NCBI RefSeq assembly: GCF_036365525.1 | Contig: NC_090409.1 | Location: 39,566,437 to 39,630,436 of the forward strand | Length of the DNA: 64,000 nucleotides | Direction: 5' to 3' | Source: Heterodontus francisci | Lineage: Eukaryota | In this document: one piece after another, positions 1 to 64,000 of the stretch | Layout: the number at the start of each line of letters is the position of its first letter | Numbering within the stretch: position 1 is the first letter of the stretch | Notes under the pieces: model-generated | Told to the model about the DNA's origin: nothing | The model's database searches: none | The model's input: the letters and a program-made list of their open reading frames with translations, nothing else | Translations under genes and position numbers: made by a program

Positions 1-3000
1 GACTGAACCCCTTTAATACAGGAACCGGACACTGGGTCGATCCGACTGAACCCCTTTAATACAGGAACCGGACACTGGGTCGATCCGACTGAACCCCTTA
101 AATACAGGAGCCAGACTCTGGGTCGATGCGACTGAACCCCTTTAATACAGAAACCGGACTCTGGGTCGATCCGACTGAACCCCTTTAAAACAGGAACCGG
201 ACTCTGGGTCGATCCGACTGAACCCCTTTAATACAGGAACCAGACTCTGGGTCGATCGGACTGAACCCCTTTAATACGGGAACCGGACTCTGGGTCGATC
301 CGACTGAACCCCTTAAATACAGGAACCAGACTCTGGGTCGATCGGACTGAACCCCTTTAATACGGGAACCGGACTCTGGGTCGATCCGACTGAACCCCTT
401 AAATACAGGAACCAGACTCTGGGTCGATCCGACTGAACCCCTTTAATACGGGAACCGGACTCTGAGTCGATCCGACTGAACCCCTTAAATACAGGAACCA
501 GACTCTGGGTCGATCGGACTGAACCCCTTTAATACGGGAACCGGACTCTGGGTCGATCCGACTGAACCCCTTAAATACAGGAACCAGACTCTGGGTCGAT
601 CGGACTGAACCCCTTTAATACGGGAACCGGACTCTGGGTCGATCCGACTGAACCCCTTAAATACAGGAACCAGACTCTGGGTCGATCGGACTGAACCCCT
701 TTAATACGGGAACCGGACTCTGGGTCGACCCGACTGAACCCCTTAAATACAGGAACCAGACTCTGGGTCGATCGGACTGAACCCCTTTAATACGGGAACC
801 GGACTCTGGGTCGATCCGACTGAACCCCTTAAATACAGGAACCAGACTCTGGGTCGATCGGACTGAACCCCTTTAATACGGGAACCGGACTCTGGGTCGA
901 TCGGACTGAACCCCTTTAATACGGGAACCGGACTCTGGGTCGGTCCGACTGAACTCCTTAAATACAGGAACCGGACTCTGGGTCGATCCGACTGAACCCC
1001 TTTAATAAGGGAACCCGACTCTGGGTCGATCCGACTGAACCCCTTTAAAACAGGAACCGGACTCTGGGTCGATCCGACTGAACCCCTTTAAAACAGGAAC
1101 CGGACTCTGGGTCGATCCGACTGAACCCCTTTAATACAGGAACCAGACTCTGGGTCGATCCGACTGAACCCCTTTAATACAGGAACCGGACTCTGGGTCG
1201 ATCCGGCTGAACCCCTTTAATACAGGAACCAGACTCTGGGTCAATCCGGCTGAACCCCTTTAATACAGGAACCGGACTCTGGGTCGATCCGGCTGAACCC
1301 CTTTAATACAGGAACCAGACTCTGGGTCGATCCGGCTGAACCCCTTTAATACAGGAACCGGACTCTGGGTCGATCCGGCTGAACCCCTTTAATACAGGAA
1401 CCGGACTCTGGGTCGATCCGGCTGAACCCCTTTAATACAGGAACCGGACTCTGGGTCGATCCGACTAAACCCCTTAAATACAGGAACCGGACTCTGGGTC
1501 GATCCGACTGAACCCCTTTAATACAGGAACCAGACTCTGGGTCGATCCGGCTGAACCCCTTTAATACAGGAACCGGACTCTGGGTCGATCCGGCTGAACC
1601 CCTTTAATACAGGAACCGGACTCTGGGTCGATCCGACTGAACCCCTTTAATACAGGAACCGGACTCTGGGTCGATCCGACTGAACCCCTTAAATACAGGA
1701 ACCAGACTCTGGGTCGATGCGACTGAACCCCTTTAATACAGAAACCGGACTCTGGGTCGATCCGACTGAACCCCTTTAAAACAGGCACCGGACTCTGGGT
1801 CGATCCGACTGAACCCCTTTAAAACAGGAACCGGACTCTGGGTCGATCCGACTGAACCCCTTTAATACAGGAACCGGACTCTGGGTCGATCCGACTGAAC
1901 CCCTTTAAAACAGGAACCGGACTCTGGGTCGATCCGACTGAACCCCTTAAATACAGGAACCAGACTCTGGGTCGATCTGACTGAACCCCTTTAATACAGG
2001 AACCAGACTCTGGGTCGATCGGACTGAACCCCTTTAATACGGGAACCGGACTCTGGGTCGATCCGACTGAACCCCTTTAATACAGGAACCGGACTCTGGG
2101 TCGATCTGACTGAACCCCTTTAATACGGGAACCGGACTCTCGGTCGATCCGACTGAACCCCTTTAATACAGGAACCGGACTCTGGGTCGATCTGACTGAA
2201 CCCCTTTAATACGGGAACCGGACTCTCGGTCGATCCGACTGAACCCCTTTAATACAGGAACCAGACTCTGGGTCGATCCGACTGAACCCCTTTAATACAG
2301 GAACCGGACTCTGGGTCGATCCGACTGAACCCCTTTAATACGGGAACCGGACTCTGGGTCGATCCGACTGAACCCCTTTAATACGGGAACCGGACTCTGG
2401 GTCGATCCGACTGAACCCCTTTAATACGGGAACCGGACTCTGGGTCGATCCGACTGAACCCCTTTAATACGGGAACCAGACTCTGGGTCGATCCGACTGA
2501 ACCCCTTCAATACGGGAACCGGACTCTGGGTCGATCTGACTGAACCCCTTTAATACAGGAACCGGACTCTGGGTCGATCCGACTGAACCCCTTTAATACA
2601 GGAACCGGACTCTGGGTCGATCCGACTGAACCCCTTTAATACAGGAACCGGACTCTGGGTCGATCCGACTGAACCCCTTTAATACAGGAACCGGACTCTG
2701 GGTCGATCCGACTGAACCCCTTTAATACGGGAACCGGACTCTGGGTCGATCCGACTGAACCCCTTTAATACGGGAACCAGACTCTGGGTCGATCCGACTG
2801 AACCCCTTCAATACGGGAACCGGACTCTGGGTCGATCTGACTGAACCCCTTTAATACAGGAACCGGACTCTGGGTCGATCCGACTGAACCCCTTTAATAC
2901 AGGAACCGGACTCTGGGTCGATCCGACTGAACCCCTTTAATACAGGAACCGGACTCTGGGTCGATCCGACTGAACCCCTTTAATACAGGAACCGGACTCT

Positions 3001-5984
3001 GGGTCGATCCGACTGAACCCCTTTAATACGGGAACCGGACTCTGGGTCGATCCGACTGTACCCCTTTAATACGGGAACCGGACTCTGGGTCGATCCGACT
3101 GAACCCCTTTAATACAGGAACCGGACTCTGGGTCGATCCGACTGAACTCCTTTAATACGGGAACCGGACTCTGGGTCGATCCGACTGAACCCCTTTAATA
3201 CAGGAACAGGACTCTGGGTCGATCCGACTGAACCCCTTTAATACGGGAACCAGACTCTGGGTCGATCCGACTGAACCCCTTCAATACGGGAACCGGACTC
3301 TGGGTCGATCTGACTGAACCCCTTTAATACAGGAACCGGACTCTGGGTCGATCCGACTGAACCCCTTTAATACAGGAACCGGACTCTGGGTCGATCCGAC
3401 TGAACCCCTTTAATACAGGAACCGGACTCTGGGTCGATCCGACTGAACCCCTTTAATACAGGAACCGGACTCTGGGTCGATCCGACTGAACCCCTTTAAT
3501 ACGGGAACCGGACTCTGGGTCGATCCGACTGAACCCCTTTAATACGGGAACCAGACTCTGGGTCGATCCGACTGAACCCCTTCAATACGGGAACCGGACT
3601 CTGGGTCGATCTGACTGAACCCCTTTAATACAGGAACCGGACTCTGGGTCGATCGGACTGAACCCCTTTAATACGGGAACCGGACTCTCGGTCGATCCGA
3701 CTGAACCCCTTTAATACAGGAACCGGACTCTGGGTCGATCCGACTGAACCCCTTTAATACAGGAACCAGACTCTGGGTCAATCAGACTGAACCCCTTTAA
3801 TACAGGAACCAGACTCTGGGTCGATCCGACTGAACCCCTTTAATACAGGAACCGGACTCTGGGTCGATCCGACTGAACCCCTTTAATACAGGAACCGGAC
3901 TCTTGGTCGATCCGACTGAACCCCTTTAATACAGGAACCGGACTCTGGGTCGATCCGACTGAACCCCTTTAATACGGGAACCGAACTCTGGGTCGATCCG
4001 ACTGAACTCCTTTAATACAGGAACCAGACTCTGGGTCGATCCGACTGAACCCCTTTAATACAGGAACCGGACTCTGGGTCGAACCGACTGAACCCCTTTA
4101 ATACAGGAACCGGACTCTGGGTCGATCCGACTGAACCCCTTTAATACGGGAACCAGACTCTGGGTCGATCCGACTGAACCCCTTTAATACGGGAACCGGA
4201 CTCTGGGTCGATCCGACTGAACCCCTTTAATACAGGAACCGGACTCTGGCTCGATCCGACTGAACCCCTTTAATACAGGAACCGGACACTGGGTCGATCC
4301 GACTGAACCCCTTTAATACAGGAACCAGACTCTGGGTCGATCCGACTGAACCCCTTTAATACAGGAACCCGACACTGGGTCGATCCGACTGAACCCCTTT
4401 AATACAGGAACCGGACTCTGGGTCGATCCGACTGAACCCCTTTAATACAGGAACCGGACTCTGGGTCGATCTGACTGAACCCCTTCAATACAGGAACCGG
4501 ACTCTGGGTCAATCCGACTGAACCCCTTTAATACAGGAACCGGACTCTGGGTCGATCCGACTGAACCCCTTTCATACAGGAACCGGACTCTGGGTCGATC
4601 TGACTGAACCCCTTCAATACAGGAACCAGACTCTGGGTCGATCCGACTGAACCCCTTTAATACAGGAACCGGACTCTGGGTCGATCCGACTGAACCCCTT
4701 TAATACAGGAACCGGACTCTGGGTCGATCCGACTGAACCCCTTTAATACAGGAACCGGACTCTGGGTCGATCCGACTGAACCCCTTTAATACAGGAACCG
4801 GACTCTGGGTCGATCCGACTGAACCCCTTTAATACGGGAACCGGACTCTGGGTCGATCCGACTGAACCCCTTTAATACAGGAACCAGACTCTGGGTCGAT
4901 CCGACTGAACCCCTTTAATACAGGAACCGGACTCTGGGTCGATCCGACTGACCCCTTCAATACAGGAACCGGACTCTGGGTCGATCCGACTGAACCCCTT
5001 TAATACAGGAACCAGACTCCGGGTCGATCCGACTGACCCCTTCAATACAGGAACCGGACTCTGGGTCGATCCGACTGAACCCCTTTAATACAGGAACCGG
5101 ACACTGGGTCGATCCGACTGAACCCCTTTAATACAGGAACCGGACTCTGGGTCGATCCGACTGAACCCCTTTAATACAGGAACCGGACTCTGGGTCGATC
5201 CGACTGAACCCCTTTAATACAGGAACCGGACTCTGGGTCGATCCGACTGAACCCCTTTAATACAGGAACCGGACACTGGGTCGATCCGACTGAACCCCTT
5301 TAATACAGGAACCGGACTCTGGGTCGATCCGACTGAACCCCTTTAATACAGGAACCGGACTCTGGGTCGATCCAGCTGAACCCCTTTAATACGGAAACCG
5401 GACTCTGGGTCGATCCGACTGAACCCCTTTAATACAGGAACCGGACACTGGGTCGATCCGACTGAACCCCTTTAATACAGGAACCGGACTCTGGGTCGAT
5501 CCGACTGAACCCCTTTAATACAGGAACCGGACACTGGGTCGATCCGACTGAACCCCTTCAATACAGGAACTGGACTCTGGGTCGATTCGACTGAACCCCT
5601 TTAATACGGGAACCGGACTCTGGGTCGATCCGACTGAACCCCTTTAATACAGGAACCGGACTCTGGGTCGATCCGACTGAACCCCTTTAATACAGGAACC
5701 GGACACTGGGTCGATCCGACTGAACCCCTTTAATACGGGAACCGGACTCTGGGTCGATCCGACTGAACCCCTTTAATACGGGAACCAGACTCTGGGTCGA
5801 TCCGACTGAACCCCTTTAATACGGGAACCGGACTCTGGGTCGATCCGACTGAACCCCTTTAATAAGGGAACCGGACTCTGGGTCGATCCGACTGAACCCC
5901 TTCAATACGGGAACCGGACTCTGGTTCGATCCGACTGAACCCCTTTAATACAGGAACCGGACTCCGGGTCGATCCGGCTGAACC
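1..5984. repeat. 43-bp tandem satellite (GACTGAACCCCTTTAATACAGGAACCGGACTCTGGGTCGATCC)n, about 139 units, running off the window start
   Basis: The unit recurs every 43 nt (1, 44, ...) with only point variants. ORFs 1561-1788 and 5859-6056 are its translation. Confidence 0.98.
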
Positions 5985-7296
5985 GCTGTATTTCTGCGGG
6001 AGAATTATCATCCCTTCATTATTCTTGGTATGAACACCATATCCCAGCCCCTCCAATGACCCTGTGGCTAAAGGACCATTTGGTGCCCAAAGGGAAAAGA
6101 TCCCTCAGCCAGAGCAGCAGCTAATATTGATCTCAGTGCTCTGAGTGAGAGAGGGGAATGAGTGGCTGGTGTTCCTCTCCTGATCCTTGTCTGGAAACTC
6201 CTGCTGGACATCAGGATTAGGCTGAGATGCAATGTTAAATAAGCTGCTGAATCTAAAGGAGTTGTTTAACAAGGCTCTGTTCCCAGCATCGAGCCTTCCT
6301 ACACAGTGAATGTAGCAACAGAGAAAGGGCCACAACACAGCAGGTCAAATGTTCCAACCCTCACCTAGGTGAGTCCTTCCTGGTTTATTTATCAATTTTT
6401 AGTATTTAACCAATACACAAAACAGATTATCTGGTCACTTATCTCTCTGCTACTTGTGGGAACTTGCTGTGTGTAAATTGGTGAGAAAGACACTGTATAA
6501 ATGGGAGAAACTGAAACTGGAATTTACCTTTCGGAGATACTTTGAACTGTTGGTTGGGGCTCTCTCCTCATGTTGCTCTGATTTGGAACATGTTTGACTG
6601 TCCCTGTAGCCTCAAGACACATGACTTTTCATGGAATCCATACTTCAGGATAAACTAGATCTTCCTCATTGTTGCGAGTGAGTTTACTTCAGTACCCAGG
6701 ACACATTGATCACTCCATTTAGTTGCTATTGGCCTTGTTTCAGTATCTGAGACACATTGAATGTCCTCATGGCTGTGGCTTTTTCACCTCTACTATAATC
6801 CCCACTTGTTACCTCTACCCCGGTGAGCAGAGGTGAGAATTCCAGTCTCTGAATACTGGGTTCACATCCAGCAGGGAACTGGTACCCGATGGGAGCGGAG
6901 AGTCAACCCACCACCCATTGTATCTATTCGGACCCTCCTGGTAGGGCGTTGTTAGTCAGGATAAGGACCTGTCCATATAAAGAAAGAGTCTTCCTTATGG
7001 AGCACAATCTACTGGGTGTAAAAGCAGTGGAAGGAATCAGCTGCCTCATTTTAAAATGATATATTAATTCCTGAGATGTGGGTGTCACTGACAAGGCTGG
7101 TATTTATTGTCCATCCAGAGATGCCCCTTGTGAAGGTGGTGCTGGGTCTTCTTCAACCGTTTCAGTCCCGTGTGGTGAAGGTGCTCCCGCGGTGCCGTTA
7201 GGGAGGGAGATCCAGGATTTTGACCCAGTGACGATGAAGGAACGGCCGATATATCTCCAAGTTGGGACGGTGTGTGTGTGTGACTCGGATGGGAAC

Positions 7297-10157
7297 ATGG
7301 ATGCGAGAAGTATCACAGGTAAGGCAGATGAACTTAGAGCTTGGATTAGTACTTGGAAATATGATGTTGTTGCTATTACAGAGACTTGGTTGAGGGAAGG
7401 GCAGGATTGGCAGCTAAATGTTCCAGCCTTTAGAAGCTTCAGGCGCGATAGAGGGGGATGTTAAAGGGGTTGGGGAGTTGCATTACTGGTTAACTAGAAT
7501 ATCACAGCTGTACTGCGGGAGGACACCTCGGAGGGGTCATGTAGCGAGTCAATATGGGTAGAGCTCAGGAATAGGAAGGGTGCAGTGACGATGTTGGGGG
7601 TTTACTACAGGCCTCCCAACAGCCAGCGGGAGGTAGAGGAGAAGATATGTAGACAGATTTTGGAAAGATGTAAAGGTAACAGGGTTGTGGTGGTGGGTGA
7701 TTTTAACTTCCCCTATATTGACTGGGGCTCACTTAGTGCTAGGGGCTTGGATGGGGCAGAATTTGTGAGGAGCATCCAGGAGGGCTTCTTGAAACAATAT
7801 GTAGATAGTCCAACCAGGGATGGGGCCATTCTGGACCTGGTATTGGGGAATGAGCCCGGCCAGGTGGTTTAAGTTTTAGTGGGGGAGCATTTCGGGAGCA
7901 GTGACCATAATTCCATAAGTTTTAAGGTACTTGTGGATAAGGATAAGAGTAGTCCTCGGGTGCAGGTGCTAAATTGGGGGAAGGCTAATTATTACAATAT
8001 TAGGCAGGAACTGAAGAATTTAGATTGGGGGCGGCTGTTTGAGGGTAAATCAACATCTGACATGTGGGAGTCTTTCAAATGTCAGCTGATTAGAATCCAG
8101 GACCAGAATGTTCCTGTGAGGAAGACAGACAAGTTTGGCAAGTTTCGGGAAGCTTGGATAACACGGGATATTGTCAGCCTAGTCAAAAAGAAAAAGGAAG
8201 CATTTGTAAGGGCTGGAAGGCTAGGAACAGACGAAGCACTTGAGGAATATAAAGACAGTAGGAAGGAACTTAAGCAAGGAGTTAGGAGGGCTAAAAGGGG
8301 TCATGAAAAGTCATTGGCAAACAGGATTAAGGAGAATCCCAAGGCTTTTTATACATATATAAAGAGCAGGAGGGTAACCAGGGAAAGGGTTGGCCCACTC
8401 AAGGACAGAGATGGGAATCTATGTGTGGAGCCAGAAGAAATGGGTGAGGTGCTAAATAAGTACTTTGCATCAGTATTCACCAAAGAGAAGGACTTGGTGG
8501 ATGATGAGCCTAGGGAAGGGAGTGCAGACAGTCTCAGTCATCTCATTATCAAAAAGGAGGAGGTTTTGGGTGTCTTGCAAAGCATTAAGGTGGATAAGTC
8601 CCCTGGAACAACGCGAGAATATGAGGGAGGCAAGGGAAGAAATTGCTGGGGCCTTGACAGAAATCTTTGCATCCTCATTGGCTACAGGTGAGGTCCCAGA
8701 GGACTGGAGAATAGTCAATGTTGTTCCTTTGTTTAAGAAGGGTGGCAAGGATAATCCAGGAAATTATAGGCCAGTGAGCCTTACGTCAGTGGTAGGGGAA
8801 CTATTGGAGAGGATTATTCGGGACAGGATTTACTCCCATTTGGAAACAAACAAACTTATTAGCGAGAGGCAGCATGGTTTTGTGAAGGGGAGGTCGTGTC
8901 TTACTAATTTGATTGAGTTTTTTGAGGAAGTGACGAAGATGATTGATGAGGGAAGGGCGGTGGATGTTGTCTATATGGACTTTAGTAAAGCCTTTGACAA
9001 GGTCCCACATGGCAGACTGGTACAAAAGGTGAAGTCACGCGGGATCAGAGGTGAGCTGGCAAGATGGATACAGAACTGGCTCGGTCATAGAAGACAGAGG
9101 GTATCAGTGGATGGGTGTTTTTCTGAATGGAGGGATGTGACTAGTGGTGTTCCGCAGGGATCAGTGCTGGGACCTTTGCTGTTTGTAGTATATATAAATG
9201 ATTTGGAGGAAAATGTAGCTGGTCTGATTAGTAAGTTTGCGGACGACACAAAGGTTGGTGGAGTTGCCGATAACGATGAGGATTGTCAGAGGATACAGCA
9301 GGATATAGATCGGTTGGAGACTTGGGCAGAGAAATGGCAGATGGAGTTTAATCCGGACAAATGTGAAGTAATGCATTTTGGAAGGACTAATGCAGGTGGG
9401 AGGTATACAATAAATGGCAGAACCCTTAGGAGTATTGACAGACAGAGAGATCTGGGCGTACATGTCCACAGGTCACTGAAAGTGGCAACGCAGGTGGGTA
9501 AGGTAGTCAAGAAGGCATACGGCATGCTTGCCTTCATCTGTTGGGGCATAGAGTATAAAAATTGGCAAGTCATGCTGCAGCTGTACAGAACCTTAGTTAG
9601 CTCACACTTATAATATTGCGTGCAATTCTGGTCGCCACACTACCAGAAGGACGTGGAGGCTTTGGAGAGGGTACAGAGGAGGTTTACCAGGATGTTGCCT
9701 GGTCTGGAGGGCATTAGCTATGAGGAGAGGTTGGGAAAACTCAGATTGTTTTCACTGGAACGACGGGGGTGGAGGGGCGACATGATAGAGGTTTACAAAG
9801 TTATGAGCGGCATGGACAGAGTGGATAGTCAGAAGCTTTTCCCAGGGTGGAAGAGTCAGTTACGAGGGGACATAGGTTGAAGGTGCGAGGGGCAAAGTTT
9901 AGAGGGGATGTGTGAGGCAAGTTTTTTTTTTACACAGAGGGTGGCGAGTGCCTGAAACTTGCTGCCAGGGGAGGTGGTGGAAGCAGATACGATAGCGACG
10001 TTTAAGAGACATCTTGACAAATACATGAATAGGAAGGGAATAGAGGGATACGGACCCCGGAAGTGCAGAAAGTGTTAGTTTAGGCAGGCATCAAGATCGG
10101 CGCAGGCTTGGAGGGCCGAATGGCCTGTTCCTGTGCTGTACTGTTCTTTGTTCTTTG
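7297..10157 (+). mobile_element. CR1 LINE, 5'-truncated ORF2 (APE endonuclease + RT) with stops and frameshifts, nested in a minus-strand LINE tail
   Basis: Motifs DVVAITETW, GVYYRPPN, VGDFN, NYRPVSLTS, QHGF, GVPQGSVLGP, KFADD. The 3' end is gggccgaatggcctg followed by a short repeat tail. Flanks 7060-7296 and 10158-10230 are two halves of one older element. Confidence 0.95.
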
Positions 10158-10725
10158 TGTTCCCATGCTCCTGCTGCCCTTGTCCTTCTAGGGGAGGCGG
10201 GAGGTTGTGGGTTTGTGAGGTTTTGTTGAAGAATGTGGGACTGGGAACAGAAGAGAAAGAAGACTTGTTATCCTCCTTGTCCTGTCACCCTCCTCTAGGA
10301 AACCTCAATTTCAGACACCTTCTACTAGCCTGTTTTCCTCATCAGCTACTACCTGATGCCTCCCCCAGAATTCCCCCTGTCCAGGGGCACCTGAACCAAT
10401 CGAAAAATGGCAAACAGTGGAAGTGAGGAGGGTTCCGGCTGGCCAGAGGGATTTGATACATCACTGGCACCACACATCACAGGGCACCTGGTGACTGCAG
10501 AATGGTCTGGAGTCACTGGCCTCAGGAAAAGCTGTCACTCAAAAAAATTTGTTTGTTTAATGTTTATTGGGAAATTTAAAGTATGTATAATCACAAAATT
10601 GTTTTAAAATGGGATTTGGGGAATTGTTTCCCGAGGATGAGGTGTTGAAGAACAAGTCTGGATCCCTGGGATATTTTTTAGCTGCTGTTGTATCTTGATG
10701 TGTGAACAGTATTCCAGTGTTCCTG

Positions 10726-12117
10726 TATCCAACCCGGCCAACTACCGCCCCAATAGCCTACTCTCAATAATCAGTAAAGTGATGGAAGGTGTCATCACCA
10801 GTGCCATCAAGCGGCACTTGCTTAGCAATAACCTGCTCAGTGATGCTCAGTTTGGGTTCTGCCAGGGCCACTCAGCTCCTGACCTCATTACAGCCTTGGT
10901 TCAAACATGGACAAAAGAGCTGAACTCAAGAGGTGAGGTGAGAATGACTGCCCTTGATATCAAGGCAGCACTTGACCGAGTATGGCATCAAGGAGCCCTA
11001 GCAAAACTGAGGTCAATGGGAATCAGGGGGAAAACCCTCTGCTGGCTGGAGTCATACCTAGCGCAAAGGAAGATGGTTGTGGTTGTTGGAGGTCAATCAT
11101 TTGAGCTCCAGGACATCACTGCAGGAGTTCCTCAGGATAGTGTCCTAGGCCCAACCATCTTCAGCTGCTTCATCAATGACCTTCCTTCAATCATAAGGTC
11201 AGAAGTGGGGATGTTCGCTGATGATTGCACAATGTTCAACACCATTCATGACTCCTCAGATACTGAAGCAGTCCGTGTAGAAATGCAGCAAGACCTGGAC
11301 AATATCCAGGCTTGGGCTGTTAAGTGGCAAGTAACATTCGCGCCACACAAGTGTCAGGCAATGACCATCTCCAACAAGAGAGAATCTAACCATCTCCCCT
11401 TGACATTCAACGGCATGACCATCGCTGAATCCCCCACTTTCAACATCCTAGGGGCTACCATTGACCAGAAACTGAACTGGAGTAGCCATATAAATACCGT
11501 GGCTACAAGAGCAGGTCAGAAGCTAGGAATCCTGAGGCGAGTAACTCACCTCCTGACTCCCCAAAGCCTGTCCACCATCTACAAGGCACAAGTCAGGAGT
11601 GTGATGGAATACTCTCCACTTGCCTGGATGGGTGCAGCTCCAACAACACTCAAGAAGCTCGACACCATCCAGGACAAAGCAGCCCGCTTGACTGTCACCT
11701 CATGTACAAACATTCACTCCCTCCACCACCGACGCACAGTGGCAGCAGTGTGTACCATCTACAAGATGCACTGCAGCAACGCACCAAAGCTCCTTAGACA
11801 GCACCTTCCAAACACGCAACCTCTACCAACTAGAAGGACAAGGGCAGCAAATACATGGGAACACCACCACCTGCGAGTTCCCCTCCAAGTCACACACCAT
11901 CCTGACTTGGAACTATATCACCATTCCTTCACTGTCGCTGGGTCAAAATCCTGGAACTCCCTTCCCAACAGCACTGTGAGTGTACCTACCCCACATGGAC
12001 TGCAGCGGTTCAAGAAGGCAGCTCACCACCACCTTCTCAAGGGCAATTAGGGATGGGCAATAAATGCTGGCCTGGTCAGTGATGCCCACATCCCACGAAC
12101 AAATCTAAAAAAAAAAT
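10726..12117 (+). mobile_element. 5'-truncated LINE (CR1/L2-group RT) with open RT frame and A-tail, abutting the 3' UTR of gene A
   Basis: ORF 10695-12050 contains NYRP, QFGF, GVPQDSVLGP, MFADD. AATAAA and an A-run mark the 3' end. The element is absent at the equivalent position of copy B (about 53250). Confidence 0.93.
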
Positions 12118-12291
12118 AACCACAATACTGGGCTGATTTTCCCCTCCCTGACCCAGGCTCAGTGCAGTGTAAACTCAGTTAGTGCTGGACAGCCCCGTTC
12201 CCCAGAAGGTTTTGTTCTCCAGCTGCTCCATTCTGATGCTCAGGTGCTGTTGTCACAAGGTCCCGGGTTTCACCTGAACAAGTCACCCCTG

Positions 12292-12352
12292 TCAAAGGAC
12301 ATCATTCGATGCTGCATTTTGATTGATGCTGTATCGATTTTGAACACAATTC
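12292..12352 (-). CDS. Gene A exon 6: short cytoplasmic tail (W)NCVQNRYSINQNAASNDVL*
   Basis: Acceptor ttttttctctcccag, phase 2 matching the TM exon. Homologous to copy B 53313-53487, but a 1-nt deletion gives TGA at 12294-12292. Confidence 0.7.
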
Positions 12353-12796
12353 CTGGGAGAGAAAAAAACAGCAGAGTTCAGGTTACATTAAAAGAATCCA
12401 ACACTTTGTACAAGTGTGTAAAGGAGCTGTTCAGGAACACAGACCGATTAAATTACACTCAACATCCTGGGCACCAATGGCAGCTGGAAAATGGGTCACA
12501 GGAGCTGCACAGTGATGGAGCACAGAGTGTAGAGGAGAGGAGGCTTATAGAGGAGGCAATGGGCAAGAGCTGGACACTCCACAGGACCTGTGCTGACCGA
12601 GGCACCAGACCAATAGAAAAATGACAGCTCACCTCAACATTGGAGATTAAGAAGAATTGATGAGGATCTCGGTTAACACTGAGCTGAAGATGATGGGGAT
12701 CAGATCAGACAGGAGGAGGCTGGGAATGTCCGTACTCTCCAGACTGATCCTGAATTATAGAGAGGAGTCACAGATGGACAGGATATTCCCTGATGT

Positions 12797-13153
12797 TAAG
12801 TTCAGTTCAGTTCAGTGATACAGCACTGAAACAGGCCCTTCGGCCCACCGAGTCTGTGCCGACCATCAACCACCCATTTATACTAATCCTACAGTAATTC
12901 CATATTCCTACCACATCCCCACCTGTCCCTATATTTCCCTACCACCTACCTATACTCGGGGCAATTACTAATGGCCAATTTACCTATCAACCTGCAAGTC
13001 TTTGGCATGTGGGAGGAAACCGGAGCACCCGGAGGAAACCCACGCAGACACAGGGAGAACATGCAAACTCCACACAGGCAGTACCCAGAATTAAACCAGG
13101 GTCGCTAGAGCTGTGAGGCTGCGGTGCTAACCACTGCGCCACTGTGCTGCCCC
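12797..13153 (-). mobile_element. tRNA-derived V-SINE (HE1-like) with CR1-derived tail, specific to copy A intron 5
   Basis: The minus strand has a tRNA-like head, V-core ggagtttgcatgttctccc...gggtttcctccgggtgctccggtttcctccc, and a (tgaac)n tail. The empty site is present in copy B near 53925. Confidence 0.9.
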
Positions 13154-13794
13154 TGTGATCAAACCCGACCCAGCAGTGACCAAACAGGCTGACGGAGGCA
13201 GAAATATCGAAATGGGCGAGAGTCAGTGATCAGAGTTAGAGAGTCTGCAATAGTTCCCCCTCCCCACTGGCAGGTGGGTAAGAGGTGGGCAGGGAGATGT
13301 GGATGTTGAGGGAGACAGAGAAATGCAGCATATCCTTGTTAGTGATCAAAACCACAGATGGCCGGGTCACAGGGGGTGGTTTGAAAAATGTAACCACAAA
13401 TAGAGATTGAACAACAACATGCATTTATATAGCTCCTTTATCATCCCAAGGTGCTTCACAGGAGCAATTATCAAACAGAATGTGTGCACTGAGATATTAG
13501 GGCTGGTGATGTAGGTTTTCAGGCGGGTCTGAAAGGAGGAGGGACAGAGAGGGACAGAGAGGTTTATTGATGGAATTCTAGAACCCAGGACTCAGGCAGC
13601 TAAAGGCACAGCCGCCAATGGTGGAGTGATGGAAATCAGGGGGGGTGCACAAGAGGCCAGAATTGGAGCAGCACAGAGATCAGGGAGGAGATTAGAGATA
13701 GGGAGGGGTGAGGCAATAGAGGGATTTGAACAGGAGGATGAATGTAGGTCAGTGAGAACAGGGGTGATAGGGGAACGGCTGCTCCCTATCCACC

Positions 13795-14105
13795 CTAAGT
13801 TGAAGGGTCAGTTACGAGGGGTCACAAGTTTAAGGTGAGGGGCAGGAGGTTTAAGGGGGATTTGAGGAAGAACTTTTTTTTACCCAGAGGGTGGTGACGG
13901 TCTGGAATGCTCTGCCTGGGAGGGTGGTAGACACATGTTGCCTCACATCCTTTAAAAAGTACCTGGATGAGCACGTCATAACATTCAAGGCTATGGGCCA
14001 AGTGCTGACAAATGGGATTAGGTAGACAGGTCAGGTGTTTTAATGCATCGGTACAGACTCGATGGGCCGAAGGGCCTCTTCTGCACTGTTTTATTCTGTG
14101 ATTTA
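13795..14105 (+). mobile_element. CR1 3' fragment (same subfamily as 60220-60730), flanked by L2-like remnants
   Basis: Near-identical to 60410-60725; typical CR1 3' end. Confidence 0.85.
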
Positions 14106-14385
14106 GTGATGGGTAAATGGGACTTGGTGTGAGTTAGGATACGGGGCAGCAGAATTTTAGATGAGCTCAAGTTTATGGAGAGTGTCAGGTGGAATTGGCC
14201 GGGGGAACATTGGAATAGTCGAGTCCAGAGATAACAAAGGCACGGATGAGGATTCATGAAATGCAGCATTGAAACATCCCACACAGCACAAAGTGTATCA
14301 GTGTACACAACATTTCCACAACACCAAATATAATAAAACAAAACTAGAAATAACAATGGGAACTGCAGAACATTCCAGAACTCAC

Positions 14386-14488
14386 CATCTTTGTTTCTTT
14401 CGAATAATGAAAAGGACAATTACAGCAATGAGAAGAAGAAGAATTGCGATGACCAATCCAACTACTGCTCCAGTAGAGAGTCCAGGAT
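14386..14488 (-). CDS. Gene A exon 5: transmembrane exon DPGLSTGAVVGLVIAILLLLIAVIVLFIIRKKQR(W)
   Basis: Acceptor ctgtctctag, donor GTGAGT, phase 1 to 2. A 22-aa hydrophobic run is followed by a basic stop-transfer sequence. Confidence 0.88.
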
Positions 14489-14833
14489 CTAGAGACAGAA
14501 TGAAGCCGTTAACAGACTGGGACACACTAACAAAACTAACAGAGAACTTCAGAATGTCACACAGATACAGTCACCGATACATGCTTTCCAAACGAGATAA
14601 CTGGACACTGCCCAGCAGCCTCCCTTCAATTAAACCCAACATCCCGCTGAAATAGGAGCGGAAATTTTAAAATAATTTGCCGGTTGGGAAATCCACGGGA
14701 TTGGGTGGAACGCGGTTTATACACAGATCAATATTACTCCTCATTGACTTCATACTGAGGACTCCCGGGGTCACCCCCACCTGACTGTGTACGAGAGCTA
14801 AAAACACATGCAGTAGTTTAGAAACTGATTTAC

Positions 14834-14887
14834 CTGGTACAGGTGTGTCCGGTACAGGTGTGTCCGGTACAGGTGTACGAGCTCGCT
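14834..14887 (-). CDS. Gene A exon 4: Pro/Thr stalk ERARTPVPDTPVPDTPVP
   Basis: Acceptor ttttcttcag, donor GTAAAT, 54 nt, phase 1-1, internal 15-nt repeat. Conserved as an island in copy B. Confidence 0.8.
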
Positions 14888-15359
14888 CTGAAGAAAACAT
14901 CATGTGTTCAGTATTGTGTGTGAAACAAACTGCAGAAATATTCAAAGACTCTATCGGGCTGTAGGGAAACACATCCCGGGAGGAACGAGACTCGGGTCAA
15001 ACTGATCAGGAAGGATCAGGAACAGGGTCGGCAGAGTGAAAAATCCAACAGGATTGCATTCACTTTGAGGGGGAGAATGGAAGTTTTCCCAGAGTTACCC
15101 CCAGCAGGATCATTCCCAGCAGACTACACCCACCTGTGGAGAGAATTCCCACAGGAACCTGGGCCGACTGGGATGCACTTTCAAGGTAAGTGCACTGGGT
15201 CTTGTAAAGGCTGCCTGAGAGGTGCTATGGGCCCCACCTCCTGCACCCCAACATCTGGAGACAGATGTAGCACGTTTCTGGAGAGTGAGAGCAGCTTGAT
15301 AGCACCGTGGGTTTGCCTTTGCTGTGTCCTGATTCGATGTCTGGGTCACAGCCAGTGGG

Positions 15360-15720
15360 CCGTTCAGTTTTATTCTTGTTTTTCTTTCTAGTAGTTTGAT
15401 ACAAACTGATTGAAGTGGCCGAGCAGGTCAGAGGGCAGTTAAAAGGCAACCAGGTTAATGTGGGACAGGAGTCACATATAGACCAGACCGGGTAAGGACG
15501 GCAGGTTTCCTTCCCTAGAGGGACATCAGTGAACCAGTTGGGTTTTACAACAATCCAACAGCTTCATGGTCACTTTTATTGGGACCAACTTTATATTTCC
15601 AGATTTATTTTAAACTGAATTTCAATTCTGAAAGTGCCATGGTGGGATTTGAACTCACGTTCTCTGGATTATTAGTCCAGGCCTCTGGATTACTAGTCTA
15701 GTAACATAACCACTGCACTA
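15360..15720 (-). mobile_element. tRNA-headed SINE-like repeat (related copies at 45780-46050, 47630-47830, 48950-49075, 57300-57445, 63815-64000)
   Basis: Shared motifs gactagtaatccagagg, gttcaaatcccacc and aaggaaa.ctgccgtccttacc.ggtctgg across the copies. Confidence 0.75.
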
Positions 15721-15776
15721 CCGTACCCATAAAATCAGAGAGTAAATGCAGAATACCTGAAACAGAAACCTCTCAC

Positions 15777-16109
15777 CTGTGACAGAGAGATGAACATCTT
15801 GATGAAAGACTGGAGTCTCCCTCTGTTGAATCTCACATCGATACTCATTCTGGTCTGACTGCCTGAGGTCAGAGATCATAATTGACCAGTTGCCTTGTTC
15901 CAGTTGATCTTTGAACAGGTTTGTTCTGTTTCTGAACCGTGGGTCTTGTACTGTTAAATCATCGTTCCCATCGATAAATTTGTGTAAAACTCCATTCCTG
16001 AATATCCACCAAATTACCTGCAACTCAGAGACTGGGACATTCCCTTTGTAGATACAGGGCAGCACAACCTGCTCCCCAAGGAACCCAGAAACTGGGACAG
16101 GCGAGTAAC
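15777..16109 (-). CDS. Gene A exon 3: Ig V-set domain of B7/butyrophilin type (CD276/ICOSL/MOG-like)
   Basis: 333-nt phase 1-1 exon (cttttccag / GTGAGA). Contains GEQVVLPC, the C-strand W, QDPRFRNRTNLF..QLEQGNWS, and D.NEYRC, which match the B7-family IgV signature. Confidence 0.93.
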
Positions 16110-16660
16110 CTGGAAAAGATTGGAAGAATTTATCCACAGATATAACCTCCCTGCTGGTACATTCCATCCCAAACTTCACATGGTTACACTGCGATGCTTG
16201 ATTTACAAGAAGCACTGATCAGTAACTCACTGCTTTCATTTCTGTGGGAAGGTTAAAGGTCAGGCATTAAGGGCCTTCAACTAAAACCAGCTTGTGCTGG
16301 ATATTTGTATCCACAGAGCAGCTGGACAGCACTTTGAATCGTGTGTTTCCCATTGTACACATGCTGGGAGAACACATCAGGATATTGGTCACCCTGCCCA
16401 CCTCCCCCCTTTGGGAGAACAATGACAGACTGGGGGTGCACAATGTGAGGTGGAGCTCAGGAGCAGAAAACTGACCCTGAAATGTAAAGACAGAAATGGG
16501 TGGGGGAGGGGGTACCCGAGGATGTGGAAAGGGCTTTGGACAGGTTGGGGGGGGGGGGGGGGACAATGACGGACAAGTACACTGTGTAGGGGGTGAGGCA
16601 GCACCTGATGGTCTGAAAGGGGCCGAGGCAACGTGGATCCTCACCTCCCTCCACCACTAA

Positions 16661-18250
16661 CACAAGAAATGGGAGCAGGAGTAGGCCATTCAGCCCCTCA
16701 AGTCTGCCCTGCAGTTCATTAAGATTATGGCGGATCTGTCCCAGGCTTCAACTCCTCTTTCGGGCCTGCTCCGCATAACCCTCAGCTCCAAGATTTCAAA
16801 AATCTCCTTATATATCTCTTGAAATAGTGACCCAGCCTCCACAACTCTGAGGTAGAGAATTCCAGACATTCACCACCCTGGGAGAGAAGAAATTCCTTCC
16901 CATCTCAGTTTTAAATGTGTGACCCCTTATTCTGCAACTATGTCCCCTCGTTCGAGATTCCCCCACCAGCAGGAACATATTCTCAACATCGACCCTGTCA
17001 AGCCCCCTTAGAATCTTATATGTTTCTATAAGATCACCTCTCATTCATCTAAACTTCCATGAATAAAGGCCTAACCTGTTTAGCCGTTCTTGATAAAACT
17101 ACCCCGTCATTAAAGGAATCAGCCTCGTAAATCTTTTCTGAACTGCCCCCAATGCTAGTTATATCCTTCCTTAAATACAGGGACCAAAACTGTTAACAGT
17201 ACTCCAGGTGTGGCCTCACCAACACCCTGTACAGTTGTAACAAGACTTCCCTATTTTTAAACTCTATCCCCCAAGCAATAAAGACCAAAATTCCATCTGC
17301 CTTCCTAATTATTTGCTGCACCTACATCCTAACCTTTTGTGTTTCATGTACAAGAACACCCAGATCCCTCTGTACTGCAGTATTTTGTAGTCTTTCTCCA
17401 TCTAAATAATAATCTGCCTTTTTATTCTTCCTGCCAAAGTGGATGACCTTTCACTTTCCCACATTGAACTCCATCTGCCAAGTTTTGCCCACTCACTTAA
17501 CCTATCTATATCCCTTTGCAGATTCTGTGTCCTCATCACAACATGCCTTTCCACCTATTTTTGCATCGTCAGCAAATTTGGACACACTACACTCTGTCCC
17601 TTCCTCCAAGTCATTGATATAGATAGTAAATAGTTGAGGCCCTCGGACCGATCCTTGTGGAACCCCACTAGTTACAACTTTCCAATCTGAAAAAGACTCA
17701 TCAACCCTAACTCTGTGCCTTCTGTGTGTTAGCCAATCCTCAATCCATGCCAACACATTACCCCAATACCCTGAGCTTGTATTTTGTGCAATAACCTTTT
17801 ATGTGGCACCTTATTGAACACATTCTGAAAATCCAAATACACAACATCTACAGGTTCCTCTTTATCCACTCTGCTTGTTATATCCTCAAAGAACTCGAAC
17901 AAATTTGTCAAACATGATTTCCCTTTCATAAAACCATGTTGACTCTGTTTGATTGCATTATGTTTTTTCCAAATGTCCTGCTATTTCTTCCTTCATAATG
18001 GATTCTAGTATTTTCCCAATGACAGATGTTAAGCTAACTGGTCCATAATTTCCTGCTTTCTGTCTCCCTCCTTTCTTGAAGAGGGGGGGGGGTCACATTA
18101 GCGGTTTTCCAATCCGCTGGTACCCGACTGGAATCCAGTGAGTTTTGGTATATTATGATCAATGCCTCCACTATCTCTGCAGCCACTTCCTTTAAAACCC
18201 TTGGATGCAGGCCATCAGGTCCTGGCGACTTGTCTGCCTTTTGTCCCAAG
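16661..18250 (-). mobile_element. Decayed CR1 LINE (RT to 3' end) in copy A intron 2, absent from copy B
   Basis: KSPGPDGLHPRVLKE, KSCLTNL, GVPQGSV, KFADD across broken ORFs. Copy B reads ccaccactaa-cctgtcagacc at 58371-58391 without it. Confidence 0.92.
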
Positions 18251-18592
18251 AGTTTGTCCAGCAGCTTTATCGGCTTAAAAGTCTGCCACTGCTCATCAAC
18301 TGACTTTACTTTTCGTCTATTTTCCCAGCCCGAACCTGTCAGACCTTGCTCCTCAACCCGATACGGCCAGACTTTGCCCCCTCCCTGGACCCAAAACCCA
18401 ATCCTCAGTCCTGATGACCCTACTCCCCATGCTCAGAGGCAATTCCCAGTTCTATTCCAGACTCCTGATCCCAGTGCTCAGGACCCCATCCCAGTACCAC
18501 TGGATCCCAGTCACCCATCCCAGTGTTACCGAGTGTTACTCAGTGTCCACATTCCACTGTTCACATCACAGGGATTATTCTGAAGACATTAA

Positions 18593-19764
18593 GAGCAGTG
18601 GATGTGGTGTATATGGATTTTAGCAAGGCGTTTGATAAGGTTCCCCATGGTAGGCTCATTCAGAAAGTAAGGAGGCATGGGATACAGGGAAAGTTGGCTG
18701 CATGGATACAAAATTGGCTGGCCCATGGAAGACAGAGGGTGGTAGTAGATGGAAAGTATTCAACATGGAGCTCGGTGACCAGTGGTGTTCCGCAGGGATC
18801 TGTTCTGGGACCTCTGCTCTTTGTGATTTTTATAAATGACTTGGGTGAGGAAGTTGAAGGCTGGGTTAGCAAGTTTGCCGATGACACGAAGGTTGCTGGA
18901 GTTGTGGATAGTGTGGAAGGCTGTTGTAGGTTGCAACGGGACATTGACAGGATGCAGAGCTGGGCTGAGAAGTGGCAGATGGAGTTCAACCTGGAAAAGT
19001 GTGAAGTGATTCATTTTGGAAGGTCGAATTTGAATACAGAATACAGGCTTAAAGACAGGATTCTTGGCAGTGTGGAGGAACAGAGGGATCTTGGGGTCCA
19101 TGTCCATAGATCGCTCAAAGTTGCCACCCAAGTTGATAGGGTTGTTAAGAAGGCGTATGGTGTGTTGGCTTTCATTAACAAGGGGATTGAGTTTAAGAGC
19201 CGTGAGGTTATGCTGCAGCTCTATAAGGCCCTGGTTCGACCACACTTGGAATATTGTGTTCAGTTCTGGTCGCCTCATTATAGGAAGGATGTGGAAGCTT
19301 TATTGAGGGTGCAGAGGAGATTTACCAGGATGCTGCCTGGACTGGAGGGCATGTCTTACGAAGAAAGATTGAGGGAGCTCAGGCTTTTCTCATTGGAGCG
19401 AAGATGGATGAGAGGTGACTTGATAGAGGGGTACAAGATGATGAGAGGCATAGATAGAGTGGATAGCCAGAGACTTTTTCCCAGGGTGGAAAGGGCTATT
19501 ACCAGGGGGCATAATTTTAAGGTGATTGGAGGAAGGTTTCGGGGAGATGTCAGAGGTAGGTTCTTTACACAGAGAGTGGTGGGTGCGTGGAATGCGTTGC
19601 CAGTGGTGGTAGTAGAAGCGGATACATTAGGGACATTTAAGCAACTCTTGGATAGGTACATGGATGACAGCAGAATGAAGGGTAGGTAGTTAGTTTGATC
19701 TTCGAGTAGGTTAAAGGTTCGGCACAACATCGTGGGCCGAAGGGCCTGTACTGTGCGATGTTCT
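18593..19764 (+). mobile_element. Young 5'-truncated CR1 with uninterrupted RT frame and ATTAA target-site duplication
   Basis: ORF 18523-19689 is open. ATTAA occurs at 18588-18592 and 19765-19769. The empty site gacattaactgcc is in copy B near 58620. Confidence 0.95.
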
Positions 19765-20089
19765 ATTAACTGCCTTCCTTTCAGGTCTCATGATCATTAT
19801 GTGTAATGTGAACCGACTGTGTCCACTCCCTCAATGGGCCCACTCACAGTGAACACAGCACCTTAAAGCAAAATGAATTCCTGATATAATGAAGACTATT
19901 CCCCAGTAATATACACATTACTGATTTCAGTCCCAGACACCCAGACAAATGTTCTTTCCAGGAGATAGCTAACTGCAGTCTGTAATAATTCACAAGGTTA
20001 ACACCATCCAGGAAGATAAATCCTGATATAATCCATGTCACCAGCAGCCCCGAGCTCTGCTGAAATGTGAGAGCAGTCACAGCGTTTAC

Positions 20090-20153
20090 CTGAAACAGCA
20101 GCAACAGCATTTAGCAGCAGCAGCAGGAGGAGGGGTTTCTGTAAGTTGGGTCC
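20090..20153 (-). CDS. Gene A exon 2: signal peptide GPNLQKPLLLLLLLNAVAAVS(G)
   Basis: Acceptor tttttgttgcag, donor GTAAAC, 64 nt, phase 0 to 1, joining in frame to the V exon. Confidence 0.88.
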
Positions 20154-20229
20154 CTGCAACAAAAAAACACAGTTACCCCCCTTTACCACAGTTTCTTGCT
20201 GCTCATGTCCATTACTGAACCGGGACAGG

Positions 20230-20590
20230 ACACAGTCCATGGTCCCTCTCCCCATTACTGACCCCCCTCCCTCCCGGCTCTGAGACACATTGAGACCGGG
20301 AGCAGCCCTGACACAGTCCATGGTCCCACTCCCCATTACTGACCCCCCTCCCCCCGGCTCTGAGACACATTGAGACCGGGAACAGCCCTGACACAGTCCA
20401 TGGTCCCTCTCCCCATTACTGACCTCCCTCCCTCCCGGCTCTGAGACACATTTAGACCGGGAGCAGCCCTGACACAGTCCATGGTCCCGCTCCCCATTAC
20501 TGACCCCCCTCCCTCCCTCCCGGCTCTGAGACACATTGAGACCGGGAGCAGCCCTGACACAGCCCATGGTCCCTCTCCCCATTACTGACC
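20230..20590. repeat. 81-bp VNTR in intron 1 of gene A (about 4.5 units)
   Basis: Same unit as 27875-30655 and 59085-59365. Confidence 0.95.
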
Positions 20591-20616
20591 GCCTGGGTGT
20601 GAGACACTGACAGTAC

Positions 20617-20637
20617 CTGCAGTGCTTTTCCATCCAT
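20617..20637 (-). CDS. Gene A exon 1 coding part MDGKALQ
   Basis: ATG GAT GGA AAA GCA CTG CAG followed by gtactg, phase 0 matching exon 2. Conserved in three copies. Spliced CDS is 636 nt, 211 aa. Confidence 0.75.
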
Positions 20638-20849
20638 TGCCCCGATTCTGGATCATCCCCTCCCGGAGACAGGAGACTGGGAATCAGCTGCTCAGCTGTT
20701 GTCAGATAACAGTGCCAGTTATACCTTCCAACACAAGGACCAAGTGGGCGGGGTCGAGACAGAGGGGGAAAAAAAATCAGTCCCGGTCCCTGTGTCGGAG
20801 TCCAGACAGAGGGGGAAATCAGTCTCGGCCACTGCGCCTGTGTCGATGT

Positions 20850-21420
20850 CGGGTAGGTATACCCACAGTGCTGTTAGGAAGGGAGTTCCAGGGTTTTGAC
20901 CCAGCGACAGTGATGGAACAGCGATTATAGTTCCAAGTCAGGATGGTGTGTGACTTGGAGGGGAACTTGCAGGTGGTGGTGTTCCCATGCATCTGCTGCC
21001 CTTGTCCTTCTAGGTGGTAGAGGTCGTGAGTCTGGAAGGTGCTGTTTAAAAGGAGCCTTGGTGAGTTGCTGCAGTGCATCTTATAGATGGTACACACTGC
21101 TGTCACTGTGCAGTGGTGGAGGGAGTGAATGTTTGGGGATGGGGTGCCAATCAAGCGGGCTGCTTTGTCCTGGATGGTGTCGAGCTTCTTGAGTGTTGTT
21201 GGAGCTGCACCCATCCAGGCAAGTGGAGAGTATTCCATCACACTCCTGACTTTTACCTTATAGATGGTGGACAGGCTTTGGGGAGGCAGGAGGTGAGTTA
21301 CTCGCCGCAGGATTCCCAGTCTTTGACCTGCTCTTGTAGCCATGGTATTTCTGTGATTGGTCCAGTTCAGTTTCTGGTTAATGCTGACCCCCCCAGGATG
21401 TTGATTCTGGGGGATAGTTC
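20850..21420 (-). mobile_element. 3' fragment of the same LINE family as 10726-12117
   Basis: ORF 20819-21343 (ATRAGQRLGILRRVTHLL...EYSPLAWMGAAPTTLKKLD) matches the 451-aa ORF. Confidence 0.9.
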
Positions 21421-21809
21421 AAAGTCAGGTGAGTGACCTGGAAGGGAACATGCTTACACCAACTGCACCGTTTTTCTATCCTTGCTTATATGAATATATA
21501 TATATTTTTTCCACTTGTTTTGCTCTCTGCAATTCTTCAAATTAAATTTTAGATTCCACAGTGATAGAATATTACAAACAAGCCTGGCCTCAGCCTGGAC
21601 AGAAACAAAACAAATTGACTGGAATTATAAACTCTATCCTGCTTTCCAGTCACTGACATTTTTATCAGAACTGGTCAAAGTATTTTTCTGGTTTTTGATT
21701 TCAGTATTTTACTGTCATCTTGTTTTAGCTCAATTGCTACTGGTGGGTTCTCATGTCAATCAGTGTAGCCCCACCCCACCCCACCACATCCAGCAGGTGG
21801 ACTTTATGC

Positions 21810-24800
21810 TAATCATAGAAAGGTTACGACCCTCAAAGAAGCCACTTGGCCCATCGTGTCTGTGCCCACCAAAAAAAGAGCCACCCAGCTTAATCACATC
21901 TTCCAGCATTTGGTCTGTAGCCCTTATAGATTATGGCACTTGAGGTGCATATCAAGGCACCTTTTCAATGAGTTGAGGGTTTCTGCCTCAATTGCCTGTT
22001 CAGGCAGCGAGTTCCAGACCCCACCACCCTCTGTGTGAACAGTTTTTCCTTGTCTCCCCTCTAATTCTTCCATCAATCACTTTCAACCTGTGCTCCCTTG
22101 TCACTGACTTGTCTGCTCAGGTAAATAGAGCCTCCCCATCCACTCTATCCAGGCCCGTCAGAATTTTATATATCTCAAATCAAATCTCCCCTTAGCCTTC
22201 TCTGTTCCAAAGGGAACAACCCCAGCCTATCCAATCTTTCCTCATAGCTGTATTTTTCCAGTCCCGGCAACATCCTAGTAAATCTCCACTGTACCCTCCA
22301 GTGCAATTACACCCTTTCTGTAATGAGGTGACCAGAACTGCACACAGTACTCCAATTGTGGCCCAACCAATGAGTTATACAGTTCCAGCATAACCTCCCT
22401 GCTCTTATATTCTATACTTCAGCTAATAAAGAAAATAATTCCATATGCATTCTTAACCACCTTATCGACCTGTCCTGCTACCTTCAGGGATCTGTGGACA
22501 TTCACTCCAAGGTCCCTCACTTCCTCTGCACTTCACAGTATTCTCCCATTAATCGTGTATTCCTTTGCCTTGTTTGACCTCTCCAAATGCATCACCTCAC
22601 ACTTCTCCAAGTTGAATTACATTTGCCATTTTTCTCCCCACCTGCCCAGACCATTGACATCTTCCTGCAGTCTGCAGCTATCCTCCTCCCTATCTACCAC
22701 ACGGCCAGTTTTTGTGTCGTCTGCAAATTACTTGATCATACCCCCTAACATTTATGTCCAAATCGTTAATATATACCACAAAAAACAGGGGACCCAATAC
22801 TGAGCCCTGCAGAATGCCACTGGAGACAACCTTCCACCTTCCAATTACCTTGTGTTTCCTGCCACTGAGTCAATTTTGTATCCAGCTTGCTACATTTCCC
22901 TGGATCCCATTGGCTTTTATTTTTCTGACCAGTCTGCCATGTGGGACCTTGTCAAAAACCTTGCTAAAATCCATGTAGACCACATCAACTGCACTACCTT
23001 CATCTATCCTCCTTGTTATTTCTTCAGAAGAATTCAAATTCTCAGACACGATTTTCCATTAATAAATCCATGCTGACTATCCTTGATTAATCCATATCCT
23101 TCTAAGGTGACAGTTTATCCTGTCTCTCAGAATTCATTCCACTAATTTGCATACTATCGGAGGTTAAATTGACTGGTCTGGAATTACTCAGTCTTTATGC
23201 CCTCTCTTTGCTTTCCTAATTTCCTTTTTGATTTCACCCTCCACTTTCTGTCGTATTGAGTTCAGTGTCAGACATAAGCTTTCCTTCTCTGCCTTATCTT
23301 ACTCTGTGAGCTCATTGACATCCACCAGGCTCTAGATTTGGCCGTCCCACCCTTTTTCTTTGTGGGAACATGTTTACTCTGAACCACTTGAATCTCCCCT
23401 TTGCCTACATATCTACTCTTCTACCTCCCTCTGTCTGTTTGGGGATCTGTAGTACATTCCTAGCAGTGATTGTCCCTTTTTGTTCCTTAGATCAATCCAT
23501 GTGGCCTCATTTGATGAACCTTCCAACATATCATCCCTCCTCACAGTTGTAATAGTTTCCTCAACCAAAATTGCCAATTCCCCTCCTTTCTTATCCCCCT
23601 TCCGATTGAGTCTGAAAACCCTGTGACCAGGAACATTGAGCTGCCATTCCTGTCCCTCTTTAAGCCATGTTTCTGTAATAGCTATGATATCATACTGTCA
23701 GGTGTCTATCTGTGCCCTCAGCTCATCTGCTTTATTTGCCATCCTCCATGCAATGAAATAGTTAGCCTGGAGCACTGCCAAACTCTTCTTTTCCAATCTT
23801 TGTTTCCTCGGCCTTCCAGACTCATCCACTAATTTTCTGCCTTCCATTTTCATTTCTGATTTTGCCCCAACAGAGTCTACGCTCTGGTCCCCATCCTTCG
23901 CTAAACAAGTTTAAACGCTCCCCAACAGCACTGGCAAAATGTCCTGCAAGGAACTCAGTCCTGGCTCTGTACAAGTGCAACCCATCCAGGCTATACTGGT
24001 CCCAATGTCCTAAGAATCTAAAGCCCTCCCTCCTGCACCAACTTTCTAGCCATGCATTCATCTGTCTTATTCTCCTATTCCTGTACTCACTTGCACTTGG
24101 CACTGGGAGTAATTGGGAGATTACTACTTTTGAGGTCCTGCTTGCTAACTTCTTACCTAGTTCAGTGAACTCTTTGATACCAATGAAGTACACAGAAAGA
24201 GGGATGTGGTCCTGTACAATGAGGATCATAACTGCTGGATGTTCACCCTCCCTCTTCAGGGTGCTCTGCAGCCGCTCAGTGACATCCTTGACCCTGGCAC
24301 CAGGGAGGCAACACACCATCCTGGATTCACATCTGCAGCCACAGAAACACCTGTCTATTCCTCTATCAAATCTCCTATCACTATCTCCTTGTGCCCCCCT
24401 GTACAACTGATCCACCCATGGTACCATGGCCTTGGCTCTGGCGGCACTCCCCAGATGAACCATCACGTTCCTCAGTATTCAGAACGGAATACCTGTTGGT
24501 CAGAGAGATGCACTCGGGGGTCTCCTACACTGACATTTCTCTTGACTTTCTGGTGGTCACCCATTCCCTCTCTCCCTGCATACCTGTAAGCTGTTGGGTG
24601 ACCATAATTATAAAAATGCTATCTATGAATCTCTCATACTCATGGATGCACCACAGTGACCCCAGCTGTTGCTCAAGTTCCAAAACCCAGAGCTCAAGCT
24701 GCTGCAACTGATGACACTTCCTGCACATATAGTTATCCAGCACACGGGAAGTTTCCTGAAGTTTCCACTCAGCACAGGATGTGCACTCCAGAAGTTGGAG

Positions 24801-25330
24801 CAGCCCTGTCATTCCTCTATTTAAATAGTAATCTTGGTACTACAATTAAACCCTGCTGCCACGAATACTAAAATCCCACCAGTAGTAATAATAACCTTAA
24901 TGCTGCTAATACTAAACTTTACCAATATTAATATTTACCACTATTAATATACCCGACGAATGTTGCTGCTCTAGCCATAGTCCCAAAGGACCACAGGCAT
25001 CTCTCCCCATTAGAGAGAGACAACGGGTGATGTATAGCTTGAGGGTCACCACTCCAAGTGTGGGGCAAGGTGAGGAGGCAGGCCTGTGTGAGCTACCACA
25101 ACTGGTACGGGGATTTTATACCAGTACTAAATACTACCATTATAACATTACCAACAGTAATAAACCCGATTTAAAAATAAAAAGACCAGCTGCCCACTTA
25201 TTACTTGTTATTAATACTTATTAACATTTTTTAACTCCCAGTTGTTTAATCAGACCCGAAGCAGCAAATACTCACCAGCCGATCAACTCACCGCTTTCCT
25301 GTAATGTCACGGGTTGATTTCTCTCTTTCA
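21810..25330 (-). mobile_element. Decayed near-full-length CR1: ORF1 (zinc finger/leucine zipper + SGNH esterase-like) and ORF2 remnants
   Basis: CTSC...CRKC..LQQLELWVLELEQQL at 24525-24812; RGIDRCFCG...MVCCLPGARVKDV at 23822-24466; RT and 3' remnants at 21810-23100. Confidence 0.85.
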
Positions 25331-26218
25331 AACTCCAGTGTGTATAGCCAGGAGGTTCCTTGCAGGTCCACCACCGCTCCCTGCAGGTAATGAATGAGTT
25401 GCATTTGGAAATATGACGTCAGGGAATACAGCTTCAGCCAATGGGAAGCGGGTGGGTGGGGTGTAAATCATCACTGCCTTGATTGACATGGCGGTGGGCC
25501 AATAGGAATACAGTGTGCAGCAGCTGAGTGTGACAGTTTGGTGTGACATCGGAGTGTCTCTTGCCCGCTCCCTTCGTCACTCTCCCACTTCGCCACTTCT
25601 CTGGGCAGGCAATGGCGAGCAGCCACTGCACAAGGTCCTCCCGCCATAGTATTCTGAGAGTGTGGCTCCCTCTCAGGCTGGATGCACCAAAATATGGTTT
25701 TGCTGTGCAATGCAAATGTATGTTGCATGCAAGAGGGAATGGAAGGGTTGTGAGACAAATCACTTTCAGTATTGCAGGAAACCGATATATTTTGCACTTT
25801 CTGGAATGTCGATTTGGAATATTTTTGTAATGTATTTTTCACAGATTTTTATGAATAAAGTACACTTTTGGGGAAAAAAAAACAGGGAGCAGCTGGGACT
25901 GACGGGATGCAGCAGTGAGAAGGCGGGTGCCAGAGAGAGCGGGATATTAATAATTTATGATATATCTTAGATTGCAACTAATGGTAAAAAGAAAGCCTGC
26001 CCTCAGCTGGACAGAATCAAAGCAAATGTGACTTTTTCCAAAAATTTACTTGATTCATATAAATCTGTAAAAAAATACATTTCAATACAGTGCAAACCAG
26101 TTCCAAATTGACATTCCAGAAAGTGCAAAAGAAATCAGGTTTTTTCAAGACAGAGGATGAGTTGCCTCACAACCCTTCCATTCCATTTGACACACAAATT
26201 GACTGGAATTATAAACTC

Positions 26219-27560
26219 AAAACCTTTGACCTCGCCAGCCAACGTGATCTCTTCAGACTATTGGCAAAGATCAGATGTCCACCAAAGCTACTAAGTATCA
26301 TCACCTCATTCCATGACAATATGAAAGGCACAATTCAGCATAGCGGCACCTCATCAGACCCCTTTCCTATCCTGAGTGGCGTGAAACAGGGCTGTGTTCT
26401 CGCACCTACACTGTTTGGGATCTTCTTCTCCCTGCTGCTCTCACATGTGTTCAAGTCTTCAGAAGAAGGAATTTTCCTCCACACAAGATCAGGGGGCATG
26501 TTGTTCAACCTTGCCCGTCTAAGAGCCAAGACCAAAGTACGGAAGGTCCTCATCAGGGAACTCCTCTTTGCTGACGATGCTGCTTTAACATCTCACACTG
26601 AAGAGTGTCTGCATATACTCATCGACAGGATTGCGGCTGTCTGCAATGAATTTGGCCTAACCATTAGCCTCAAGAAAATGAACATCATGGGACAGGACGT
26701 CAGAAATGCTCCATCCATTAATATCGGTGACCACTCTCTGGAAGTGGTTCAAGAGTTCACCTACCTAGGCTCAACTGTCACCAGTAACTTGTCTCTAGAT
26801 GCAGAAATCAACAAGCGCATGGGAAAGGCTTCCACTGCTGTGTCCGGACTCGCCAAGAGAGTGTGGGAAAATGGCGCACTGACACGGAACACAAAAGTCC
26901 GAGTATATCAAGCCTGTGTCATCAGTACCTTGCTGTATGGCAGCGAGGCCTGGACAACGTATGTCAGCCAAGAGCGACGTCTCAATTCATTCCATCTTCG
27001 CTGCCTTCGGAGAATACTTGGCATCAGGTGGCAGGACTATATCTCCAACACAGAAGTCCTCGAGGCGGCCAACATCCCCAGCTTATACACACTACTGAGT
27101 CAGCGGCGCTTGAGATGGCTTGGCCATGTGAGCCGCATGGAAGATGGCAGGATCCCCAAAGACACATTGTACAGTGAGCTAGTCACTGGTATCAGACCCA
27201 CCGGCCGTCCATGGCTCCGCTATAAAGACGTCTGCAAACGTGACATGAAATCCTGTGACATTGACCACAAGTCGTGGGAGTCACTTGCCAGCGATTACCA
27301 GAGCTGACGGGCAGCCATAAAGGCGGGGCTGAAGTGTGGCGAGTCGAAGAGACTTAGCAGTTGGCAGGAAAAAAGACAGAAGCGCAAGGAGAGAGCCAAC
27401 TGTGTAACAGCCCCGACAACCAATTTTATCTGCAGCACCTGTGGAAGAGTCTGTCACTCTAGAATAGGCCTTTATCGCCACTCCAGGCGCTGCTCCACAA
27501 ACCACTGACCACATCCAGGCGCTTACCCATTGTCTCTCGAGACAAGGGGGTCAAAGAAGA
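26219..27560 (+). mobile_element. RTE-clade LINE, 5'-truncated, RT frame open
   Basis: GVKQGCVLAPTLF, ELLFADD, FTYLGS, LLYGSEAW, RRLRWLGHV.RMED.RIPK. It interrupts a segment that is intact at 21615-21645. Confidence 0.93.
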
Positions 27561-27874
27561 TCCTGCTTTCCACTCAATGAGGTTTTATTACAACTGCTTA
27601 AAGTGTTTATTTCACAATTTTGTTGTTTTAGCTCAATTTCTTTTGGGACATTGTAATGTCAAACAGCGCAGACCCGCCCCTCGCAGAGCAGCACATCATT
27701 GCTCAGCAGTCAGGAAACGGCTGCTGTTTTCAGTTAAATCCACACTGAACAGTTAGCCCCTTGTCCGCCTTCTGATTATCTTTATTTCCTGCACCATCTG
27801 CTCTGCGTTGTAAACTGATTAAAAACAAATAGGCAGCAACCGCAAACAGCAGCATTTATCAGCAAGGAGCCGCT

Positions 27875-30655
27875 CCCCATTACTGACCTCCCGGCTCTGA
27901 GACACATTGAGACCGGGAGCAGCCCTGACACAGTCCATGGTCCCTCTCCCCATTACTGACCTCCCCTCCCTCCCAGCTCTGAGACACATTGAGACCGGGA
28001 GCAGCCCTGACACAGTCCATGGTCCCTCTCCCCATTACTGACCCCCCTCCCTCCCGGCTCTGAGACACATTGAGACCGGGAGCAGCCCTGACACAGTCCA
28101 TGGTCCCACTCCCCATTACTGACCCCCCTCCCTCCCGGCTCTGAGACACATTGAGACCGGGAGCAGCCCTGACACAGTCCATGGTCCCTCTCCCCATTAC
28201 TGACCCCCCTCCCTCCCGGCTCTGAGACACATTGAGACCGGGAGCAGCCCTGACACAGTCCATGGTCCCTCTCCCCATTACTGACCCCCCTCCCTCCCGG
28301 CTCTGAGACACATTGAGACCGGGAGCAGCCCTGACACAGTCCATGGTCCCACTCCCCATTACTGACCCTCCTCCCTCCCGGCTCTGAGACACATTGAGAC
28401 CGGGAGCAGCCCTGACACAGTCCATGGTCCCACTCCCCATTACTGACCCCCCTCCCTCCCAGCTCTGAGACACATTGAGACCGGGAGCAGCCCTGACACA
28501 GTCCATGGTCCCTCTCCCCATGACTGACCTCCCCTCCCTCCCGGCTCTGAGACACATTGAGACCGGGAGCAGCCCTGACACAGTCCATGGTCCCACTCCC
28601 CATTACTGACCCCCCTCCCTCCCAGCTCTGAGACACATTGAGACCGGGAGCAGCCCTGACACAGTCCATGGTCCCTCTCCCCATGACTGACCTCCCCTCC
28701 CTCCCGGCTCTGAGACACATTGAGACCGGGAGCAGCCCTGACACAGTCCATGGTCCCTCTCCCCATTACTGACCTCCCCTCCCTCCCGGCTCTGAGACAC
28801 ATTGAGACCAGGAGCAGCCCTGACACAGTCCATGGTCCCTCTCCCCATTACTGACCCCCCTCCCACCCCGCTCTGAGACACATTGAGACCGGGAGCAGCC
28901 CTGACACAGTCCATGGTCCCACTCCCCATTACTGACCCCCCTCCCTCCCGGCTCTGAGACACACTGAGACCGGGAGCAGCCCTGACACAGTCCATGGTCC
29001 CACTCCCCATTACTGACCCCCCTCCCTCCCGGCTCTGAGACACATTGAGACCGGGAGCAGCCCTGACACAGTCCATGGTCCCTCTCCCCATTACTGACCT
29101 CCCCTCCCTCCCGGCTCTGAGACACATTGAGACCGGGAGCAGCCCTGACACAGTCCATGGTCCCTCTCCCCATTACTGACCCTCCTCCCTCCCGGCTCTG
29201 AGACACATTGAGACCGGGAGCAGCCCTGACACAGTCCATGGTCCCTCTCCCCATTACTGACCCCCCTCCCTCCCGGCTCTGAGACACATTGAGACCGGGA
29301 GCAGCCCTGACACAGTCCATGGTCCCACTCCCCATTACTGACCCCCCTCCCTCCCGGCTCTGAGACACATTGAGACCGGGAGCAGCCCTGACACAGTCCA
29401 TGGTCCCTCTCCCCATTACTGACCCCTCTCCCTCGCGGCTCTGAGACACATTGAGACCGGGAGCAGCCCTGACACAGTCCATGGTCCCTCTCCCCATTAC
29501 TGACCCCTCTCCCTCCCGGCTCTGAGACACATTGAGACCGGGAGCAGCCCTGACACAGTCCATGGTCCCACTCCCCATTACTGACCCCCCTCCCGGCTCT
29601 GAGACACATTGAGACCAGGAGCAGCCCTGACACAGTCCATGGTCCCTCTCCCCATTACTGACCCCCCTCCCGGCTCTGAGACACATTGAGACCAGGAGCA
29701 GCCCTGACACAGTCCATGGTCCCTCTCCCCATTACTGACCCCTCTCCCTCCCGGCTCTGAGACACATTGAGACCGGGAGCAGCCCTGACACAGTCCATGG
29801 TCCCTCTCCCCATTACTGACCCCCCTCCCACCCCGCTCTGAGACACATTGAGACCGGGAGCAGCCCTGACACAGTCCATGGTCCCACTCCCCATTACTGA
29901 CCCCCCTCCCTCCCGGCTCTGAGACACATTGAGACCGGGAGCAGCCCTGACACAGTCCATGGTCCCACTCCCCATTACTGACCCCCCTCCCACCCCGCTC
30001 TGAGACACATTGAGACCGGGAGCAGCCCTGACACAGTCCATGGTCCCTCTCCCCATTACTGACCCCCCTCCCGGCTCTGAGACACATTGAGACCGGGAGC
30101 AGCCCTGACACAGTCCATGGTCCCACTCCCCATTACTGACCCCCCTCCCTCCCGGCCCTGACACAGTCCATGGTCCCGCTCCCCATTACTGACCCCCCTC
30201 CCTCCCGGCTCTGAGACACATTGAGACCGGGAGCAGCCCTGACACAGTCCATGGTCCCACTCCCCATTACTGACCCCCCTCCCTCCCGGCCCTGACACAG
30301 TCCATGGTCCCTCTCCCCATTACTGACCCCCCTCCCTCCCGGCTCTGAGACACATTGAGACCGGGAGCAGCCCTGACACAGTCCATGGTCCCTCTCCCCA
30401 TTACTGACCCCCCTCCCTCCCGGCTCTGAGACACATTGAGACCGGGAGCAGCCCTGACACAGTCCATGGTCCCTCTCCCCATTACTGACCCCCCTCCCTC
30501 CCGGCTCTGAGACACATTGAGACCGGGAGCAGCCCTGACACAGTCCATGGTCCCTCTCCCCATTACTGACCCCCCTCCCTCCCGGCTCTGAGACACATTG
30601 AGACCGGGAGCAGCCCTGACACAGTCCATGGTCCCTCTCCCCATTACTGACCCCC
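27875..30655. repeat. Expanded 81-bp VNTR (about 34 units)
   Basis: Period 81 (e.g. tccatgg at 30301 and 30382); 27-aa periodic ORFs on the minus strand. Confidence 0.97.
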
Positions 30656-30678
30656 CGGGTGTGAGACACTGACAATAC

Positions 30679-30699
30679 CTGCAACACTTTTCCATCCAT
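30679..30699 (-). CDS. Third copy of coding exon 1 (MDGKVLQ): alternative first exon of gene A or remnant of a truncated paralog
   Basis: ATG GAT GGA AAA GTG TTG CAG followed by gtattg and then the same intron-1 VNTR. No exon 2 is seen between it and 20153. Confidence 0.55.
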
Positions 30700-30870
30700 T
30701 GCCCTGATCCTGGATCATCCTCTCCCGGAGACAGGGAAGCTGCTGCTCAGGGGCAGAAACAGCAGACTGAGAGAGAAAGGACAGGGCAGTTTCCTAAATT
30801 TCACCGGCCAATCATGTGCGAGTCCGCTCTGTCCATCAGGCCTCTGCCCGCCCACTATAAACACCCCTTC
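30700..30870 (-). promoter_or_regulatory. Putative promoter of the distal exon 1 (CCAAT and GC box)
   Basis: ggccaatca near 30807-30815 and gcccgccc near 30847-30854, directly upstream of the ATG exon. Motif evidence only. Confidence 0.4.
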
Positions 30871-31239
30871 TCCTGATCTCTGATCACCTGCTGAGGATTT
30901 CTTCAGTTGCTTTTATGACACCAGATGTCCGGATTTCTGATCAATTGTTTTATTATTTCTAACGCACCTGCTGAGTATTTCCAATACAAACAAGAAATGC
31001 TGGAAATACTCAGCAGGTCTGGCAGCATTTGTGCAAAGAGAAACAGAGTTAACGTTTGAGCTCAGTGACCCTTCATCAGAACCGACAATTTTCTTTTATT
31101 CATTCACTGGATGTGGGCGTCACTGGCCAGACCAGAATTTATTTCCCTTGAGAAGATGGTGGTGAGCTGCCTTCTTGAACCACTGCTGTCCATCTGGGGT
31201 AGGTACACCCACAGTGCTGTTAGGAAGGGAGTTCCAGGA

Positions 31240-31757
31240 TTTTGACCCGTGCGGGTACCCACAGCAACACCCTTTACTTGAAGGAGGTGAGTGGAGTTGA
31301 AGGAGAAGTTGTTCAATGTGAGAACAAGTTCAGTCAGGCGGAGGAGGGTGGTGGTGGATGGGGACTGGTTGGGCCTCTGTTGAAGGAAGAAGCGGAGAGC
31401 CCTCATCATTATGGTGGGGGATGGAGGTGTCGAGAGAGTGGACGTCCATAGTGAAGAGGAGGTGGTTGGGGCCAGGAAACTGGAAATTGTCAAGATGGTG
31501 TAGGACGTCAGAAGAGTCAAGGATGTGGGTGGGAAGAAATTGGACCAGCGGAGAAAAGATAGTCAGGATAGGAAGAAATAAGTTTAGTGGGGCAGGAACA
31601 GACTGAAACAATGGGTCTGCCGGGACAGTCCTGTTTGTGGATTTTGGGAAGGAGGTAGAAGCAGGCTGTCCGGTGTTGTGGGACTATGAGGTTGGAAGCT
31701 GTAGAGGGAAGATCTCCAGGGGAGATGAGGTCAGTGACAGTCCTGTGGACAGTCTCA
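31240..31757 (-). mobile_element. Penelope-like element RT fragment
   Basis: FYLLPKIHKQDCPGRPIVS, LFTMDVHSL.TSIPH and LTLNNFSFNSTHLLQVKGVAVGT are PLE RT motifs. Confidence 0.9.
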
Positions 31758-31787
31758 ATTATATTTGGTGTTGTGGAAATGTTGTGT

Positions 31788-32180
31788 ACACTGGACGAAC
31801 TGACAAAGGCCGTCAGGTCCTTCAAGACGAGTAAAACTCCCAGAAGCGACAGCTTACCGGTTGAGTTGTATTCGGCCCTGTGAGACTGGATCGGCCCAGA
31901 CCTGCTGGAAGTATACGAGAGTATGTTTCTGGCCGGCAGCAATCAATGGGTGGGAATCAGAAAGTTTCTCAATCCAATCTGGCGTCAGACAGGTCTGTCC
32001 TCTCTCCCCTGTCCTGTTTGTTTGCTGTATCGAACCCTCTGCTGAGTCTATTAGGAAGGATGTGAGCATAAGAGGGGTGACAATCCCAGGCAGCGGAGTC
32101 ACTCCGGTTAAAACCTCCCTGTACATGGATGACGTCACTGTCTTCTGCTTGGATCAGCTGTTCGTTCGCAGACTGATTAA
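31788..32180 (+). mobile_element. Tx1/L1-clade RT fragment, internally deleted
   Basis: TLDELTKAV...KTPRSDSLPVELY, SGVRQVCPLSPVLF, SLYMDDVTVF. Confidence 0.85.
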
Positions 32181-32304
32181 TTAATTTCATTAAATTCAAA
32201 CAAGGAAGAAGGAAAGAGTTTTCTATGTTCCACATAATTTAGAAAGGGAGATGACTGAAATATTTGTCCTGATTTTCACCTGGGTGGGTGGGAAAGTGCG
32301 GTGG

Positions 32305-35300
32305 AGCCCGGTAACAGGTGAGGAACCGGTAACAGGTGAGGAACCCGGTAACAGGTGAGGAACCCGGTAACAGGTGAGGAACCCAGTAACAGGTGAGGAG
32401 CCCGGTAACAGGTGAGGAGCCCGGTAACAGGTGAGGAACCCGGTAACAGGTGAGGAACCCGGTAAAAGGTGAGGAACCCGGTAACAGGTGAGGAACCCGG
32501 TAACAGGTGAGGAACCCAGTAAAAGGTGAGGAACCCGGTAACAGGTGAGGAACCCAGTAACGGGTGAGGAGCCCGGTAACAGGTGAGGAGCCCGGTAACA
32601 GGTGAGGAGCCCGGTAAAAGGTGTGAGGAACCCAGTAACAGGTGAGGAACCCGGTAAAAGGTGAGGAACCCGGTAACAGGTGAGGAACCCAGTAACAGGT
32701 GAGGAGCCCGGTAACAGGTGAGGAGCCCGGTAACAGGTGAGGAACCCGGTAACAGGTGTGAGGAACCCGGTAACAGGTGAGGAACCCGGTAACAGGTGAG
32801 GAACCCGGTAACAGGTGAGGAACCCAGTAACAGGTGAGGAGCCCAGTAACAGGTGAGGAGCCCGGTAACAGGTGAGGAACCCGGTAACAGGTGAGGAACC
32901 CGGTAAAAGGTGAGGAACCCGGTAACAGGTGAGGAACCCGGTAACAGGTGAGGAGCCCGGTAACAGGTGAGGAACCCAGTAACAGGTGAGGAGCCCGGTA
33001 ACAGGTGAGGAGCCCGGTAACAGGTGAGGAACCCGGTAACAGGTGAGGAACCCAGTAAAAGGTGAGGAACCCGGTAACAGGTGAGGAACCCAGTAAAAGG
33101 TGAGGAACCCGGTAACAGGTGAGGAGCCCGGTAACAGGTGAGGAGCCCGGTAACAGGTGAGGAACCCGGTAACAGGTGAGGAACCCAGTAAAAGGTGAGG
33201 AACCCGGTAACAGGTGAGGAACCCAGTAAAAGGTGAGGAACCCGGTAACAGGTGAGGAACCCGGTAAAAGGTGAGGAACCCGGTAACAGGTGAGGAACCC
33301 AGTAACAGGTGAGGAGCCCGGTAACAGGTGAGGAACCCGGTAACAGGTGTGAGGAACCCGGTAACAGGTGAGGAACCCAGTAACAGGTGAGGAGCCCGGT
33401 AACAGGTGTGGAACCCGGTAACAGGTGAGGAGCCCGGTAACAGGTGAGGAACCCGGTAACAGGTGAGGAACCCAGTAAAAGGTGAGGAACCCGGTAACAG
33501 GTGAGGAACCCAGTAAAAGGTGAGGAACCCGGTAACAGGTGAGGAGCCCGGTAACAGGTGAGGAACCCGGTAACAGGTGAGGAACCCAGTAAAAGGTGAG
33601 GAACCCGGTAACAGGTGAGGAACCCAGTAAAAGGTGAGGAACCCGGTAACAGGTGAGGAACCCGGTAAAAGGTGAGGAACCCGGTAACAGGTGAGGAACC
33701 CAGTAACAGGTGAGGAACCCGGTAACAGGTGAGGAACCCGGTAACAGGTGTGAGGAACCCGGTAACAGGTGAGGAACCCAGTAACAGGTGAGGAGCCCGG
33801 TAACAGGTGAGGAACCCGGTAACAGGTGTGAGGAACCCGGTAACAGGTGAGGAACCCGGTAACAGGTGTGAGGAACCCGGTAACAGGTGAGGAACCCAGT
33901 AACAGGTGAGGAGCCCGGTAACAGGTGAGGAACCCGGTAACAGGTGTGAGGAACCCGGTAACAGGTGAGGAACCCGGTAAAAGGTGAGGAACCCGGAAAC
34001 AGGTGAGGAATCCGGTAACAGGTGAGGAACCCGGTAACAGGAGAGGTACCCGGTAACAGGTGAGGAACCCGGTAACAGGTGAGGAACCCGGTAACAGGTG
34101 TGAGGCATCCGGTAACAGGCAAGGAACCCGGTAACAGGTGAGGAACCCGGTAACAGGTGAGGAACCCAGTAAAAGGTGAGGAACCCAGTAACAGGTGAGG
34201 AACCCGGTAAAAGGTGAGGAACCCGGTAACAGGTGAGGAACCCAGTAACAGGTGAGGAGCCCGTTAACAGGTGAGGAGCCCGGTAACAGGTGAGGAGCCC
34301 GGTAACAGGTGAGGAACCCGGTAACAGGTGTGAGGAACCCGGTAACAGGTGAGGAACCCGGTAACAGGTGAGGAGCCCGGTAACAGGTGAGGAACCCGGT
34401 AACAGGTGAGGAGCCCGGTAAAAGGTGTGAGGAACCCAGTAACAGGTGAGGAACCCGGTAAAAGGTGAGGAACCTGGTAACAGGTGAGGAACCCGGTAAC
34501 AGGTGAGGAGCCCGGTAACAGGTGAGGAGCCCGGTAACAGGTGAGGAACCCGGTAACAGGTGTGAGGAACCCGGTAACAGGTGAGGAACCCGGTAACAGG
34601 TGAGGAGCCCGGTAACAGGTGAGGAACCCAGTAACAGGTGAGGAGCCCGGTAACAGGTGAGGAACCCGGTAACAGGTGAGGAACCCAGTAAAAGGTGAGG
34701 AACCCGGTAACAGGTGAGGAACCCGGTAACAGGTGAGGAGCCCGGTAACAGGTGAGGAACCCAGTAACAGGTGAGGAGCCCGGTAACAGGTGAGGAGCCC
34801 GGTAACAGGTGAGGAACACGGTAACAGGTGAGGAACCCGGTAAAAGGTGAGGAACCCGGTAACAGGTGAGGAACCCAGTAACAGGTGAGGAACCCGGTAA
34901 AAGGTGAGGAACCCGGTAACAGGTGAGGAACCCAGTAACAGGTGAGGAGCCCGGTAACAGGTGAGGAGCCCGGTAACAGGTGAGGAGCCCGGTAACAGGT
35001 GAGGAACACGGTAACAGGTGAGGAACCCGGTAAAAGGTGAGGAACCCGGTAACAGGTGAGGAACCCAGTAACAGGTGAGGAACCCGGTAACAGGTGTGGA
35101 ACCCGGTAACAGGTGAGGAGCCCGGTAACAGGTGAGGAACCCAGTAACAGGTGAGGAGCCCGCTAACAGGTGAGGAGCCCGGTAACAGGTGAGGAACCCG
35201 GTAACAGGTGTGAGGAACCCAGTAAAAGGTGAGGAACCCGGTAACAGGTGAGGAACCCGGTAAAAGGTGAGGAACCCGGTAACAGGTGAGGAACCCAGTA

Positions 35301-38300
35301 ACGGGTGAGGAGCCCGGTAACAGGTGAGGAGCCCGGTAACAGGTGAGGAGCCCGGTAAAAGGTGTGAGGAACCCAGTAACAGGTGAGGAACCCGGTAAAA
35401 GGTGAGGAACCTGGTAACAGGTGAGGAACCCAGTAACAGGTGAGGAGCCCGGTAACAGGTGAGGAGCCCGGTAACAGGTGAGGAACCCGGTAACAGGTGT
35501 GAGGAACCCGGTAACAGGTGAGGAACCCGGTAACAGGTGAGGAACCCGGTAAAAGGTGAGGAACCCGGTAACAGGTGAGGAACCCGGTAACAGGTGAGGA
35601 GCCCGGTAACAGGTGAGGAACCCAGTAACAGGTGAGGAGCCCGGTAACAGGTGAGGAGCCCGGTAACAGGTGAGGAACCCGGTAACAGGTGAGGAACCCA
35701 GTAAAAGGTGAGGAACCCGGTAACAGGTGAGGAACCCGGTAACAGGTGAGGAACCCGGTAAAAGGTGAGGAACCCGGTAACAGGTGAGGAACCCGGTAAA
35801 AGGTGAGGAACCCGGTAACAGGTGAGGAACCCAGTAACAGGTGAGGAGCCCGGTAACAGGTGAGGAACCCGGTAACAGGTGTGAGGAACCCGGTAACAGG
35901 TGAGGAACCCAGTAACAGGTGAGGAGCCCGGTAACAGGTGAGGAGCCCGGTAACAGGTGAGGAACCCGGTAACAGGTGTGAGGAACCCGGTAACAGGTGA
36001 GGAACCCGGTAAAAGGTGAGGAGCCCGGAAACAGGTGAGGAATCCGGTAACAGGTGAGGAACCCGGTAACAGGTGTGAGGAGCCTGGTAACAGGTGAGGA
36101 ACGTGGTAACAGGTGAGGTACCCGGTAACAGGTGAGGAACCCGGTAACAGGCGAGGTACCCGGTAACAGGTGAGGAACCCGGTAACAGGTGAGGAACCCG
36201 GTAACAGGTGTGAGGCATCCGGTAACAGGCAAGGAACCCGGTAACAGGTGAGGAACCCGGTAACAGGTGAGGAACCCAGTAAAAGGTGAGGAACCCAGTA
36301 ACAGGTGAGGAACCCGGTAAAAGGTGAGGAACCCGGTAACAGGTGAGGAACCCAGTAACAGGTGAGGAGCCCGGTAACAGGTGAGGAGCCCGGTAACAGG
36401 TGAGGAACCCGGTAACAGGTGAGGAGCCCGGTAAAAGGTGTGAGGAACCCAGTAACAGGTGAGGAACCCGGTAAAAGGTGAGGAACCTGGTAACAGGTGA
36501 GGAACCCGGTAACAGGTGAGGAGCCCGGTAACAGGTGAGGAGCCCGGTAACAGGTGAGGAACCCGGTAACAGGTGTGAGGAACCCGGTAACAGGTGAGGA
36601 ACCCGGTAACAGGTGAGGAGCCCGGTAACAGGTGAGGAACCCAGTAACAGGTGAGGAGCCCGGTAACAGGTGAGGAACCCGGTAACAGGTGAGGAACCCA
36701 GTAAAAGGTGAGGAGCCCGGTAACAGGTGAGGAGCCCGGTAACAGGTGAGGAGCCCGGTAACAGGTGAGGAACCCAGTAACAGGTGAGGAGCCCGGTAAC
36801 AGGTGAGGAGCCCGGTAACAGGTGAGGAACACGGTAACAGGTGAGGAACCCGGTAAAAGGTGAGGAACCCGGTAACAGGTGAGGAACCCGGTAACAGGTG
36901 AGGAACCCGGTAAAAGGTGAGGAACCCGGTAACAGGTGAGGAGCCCGGTAACAGGTGAGGAACCCGGTAACAGGTGTGGAACCCGGTAACAGGTGAGGAA
37001 CCCGGTAACAGGTGAGGAACCCGGTAACAGGTGAGGAACCCAGTAACAGGTGAGGAGCCCGGTAACAGGTGAGGAACCCGGTAACAGGTGTGGAACCCGG
37101 TAACAGGTGAGGAGCCCGGTAACAGGTGAGGAACCCAGTAACAGGTGAGGAGCCCGGTAACAGGTGAGGAGCCCGGTAACAGGTGAGGAGCCCGGTAACA
37201 GGTGAGGAACCCGGTAACAGGTGTGAGGAACCCGGTAACAGGTGAGGAACCCGGTAAAAGGTGAGGAACCCGGAAACAGGTGAGGAATCCGGTAACATGT
37301 GAGGAACCCGGTAACAGGTGTGAGGAGCCTGGTAACAGGTGAGGAACGTGGTAACAGGTGAGGAGCCCGGTAACAGGTGAGGAACCCGGTAACAGGTGTG
37401 GAACCCGGTAACAGGTGAGGAGCCCGGTAACAGGTGAGGAACCCAGTAACAGGTGAGGAGCCCGGTAACAGGTGAGGAGCCCGGTAACAGGTGAGGAACC
37501 CGGTAACAGGTGTGAGGAACCCGGTAACAGGTGAGGAACCCGGTAAAAGGTGAGGAACCCGGAAACAGGTGAGGAATCCGGTAACATGTGAGGAACCCGG
37601 TAACAGGTGTGAGGAGCCTGGTAACAGGTGAGGAACGTGGTAACAGGTGAGGAACCCGGTAACAGGTGAGGAACCCGGTAACAGGTGTGAGGCACCCGGT
37701 AACAGGCAAGGAACCCGGTAACAGGTGAGGAACCCGGTAACAGGCGAGGAACCCGGTAACAGGTGAGGAACCCGGTAACAGGTGTGAGGCACCCGGTAAC
37801 AGGCAAGGAACCCGGTAACAGGTGAGGAACCCGGTAAAAGGTGAGGAACCCGGTAACAGGTGAGGAACCCGGTAACAGGTGAGGTACCCGGTAACAGGTG
37901 AGGTACCCGGTAACAGGTGAGGAACCCGGTAACAGGTGAAGAACCCGGTAACAGGTGAGGAACCCAGTAAAAGGTGAGGAACCCGGTAACAGGTGAGGAA
38001 CCCGGTAACAGGTGAGGTACCCGGTAACAGGTGAGGTACCCGGTAACAGGTGAGGAACCCGGTAACAGGCGAGGAACCCGGTAACAGGTGAGGAACCCGG
38101 TAACAGGTGTGAGGCACCCGGTAACAGGCAAGGAACCCGGTAACAGGTGAGGAACCCGGTAACAGGTGAGGAACCCGGTAACAGGTGTGAGGAACCCGGT
38201 AACAGGTGAGGAACCCGGTAACAGGTGTGAGGAACCCGGTAACAGGTGAGGAACCCGGTAACAGGTGTGAGGAACCCGGTAACAGGTGTGAGGAACCCGG

Positions 38301-40138
38301 TAACAGGTGAGGAACCCGGTAACAGGTGTGAGGAACCCGGTAACAGGTGAGGAACACAGAGGTGTTAGCAATTTTGGAAAGTGTGAAAATAGATAAGTCC
38401 CCTGGGCCAGATGGGATTTATCCTAGCATTCTCTGGGAAGCCAGGGAGGAGATTGCAGAGCCATTGTTGTTGATCTTTATGTCGTCATTGTCGACAGGAG
38501 TAGTGCTGGAAGACTGGAGGATAGCAAATGTTGTCCCCTTGTTCAAGAAGGGGAGTAGAGACAGCCCTGGTAATTATAGACCTGTGAGCCTTACTTCGGT
38601 TGTGCATAAAATGTTGGAAAAGGTGAAAAGAGATAGGATTTATAATCATCTTGAAAAGAATAAGTTCATTTGCGATAGTCAGCACGGTTTTGTGAAAGGT
38701 AGGTCGTGCCTCACAAACCTTATTGAGTTTTTCGAGAAGGTGACCAAACAGGTGGATGAGGGTAAAGCCGTGGATGTGGTGTATATGGATTTCAGTAAGG
38801 CGTTTGGATCAGAAATTGCCTAGCTGAAAGAAGACAGAGGGTGGTGGTTGATGGCAAATGTTCATCCTGGAGTTTAGTTACTAGTGGTGTACTGCAAGGT
38901 TCTGTTTTGGGGCCATTGCTGTTTGTCATTTTTATAAATGACCTGGATGAGGGTGTAGAAGGGTGGGTTAGTAAATTTGCGGATGACACGAAGGTCGGTG
39001 GAGTTGTGGATAGTGTCGAAGGGTGTTGTAGGGTACAGAGGGACATAGATAGGCTGCAGAGCTGGGCTGAGAGATGGCAAATGGAGTTTAATGTGGAGAA
39101 GTGTGAGGTGATTCACTTTGGAAGGAGTAACAGCAATGCAGAGTACTGGGCTAATGGGAAGATTCTTGGTAGTGTAGATGAGTAGAGAGATCTTGGAGTC
39201 CAGCTACATAAATCCCTGAAAGTTGCTATCCAGGTTAATAGGGCTGTTAAGAAGGCATATAGTGTGTTAGGTTTTATTAGTAGGGGGATCGAGTTTCGGA
39301 GCCACGAGGTCATGATGCAGCTGTACAAAACTCTGGTGAGGCCGCACCTTGAGTATTGCGTGCAGTTCTGGTCACCGCATTATAGGAAGGATGTGGAAGC
39401 TTTGGAAAGGGTGCAGAGGAGATTTACTAGGATGTTGCCTGGTATGGAGGGAAGGTCTTACGAGGAAAGGCTGAGGGACTTGGGGTTGTTTTCGTTAGAG
39501 AGAAGGAGGAGGAGAGGTGACTTAATAGAGACAGACAAGATAATCAGAGGGTTAGATAGGGTGGATAGTGAGAGTCTTTTTCCTCGGATGGTGATGGCAA
39601 ACACGAGGGGACATAGCTTTAAGTTGAGGGGTGAAAGATATAGGACAGATGTCAGAGGTAGTTTCTTTACGCAGAGAGTAGTAGGGGCGTGGAACGCCCT
39701 GCCTGCAACAGTAGTAGACTCGCCAACTTTAAGGGCATTTAAGTGGTCATTGGATAGACATATGGATGAAAATGGAATAGTGTAGGTCAGATGGTTTCAC
39801 AGGTCGGCGCAACATCGAGGGCCGAAGGGCCTGTACTGCGCTGTAATGTTCTAATTCTAAAAAACAGGTGTGAGGAACCCGGTAACAGGTGTGAGGAACC
39901 TGGTAACAGGTGAGGAACCCGGTAACAGGTGTGAGGAACCCGGTAACAGGTGAAGAACCCGGTAACAGGTGAGGAACCCAGTAAAAGGTGAGGAACCCGG
40001 TAACAGGTGAGGAACCCGGTAACAGGTGAGGAACCCGGTAACAGGTGTGAGGAACCCATTAACAGGTGAGGAACCCGGTAACAGGTGTGAGGAACCCGGT
40101 AACAGGTGAGGAACCCGGTAACAGGTGAGGAACCCAGC
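32305..40138. repeat. 19-bp satellite (GGTAACAGGTGAGGAACCC)n, over 300 units, interrupted by a CR1 at 38356-39863
   Basis: Direct reading; 19-aa periodicity (three units) of the minus-strand ORFs. Confidence 0.98.
38356..39863 (+). mobile_element. 5'-truncated CR1 inserted into the 19-bp satellite
   Basis: KSPGPDGIYP, NYRPVSLTS, QHGF, KFADD. Short internal deletion near 38805. The tail ttctaattctaa is followed by resumed satellite. Confidence 0.95.
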
Positions 40139-40199
40139 AAGGTTCTTTCACCATTGAATTCAATCTATGCAGAGTTCTGCCTGGCAAATGACCATCTTG

Positions 40200-40380
40200 A
40201 CTACCTGACCTATTGTTATTCTTTTGCCCCACCCCCGCTTTATTTGTTTAAAACCTATTACATTTCTAATCTTTTCCAGTTCTGATGAAAGGTCACTGAC
40301 CTGAAAGGTTAACTCTATTTCTCTCTTTACAGCTGCTGCCAGACCTGCTGAGTATTTCCAGCATTTTTTATTTGTTATTT
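40200..40380 (+). mobile_element. Penelope terminal-repeat remnant carrying a hammerhead-ribozyme-like core
   Basis: agtt-CTGATGA-aaggtcactgacct-GAAA-ggtt-aact at 40278-40314, followed by gctgccagacctgctgagtatttccagcattt. A related copy lies on the minus strand at 30985-31082. Confidence 0.65.
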
Positions 40381-40889
40381 AAGTAGCAGCTGCATTTTCC
40401 TGATAACCTGCTCCCTGTGCACAAGGCTCCGCCCCGGGTAAAATCCGGTCGCTGGCGTAAAACGCGCGGTATCCTGTCTGTCGCCCATTGTACTCTCCGC
40501 CCGATTTTCCGCTCCATTGACCTCAACAGAACTGAATAGCAGGTGGAGCACATGTCATTGGTCACTGCAATAGCGCAGACTTTACCCTGGGGACTGAGAT
40601 GGTTTTGTACTCATGTCTGTCAAAAATCTGGAAAATTAGCCAAGTGTTATAACCAATGGAGATTTTTGTTAGATAAGGGGATTAGAGAGTCGGAAACAAG
40701 GCAGGAAATTCAGTTAACCTGCAGATCAGCTGTGAGAGAATCGAATGGTGGAACAGGCTGAAGGGGCTGAATGGCCTCCTCCTGTTCCTGTGTTCCTTCC
40801 TATTCCAGAGAAAGAACTCATTTTTCCTTGGGTGATTTTGTTGTCAATGATATTTTTATTTTCGGTAACTATGCCACTGTTTAAAATTG

Positions 40890-41690
40890 TTGAAATTGTC
40901 ACATGGATGAAATGGGCAGACACATGGCAGATGTAATTGAATGCAGAGAGGTGTGTGATCTTGCAGAAGGAGGAGAGGATGTACAAACTAAATGGTAGAA
41001 TTTTAAATTGTGTATAGGAACAGAGAGAGAGTTGGAGGAAAAATTCCTTGAAGGTCTAGTTGATGCAGCTGTTAGTCAGCATAGAGATGGTGATCTTTAT
41101 AAATAGAGACATCTAGTACCAAAACAGACCTTTATAAATCACTGGTTAGGCCTCAGCTGGAGTATTGTGTCCATTTTTGGGTTGCAGACTTTCGGATGGT
41201 TGTTAAGGCCTTGGAGTGGGTTTAGTGCAGATTTACTAGTTGGTACCAGGGATCGAGTGATTTCTGTTATGTGGGTAGACTGGAGAACCTGTAATAGATC
41301 TCGTTAGAAAACAACCAAGTTTAAGAGGAGATTTAATCGAGGCGTTCAAACTCATGAGGGGGTTTTGAGGGGGTAAATGAGGAGAAACTGTTCCCAGTGG
41401 TAGGAGGGTCAGTAACCAGAGGGACACAGATTGAGGATAATCGGTAAAAGAACCAGAGGGGGAGATGAGGAGAATTTTTTTGACACAGTCAGTTGTTGTG
41501 ATCTGGAACGCGCTGCCTGAAAGGGCGGTGGAAGCAGATTCAATAGTAACTTTCAAAAGGGGAATTGGAGAAATACTGGAAGGGGGAAGATTTGCAGGAG
41601 GATGGGGAAAAGAGCAGGGCACTGGGACTCTTCAAAGAGCTAGTAAAGGCACGATGAGCCGAATGGCCTCCTTCTGTGCTGAATGATTTG
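40890..41690 (+). mobile_element. Old decayed CR1 3' portion
   Basis: KWADTWQM, RPQLEYCV.FW-like segment, FLTQSVVVIWNALPERAVEADSI. Confidence 0.8.
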
Positions 41691-44600
41691 ATCGCTTCTA
41701 GCTCTTTGATATTGTGAAATACCTGTCCATCACATTTCTCTATTCGGTGCTTGGACATTTTCGCTGCCAGGCAATATTTATACCTGGTTATTGGCGACAT
41801 CAGTGAGTCACAAATGAGCCTTGGCAGTGCAGAGAGATGGTGGAGACCGCCACCTATTTAATATTGACATTTTACCACCATATTCAGAGCAGTTTGGGAG
41901 GAACCGGGACCTCTGGATTGGTCAACACAGGAGACGCCCCTTCCAGTTTCAACCTTGAAGGAAGGAGGTAGAAGTATCATTTTTTCAAAAAAACTACGTC
42001 ACGTACAAAATCATGTGAGAATTTACCAGAGAGAAGAGCAATACATGTGGAAGATATCCACACCAATAAACTCCTGTTAAATATCAGCAAACTGGCCTTC
42101 ATTCCTGATCAGAACAGGAGCAAGTGGAACTTCAGAGCAAATAGTTCCTGCAAAGCTGATCCAATTCTGCTCCATTTGACAAGTGCTACCAGCTCCTTTG
42201 CAAATTTCAGACAGGAAGCAAAGAAAAATGTGCTTCAATCGATGGAGGGAGATGTTTGTTCTTTTTGTTTAACCTGCTCTGAGGTTGTGTTTCTAATCAG
42301 AGTGCGCTTCCACCCCAGCACTGATACAATGACATTTGCAATCATCTAAACCGGTGGGTCATGTACAGCAAACAGCATCTTTGAAGAACATAGACAACTG
42401 CCCAGAGACTGGTGGCTCCAGAGAGGACACTACAGGGCACAAGGCCCCCAGGAGAGACAGCATGAGCCGAGCCTTCTCAACACGCAATTCCAAAGGTGTT
42501 AAGACATTGACTGCCTTCCGGCAATGATGTTCACCTTGTGGCTGAGTTACTGAACTTCCTCATTCCTCTCCGGCAAAGCTGAGATTCAGCTTGAATTGCT
42601 TGTGTCTTTCCTTGTTATTTCAGCAGATTCTCTGCTTCCTTTGTTCACCACGAACTGAAACGACAGCAACTGGGATCTTACCCAGCAAGCAGAAAATAAA
42701 GGCCAGTCTCCTGAAAGCAAAGAGTTGAGTTATTCCAGTAGTTAGTGTTTGGTGAGAAAGAGGACATCTGCCCTCATATATTCTGCTCATTTTATTTTGG
42801 ACATGGGCTGACCTCCATTGTTTGACAGACAGTGAATCATTTTCTAGGGAAGGGACATTACAGCGAGTCGAACCCATAACTGTGACAAAACACTTTAACA
42901 AGCAGGCAGACATGTTGTCCCGTATAGATACAAACACAGTTTTAAATTGAGGAGCAATGAATTAGAAGGATTTTACTGGATTTTATTGGAAGGTTGGGAG
43001 CAGTTTGCGATTTTGTGAATAGCGACTTATAAAATCTTCGTGATTGAAGATTTGATGAACATTGAGGTAATGATATTATCTCTGCCCCCATTAACTGTTT
43101 GTTCCTCCTTATGTCCTCACACTTTCGGCTGTGGGAAACCCTCTTTGTCCTTTCAGTCCCACAGTTGGAATACACCCTCTTCCTGTCTCTGAATCTTTCT
43201 GATAATCTTATATCTTATTTGCTTGGAAGTTATGTAACAGACCCCTCTCTGTGATTGGTGTATCGGTTGTTTCACCTGCTCTGTCTTTCTCTATTTTTCT
43301 TTCCAAATTTAATCAAACGCCTAACTTTCACTCCTCTGTTCTGATGACCATTGCACACTGGAAAGGTTTTAATCCAGTCTGCCGCCCTTTGCAGATGTTG
43401 AGCGGGTCCTGGTTCCCCGCGTGACTGTGCATTTATGGTTAAAGTATCTCTTGTTCCTTAAGTCTTTGAAATCGATCGGAGAACCGGTTAGTCGCAATTG
43501 TCCGACTTCTAGTGGGCGATGGTTTCAAACATAAACTCCAGAAATGGGCAGAATGGAGAAAAGTAAAGATGTAACTCTCCAATTTACAGCCGCTGCAATT
43601 GTATTTCCAAACTGAATGGTTCTCCCAGTCTTTATCTATCTATCGAACACACTGCAGTGAGGGGTGAGTTTTATCGACATTGCACAGAATTACAGCATTT
43701 TATTCTGCTTTTTCCTACTTGGTAAATCTACATGAAGCAACGTTTAGCCGGGAGTTGTAGCCTGGTTCGGAAAACACACTGGAATATCCAAATTCCAACT
43801 GCATTGGTTATTTCACAGACATGTGATATAAGTTCTGGTTTTGTGTAGCAGGTCACTAACAGTTTTGAACTACAAGTTACTCTCCATTCAGTTTTCATTT
43901 AGTTAGATCAAGCTCGGACATAAAAAAGCATTTTCATTTCGGGATCCATGAGACGTCCTGTGGATGTAATTCCCTCCTGTTACTGAGGGGTTATTTCAAC
44001 CTGACATTTAATAAATCTGGGAACAGACCTGGAGCCTGTTCCATGCTGGAAATGTCACTGTGCTAGCTTCTCCTGACAAACCGCTCTCCATGTAGAAATG
44101 GAACGGCACAGCCCGGCTATTTACCCATTTGGGGGTGACTCGCTTTTTCTCTCTGAAAGGGAAGAGAAAGTACTTGTCACACCTGAAAAAGTCCAGCTCT
44201 TTCGGAAGGAAGCACTTTCTCCAAAGTGCCACTGACAATGGTTTGGATTTTAACTGCATGTATTGCTGTACACTCTGGGAGGTTTGTCAGCATGTCACAT
44301 GGTTTTGTATTTGAGCTGCTTTTGAAAAAGTGCTTCGACTCTCTGATATTATACTTGGAAATATGAGACTTTGTTTTTATTCGTTCATGGGATGTGAGCG
44401 TCGCTGGCAAGGCCAGTATTTATTGTTCATCCTAAAAATAATAATAGGGGCCCTTTAAGGCTCAAACGTTTGACAAATTGGACTTTTTGTCGCTGTATTT
44501 ATGGTTGGATTTGAGAATCTGTGTGCGCTGTTCATTCTGTTGGTCCTGGAAACATGCAAAGCAAACATGATCCACTGTGCACGGTTAAGTGAAGGCCCTT

Positions 44601-44747
44601 ATTTTCAAGAGGATTATAGAGTACTCCAGCATTGTTATCACATTGTACAGTTAAATTAATCTTCTTTAATCCTGAATCAACATTATACATTGGGAGCTGA
44701 ATTAATGTCGATCTAAACCCCCCACCATCTATTGAAGAGGTAACCCT

Positions 44748-44975
44748 TGTCATGATTGTATGTGTGAGCTGGAGTATTAGAGACTATACGGTACTTGGAA
44801 GGGAAACTGAAAGTAGGTTTGTATTTTGGGGAAAATACCTGACCTGAGGGCTGTTGTAAAGTCAGATAGGCATATGTTGCAGTAGTAAATATAAATCTTT
44901 AATAAAGCTTGTTAAACCTTTGTTGCAGTTAAATCTGTGACTTCAAGTGTGATTCTTTGAACCTGAGATGTGACA
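44748..44975 (+). mobile_element. Possible short solo LTR
   Basis: TGTCA...TGACA termini and an internal AATAAA; no clean target-site duplication. Confidence 0.4.
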
Positions 44976-45779
44976 ATGCTCAGGAAAGTTTAACTACAAT
45001 GTGCCTCCACCTGGTGACGAAATGGTGGAAGTGCTAAACTCCTGTCCCATCGCCACAATCGATGTTGTTTTAAGTCAAAATCCTTTCTCCCATCGCTTAC
45101 AATACTGAAAACCTTTGCACTTGCTCAGTCTGCTGCAGTTCAGCCAAATCCCATTGTATTTACAGAACCTGTCTGTGATTGAGAAGTGAATGTCTGTGCA
45201 GCAAGTCTGTGAACGAGAGAAAGATTAATTAAATGAGTGAAGTACAAGACAAAAAATTCATTCATTGTTGGCTGTGGGCTCGATGCAGAACAAAGGATTC
45301 CAAAGAGTCTGTAGAGTGGGTTTGCAATGAAATATATACTTAAATGTGTAGCGTCAGGAATGAGATGTAGTTTACAATTAGTGTGGAAAGTCTCCTCTGT
45401 TATGTAACTTATCCCCACAGGCAAATGATAGAATTTTAGAACAAATAAGGAAATCCCTCAGTCTAGCATTTCTATATCCGCTCTGAGGAAGAGCGACCCA
45501 ATCAATCCCGCTCCCTTGCCTGCTCCCCATTCACTCCCATGTTTTTCCCTTTTCAAATGCATATCCAATTCCCGTCTGAAATATAACAGGGAATCAGCCT
45601 CCACCGCCCATTCAGATGGTGAATTCCAGATCATAACAATTCTCTGTGTAACAGATAATGAGAGAGAGCAGAGGAGAGAGAGAGAGAATACCAGAGCAGG
45701 AGAGAGAAATGGATGGAGCAACAGAGAAATAGATATGGAGAGAAAGCAACAGAGAGGGAGAGTTGGAGATTGGAACTGA

Positions 45780-47170
45780 GAGTGGTATTGTCACTGGACT
45801 AGTAACCCAGAGACCCAGGATATTGCTCTGGGGACATGGGTTTGAATCCCACCACAGCAGAAGGTGGAATTCGAATTCAATTAATAAATCTGGAATTAAT
45901 AGCTAGTCTAATAACAGCCATGTAACCATGTCAATTGTTGTAAAAACCCATCTGGTTAACTAATGTTCTGTAGGGAAGGAAATCTGCCATCCTTACCTGG
46001 TCTGGCCGACATGACACATGTGGTTGACCCTTAATTGGCCTAGCAAGCTACTCAGTTGCATCAAACTGCTACAAAGTCAATAAGGAATTAAACTGGACGG
46101 ACCACCCGGCATCGACCTAGGCATCAGAAATTACAACAGCAAACCCAGCCCTCTCGACCTCGCAAAGTCCCCCTTACTAACATCTGGGGGCTTGTGCCAA
46201 AGTTGGGAGAGCTGTCCCACAGACTAGTCAAGCAGCAGCCTTACATAGTCATACTCACTGAATGATACCTCTCAGACAATATCTCAGACACTGCCATCAC
46301 CATCCCCGGGTATGTCCTGTCCCACCAGCAGGACAGACCCACCAGAGGTGGGGACACAATGGTATACTGTAGGGAGGGTGGTGCCCTGGGAGACCTCAAC
46401 ATCGATTCCGAACTCCATGAAGTCTCATGGCATCAGGTCAAATATGGGCAAGGTAACCTCCTACTGATTATCACGTAGTGCCATCCCTCATCTGATGAGT
46501 CAGTACTCCATGGTGTACACCACTTGGAGGAAGCACTGAGGGTGGGGAATGTACTCTGAGTGGGGGACTTCAATGTCCATCACTAAGAGTGGCTCAGGAG
46601 CGCCAATACTGACTGAGCTGGCCGAGTCCTCAAGGACATAGATGCTGGACTGAGTATGTGGCAGGTGGTGAGGGAACCAATAAGAGGGAAAAACATACTT
46701 GACCTCGTCCTCACCAATTTACCTGTTGCTGATGCATCTGTCCATGACAGTATTGGTAGGAGTGACCACCGCACAGTCCTGGTGGAGATGAAATCCCACC
46801 TTCACACTGAGGATACCCACCATCGTGCTAAATGGGATAGATTTCGAGCAGATCCAGCAATGTAAAACTGGGCATCCACGAGGTGCTGTGAGCCATCATC
46901 AGCAGCAGAATTGTACTCGACCACAATCTGTAACCTCATGGCCCGGCAAATCCCCCCACTCTACCATTACCATCAAGCTGGGGAACCAACCCTGGTTCAA
47001 TGAAGAGTGCAGGAGACCATGCCAGGAGCAGCAACAGGCATACCTCAAAATGAGGTGTCAGCCTGGTGAAGCTACAACACAGGACAAGACCACCTTCTTA
47101 AGGGCAATTAGATATGGGAAATAGATGCTGGCGGAGACAGCGACACCCACATCCCATGACGAATAAAAAA
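45780..47170 (+). mobile_element. Internally deleted LINE: tRNA-like head, APE endonuclease remnant, fused directly to the family 3' tail
   Basis: TNIWGLVPKLGEL...IVILTE, VGDFNVH, GKNILDLVLTN, GRSDH, then caccttcttaagggcaattag as at about 12030. Confidence 0.8.
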
Positions 47171-47620
47171 ACCTATCCACCCATTCCACCAACTTGTCAA
47201 TGTCCTCTTGCAGTTCTACACTCTCCTCCTCACAGTTCACAATGCTTGCAAGTTCCATATCATCTGCAAACATTGAAATTCTGCCCTGTACACCAAGGCC
47301 CAGGTCATTAATATATATCAGGAAAAGCAAGGGTCCCAACATTGATCCCTGGGGAACCCCACTACAAACCTTCCTCCAGCCCAAAAAAACATCCATTAAC
47401 CACTACTCTTTGTTCCCTGTCACTCAGCCGATTCCGTATCCATGTTGCTACTGTCCCTATTATTCCATGAACTATAACTTTGTGCATAATGTCTGTTGTG
47501 TGGCACTGTATCAAACACCTTTTGAAAGTCCAGGTATTGCACTGATCTCATCAACCCTCTCTGTTATCTCCTCAAAAAAGCCCAGCAAGTTAGTTAAACA
47601 TGATTTTCCCTGAAGAAATA
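47170..47620 (-). mobile_element. CR1 RT fragment
   Basis: GVPQGSMLGPLLFLIYINDL, MFADD. Confidence 0.85.
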
Positions 47621-47863
47621 CATGCAATAAAAGTGACCATGAAGCTGTTGGATTGTTGTAAAACCCAACTAGTTCACTAATGTCCCTCGAGGGAAGGAAA
47701 GCTGCCGTCCTTACCCGGTCTGGTCTTTATGTGACTCCAGTCCCACATTAACCTGGGCGACTTTTAACTGCCCTCTTACCTGCTCGGCCACTTCAATCAG
47801 TTTGTATCAAACCACGAGAAAGAAAAAGAATAAAACCTACCTGAAATGTTTCAAACCACCTCT

Positions 47864-48012
47864 TGTATTGAAGGGGTTCAGTCAGATCAACCCAGAGTCT
47901 GGCTCCTGTATTAAAGGGATTCGGTCAGATCAACCCAGAGTCTGGTTCCTGTATTAAAGTGGTTCAGTCAGATCAACCCAGAGTCTGGTTCCTGTATTAA
48001 AGGGGTTCAGCC
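47864..48012 (-). repeat. About 3.5 diverged units of the 43-bp satellite in inverted orientation
   Basis: tgtattaaaggggttcagtcagatcaacccagagtctggttcc is the reverse complement of the unit at 1-5984. Confidence 0.9.
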
Positions 48013-48544
48013 AGTAGATGGCCCCACTGTCTAGTTCAACCGGCCAATAGAAACTGAGCAACAGCGCCAAGAGGGCGGCATTCCAGAGACACCTTGAAGC
48101 AACTTTGAAAACAAGCCTTGCATTTAAATAGCACCTTCCAGCATCTCAGGCGTTCCCAAAGTGCTTCATAGCCGATGAAGTACTGCCTATTTTTGAAGCA
48201 GTCACTGTTGTAATGTAGAAAACGTGGCAGCCAAATTTGTGGACAGCAAGATCCCACAAACATCAATGTGATACTGACCAGGTCATCTGGAATACTGTGG
48301 GGGAGCGGGAGCACAGGGGCAGTATCAAGGGAGTGCTGTGTTGTCGGAAGGGCAGTACTGAGGGAGTACTACACGATTGGAGGCACAGTGCGAAGGGAGT
48401 GCCACACTGTCAGAGGTGCTGTCATTTGGATGAGTCATTAAACTGAGGGCTCCATCTGCCCACTCAAATGGATGTAAAAGAGTTCTCCGCAGATGCTGCC
48501 AGGACTGCTGAGTGTTTCCAGCACTTTTTGGTTTTATTATTATT

Positions 48545-48950
48545 TATCTCATTGATATTTGTGGGATCTTGCTCTGTGTAAATTGTCAAGAAAGATGCTG
48601 TATAAATGCAGGTCTTTCTTTAATGTAGGAACAGTCTTGAAGTAATAGAAAAAACTGAAAAACTGGAATTTCCCTTTCGGAGATACATTGAACTGTTGGT
48701 TGGGGCTCTCTCCTCGTGTTGCTCTGATTTGGAACATGTTTGACTGTCCGTGTGGCCTCAAGACACACGACTTTTAATGGAATCCATACTTCAGGATAAA
48801 CTAGATCTTCCTCATTGTTGTGAGTGAGTTTACTTCAGTACCCAGGACACATTGATCACTCCATTTAGTTGCTGTTGTCCTTGTTTCAGTATCTGAGACA
48901 CATTGAATGTCCTCATGGCTGTGGCTTTCTCACCTCGATTATAATCCCCA
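48545..48950 (+). repeat. Direct duplicate of 6440-6805
   Basis: Near-identical run ggaattt.cctttcggagatac...gaatgtcctcatggctgtggc...ataatcccca. Confidence 0.92.
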
Positions 48951-49074
48951 ATTATTTGATAAAACTGAATGACTTGCTTGGCCTTTTCAGAGGGCAGTTA
49001 AGAGTTAACCACATTGCTGTGGGTCTGGAGTTACTTGTAGACCAGACCAGGTAAGGACGGCAGATTTTCCTTCC

Positions 49075-52000
49075 CTAACTAATCATTTACCTGTTTATCT
49101 AATGACTGCCTCTGGACTTCAGCTCTCTGGTCTCACTGTCTCCTGCTCCCACTCTCGGATCACTCCTTGTCTTGTGAAAGACCAGAACAGCACCTCTTCC
49201 CTCCCTGCGCCGAATTCCCTCACTCACCAAATTGTCCGAGTGAAGTACTCTGTTGCAGCAGTACGCCATCGTGCTGGCCTCCATGCTGCTCACTTGGTGT
49301 GTAAGTAAAAACCAATTCCAAAGACCTGAATCAGGCCCTGCTGACTGGGTAAGCAGTTCTAACTCGTCACCTCATTAACTAACCGTGTAGCGACATGAGG
49401 GGAGGGCGGATCTTTTTTGGGCAGCGAGTGTTTGGGATGTGGAATGCGCTGCCTGAGAGTGTGGTGGAGGCACATTCAATGGTGGCTTTCAAAAGGGAAT
49501 TGGATAATGATGTGGAGTAAAGTTGTGCCAGGGCTAGGGGAGGTAAAGGCGGGGGGCAGTGGGACTAGCTGAGTTGCTCTGACAGAGAGCCAGCACAGAC
49601 AGGACGGGCCGAATGGCCTCCTCCTCTGCTCTCACCATTCTCTCATTCCATTCACTTCAACCCCTTCTCCCTCCAAGGGCTTCTCCTGGCGCCAGTGTGT
49701 CAGGCTCACACTGCCGAGTGTGTGTGTGTAAGCTTCACACTACTGCTCCTGTGTGTCTGCATAGATTGCAGATAGAATTCACACAGTCTCTGCATTAGAA
49801 ATAGAAAAGCTCAGCAATCTCACACAATATCAGCTGAGTCCACATTGCCTCACAGCTGATTCTTATTTCTAATCTTTACAGTGGCGAGTGTCTGACATTA
49901 AACTGAAATATCCCACAGCCTCTCTTCATATCTATCTCTTCAATTCAATCATTATGGATCTGACTGCTGTCATATATAATGTTTTATACACTTCCTACAT
50001 TTCCTGTTCCTGATCTCTGTCTCTCCTGTTGAAATCTTGGCGCCTCTCTCGGGGAAGGAGCTGGGCTGTGATGCCTCCCACAGTCAAATAGCCTGTCTAC
50101 ATCCAGTGTGACACCAGAAAGCGCCTGGAGACCGCAGAACCGTCTGGAACGAAGGTCTTGGCCATAAACGAGTTTGTTTTGGTGTGTAATGTTTATTGGA
50201 CAACATATTTAAAATTTGTACAACAAAGGGATTTGGGGGAAGTGGTTCCTGAAGATCAGGTGTTGAGGAACAAGTCTGCATCCCTGATAATGAGTTACTC
50301 TGTCAACCTCCTGATTGATTAAATGCTGGGTCAGAGGGGTTTGATCTGGTTAGGCCCCATCTGGAGTCACTGTGTTCAGTCTGGGCACCGCCCCTCAGGA
50401 TGGATATATTTCCCGTGGAGAGGGTGCAGTGCAGATTCAGCAGAATGATACTGGAGTGAAAAGGGTTAAATTACAAGGACAGGTTGCACAGATGAGGCTT
50501 GTATTCCCTTTTCTATCAAAAATTAAAAGGTGATCTAATCGCTGTGTTTAAGGTAATTAAAGGATTTGACAGGATAAATAGGAGAGCCAACACAGATTAG
50601 ATGGGCTGAACAGCCTCATTCTGAGCTGTAACTATTGTTTAATTGAGTTCTCTCCCCCTACATGCCCCATCCAGGTCAATATCCCTGAACCAACATCACT
50701 TTAAATAAAACTGATGATCTGAATCATTATCACTTTGCTGTCCATGGGATCTTGCTGTGCACAAGGTAGCTGCTGCATTTCCTACATTACAACAGTAACT
50801 ACATTTGAAAAAGTACTTCCCTGATTGTGAAACACTTTGGGAATGTCCTGAGGTGGTGAAAGACGCTATATAAATGTAAACTCTTTCTTTTATAGAGAGT
50901 TTCAGAAATGCTCACACTATCAAAGCTCGACAGTCCTGTCACATCCAGTCTTGAACAGTGGGGAACAATTAAACAACAGGAGGAGGAGGCTCCATGAACA
51001 TCTCCATCCTCCGTGATGGGGGAGCCCAGCACCAGTGAAAAAGACCAGGCTGAAGTGATCACAACCATCTTCAGCTGGAAGTGCCGACTGGATGATCCAT
51101 CCCGGCCTCTTCCTGAGATCCCACAATCACAGATACCGTCATCAGACAATTCAATTCACTCCAGTTAGGATCAAGAGACTTCCTGCCTGTACACAGCAGC
51201 ATCTCTGTTCAGGCAGTGACGGACAGAGTCATTAAACATAACAAGACTGTACATTCACTAATATTAACACTGACTTCTCTTTAATCAGAGATTAAATCAA
51301 AAATTACATATAGAAAAGTAACATTAATTATACAGAATAGAGGTACAGATATAGACAAAATCTATAGGACTCAGTTTCAATTGTAGAAAACATGTATAAA
51401 ATATTTACAGTATAAATTACATATAAAAACAGTGACAATGAGGACCTGGACTGCACAGAGAGAGAGATCGGAGTCCAAGATATACAAATCATTAAAAGCT
51501 GGTGAACAGGCACAGATCCTTGAATTAATAAATATTGCTCGAGTGCAAAAGTGAGGACTTTCTGGTAAACCTTCATAAATTCACCAGTTTCAGCCTCAGC
51601 TGGAGTATTGAGTCTGGGGATCACACTTTAGGGAGGATGTCAAGGCTTTGGAGAGGAGATTTACTAGAATGGTTCCAGGGTGAGAGACTTCAGTAATAGA
51701 AACCACAGAAGGAGCCCATTCAGCCCATTGTGTCAGCACAGCCGAAAAAAACTGGCCGCCCAATATAATATGTGGAGACTGGAGAAGCCACAGGCAGTTT
51801 CAATCTGTAAAATATCTAGAAGATGGAATCTGTATATAAACAGTTACTGGCAATAATGTCGCTGCTGGTTTTGCCCAGTGGATGCTGCTGCACAGAGTTT
51901 CTGAAGCCTCTTCCCATGGTCACCACTGTGGGAGAACCATCGCTACAAGGACTGCAGTGGTTCAAGTAGAGATGGACAATAAATGGGGCCCTGCCAGTAT

Positions 52001-53000
52001 CACCCACACTGAGAACAGGTTAATAAATTCATCAGAAACTGCCTGATGTTCCCACTGTTTGGACCGAGGCGGGAGGAGTGCACTGTTAATTCAGTCCCGC
52101 TTCTCCACCGATCACAACATATTCTTTAAGTTTTCCATTTGTTGAAACAATTCCCCAGAATAAAACACACTAACCAGGTTTCTTTACCAAACAAAATTAA
52201 CAGATTATAAAACAATTCTTAACTAGTAATACAGTAAAACAATATCACAGATCAAATTTTTAAATATCCAATATTAGATTTTAAAATGTCCCCTTTACCT
52301 TAGTTCCTTCACACTCATACACTCCTATACATAAATCAGTTAACCGGAAAAAGAAAAAGAATTTAGATTAGAGCTCTGTTACAGACAAAAACACAAATAG
52401 ATCACGTGTCCACCCCAAAAAGAATAGCAGATGAGACTCACTGCACCAAAGAAGCACACAGTCCAACGTCTGAGCAACTGTTACAGAATCTTCCAGAATT
52501 AGTTCTCTTCAGGCAGTGTTGAAAAGCAATTTAGCTGGCCTTGTTAAAATGCAGGAACATGACAAATTAACATGCTGAACTTCAGAGTCTTTGAGGGAAT
52601 TGAGAGTAAAAGCACTGGGTTGTAGTCTTCTGTTCTTCCTTGGAATTCTTTCCTTATTTTGTCCTTCTTTGGCACTTTAGTAGCACTTGACTTTTGTCTC
52701 CTTCCAGAAGGTACCACACACACGCACTGACTGACAACCAAACAGCTTGGCAGTTCTCTGCCCACCCAGATGTTCTCTGTTGTTACTGGACTTGTCAATT
52801 TCTGCCCTTTGCCATGGCTTCTGTTCTAAGCCGAGCCCAACCAGGTGACAAACTGTTGCCAATTGGCCCTCACTGTCTTCTTGAGTGAAAAACATTTAGC
52901 TTAATTATAAATTCCTTTATTTTATTAAATAATTTTTTAAAAGTCACTTTCATAAAACCACTCGCTCATAAAGAGGATATTTTGGAAGTTACCATCTCAC
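49075..53000 (+). repeat. Left arm of the inverted duplication flanking gene B
   Basis: 49075-50290 is the reverse complement of 61915-63272; 51795-52055 plus 52958-53000 is the reverse complement of 60735-61040. Near-identical ORFs on opposite strands (49099/63053, 51816/60822, 49613/62410). Confidence 0.92.
52056..52957. mobile_element. Solo LTR (about 900 bp) with CCAC target-site duplication
   Basis: CCAC at 52052-52055 and 52958-52961, TGTT start. The empty site is preserved in the opposite arm at about 60765-60785. Confidence 0.8.
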
Positions 53001-53312
53001 ACAGGGAGTGATCAATGGGTTTCACAGCTGAAGTTGGTCCTGTGTGTTCCTGAGACTGGGTTTGGACACAGTGTGTATCAGTAACACTGAGATATAATGT
53101 AATATCAATCAGACAGGTTTTCTAGTAAAGGGACAACACTGTCACTGGGTGATTATCTCAAGACTCTGCTGGTCAGAGGGGTTTGTGCAGAGTGGGAAGT
53201 GATTGTTGATCCCAATCCTGAGCTCAGACTTTCCACCAGGATTCACTGGATAACCACAATACTGGGCTGATTTTCCCCTCCCTGACCCAGGCTCAGTGCA
53301 GTGTAAACTCAG

Positions 53313-53487
53313 TTAGTGCTGGACAGCCCCGTTCCCCAGAAGGTTTTGTTCTCCAGCTGCTCCATTCTGATGCTCAGGTGCTGTTGTGAAACATGGGACC
53401 TTGTGACCTGAACAAGTCACCCCTGTCAAAGGGACGACATTAGATGCTTCATTTTGATTGATGCTGTGATGATTTTGAACACAATTC
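53313..53487 (-). CDS. Gene B last exon: cytoplasmic tail (W)NCVQNHHSINQNEASNVVPLTGVTCSGHKVPCFTTAPEHQNGAAGEQNLLGNGAVQH*
   Basis: Acceptor ttttctctcccag, phase 2, open to TAA at 53315-53313. Confidence 0.78.
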
Positions 53488-54646
53488 CTGGGAGAGAAAA
53501 ATCAGCAGAGTTTATGTTACATTAAAAGAATCCAACACTTTGTACAAGTGTGTAAAGGAGCTGTTCAGGAGCACAGACCAATTAAATTACACTCAACATC
53601 CTGGGCACCAATGGCAGCTGGAAAATGGGTCACAGGAGCTGCACGGTGATGGAGCACAGAGTGTAGAGGAGAGGAGGCTTATAGAGGAGGCAATGGGCAA
53701 GAGCTGGACACTCCATGGGACCTGTGCTGACCGAGGCACCAGACCAATAGAAAAATGACAACTCACCTCAACATTGGAGATTAAGAAGAATTGATGAAGA
53801 TCTCGGTTAACACTGAGCTGAAGATGATGGGGATCAGATCAGACAGGAGGAGGCTGGTAATGTCCGTACTCTCCAGACTGATCCTGAATTATTGAGAGGA
53901 GCCACAGATGGACAGGATATTCCCGGATGTGATCAAACCCGACCCAGCAGTGACCAAACAGGCTGACGGAGGCAGAAATATTGTGATGGGGGAAAAGAGT
54001 CAGAGGACAGAGTTAGAGAATCTGCAATAGTTTCCCCCCCACAACTGGCAGATGGGTAAGAGATGGGCAGGGAGATGTGGATGTTGAGGGAGGCAGAGAA
54101 ATGCAACGTATTTTATTGTTAGTGATCAAAACCACTGATGGTCAGGTCAAGGGATGAGAGTGGACACAGGGTATATCACAGAAGCGGAGGTAGGTGGTAT
54201 TAGAGTGATGGGAGAGAATATGGAGTCAGAAGCTCAGCTCAGGGTCTGATAGGACTCCGAGGTTGTGAACAGTCTGGTTCAGCCTCAGACAGTGGCCAGG
54301 GAGGGGGATGGAGTCAGTGACTGGGGAACAGAGCAAGGATCAGAGGCTGGTGAAAAGTCAGGAGAGGGGACAAGTGGATTTTAGGTGTAGGCTGGTGAGT
54401 TGTTTGCTGCAGAGATTAGGCGAGTGTCTATTAACTGTGTGATAGAGGGAGCCGCACATTCCTGCTCTTCACCTTCAGTTCAGCAGCTAGAGGATGACAA
54501 CAAGCTGGAAGTGACTGGATAATGCAGCATTGAAACATCCTACACAGCACAAAGTGTATCAGTGCACACAACATTTCCACAACACCAAATATAATAAAAC
54601 AAAACTAGAATTAACAATGGGAACTGCAGATCATTCCAGAACTCAC

Positions 54647-54761
54647 CATCTTTGTCGCTTTAGGAAAACCAGAATTATGCAAAGAAGAACAAGAATTATG
54701 CAAATAAGAACAAGAATTGCGATGACCAATCCAACTACTGCTCCAGTAGAGGGTCCAGGAG
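54647..54761 (-). CDS. Gene B transmembrane exon APGPSTGAVVGLVIAILVLICIILVLLCIILVFLKRQR(W)
   Basis: Acceptor ctgtctttag, donor GTGAGT, phase 1 to 2; matches ORF 54643-54831. Confidence 0.88.
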
Positions 54762-55049
54762 CTAAAGACAGAATGAAGCCGTTAACAGACTGGGACACAC
54801 TAACAAAACTAACAGCAGAGACAGTCAGCACCTAGTGTTTCAGAACCATCCCCAGTACAAACACATCCCTGGTCAATTCTAGTCCTGGAGGAATGTGGGA
54901 GACTAAATATCAATAATCTCACACACACACACACTGCCCCACAGTCTGATAGATACATGCTTTCCAATGGAGATAACTGGACACTGACCAGCAGCAGCTT
55001 CCCTTCAATTAAACCCAACAGCCCGCTGAAATAGAGCAGGAATTTTAAA

Positions 55050-55560
55050 CTCGTGAAAATCACAGGATTGGATGGATGCTGGTTTACATCCAGCTCCTGG
55101 AGTTCCCGGAAAGATGGGAAAAGATTTGGAAGGTGACAACACATTAAAGGATTTGGGAGGGGAAAGGGAGGTAGGAGATGGGACAGTAGTTTCCGAAGGT
55201 TAAGGGTTATTTTTTTTGAGGATCGGGATGATCTCGCCAGATTTACAGGAGAGGCAGATAACACCTGGAGACAAGCATTTACAATATCGACTAACATTAC
55301 AACCAAGAGGGAAAGGTGGGTGTTCGGTAGTTTAGCAGGAACAGGATCAAGGGAACAGGAGGTGGGTCTCATGGACATGATGAGCTCAAACAGGGAATGA
55401 GTGGAAATAGGAGAGAAACCAGAGAAAGATGGGAGTTCAGGGTTAGGGCAGGATTATAGGAAGTTTGGCCAGGTGTGCTAGTGGAAGGGAGGGACAGGAC
55501 AGAGGCAGCTGATCGAATGGTCTCGAACGTAGTGACAGAACAGTCCATGAGCTCCTCGCA
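55050..55560 (-). mobile_element. L2-type LINE fragment in a copy B intron
   Basis: PTSCSLDPVPAKL, followed by a degraded KK..L...NYRPIS.LPF-like segment. Confidence 0.7.
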
Positions 55561-55642
55561 CGTATTGTTGGACTTATTACCCATTCAGTGTGAGCATATG
55601 TAAAATCTAAAAACACATGCAGTAGTTTAGAAACAGATTTAC

Positions 55643-55696
55643 CTGGTACAGGTGTGTTCAGTACAGGTGTGTTCAGTACAGGTGTACGAGTTCGCT
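55643..55696 (-). CDS. Gene B stalk exon homolog ERTRTPVLNTPVLNTPVP with mutated splice acceptor (probably skipped)
   Basis: Aligned to 14834-14887. The donor is intact, but acceptor ttcttCAG has become ttcttTGG. Confidence 0.5.
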
Positions 55697-55769
55697 CCAA
55701 AGAAAACATCATGTGTTTAGTATTGTGTGTGACGGTAGACAGGCAATTGCTCACACCTGAAGATCTAAT

Positions 55770-57300
55770 ACATAGTTTACAACAAAAATGCATTTCTTTA
55801 ATGTAAAAAATCCCAGCAAGAAAAGTGTTCCAACTGTAGCTAACAAAAGAAATCAAGGATTGTATTGGAGCAAAGGAAGAGGCGTATAAAGTTGCCAAAA
55901 AAATGTTAATCCTGAGGATTGGGAACATTTCAAAATTCTGCAAAGGAGGACCGGGAAGAAGTTTAAGAAAGGGAAAATAGAATACGAGAGTAAATTAGCG
56001 AGAAACATAAAAACAGACTGTAAAAGCTTCTCCAGATCTGTAAAACAGAAAAGATTAGCAAAGACAAATGTGGGTCCATTACAAACAGACTTAGGAGAAT
56101 TTATAATTGGGAACAAGGGCGGCACAGTGGTTAACACTGCAGCCTCACAGCTCCAGTGACCCGGGTTCAGTCTGGGTACCGCCTGTGCAGAGTTTGCAAG
56201 CTCTCTCTCTGACCATGTGGGTTTCCTCCGGGTGCTCCGGTTTCCTTGCGGGTTAATAGGTAAATAGGCCATTGTAAAAAAAAAAATTACCCCTAGCGTA
56301 GGTAGATAGTAGGAGAATTGAGGGGATGTGAGAAGGAAAATGGGATTAATGTAAATGGGTGGTTAATGGTCAGCGCGGACTCAGTGGGCCGAAGGGTTTG
56401 TTTTGGTGCTGTATCTCTCTTTGATTCTAAGGAAATGGCAGAGAAAATAAAACAAATACTTTGTGTCTGTCTTCACAGAGGAAAATACTAAAAAGCTCCC
56501 AGAAATAATGGAGAATCAAGGGACTAGTGTCAAGAAGGAACTGCAAGATATTAATATTCATTTAAAAAAAAGTACAAGAGAAATTAGTGGGACTGAAAGT
56601 AGATAAATCCTCTGGACCTGATGATCTATATCCCAGCATGTTGAAAGAGGTGGCTGTAGAGATGGTTGATGCATTAGTGGTCATCTTTCAAAATTCTGTA
56701 GACTCTGGAATGGTTCCCGCAGACTGGAAGGTGGTAAATGTAACCCAACTGTTTAAGAAAGGAGGGAGAGAGAAAACAGGGAACTACAGACCTGTTAGCC
56801 TAGACATCAGTCATAGGGAAAATGCTAGAATCTACAATAAAGGATGTGATAACTGGACACTTTGATAATAATGGTAGGATTGGGCAGAGTCAACCTGGAT
56901 TTATGAAAGGGAAGTCATGGTTTATAAACCTGTTGGAGTTTTTTTTTTGAGATGTAACTAACAGAATAGAAAAGGGAGGGAAGAGGTGGATGTGCTGTAA
57001 CTGGATTTTCAGAAAGCTTCTGAAAAAGTCCCACACAAGAGGTTGGTAAACAAAATGAGAACACATGGGATTGGAGTGAATATACTGGCAGGGATTGAGA
57101 ACTGGTTAACAGACAGAAAACAGAGAGTCGGAATAAATGGGTCATTTCCAGGTTGGCAGGTTGTTACAAGTGGGATACTACAAGGAACAGTGCTTGGGCC
57201 CAGCTATTCACAATCTAGATCAATGATTTGGATGTGGAGATCAATATTTTCAATTTTGCAGATGACACAAAACTAGGTGGAAGTGAGAGTTGCAAGGAGG
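55770..57300 (+). mobile_element. Decayed CR1 in copy B intron 3, containing a nested V-SINE
   Basis: LKVDKSSGPDDLYP, NYRPVSL, WLTDRKQRVGING, FADD. Confidence 0.88.
56117..56428 (+). mobile_element. V-SINE (HE1-like) nested in CR1
   Basis: Head gggcggcacagtggttaacactgcagcctcacagctcc, core gggtttcctccgggtgctccggtttcc, tail gggccgaaggg. Confidence 0.85.
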
Positions 57301-57500
57301 GCATGGGACCAGCTTTATATTTCCAAAATTATTTCAAACTGAATTCAAATTCTGAAAGTGCCATGGTGGGATTTGAACTCAAGTTCTCTGGATCATTAGT
57401 CCAGGCCTCTGGATTACTAGTCTAGTAACATAACCACTGCACTACCGTACCCATAAAATCAGAGAGTAAATGCAGAATACCTGAAACAGAAACCTCTCAC

Positions 57501-57833
57501 CTGTTACAAAGAGATGAACATCTTGATGAAAGACTGGAGTCTCCCTCTGTTGAATCTCACACCGATACTCATTCTGGTCTGACTGCCTGAGGTCAGAGAT
57601 CATAACTGACCAGTTGCCTTGTTCCAGTTGATCTTTGAACAGGTTTGTTCTGTTTCTGAACTGCGGGTCTTGTAGTGTCAAATCATCGTTCCCATTGACA
57701 AAATTATGTAAAACTCCACGATTGGATATCCACCAAATTACCTGTGAATCAGAGACTGGGACATTCTCTTTGTAGATACAGGGCAGCACAACCTGCTCCC
57801 CAATGAACCCAGAAACTGGGACAGACGAGTAAC
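57501..57833 (-). CDS. Gene B Ig V-set domain exon (B7/butyrophilin type)
   Basis: 333-nt phase 1-1 exon. Both Cys and the Trp are retained; 15 of 111 aa differ from copy A by my count. Confidence 0.93.
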
Positions 57834-58944
57834 CTGGAAAAGATTGAAAGTATTTATCCACAGATATAACCTCCCTGCTGGTACATTCCATCCCAAGCTT
57901 CACATGATTACACTGCGATGCTTGATTTACAAGAAGCACTGATCAGTAACTCACTGCTTTCATTTCTGTGGGAAGGTTAAAGGTCAGGCATTAAGGACCT
58001 TCAACTAAAACCAGCTTGTGCTGGATATTTGTATCCACAGAGCAGCTGGACAGCACTTTGAATCGTGTGTTTCCCATTGTACACATGCTGGGAGAACACA
58101 TCAGGATATTGGTCACCCTGCCCACCTCCCCCCTTTGGGAGAACAATGACAGACTGGGGGTGCACAATGTGAGGTGGAGCTCAGGAGCAGAAAACTGACC
58201 CTGAAATGTAAAGACAGGAACAGATGGGGGAGGGGGTACCCGAGGATGTGGAAAGGGCTTTGGACAGGTTGGGGGGGGGGGGACAATGACGGACGAGTAC
58301 ACTGTGTCGGGGGTGAGGCAGCACCTGATGGTCTGAAAGGGGCCGAGGCAATGTGGATCCTCATCTCCCTCCACCACTAACCTGTCAGACCTTGCTCCTC
58401 ACCCCAATACGGCCAGACTCTGCCCCCTCCCAGGACCCAAAACCCAATGCCCAGTCCTGATGACCCTACTCCCCATGCTCAGAGGCAATTCCCAGTTCTA
58501 TTTGATCCAGGACTGTCCCAGATTCCTGATCCCAGTGCTCAGGACCCCATCCCAGTGTCACCGAGTGTTGCTCAGTGTCCAGATTCCACTGTTCACATCA
58601 CAGGGGTTAATCTGAAGACATTAACTGCCTTCCTTTCAGGTCTCATGATCATTATGTGTAATGTGAACCGACTGTGTCCACTTCCTCAATGGGCCCACTC
58701 ACAGTGAACACAGCACCTCAAAGCAAGATGAATTCCTGATATAATGAAGACTATTCCCCAGTAATATACACATTACTGATTTCAGTCCCAGACACCCAGA
58801 CAAATGTTCTTTCCAGGAGACAGCTAACTGCACTCTGTATAAATTCACAAGGTTAGCACCATCCAGGAAGATCAATCCTGATATAATCCATGTCACCAGC
58901 AGCCCCGAGCTCTGCTGAAATGTGAGAGCAGTCACAGCGTTTAC

Positions 58945-59008
58945 CTGAAACAGCAGCAACAGCATTTAACAGCAGCAGCAGGAGGAGGAGTTTCTGTAAG
59001 TTGGGTCC
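58945..59008 (-). CDS. Gene B exon 2: signal peptide GPNLQKLLLLLLLLNAVAAVS(G)
   Basis: Acceptor ttcttgttgcag, donor GTAAAC, 64 nt. Confidence 0.88.
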
Positions 59009-59084
59009 CTGCAACAAGAAAACACAGTTACCCCCCTTTACCACAGTTTCTTGCTGCTCATGTCCATTTCTGAACCGGGACAGG

Positions 59085-59365
59085 ACACAGTCCATGGTCC
59101 CTCTCCCCATTACTGACCCCCCTCCCTCCCGGCTCTGAGACACATTGAGACCGGGAGCAGCCCTGACACAGTCCATGGTCCCTCTCCCCATTACTGACCC
59201 CCCTCCCTCCCGGCTCTGAGACACATTGAGACTGGGAGCAGCCCTAACACAGTCCATGGTCCCTCTCCCCATTACTGACCCCCCTCCCTCCCGGCTCTGA
59301 GGCACATTGAGACCGGGAGCAGCCCTAACACAGTCCATGGTCCCTCTCCCCATTACTGACCCCCC
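59085..59365. repeat. 81-bp VNTR in intron 1 of gene B (about 3.5 units)
   Basis: Same unit as 27875-30655. Confidence 0.95.
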
Positions 59366-59387
59366 CGGTGTGAGACACTGACAATAC

Positions 59388-59408
59388 CTGCAGCGCTTTT
59401 CCATCCAT
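59388..59408 (-). CDS. Gene B exon 1 coding part MDGKALQ
   Basis: ATG GAT GGA AAA GCG CTG CAG followed by gtattg. Spliced product is 235 aa without the stalk exon, 253 aa with it. Confidence 0.75.
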
Positions 59409-59479
59409 TGTCCCGATCCTGGATCACTAGCTCCTGGACACAGTAACACTGACACTGCTGCTCTGGTTGTATCTTTTCT

Positions 59480-59580
59480 CATTTGAATTTCCCGCGTTGA
59501 TCAATCTGACCAATTGGGGACTAACATAATCATTCAGCCAATCAGGTGGCGGCACCTAAAATCTGCCCAATCAAAATGCT
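59480..59580 (-). promoter_or_regulatory. Putative proximal promoter of gene B (several CCAAT boxes, overlapping kB-like/E2F-like motif)
   Basis: gaatttcccgc at 59485-59495; CCAAT near 59510, 59538 and 59567. Motif evidence only. Confidence 0.4.
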
Positions 59581-60219
59581 GCTTATTTTTAAAGAGCAAT
59601 TTCTTGCTGAAGATCTCAGGGTTCCATTTTCTAGTGAATCAGTGAAATAATGAATTGGTGTTTGCTGACTGTAAATTAACATTCTGTATTGTATAAAACT
59701 TGTATAAAGATTCTCTATCTTCCATGATCTTGCCCTGTCATCAGTCCAGGACAGATATTTGAGATTCCCCTGTGTGGGATTCAGTGGGTTTAGTGTGAGG
59801 GGATCACGAGGTTCAGACCTTTCACTGGCTGAATGCCCTGGGCTGGGTTTTTATTGTGAGTGAAGGGGTCCCAGTGATGGGGGAAGGCAGCGGTTAACCC
59901 CCGCCTCAACCCTGAATTCCAGGGCAGGCAGACAATTAACCCCCTGCCATCGGGGTCTCTGTCTCTTTAAGGAGGGGGATCCGGCCACCAGGAGCTGCCA
60001 GTCAATCAGAGGGTCACCGGGAGCAGTGTTCGAGCCCTGGGTCTCAGGTCAGTGTGGTGGGCTCACTGGGACCAGTCCAGCAGCCCCCGGCGAGGGATGG
60101 AGGGGCACTCCACCCCCTCCAACCCCTCCCAACTCTCACTATTTTATTGGGCCTCCCAGCCTTTCTCCCAAGGCCCATAAAATTCAACTCTATGTGATTC
60201 TCTGTCTTCCATGATCTTG

Positions 60220-60730
60220 TGATTGCATTGGAGGGGGTGCAGAGGCGATTCACCAGGATGTTGCCTGGGATGGAACATTTAAGCTATGAAGAGAGGTTGG
60301 ATAGGCTTGGGTTGTTTTCACTGGAGCAGAGAAGACTGAGGGGTGACCTGATCGAGGTGTACAAGATTATGAGGGACATGGACAGGGTGGATAGGGAGCA
60401 GCTGTTCCCCTTAGTTGAAGGGTCAGTTACGAGGGGTCACAAGTTTAAGGTGAGGGGCGGGAGGTTTAAGGGGGATTTGAGGAAGAACTTTTTTACCCAG
60501 AGGGTGGTGACGGTCTGGAATGCACTGCCTGGGAGGGTGGTAGAGGCAGGTTGCCTCACATCCTTTAAAAAGTACCTGGATGAGCACTTGGCACGTCATA
60601 ACCTTCAAGGCCATGGGCCAAGTGCTGGCAAATGGGATTAGGTAGACAGGTCAGGTGTTTTAATGCATCAGGGCAGACTCGATGGGCCGAAGGGCCTCTT
60701 CTGCACTGTATTATTCTGTGATTCTGTGAT
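60220..60730 (+). mobile_element. CR1 3' end with (ATTCTGTG)n tail
   Basis: ORF 60219-60641 [15 protein letters not shown]...FFTQRVV.VWNALP. Confidence 0.93.
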
Positions 60731-60734
60731 ATGT

Positions 60735-63272
60735 GTTAGATGATAATTTCTGAAATATCCTGTTGATGAGTGAGTGGGAACATCAGGCAGTTTCTGATGA
60801 ATTTATTAACCTGTTCTCAGTGTGGGTGATACTGGCAGGGCCCCATTTATTGTCCATCTCTACTTGAACCACTGCAGTCCTTGTAGCGATGGTTCTCCCA
60901 CAGTGGTGAACATGGGAAGAGGCTTCAGAAACTCTCTGTGCAGCAGCATCCACTGGGCAAAACCAGCAGCGACATTATTGCCAGTAACTGTTTATATACA
61001 GATTCCATCTTCTAGAGATTTTACAGATTGAAACTGCCTGTACACAAAAACAATGCATGAATATCCTATATATATTTAAATGCTCCTTTTCTGTATGAAA
61101 TGGTTACTCCAAGCAGTGATTGGTCATATTTGTCAGGGGATGTGTAGGATGATAGACAAATAGAGCACAGATGGAGGCTTCGATTTATAAACCCAAGCAC
61201 CTGTACCTCTCCACCAGCTTTTAATAAACACCCAGATCACACTGCTGGACAATTCCTCATCTCTGACTGTTTAATATACACAATTTATATTTATAAATAT
61301 TTTACATCTCTTCGCACAATTAGAAATGAGGAGTTTAACCGAGTAACTCATTATTCCAACCTTCACAAATACACACAACACCCTGTGACTATATTGAATA
61401 TAGTGGTTTAATTTCTTTTACACACAGAAGAGAACAAAGATGGTGAGAGTGACGTCCAGAACAAACTATTAACTATTTATTCAATTCACACTGAGAAATA
61501 TTAACACTCAATAAATACAGAGTTTTATAAAAACCCTCCCATTCACAAATTAGGGAGCAGTAACACTGTGTTGGTCCGCTGTGATTTTTCTCTAATATCT
61601 GTAAAGACCTGGAGAGACATGAACTGGGTGAGGGTCTGGGGAAGGGGCTTCCACTCCCCCACTGGGGAGCTCATGTCCCTGGGCTACTGGGGTGGAAACC
61701 CCAGTCACTGTGTGGGGGGAATGGGTAATGACAGCAGCAGAGCAGACCGTGGGATCACTGCACTAACACACCACGGCCTTTGGTCTGAACCAGCACAGCA
61801 AGCTAATTGACAAGACCCTTCAGAGGTGGAGACCCTTCCCCAGCCTGGGAGAAAGATACAGGAACATGGGAATACTGTTCACACATCAAGGTAGATCAGC
61901 AGCTAAAAAATATCCCAGGGATAGACTTGTTCCTCAAACTCTCATCCTCAGGAAACAATTCTCCAAAATTCCTTTTTTTGTACATTATTTTTATGTATTA
62001 AATTATCCAATAAACATTACACACAGAAACAAATTCTTTTATGGCCAAGGCCGTCACTCCAGGCCATTCTGCAGTCGCCAGGCTCCCTCTGGTGTCACTC
62101 TGTGGCTGTAGATGGGCTATTTGACTGTGGGAGGCATCACAGCCCAGCTCCTTCCCCGAGAGAGGCGCCAAGATTTCAACAGGAGAGACAGAGATCAGGA
62201 ACAGGAAATGTAGGAAGTGTATAAAACATTATATATGACAGCAGTCAGATCCATAATGATTGAATTGAAGAGATAGATATGAAGAGAGGCTGTGGGATAT
62301 TTCAGTTTAATGTCAGACACTCGCCACTGTAAAGATTAGAAATAAGAATCAGCTGTGAGGCAATGTGGACTCAGCTGATATTGTGTGAGATTGCTGAGCT
62401 TTTCTATTTCTAATGCAGAGACTGTGTGAATTCTATCTGCAATCGATGCAGACACACAGGAGCAGTAGTGTGAAGCTTACACACACACACACTCGGCAGT
62501 GTGAGCCTGACACACTGGCGCCAGGAGAAGCCCTTGCCGCCAAGGGGCGGGGCCGGGGGGCGGGGCGAGAGCTGAGTGACAGACCGGCCCGGCCGCTGAT
62601 TGGGAGGCTGGCTGTGACCCCGCCCCCCGGCGCGAGCAGAAGCCGTTGGAGGGAGAAGGGGTTGAAGTGAATGGAATGAGAGAATGGTGAGAGCAGAGGA
62701 GGAGGCCATTCGGCCCGTCCTGTCTGTGCTGGCTCTCTGTCAGAGCAACTCAGCTAGTCTCACTGCCCCCCCGCCTTTTCCCCCCCTAGCCCCCGCACAA
62801 CTTTACTCTTCACATCATTATCCAATTCCCTTTTGAAAGCCACCATTGAATGTGCCTCCACCACACTCTCAGGCAGCGCATTCCACATCCCAAACACTCG
62901 CTGCCCAAAAAAGATCCGCCCTCCCCTCATGTCGCTACACGGTTAGTTAATGAGGTGACGAGTTAGAACTGCTTACCCGGTCAGCAGGGCCTGACTCAGG
63001 TCTTTGGAATTGGTGCCAGTGTTAATACAGGAGGTTTTTACTTACACACCAAGTGAGCAGCATGGAGGCCAGCACGATGGCGTACTGCTGCGACAGAGTA
63101 CTTCACTCGGACAATTTGGTGAGTGAGGGAATTCGGCGCAGGGAGGGAAGAGGTGCTGTTCTGGTCTTTCACAAAACAAGGAGTGATCCGAGAGAGGGAG
63201 AGGGAGACAGTGAGACCAGAGAGCTGAAGTCCAGAGGCATTAATTAGATAAACAGGTAAATGATTAGTTAGT
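60735..63272 (-). repeat. Right arm of the inverted duplication flanking gene B
   Basis: Reverse complement of blocks in 49075-53000. Confidence 0.92.
62535..62648 (-). promoter_or_regulatory. CpG/GC-rich promoter-like element (three GC boxes, CCAAT)
   Basis: ggggcgggg twice, ccccgccccc, and ctgattgg. A possible donor GTAAGC lies at 62480 on the minus strand. Confidence 0.55.
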
Positions 63273-63810
63273 GAGTTTTAAGGCTTCTTTTTCTCTAAAC
63301 TACGTCAGTGGTTTAAACATAGAACTGGGAAAGTATAAGTAGTGTATTAAGGTTATTATTTCACGTGTTAAACTACGTTATAAAATTACAAATAATCATT
63401 GATTAAAGACTTCAGTTAAATAAATAAAATAAGGCTAGTTTAAGATATAGCAGAGCAGATTGTGTGTCTGGACTGCAGAATGTGGGAGTTTGTGGACAGC
63501 GAGACTGTCCTGAGCAAACACGTCTGCAGGTGATGTCTCCATCTCGAATCTCTCCGGCTCAGAGTCATTGAGCTGGAGAGACTCTGACACATAAGAGAGG
63601 GGGAGGAATTTCTGGACAGTTTTATCCAGAATACACCCCAGAGGAAAACACAGGTTCAGGAAAGGGAGGGTGTGACTAATACGGAGCTGGGTAGTGGGGA
63701 TTTAGGAGAGGTTGAGAAGGAGGTCCCGCAGACACTGGCCCTGTCAGGAGGCTGTCCAGGGGAGGGGAGAGAAGAATAGAAATGTGATAATAGGAAACTC
63801 GATAATTACG
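63250..63810 (+). mobile_element. CR1 5' UTR and decayed ORF1 start
   Basis: Translation EQIVCLDCRMWEFVDSETVLSKHVCR*CLHLESLRLRVIELE resembles the ORF1 at 24525-24812. Confidence 0.7.
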
Positions 63811-64000
63811 AATCTCACCAGAGCAGATGGTGAAATTTGAATTCACTTAAATCTGGAATTAAAAAGCTAGTTTAAAGATGACCATTACCGATTGTTGTAA
63901 AAACCCATCTGATTCACTAATATCCTTTCGGGAAGGTAAATCTACCGCCCTTACCTGGTCTGGTCTGGTCTACAAGTAACTCCAGACCCACAGCAATGTG

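Follow-up and report, generated by a model that had tools for sequence, protein, structure and literature searches.

Mammalian T cells and gamma-delta T cells respond under the control of B7 and butyrophilin molecules, whose early history is poorly understood. A locus in the horn shark Heterodontus francisci raises the question of whether proteins with a lone B7-like V domain belong to one of the described families or to a set of their own, and what such proteins might do. The original prediction for this locus was a duplicated, diversifying family of single-V B7/butyrophilin-like receptors.

Two copies of a six-exon gene

The window, meaning the whole stretch of 64,000 nucleotides that was analysed (free of N), contains two minus-strand copies of one six-exon gene, A and B, which are tandem paralogues on the same strand with about 41 kb between them. 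Both have the exon order start codon, leader, one IgV, Thr/Pro stalk, transmembrane (TM) and tail, and in both the introns have phases 0,1,1,1,2. The coding sequence of copy A ends at 12292, the final base of its stop codon, and that of copy B begins at 59408 with the A of its ATG. The encoded product is a small type I membrane protein with a signal peptide split between exons and a single uncharged TM helix. Its tail is short (25–62 residues from the TM to the protein end), and ITIM, ITAM and ITSM motifs are absent from the tails. The V motif in the window reads QDPRFRNRTNLFKDQLEQGNWS..ISDL..SDQNEYRC, and tblastn finds only two V exons there. An 81-bp satellite is a feature of the first introns of both copies.

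In copy A, all exons of which lie on the minus strand, a distal alternative exon 1 (30679..30699) consists of ATG plus six codons (MDGKVLQ, donor CAG/gtattg) and is used in the RefSeq protein P0165. Directly downstream of it, and within the long first intron of the P0165 model, sits a minus-strand array of about 34 copies of the satellite (27887..30656). The proximal exon 1 (20617..20637; MDGKALQ, donor CAG/gtactg) is followed by 4.4 satellite copies (20229-20590). Then come leader exon 2 (20090..20153; 64 nt, phase 0 to 1; GPNLQKPLLLLLLLNAVAAVS), the IgV exon (15777..16109; 333 nt, phase 1/1), the stalk exon (14834..14887; 54 nt; ERARTPVPDTPVPDTPVP), the TM exon (14386..14488; 103 nt, phase 1 to 2) and the coding part of the tail exon (12292..12352), which encodes WNCVQNRYSINQNAASNDVL and the stop.

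Spliced with the distal exon 1, copy A equals P0165 exactly (211 aa, named "VTCN1-like isoform X1"), and its spliced product was examined via this database protein, while the exons were searched individually. Both P0165 and a loose end in RNA run X5 show an upstream exon 1 spliced to the leader exon, which rules out as start an in-frame ATG in the last 81-bp satellite unit (MDCV...). Compared with copy B and other sharks, the tail exon of copy A has a 1-nt deletion that shifts the frame and cuts the tail short; the ancestral C-terminus ..TTAPEHQNGAAGEQNLLGNGAVQH is still legible downstream of the stop in another frame. Copy A is probably functional, with its tail shortened.

Copy B, likewise on the minus strand, begins with exon 1 (59388..59408; MDGKALQ), about 135 bp downstream of an ATTGG (reverse CCAAT) box, and its intron 1 is filled by 3.5 satellite copies (59085..59365). 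Leader exon 2 (58945..59008) is joined to the IgV exon (57501..57833, found by tblastn) in runs X1, X2 and X5 (joint 57833/58945), and the loose end of run X5, at 59013, has exon 1-like sequence joined onto exon 2. The stalk exon homologue (55643..55696) has a mutated acceptor (tttgg/ versus ttcag/). The TM exon (54647..54761; 115 nt) is of the 'long' type, four codons longer than that of copy A. The coding part of the tail exon (53313..53487) keeps the full ancestral tail, ending in ..TTAPEHQNGAAGEQNLLGNGAVQH before the stop, and the exon differs from copy A (12252-12273) by a micro-inversion of about 20 bp (53386-53407).

Because of its mutated acceptor, the stalk exon of copy B is probably skipped. 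The frame is open both with it (253 aa) and without it (235 aa), and annotated, intact paralogues without a stalk exist (P0171, P0172 and P0175). Copy B may be either a stalk-less family member or a young pseudogene. Both exon chains were found on the minus strand with the predicted limits, phases and open frames. They had been called complete, and this is confirmed with one exception that had gone unreported: all sites of copy A are AG/GT, but the stalk acceptor of copy B is GG.

The predicted absence of IgC and B30.2 exons holds. Pfam recognises a V-set alone (6.6e-14), and neither C-set nor SPRY (B30.2) was matched in P0165, P0168, P0175 or the nine longest non-exon minus-strand ORFs inside both genes. 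As these nine ORFs gave zero Pfam matches of any kind, the genes contain no intact IgC exon.

Transcription and splicing

The family shows high transcript depth, and its splicing follows the prediction. RNA contigs gave exon peaks 100 to 1000 times the depth of introns, with summed depths of 28,000-372,000 in exon bins versus about 100-300 in repeat-free intron bins (X1, X2, X5). Every predicted junction was seen: leader-V, V-stalk and stalk-TM as joints, and TM-tail as loose ends. The contigs were placed at ≥90% likeness, at which paralogues are not separable, and most of the junction evidence may therefore come from paralogues. No IgC exon appears in the RNA contigs, where V joins the stalk and then the TM directly.

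A further joint runs from stalk to tail and omits the TM exon. The last residues of the database isoforms P0167 and P0174, GIVFKIITASIKMKHLMSSL, are exactly what the tail exon encodes when read after TM skipping. Since the TM exon is lost and the tail-exon frame is shifted, this form is predicted to be secreted.

Family members in sharks

Heterodontus francisci has at least 11 distinct family proteins on one 44-Mb contig, and relatives occur in 11 other shark species, including members of the genera Chiloscyllium (2 species), Hemiscyllium, Stegostoma, Rhincodon, Carcharodon, Cetorhinus, Scyliorhinus, Mustelus and Pristiophorus. In a tree rooted on teleost and frog relatives, 13 of 13 horn-shark V domains fell into one clade (support 99/89), and the split between the shark family and the teleost and frog relatives was supported at 97/96. 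All close relatives were from sharks, and a search for a clean 1:1 orthologue among described single-V genes found none; the family is lineage-specific, as had been proposed. The next-nearest relatives outside sharks are teleost multi-V arrays named 'BTNL2-like / CD276 homolog / hemicentin-like' and amphibian HHLA2 (non-shark relatives show 25-41% identity among the best 150, and 33-39% for those with names looked up). These share repeated B7-type V domains and expanded clusters with the shark family, but form the separate clade, have many V domains, some with C, and lack the stalk, TM and tail chassis. The expected single V is seen in copies A and B but does not extend to the whole family, in which two-V isoforms occur, one of them in horn shark.

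Variable columns of the V domain concentrate in the BC, C-C'-C'' and F-G regions, while positions 87-115, the glycosylated D-E region with NRT and NWS, hardly vary. Across copies, every combination of V patch, stalk repeat number, TM type and tail type is found; for TM type and tail start all four combinations exist, and likewise for tail start and tail middle. The family evolves by lineage-specific duplication together with segment exchange among copies. The ancestral tail end, TAPEHQ(D/N)GAAGEQNLLGN.(A/S/T)VQH, is conserved in sharks of several orders and has no Pfam family match.

In other sharks a Cys-rich ectodomain sits on the same chassis (P0212, P0213 and P0025). It had no Pfam match and only one further homologue by word search, no such exon lies in the window, and its AF2 model has a pLDDT of 38.7, too low to be of use.

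RefSeq already models horn-shark genes of this family under automatic names, mostly MOG-like, but also VTCN1-like and CD276 homolog, and the NCBI pipeline calls several members 'sodium channel subunit beta-4-like'. The family had been called the best candidate for an undescribed system; we found no description of it in the literature searched, so this holds for that literature but not for the gene models. With four or five misleading automatic database names, ICOS ligand-like among them, currently covering the family, the practical value of the present work lies in a corrected description, a common name and clear exon models.

Relationship of the V domain to known families

By sequence profile and predicted fold, the V domain is of B7 type, as had been predicted. 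A profile of 40 family members matched the VTCN1 (B7-H4 / B7x) IgV (4gos) best among PDB chains (2.4e-19, 73 bits), followed by PD-L1 (55 bits, about 1e-13), CD276 (about 37-39 bits per V domain), and MOG (36 bits) and CD80/86 (31 bits); this order is a bit-score ranking against PDB chains. In the AF2 model the V domain has a pLDDT above 90, and Foldseek aligned the model with the IgV of the immune checkpoint ligands PD-L1 and B7-H4 (TM 0.79-0.86; 0.84 with 28% identity for VTCN1). A search of the ESM Atlas returned generic single-V clusters only.

VTCN1, whose receptor is unknown in mammals (PMC6735664), resembles the shark proteins also in its type I topology and very short tail. Unlike them it is single-copy and has IgV plus IgC, whereas the shark family is multi-copy and lacks IgC. 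Additional features of the shark family are the stalk of Thr/Pro repeats, the conserved motif at the C-terminal end of the tail, and soluble and two-V forms. With PD-L1, CD276 and other B7 ligands the family shares the IgV profile and fold, an N-terminal V encoded by a phase 1/1 exon and a varying front-sheet binding face, but the membrane-proximal IgC that defines these ligands does not follow the V. Butyrophilins and BTNL proteins have IgC and usually B30.2, both of which are absent here.

MOG is a single MHC-linked gene, and its product has a second hydrophobic segment. It provides a precedent for a lone B7/BTN-type V on a membrane anchor, but its V match is 36 bits versus 73 for VTCN1, and the shark family has at least 11 copies in a species-specific clade; by bit scores and the family tree, MOG is neither the closest relative nor a 1:1 orthologue. 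The G strand of the shark V domain is TPVFHQDVHLSVT and lacks the J-like G-x-G bulge of antigen-receptor-like VJ domains (NKp30, UrIg, TCR/Ig), and no Ig, TCR or NKp30 chains were among the best 60 PDB matches. UrIg and UrIg2 are VJ plus C1 proteins (PMC12227049) and unrelated to the shark family.

The same profile also matched SCN4B (7dtd_B; 38 bits, 1e-08) across V plus TM, about level with mouse CD276. The shark proteins could also be non-immune adhesion or accessory membrane proteins, like MPZ or sodium-channel beta subunits, with a B7 likeness due to shared V ancestry only. The architecture of SCN4B and MPZ, the 'sodium channel subunit beta-4-like' names and an RNA depth that is very high in one sample, as would suit an abundant structural protein, are all in line with this reading. 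We nevertheless regard it as improbable, since only the V-TM-tail layout is common to both and the SCN4B score is about half that of VTCN1, which leaves SCN4B outside the closest V domains. Fast lineage-specific turnover, module shuffling and a variable front face would also, in our judgement, be unexpected for a housekeeping subunit. A B7-type assignment is thus preferred, and sharks would have taken a VTCN1/PD-L1-type V, dropped the C domain and set the V on a mucin-like stalk, giving an expanded, fast-turning and highly expressed cluster with membrane, secreted and two-V forms.

Divergence between copies A and B

The members were predicted to have diverged in every module, and copies A and B do differ in all of V, stalk, TM and tail, as well as upstream of exon 1. 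Part of this divergence is damage, as seen from the lost stalk acceptor of copy B and the frameshifted tail of copy A. The two V domains are 86% identical in protein, and their exons differ at 23 of 333 bases, compared with 47 of 1507 in introns (Fisher p=0.0023). A stretch of 106 bp holds 17 of the V-exon differences, and for 13 of the 15 amino-acid differences the same state already occurs in other paralogues. This confinement of the excess divergence to a single patch, together with the reuse of paralogue states, is the pattern of a gene-conversion-like mosaic. There are 17 nonsynonymous and 6 synonymous changes, and the resulting dN/dS of 0.76 gives no evidence of positive selection. The description "diversifying" is apt insofar as the copies differ, but this ratio and the patchy mosaic do not support selection for diversity.

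The differences between the copies across their modules could be largely neutral decay plus gene conversion, with copy B a recent pseudogene and copy A partly disabled. We take this to be a serious possibility, if somewhat short of an even one. It would account for the GG acceptor of copy B, the deletion that cuts the copy A tail, the dN/dS value and the single patch of reused states. The database searches, which covered individual exons and the copy A product P0165, returned no protein matching copy B, and the dominant RNA letters at 57721, 57725 and 57746 are those of copy A. The unique V letter of copy B at 57746 is missing from all RNA contigs, but this is weak evidence because contigs drop rare variants. 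Decay is harder to reconcile with copy B exons that are all open-frame, stalk in or out, with the intact stalk-less paralogues and, for copy A, with a protein-coding model and the dominance of its letters in the RNA.

Proposed role of the encoded proteins

We propose, with some confidence, that the genes form a shark-specific multigene family of B7-type single-V proteins which may serve as cell-surface and soluble B7-like ligands. An immune role is suggested only by the B7-like fold. The variable GFCC'C'' face and loops would engage a partner on another cell, while the N-glycosylated D-E region stays constant. If a partner receptor exists, it would offer a new handle on lymphocyte regulation in the oldest jawed vertebrates.

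The proteins could instead be receptors, comparable to the families of variable IgSF receptors that fishes encode in the germline; here the variable V face would sense foreign or self ligands and the tail motif would signal or drive uptake. Multiple copies expanded within lineages, variation focused in CDR-like loops, a tail end kept across several shark orders and soluble isoforms, which many receptors have, would all fit. We consider this unlikely. The PDB searches place the V domain nearest to B7 ligands and not to receptor-type V domains, and its G strand is not J-like. No charged residue is available in the TM for pairing with an adaptor, and the uncharged TM and the motif-poor tail argue against classical activating or inhibitory receptor signalling. 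Copy A, moreover, lacks the conserved tail end and yet is protein-coding in RefSeq and matched by the dominant RNA letters.

A more far-reaching version of the ligand proposal is a set of B7-like ligands that is encoded in the germline, shuffled combinatorially and co-evolving with an equally variable family of lymphocyte partners, in the way that mammalian gamma-delta T-cell receptors pair with butyrophilin and Skint molecules. Copies would swap V patches, stalk length, TM and tail modules, splicing would yield secreted forms as well as forms with one or two V domains, and a Cys-rich non-Ig head would sit on the chassis in other sharks. This is a speculative extension, to which we assign a low probability. 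For the ligands proposed here, the conserved tail end with its E-x-N-L-L may direct sorting or endocytosis, although a dileucine reading of it is non-canonical.

Gene Structure of Copies A and B

Copies A and B are two six-exon chains on the minus strand of the window in the horn shark, Heterodontus francisci, and are members of a shark family of B7-like proteins. Self-comparison of the window placed them in a same-strand segmental duplication (blocks within 12116-20672 against blocks within 53250-59443, 84–97% identity) that is broken up by copy-specific repeats. The window sequence contains no N. Every exon boundary of both copies was tested by script. In copy A every splice site is canonical AG/GT, and the intron phases are 0,1,1,1,2. 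Its first exon (ATG plus six codons) is present proximally at 20637..20617 and as a distal second copy at 30699..30679, followed by the leader (20153..20090), IgV (16109..15777), stalk (14887..14834), transmembrane (TM; 14488..14386) and tail (12352..12292, ending at the stop) exons. Copy B starts at the ATG of exon 1 (59408..59388) and continues with the leader (59008..58945), IgV (57833..57501), stalk (55696..55643), TM (54761..54647) and tail (53487..53313) exons. The span of the original prediction, 12292-59408, coincides exactly with the copy A stop and the copy B ATG. Both of the exon chains that it described as complete were found, but the acceptor of the copy B stalk exon is non-canonical (tttgg where ttcag is expected). 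The copy B frame is open with or without this exon, giving 253 or 235 aa by script.

When the V-bearing ORF was used as a protein query, RefSeq proteins of H. francisci from a 44-Mb contig were recovered. Splicing the copy A exons to the distal exon 1 gave a product identical to the RefSeq protein P0165 (211 aa; scripted frame and identity check), which is named ‘V-set domain-containing T-cell activation inhibitor 1-like isoform X1’. Copy A is thus a real annotated gene. The family had been put forward as a candidate undescribed system, and no paper on it was found in the literature searched, but RefSeq already models the genes. Expanded lineage-specific IgSF clusters are themselves a known kind of thing.

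The first exon of P0165 (MDGKVLQ) belongs to a third exon 1 copy at 30679-30860, which has a separate ATTGG box in its upstream sequence. This copy is located 10 kb upstream of copy A, with no gene body belonging to it. As P0165 uses this exon, copy A reaches 30.7 kb, and its first intron in that model contains 2.8 kb of tandem 81-bp satellite units. The satellite is found directly behind every exon 1 copy, at 20229-20590 (4.4 copies; proximal, A), 27887-30656 (about 34 copies; distal, A) and 59085-59365 (3.5 copies; B), and so makes up most or all of intron 1. An in-frame ATG (MDCV...) in the last satellite unit resembles a start codon.

Other repeats were also seen. A 43-bp satellite occupies 1-5984 (139 copies, 95% match), with a 3.6-copy patch of its unit in opposite orientation at 47860-48014. 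A 19-bp minisatellite (315 copies) at 32303-38355 and 39870-40135 gives rise to spurious long minus-strand ORFs (SSPVTGFLTCYRVPHLLPG...), and its arrays lie on both sides of a LINE reverse-transcriptase fragment at 38347-39785. Three further fragments of such ORFs are found at 10695-12050, 18523-19689 and 26090-27307; of these, the 18.5-19.7 kb fragment sits in the leader-V intron of copy A and makes up most of its extra intron length relative to B. By sequence reading, a tRNA-like SINE head (..agtggttatgttactagactagtaatccagag..gttcaaatccc..) is present on the minus strand at about 15600-15720, just downstream of the copy A V exon.

Domain Composition and Relation to B7 Proteins

Pfam found V-set as the sole domain, both in the V exon and in full-length family members. 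No Pfam family matched any of the nine longest minus-strand ORFs that lie outside the exons within the two genes, and tblastn over the window found the two V exons and no others. [quoted passage not shown]

Solved structures were scored with a profile built from 40 family members. The VTCN1/B7-H4 IgV scored highest (2.4e-19, 73 bits), followed by PD-L1 (about 55 bits), CD276 (about 37–39 bits per V domain), SCN4B (38 bits), MOG (36 bits) and CD80/CD86 (31 bits). The AlphaFold model has a V domain with pLDDT above 90, a disordered stalk and a single long TM helix, and Foldseek matched it to the PD-L1 and B7-H4 IgV (TM 0.79–0.86). Profile and model both point to the B7-type V that had been predicted. 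As in the shark family, the B7-type V of MOG stands alone.

The family product is a type I protein of the secreted pathway in which a mucin-like stalk bears a B7-type V, and both membrane and TM-less forms of it are produced. It may act as a ligand that is presented on cells or released from them. Against the rival reading as receptors, a J-like G-x-G motif is missing from the G strand, the TM is uncharged, and neither ITIM nor ITAM occurs in the tail. A further rival holds that the proteins are non-immune accessory or adhesion proteins; the SCN4B profile score, about half that of VTCN1, speaks against it. The tail end might function in trafficking. Its ancestral form, TAPEHQ(D/N)GAAGEQNLLGN.(A/S/T)VQH, is kept in sharks of several orders.

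Expression and the TM-Skipping Form

Contigs of public sequencing runs with V-exon words were compared with 53200-59199 (6,000 letters) and accepted from 90% likeness. With this cut-off and 3,130 contigs placed in run X1, many paralogues contribute to the RNA signal. Intron contigs in runs X1 and X2 were about 99% identical to the window, while those of run X5 were about 92–93% identical, so X5 represents a relative or a paralogous copy. Summed depth was 28,000–372,000 in exon bins against about 100–300 in repeat-free intron bins, which means that the runs contain RNA.

Spliced contigs across the predicted junctions were found for the family (at least 90% likeness, paralogues pooled), and the family is expressed. 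The leader-V (57833/58945), V-stalk (57501/55696) and stalk-TM (55643/54761) junctions were seen directly, the TM-tail junction via loose contig ends at 53488, and an X5 loose end at 59013 had exon-1-like sequence spliced to the leader exon. An overlooked IgC exon would have spoken against the single-V architecture; no extra exon between V and TM was present in any RNA contig over 53200-59199. The dominant RNA letters at 57721, 57725 and 57746 are those of copy A. The copy B letter at 57746, which encodes a Ser specific to B where strand C begins, was found in no RNA contig of at least 90% likeness.

A junction from stalk to tail that skips the TM exon (55643/53487) was also seen. The tail exon (53313-53487; 12292-12352) thereby serves two reading frames: the normal one encodes the cytoplasmic tail, and the shifted one encodes a conserved terminal stretch of 20 residues, GIVFKIITASIKMKHLMSSL, that is the same in two paralogues. 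The database isoforms P0167 and P0174 have exactly this C-terminus. Together with the RNA junction, this indicates that the predicted secreted form belongs to the normal output of the family.

Differences Between the Copies

Between A and B, 23/333 bases of the V exon are different, against 47/1507 in the introns that flank it (Fisher p=0.0023). However, dN/dS is 0.76, and 17 of the differences fall within 106 bp from the BC loop to C''. Of the amino-acid differences, 13/15 are states present in other paralogues. Part of the contrast between the copies is damage: a 1-nt deletion in copy A removes the conserved tail end, and the stalk acceptor of copy B is lost, although paralogues that lack a stalk are intact in other respects. 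A rival reading takes the differences as largely neutral decay.

The other modules vary as well. Paralogues have 0–4 stalk repeats, a short or long TM, tails starting with NCVQN or KENK, and tail middles of the GETRDLV or GHKVPCF type, and these occur in all combinations. What separates the two tail middles is a micro-inversion in the tail exon, roughly 20 bp long (A, 12252-12273, GETRDLV type; B, 53386-53407, GHKVPCF type). Each orientation is represented among several horn-shark paralogues, and the GE.. type is the one found in other sharks. The simplest reading of these patterns is segment exchange between copies, with or without selection.

Across paralogues the variable columns lie in BC, C-C'-C'' and F-G. 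Positions 87-115 are nearly fixed and hold both N-glycosylation sites, NRT and NWS. PD-L1 and CD80 make contact through the front sheet, and the shark proteins may likewise use a variable front sheet, with the glycosylated D-E region kept constant.

Family Size and Phylogeny

The horn shark has at least 11 distinct family proteins. Relatives at 60–74% identity are present in Chiloscyllium punctatum, C. plagiosum, Hemiscyllium, Stegostoma, Rhincodon, Carcharodon, Cetorhinus, Scyliorhinus, Mustelus and Pristiophorus, under many different automatic database names. Among non-shark proteins, teleost multi-V ‘BTNL2-like’ models and frog HHLA2 come closest (25–41% identity among the best 150 matches; 33–39% for those whose names were looked up). 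In the V-domain tree, 13/13 horn-shark V domains form one clade (99/89) and the shark family is set apart from the outgroups (97/96), which bears out its lineage-specific character. Orthologue groups are shared within orders only. The overall pattern is one of birth-and-death or concerted evolution. The gene cluster is fast-turning, and a BTG3/4-like gene lies nearby.

Both window copies are single-V, as claimed, but the family as a whole also includes V-stalk-V-TM models in several sharks. These comprise leader-V-stalk-V-TM-tail models from the horn shark (P0210) and five other sharks (P0001, P0003, P0004, P0006, P0008 and P0164), and are either genuine isoforms or models that read through tandem genes.

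Four database proteins, P0212 and P0214 (Cetorhinus), P0213 (Hemiscyllium) and P0025 (Rhincodon), carry the family TM and tail under a different ectodomain, some 85 residues long and containing six conserved cysteines. It replaces the V domain or, in P0025, precedes it; the family leader is kept in P0213 and P0025 and the stalk in P0213. This ectodomain had no Pfam match, and the window contains no exon for it. Finally, the gene model P0022 of Cetorhinus maximus fuses a family V-stalk-TM to a PRDM7/9-like protein, which suggests that a PRDM9-type gene adjoins the cluster in the basking shark.
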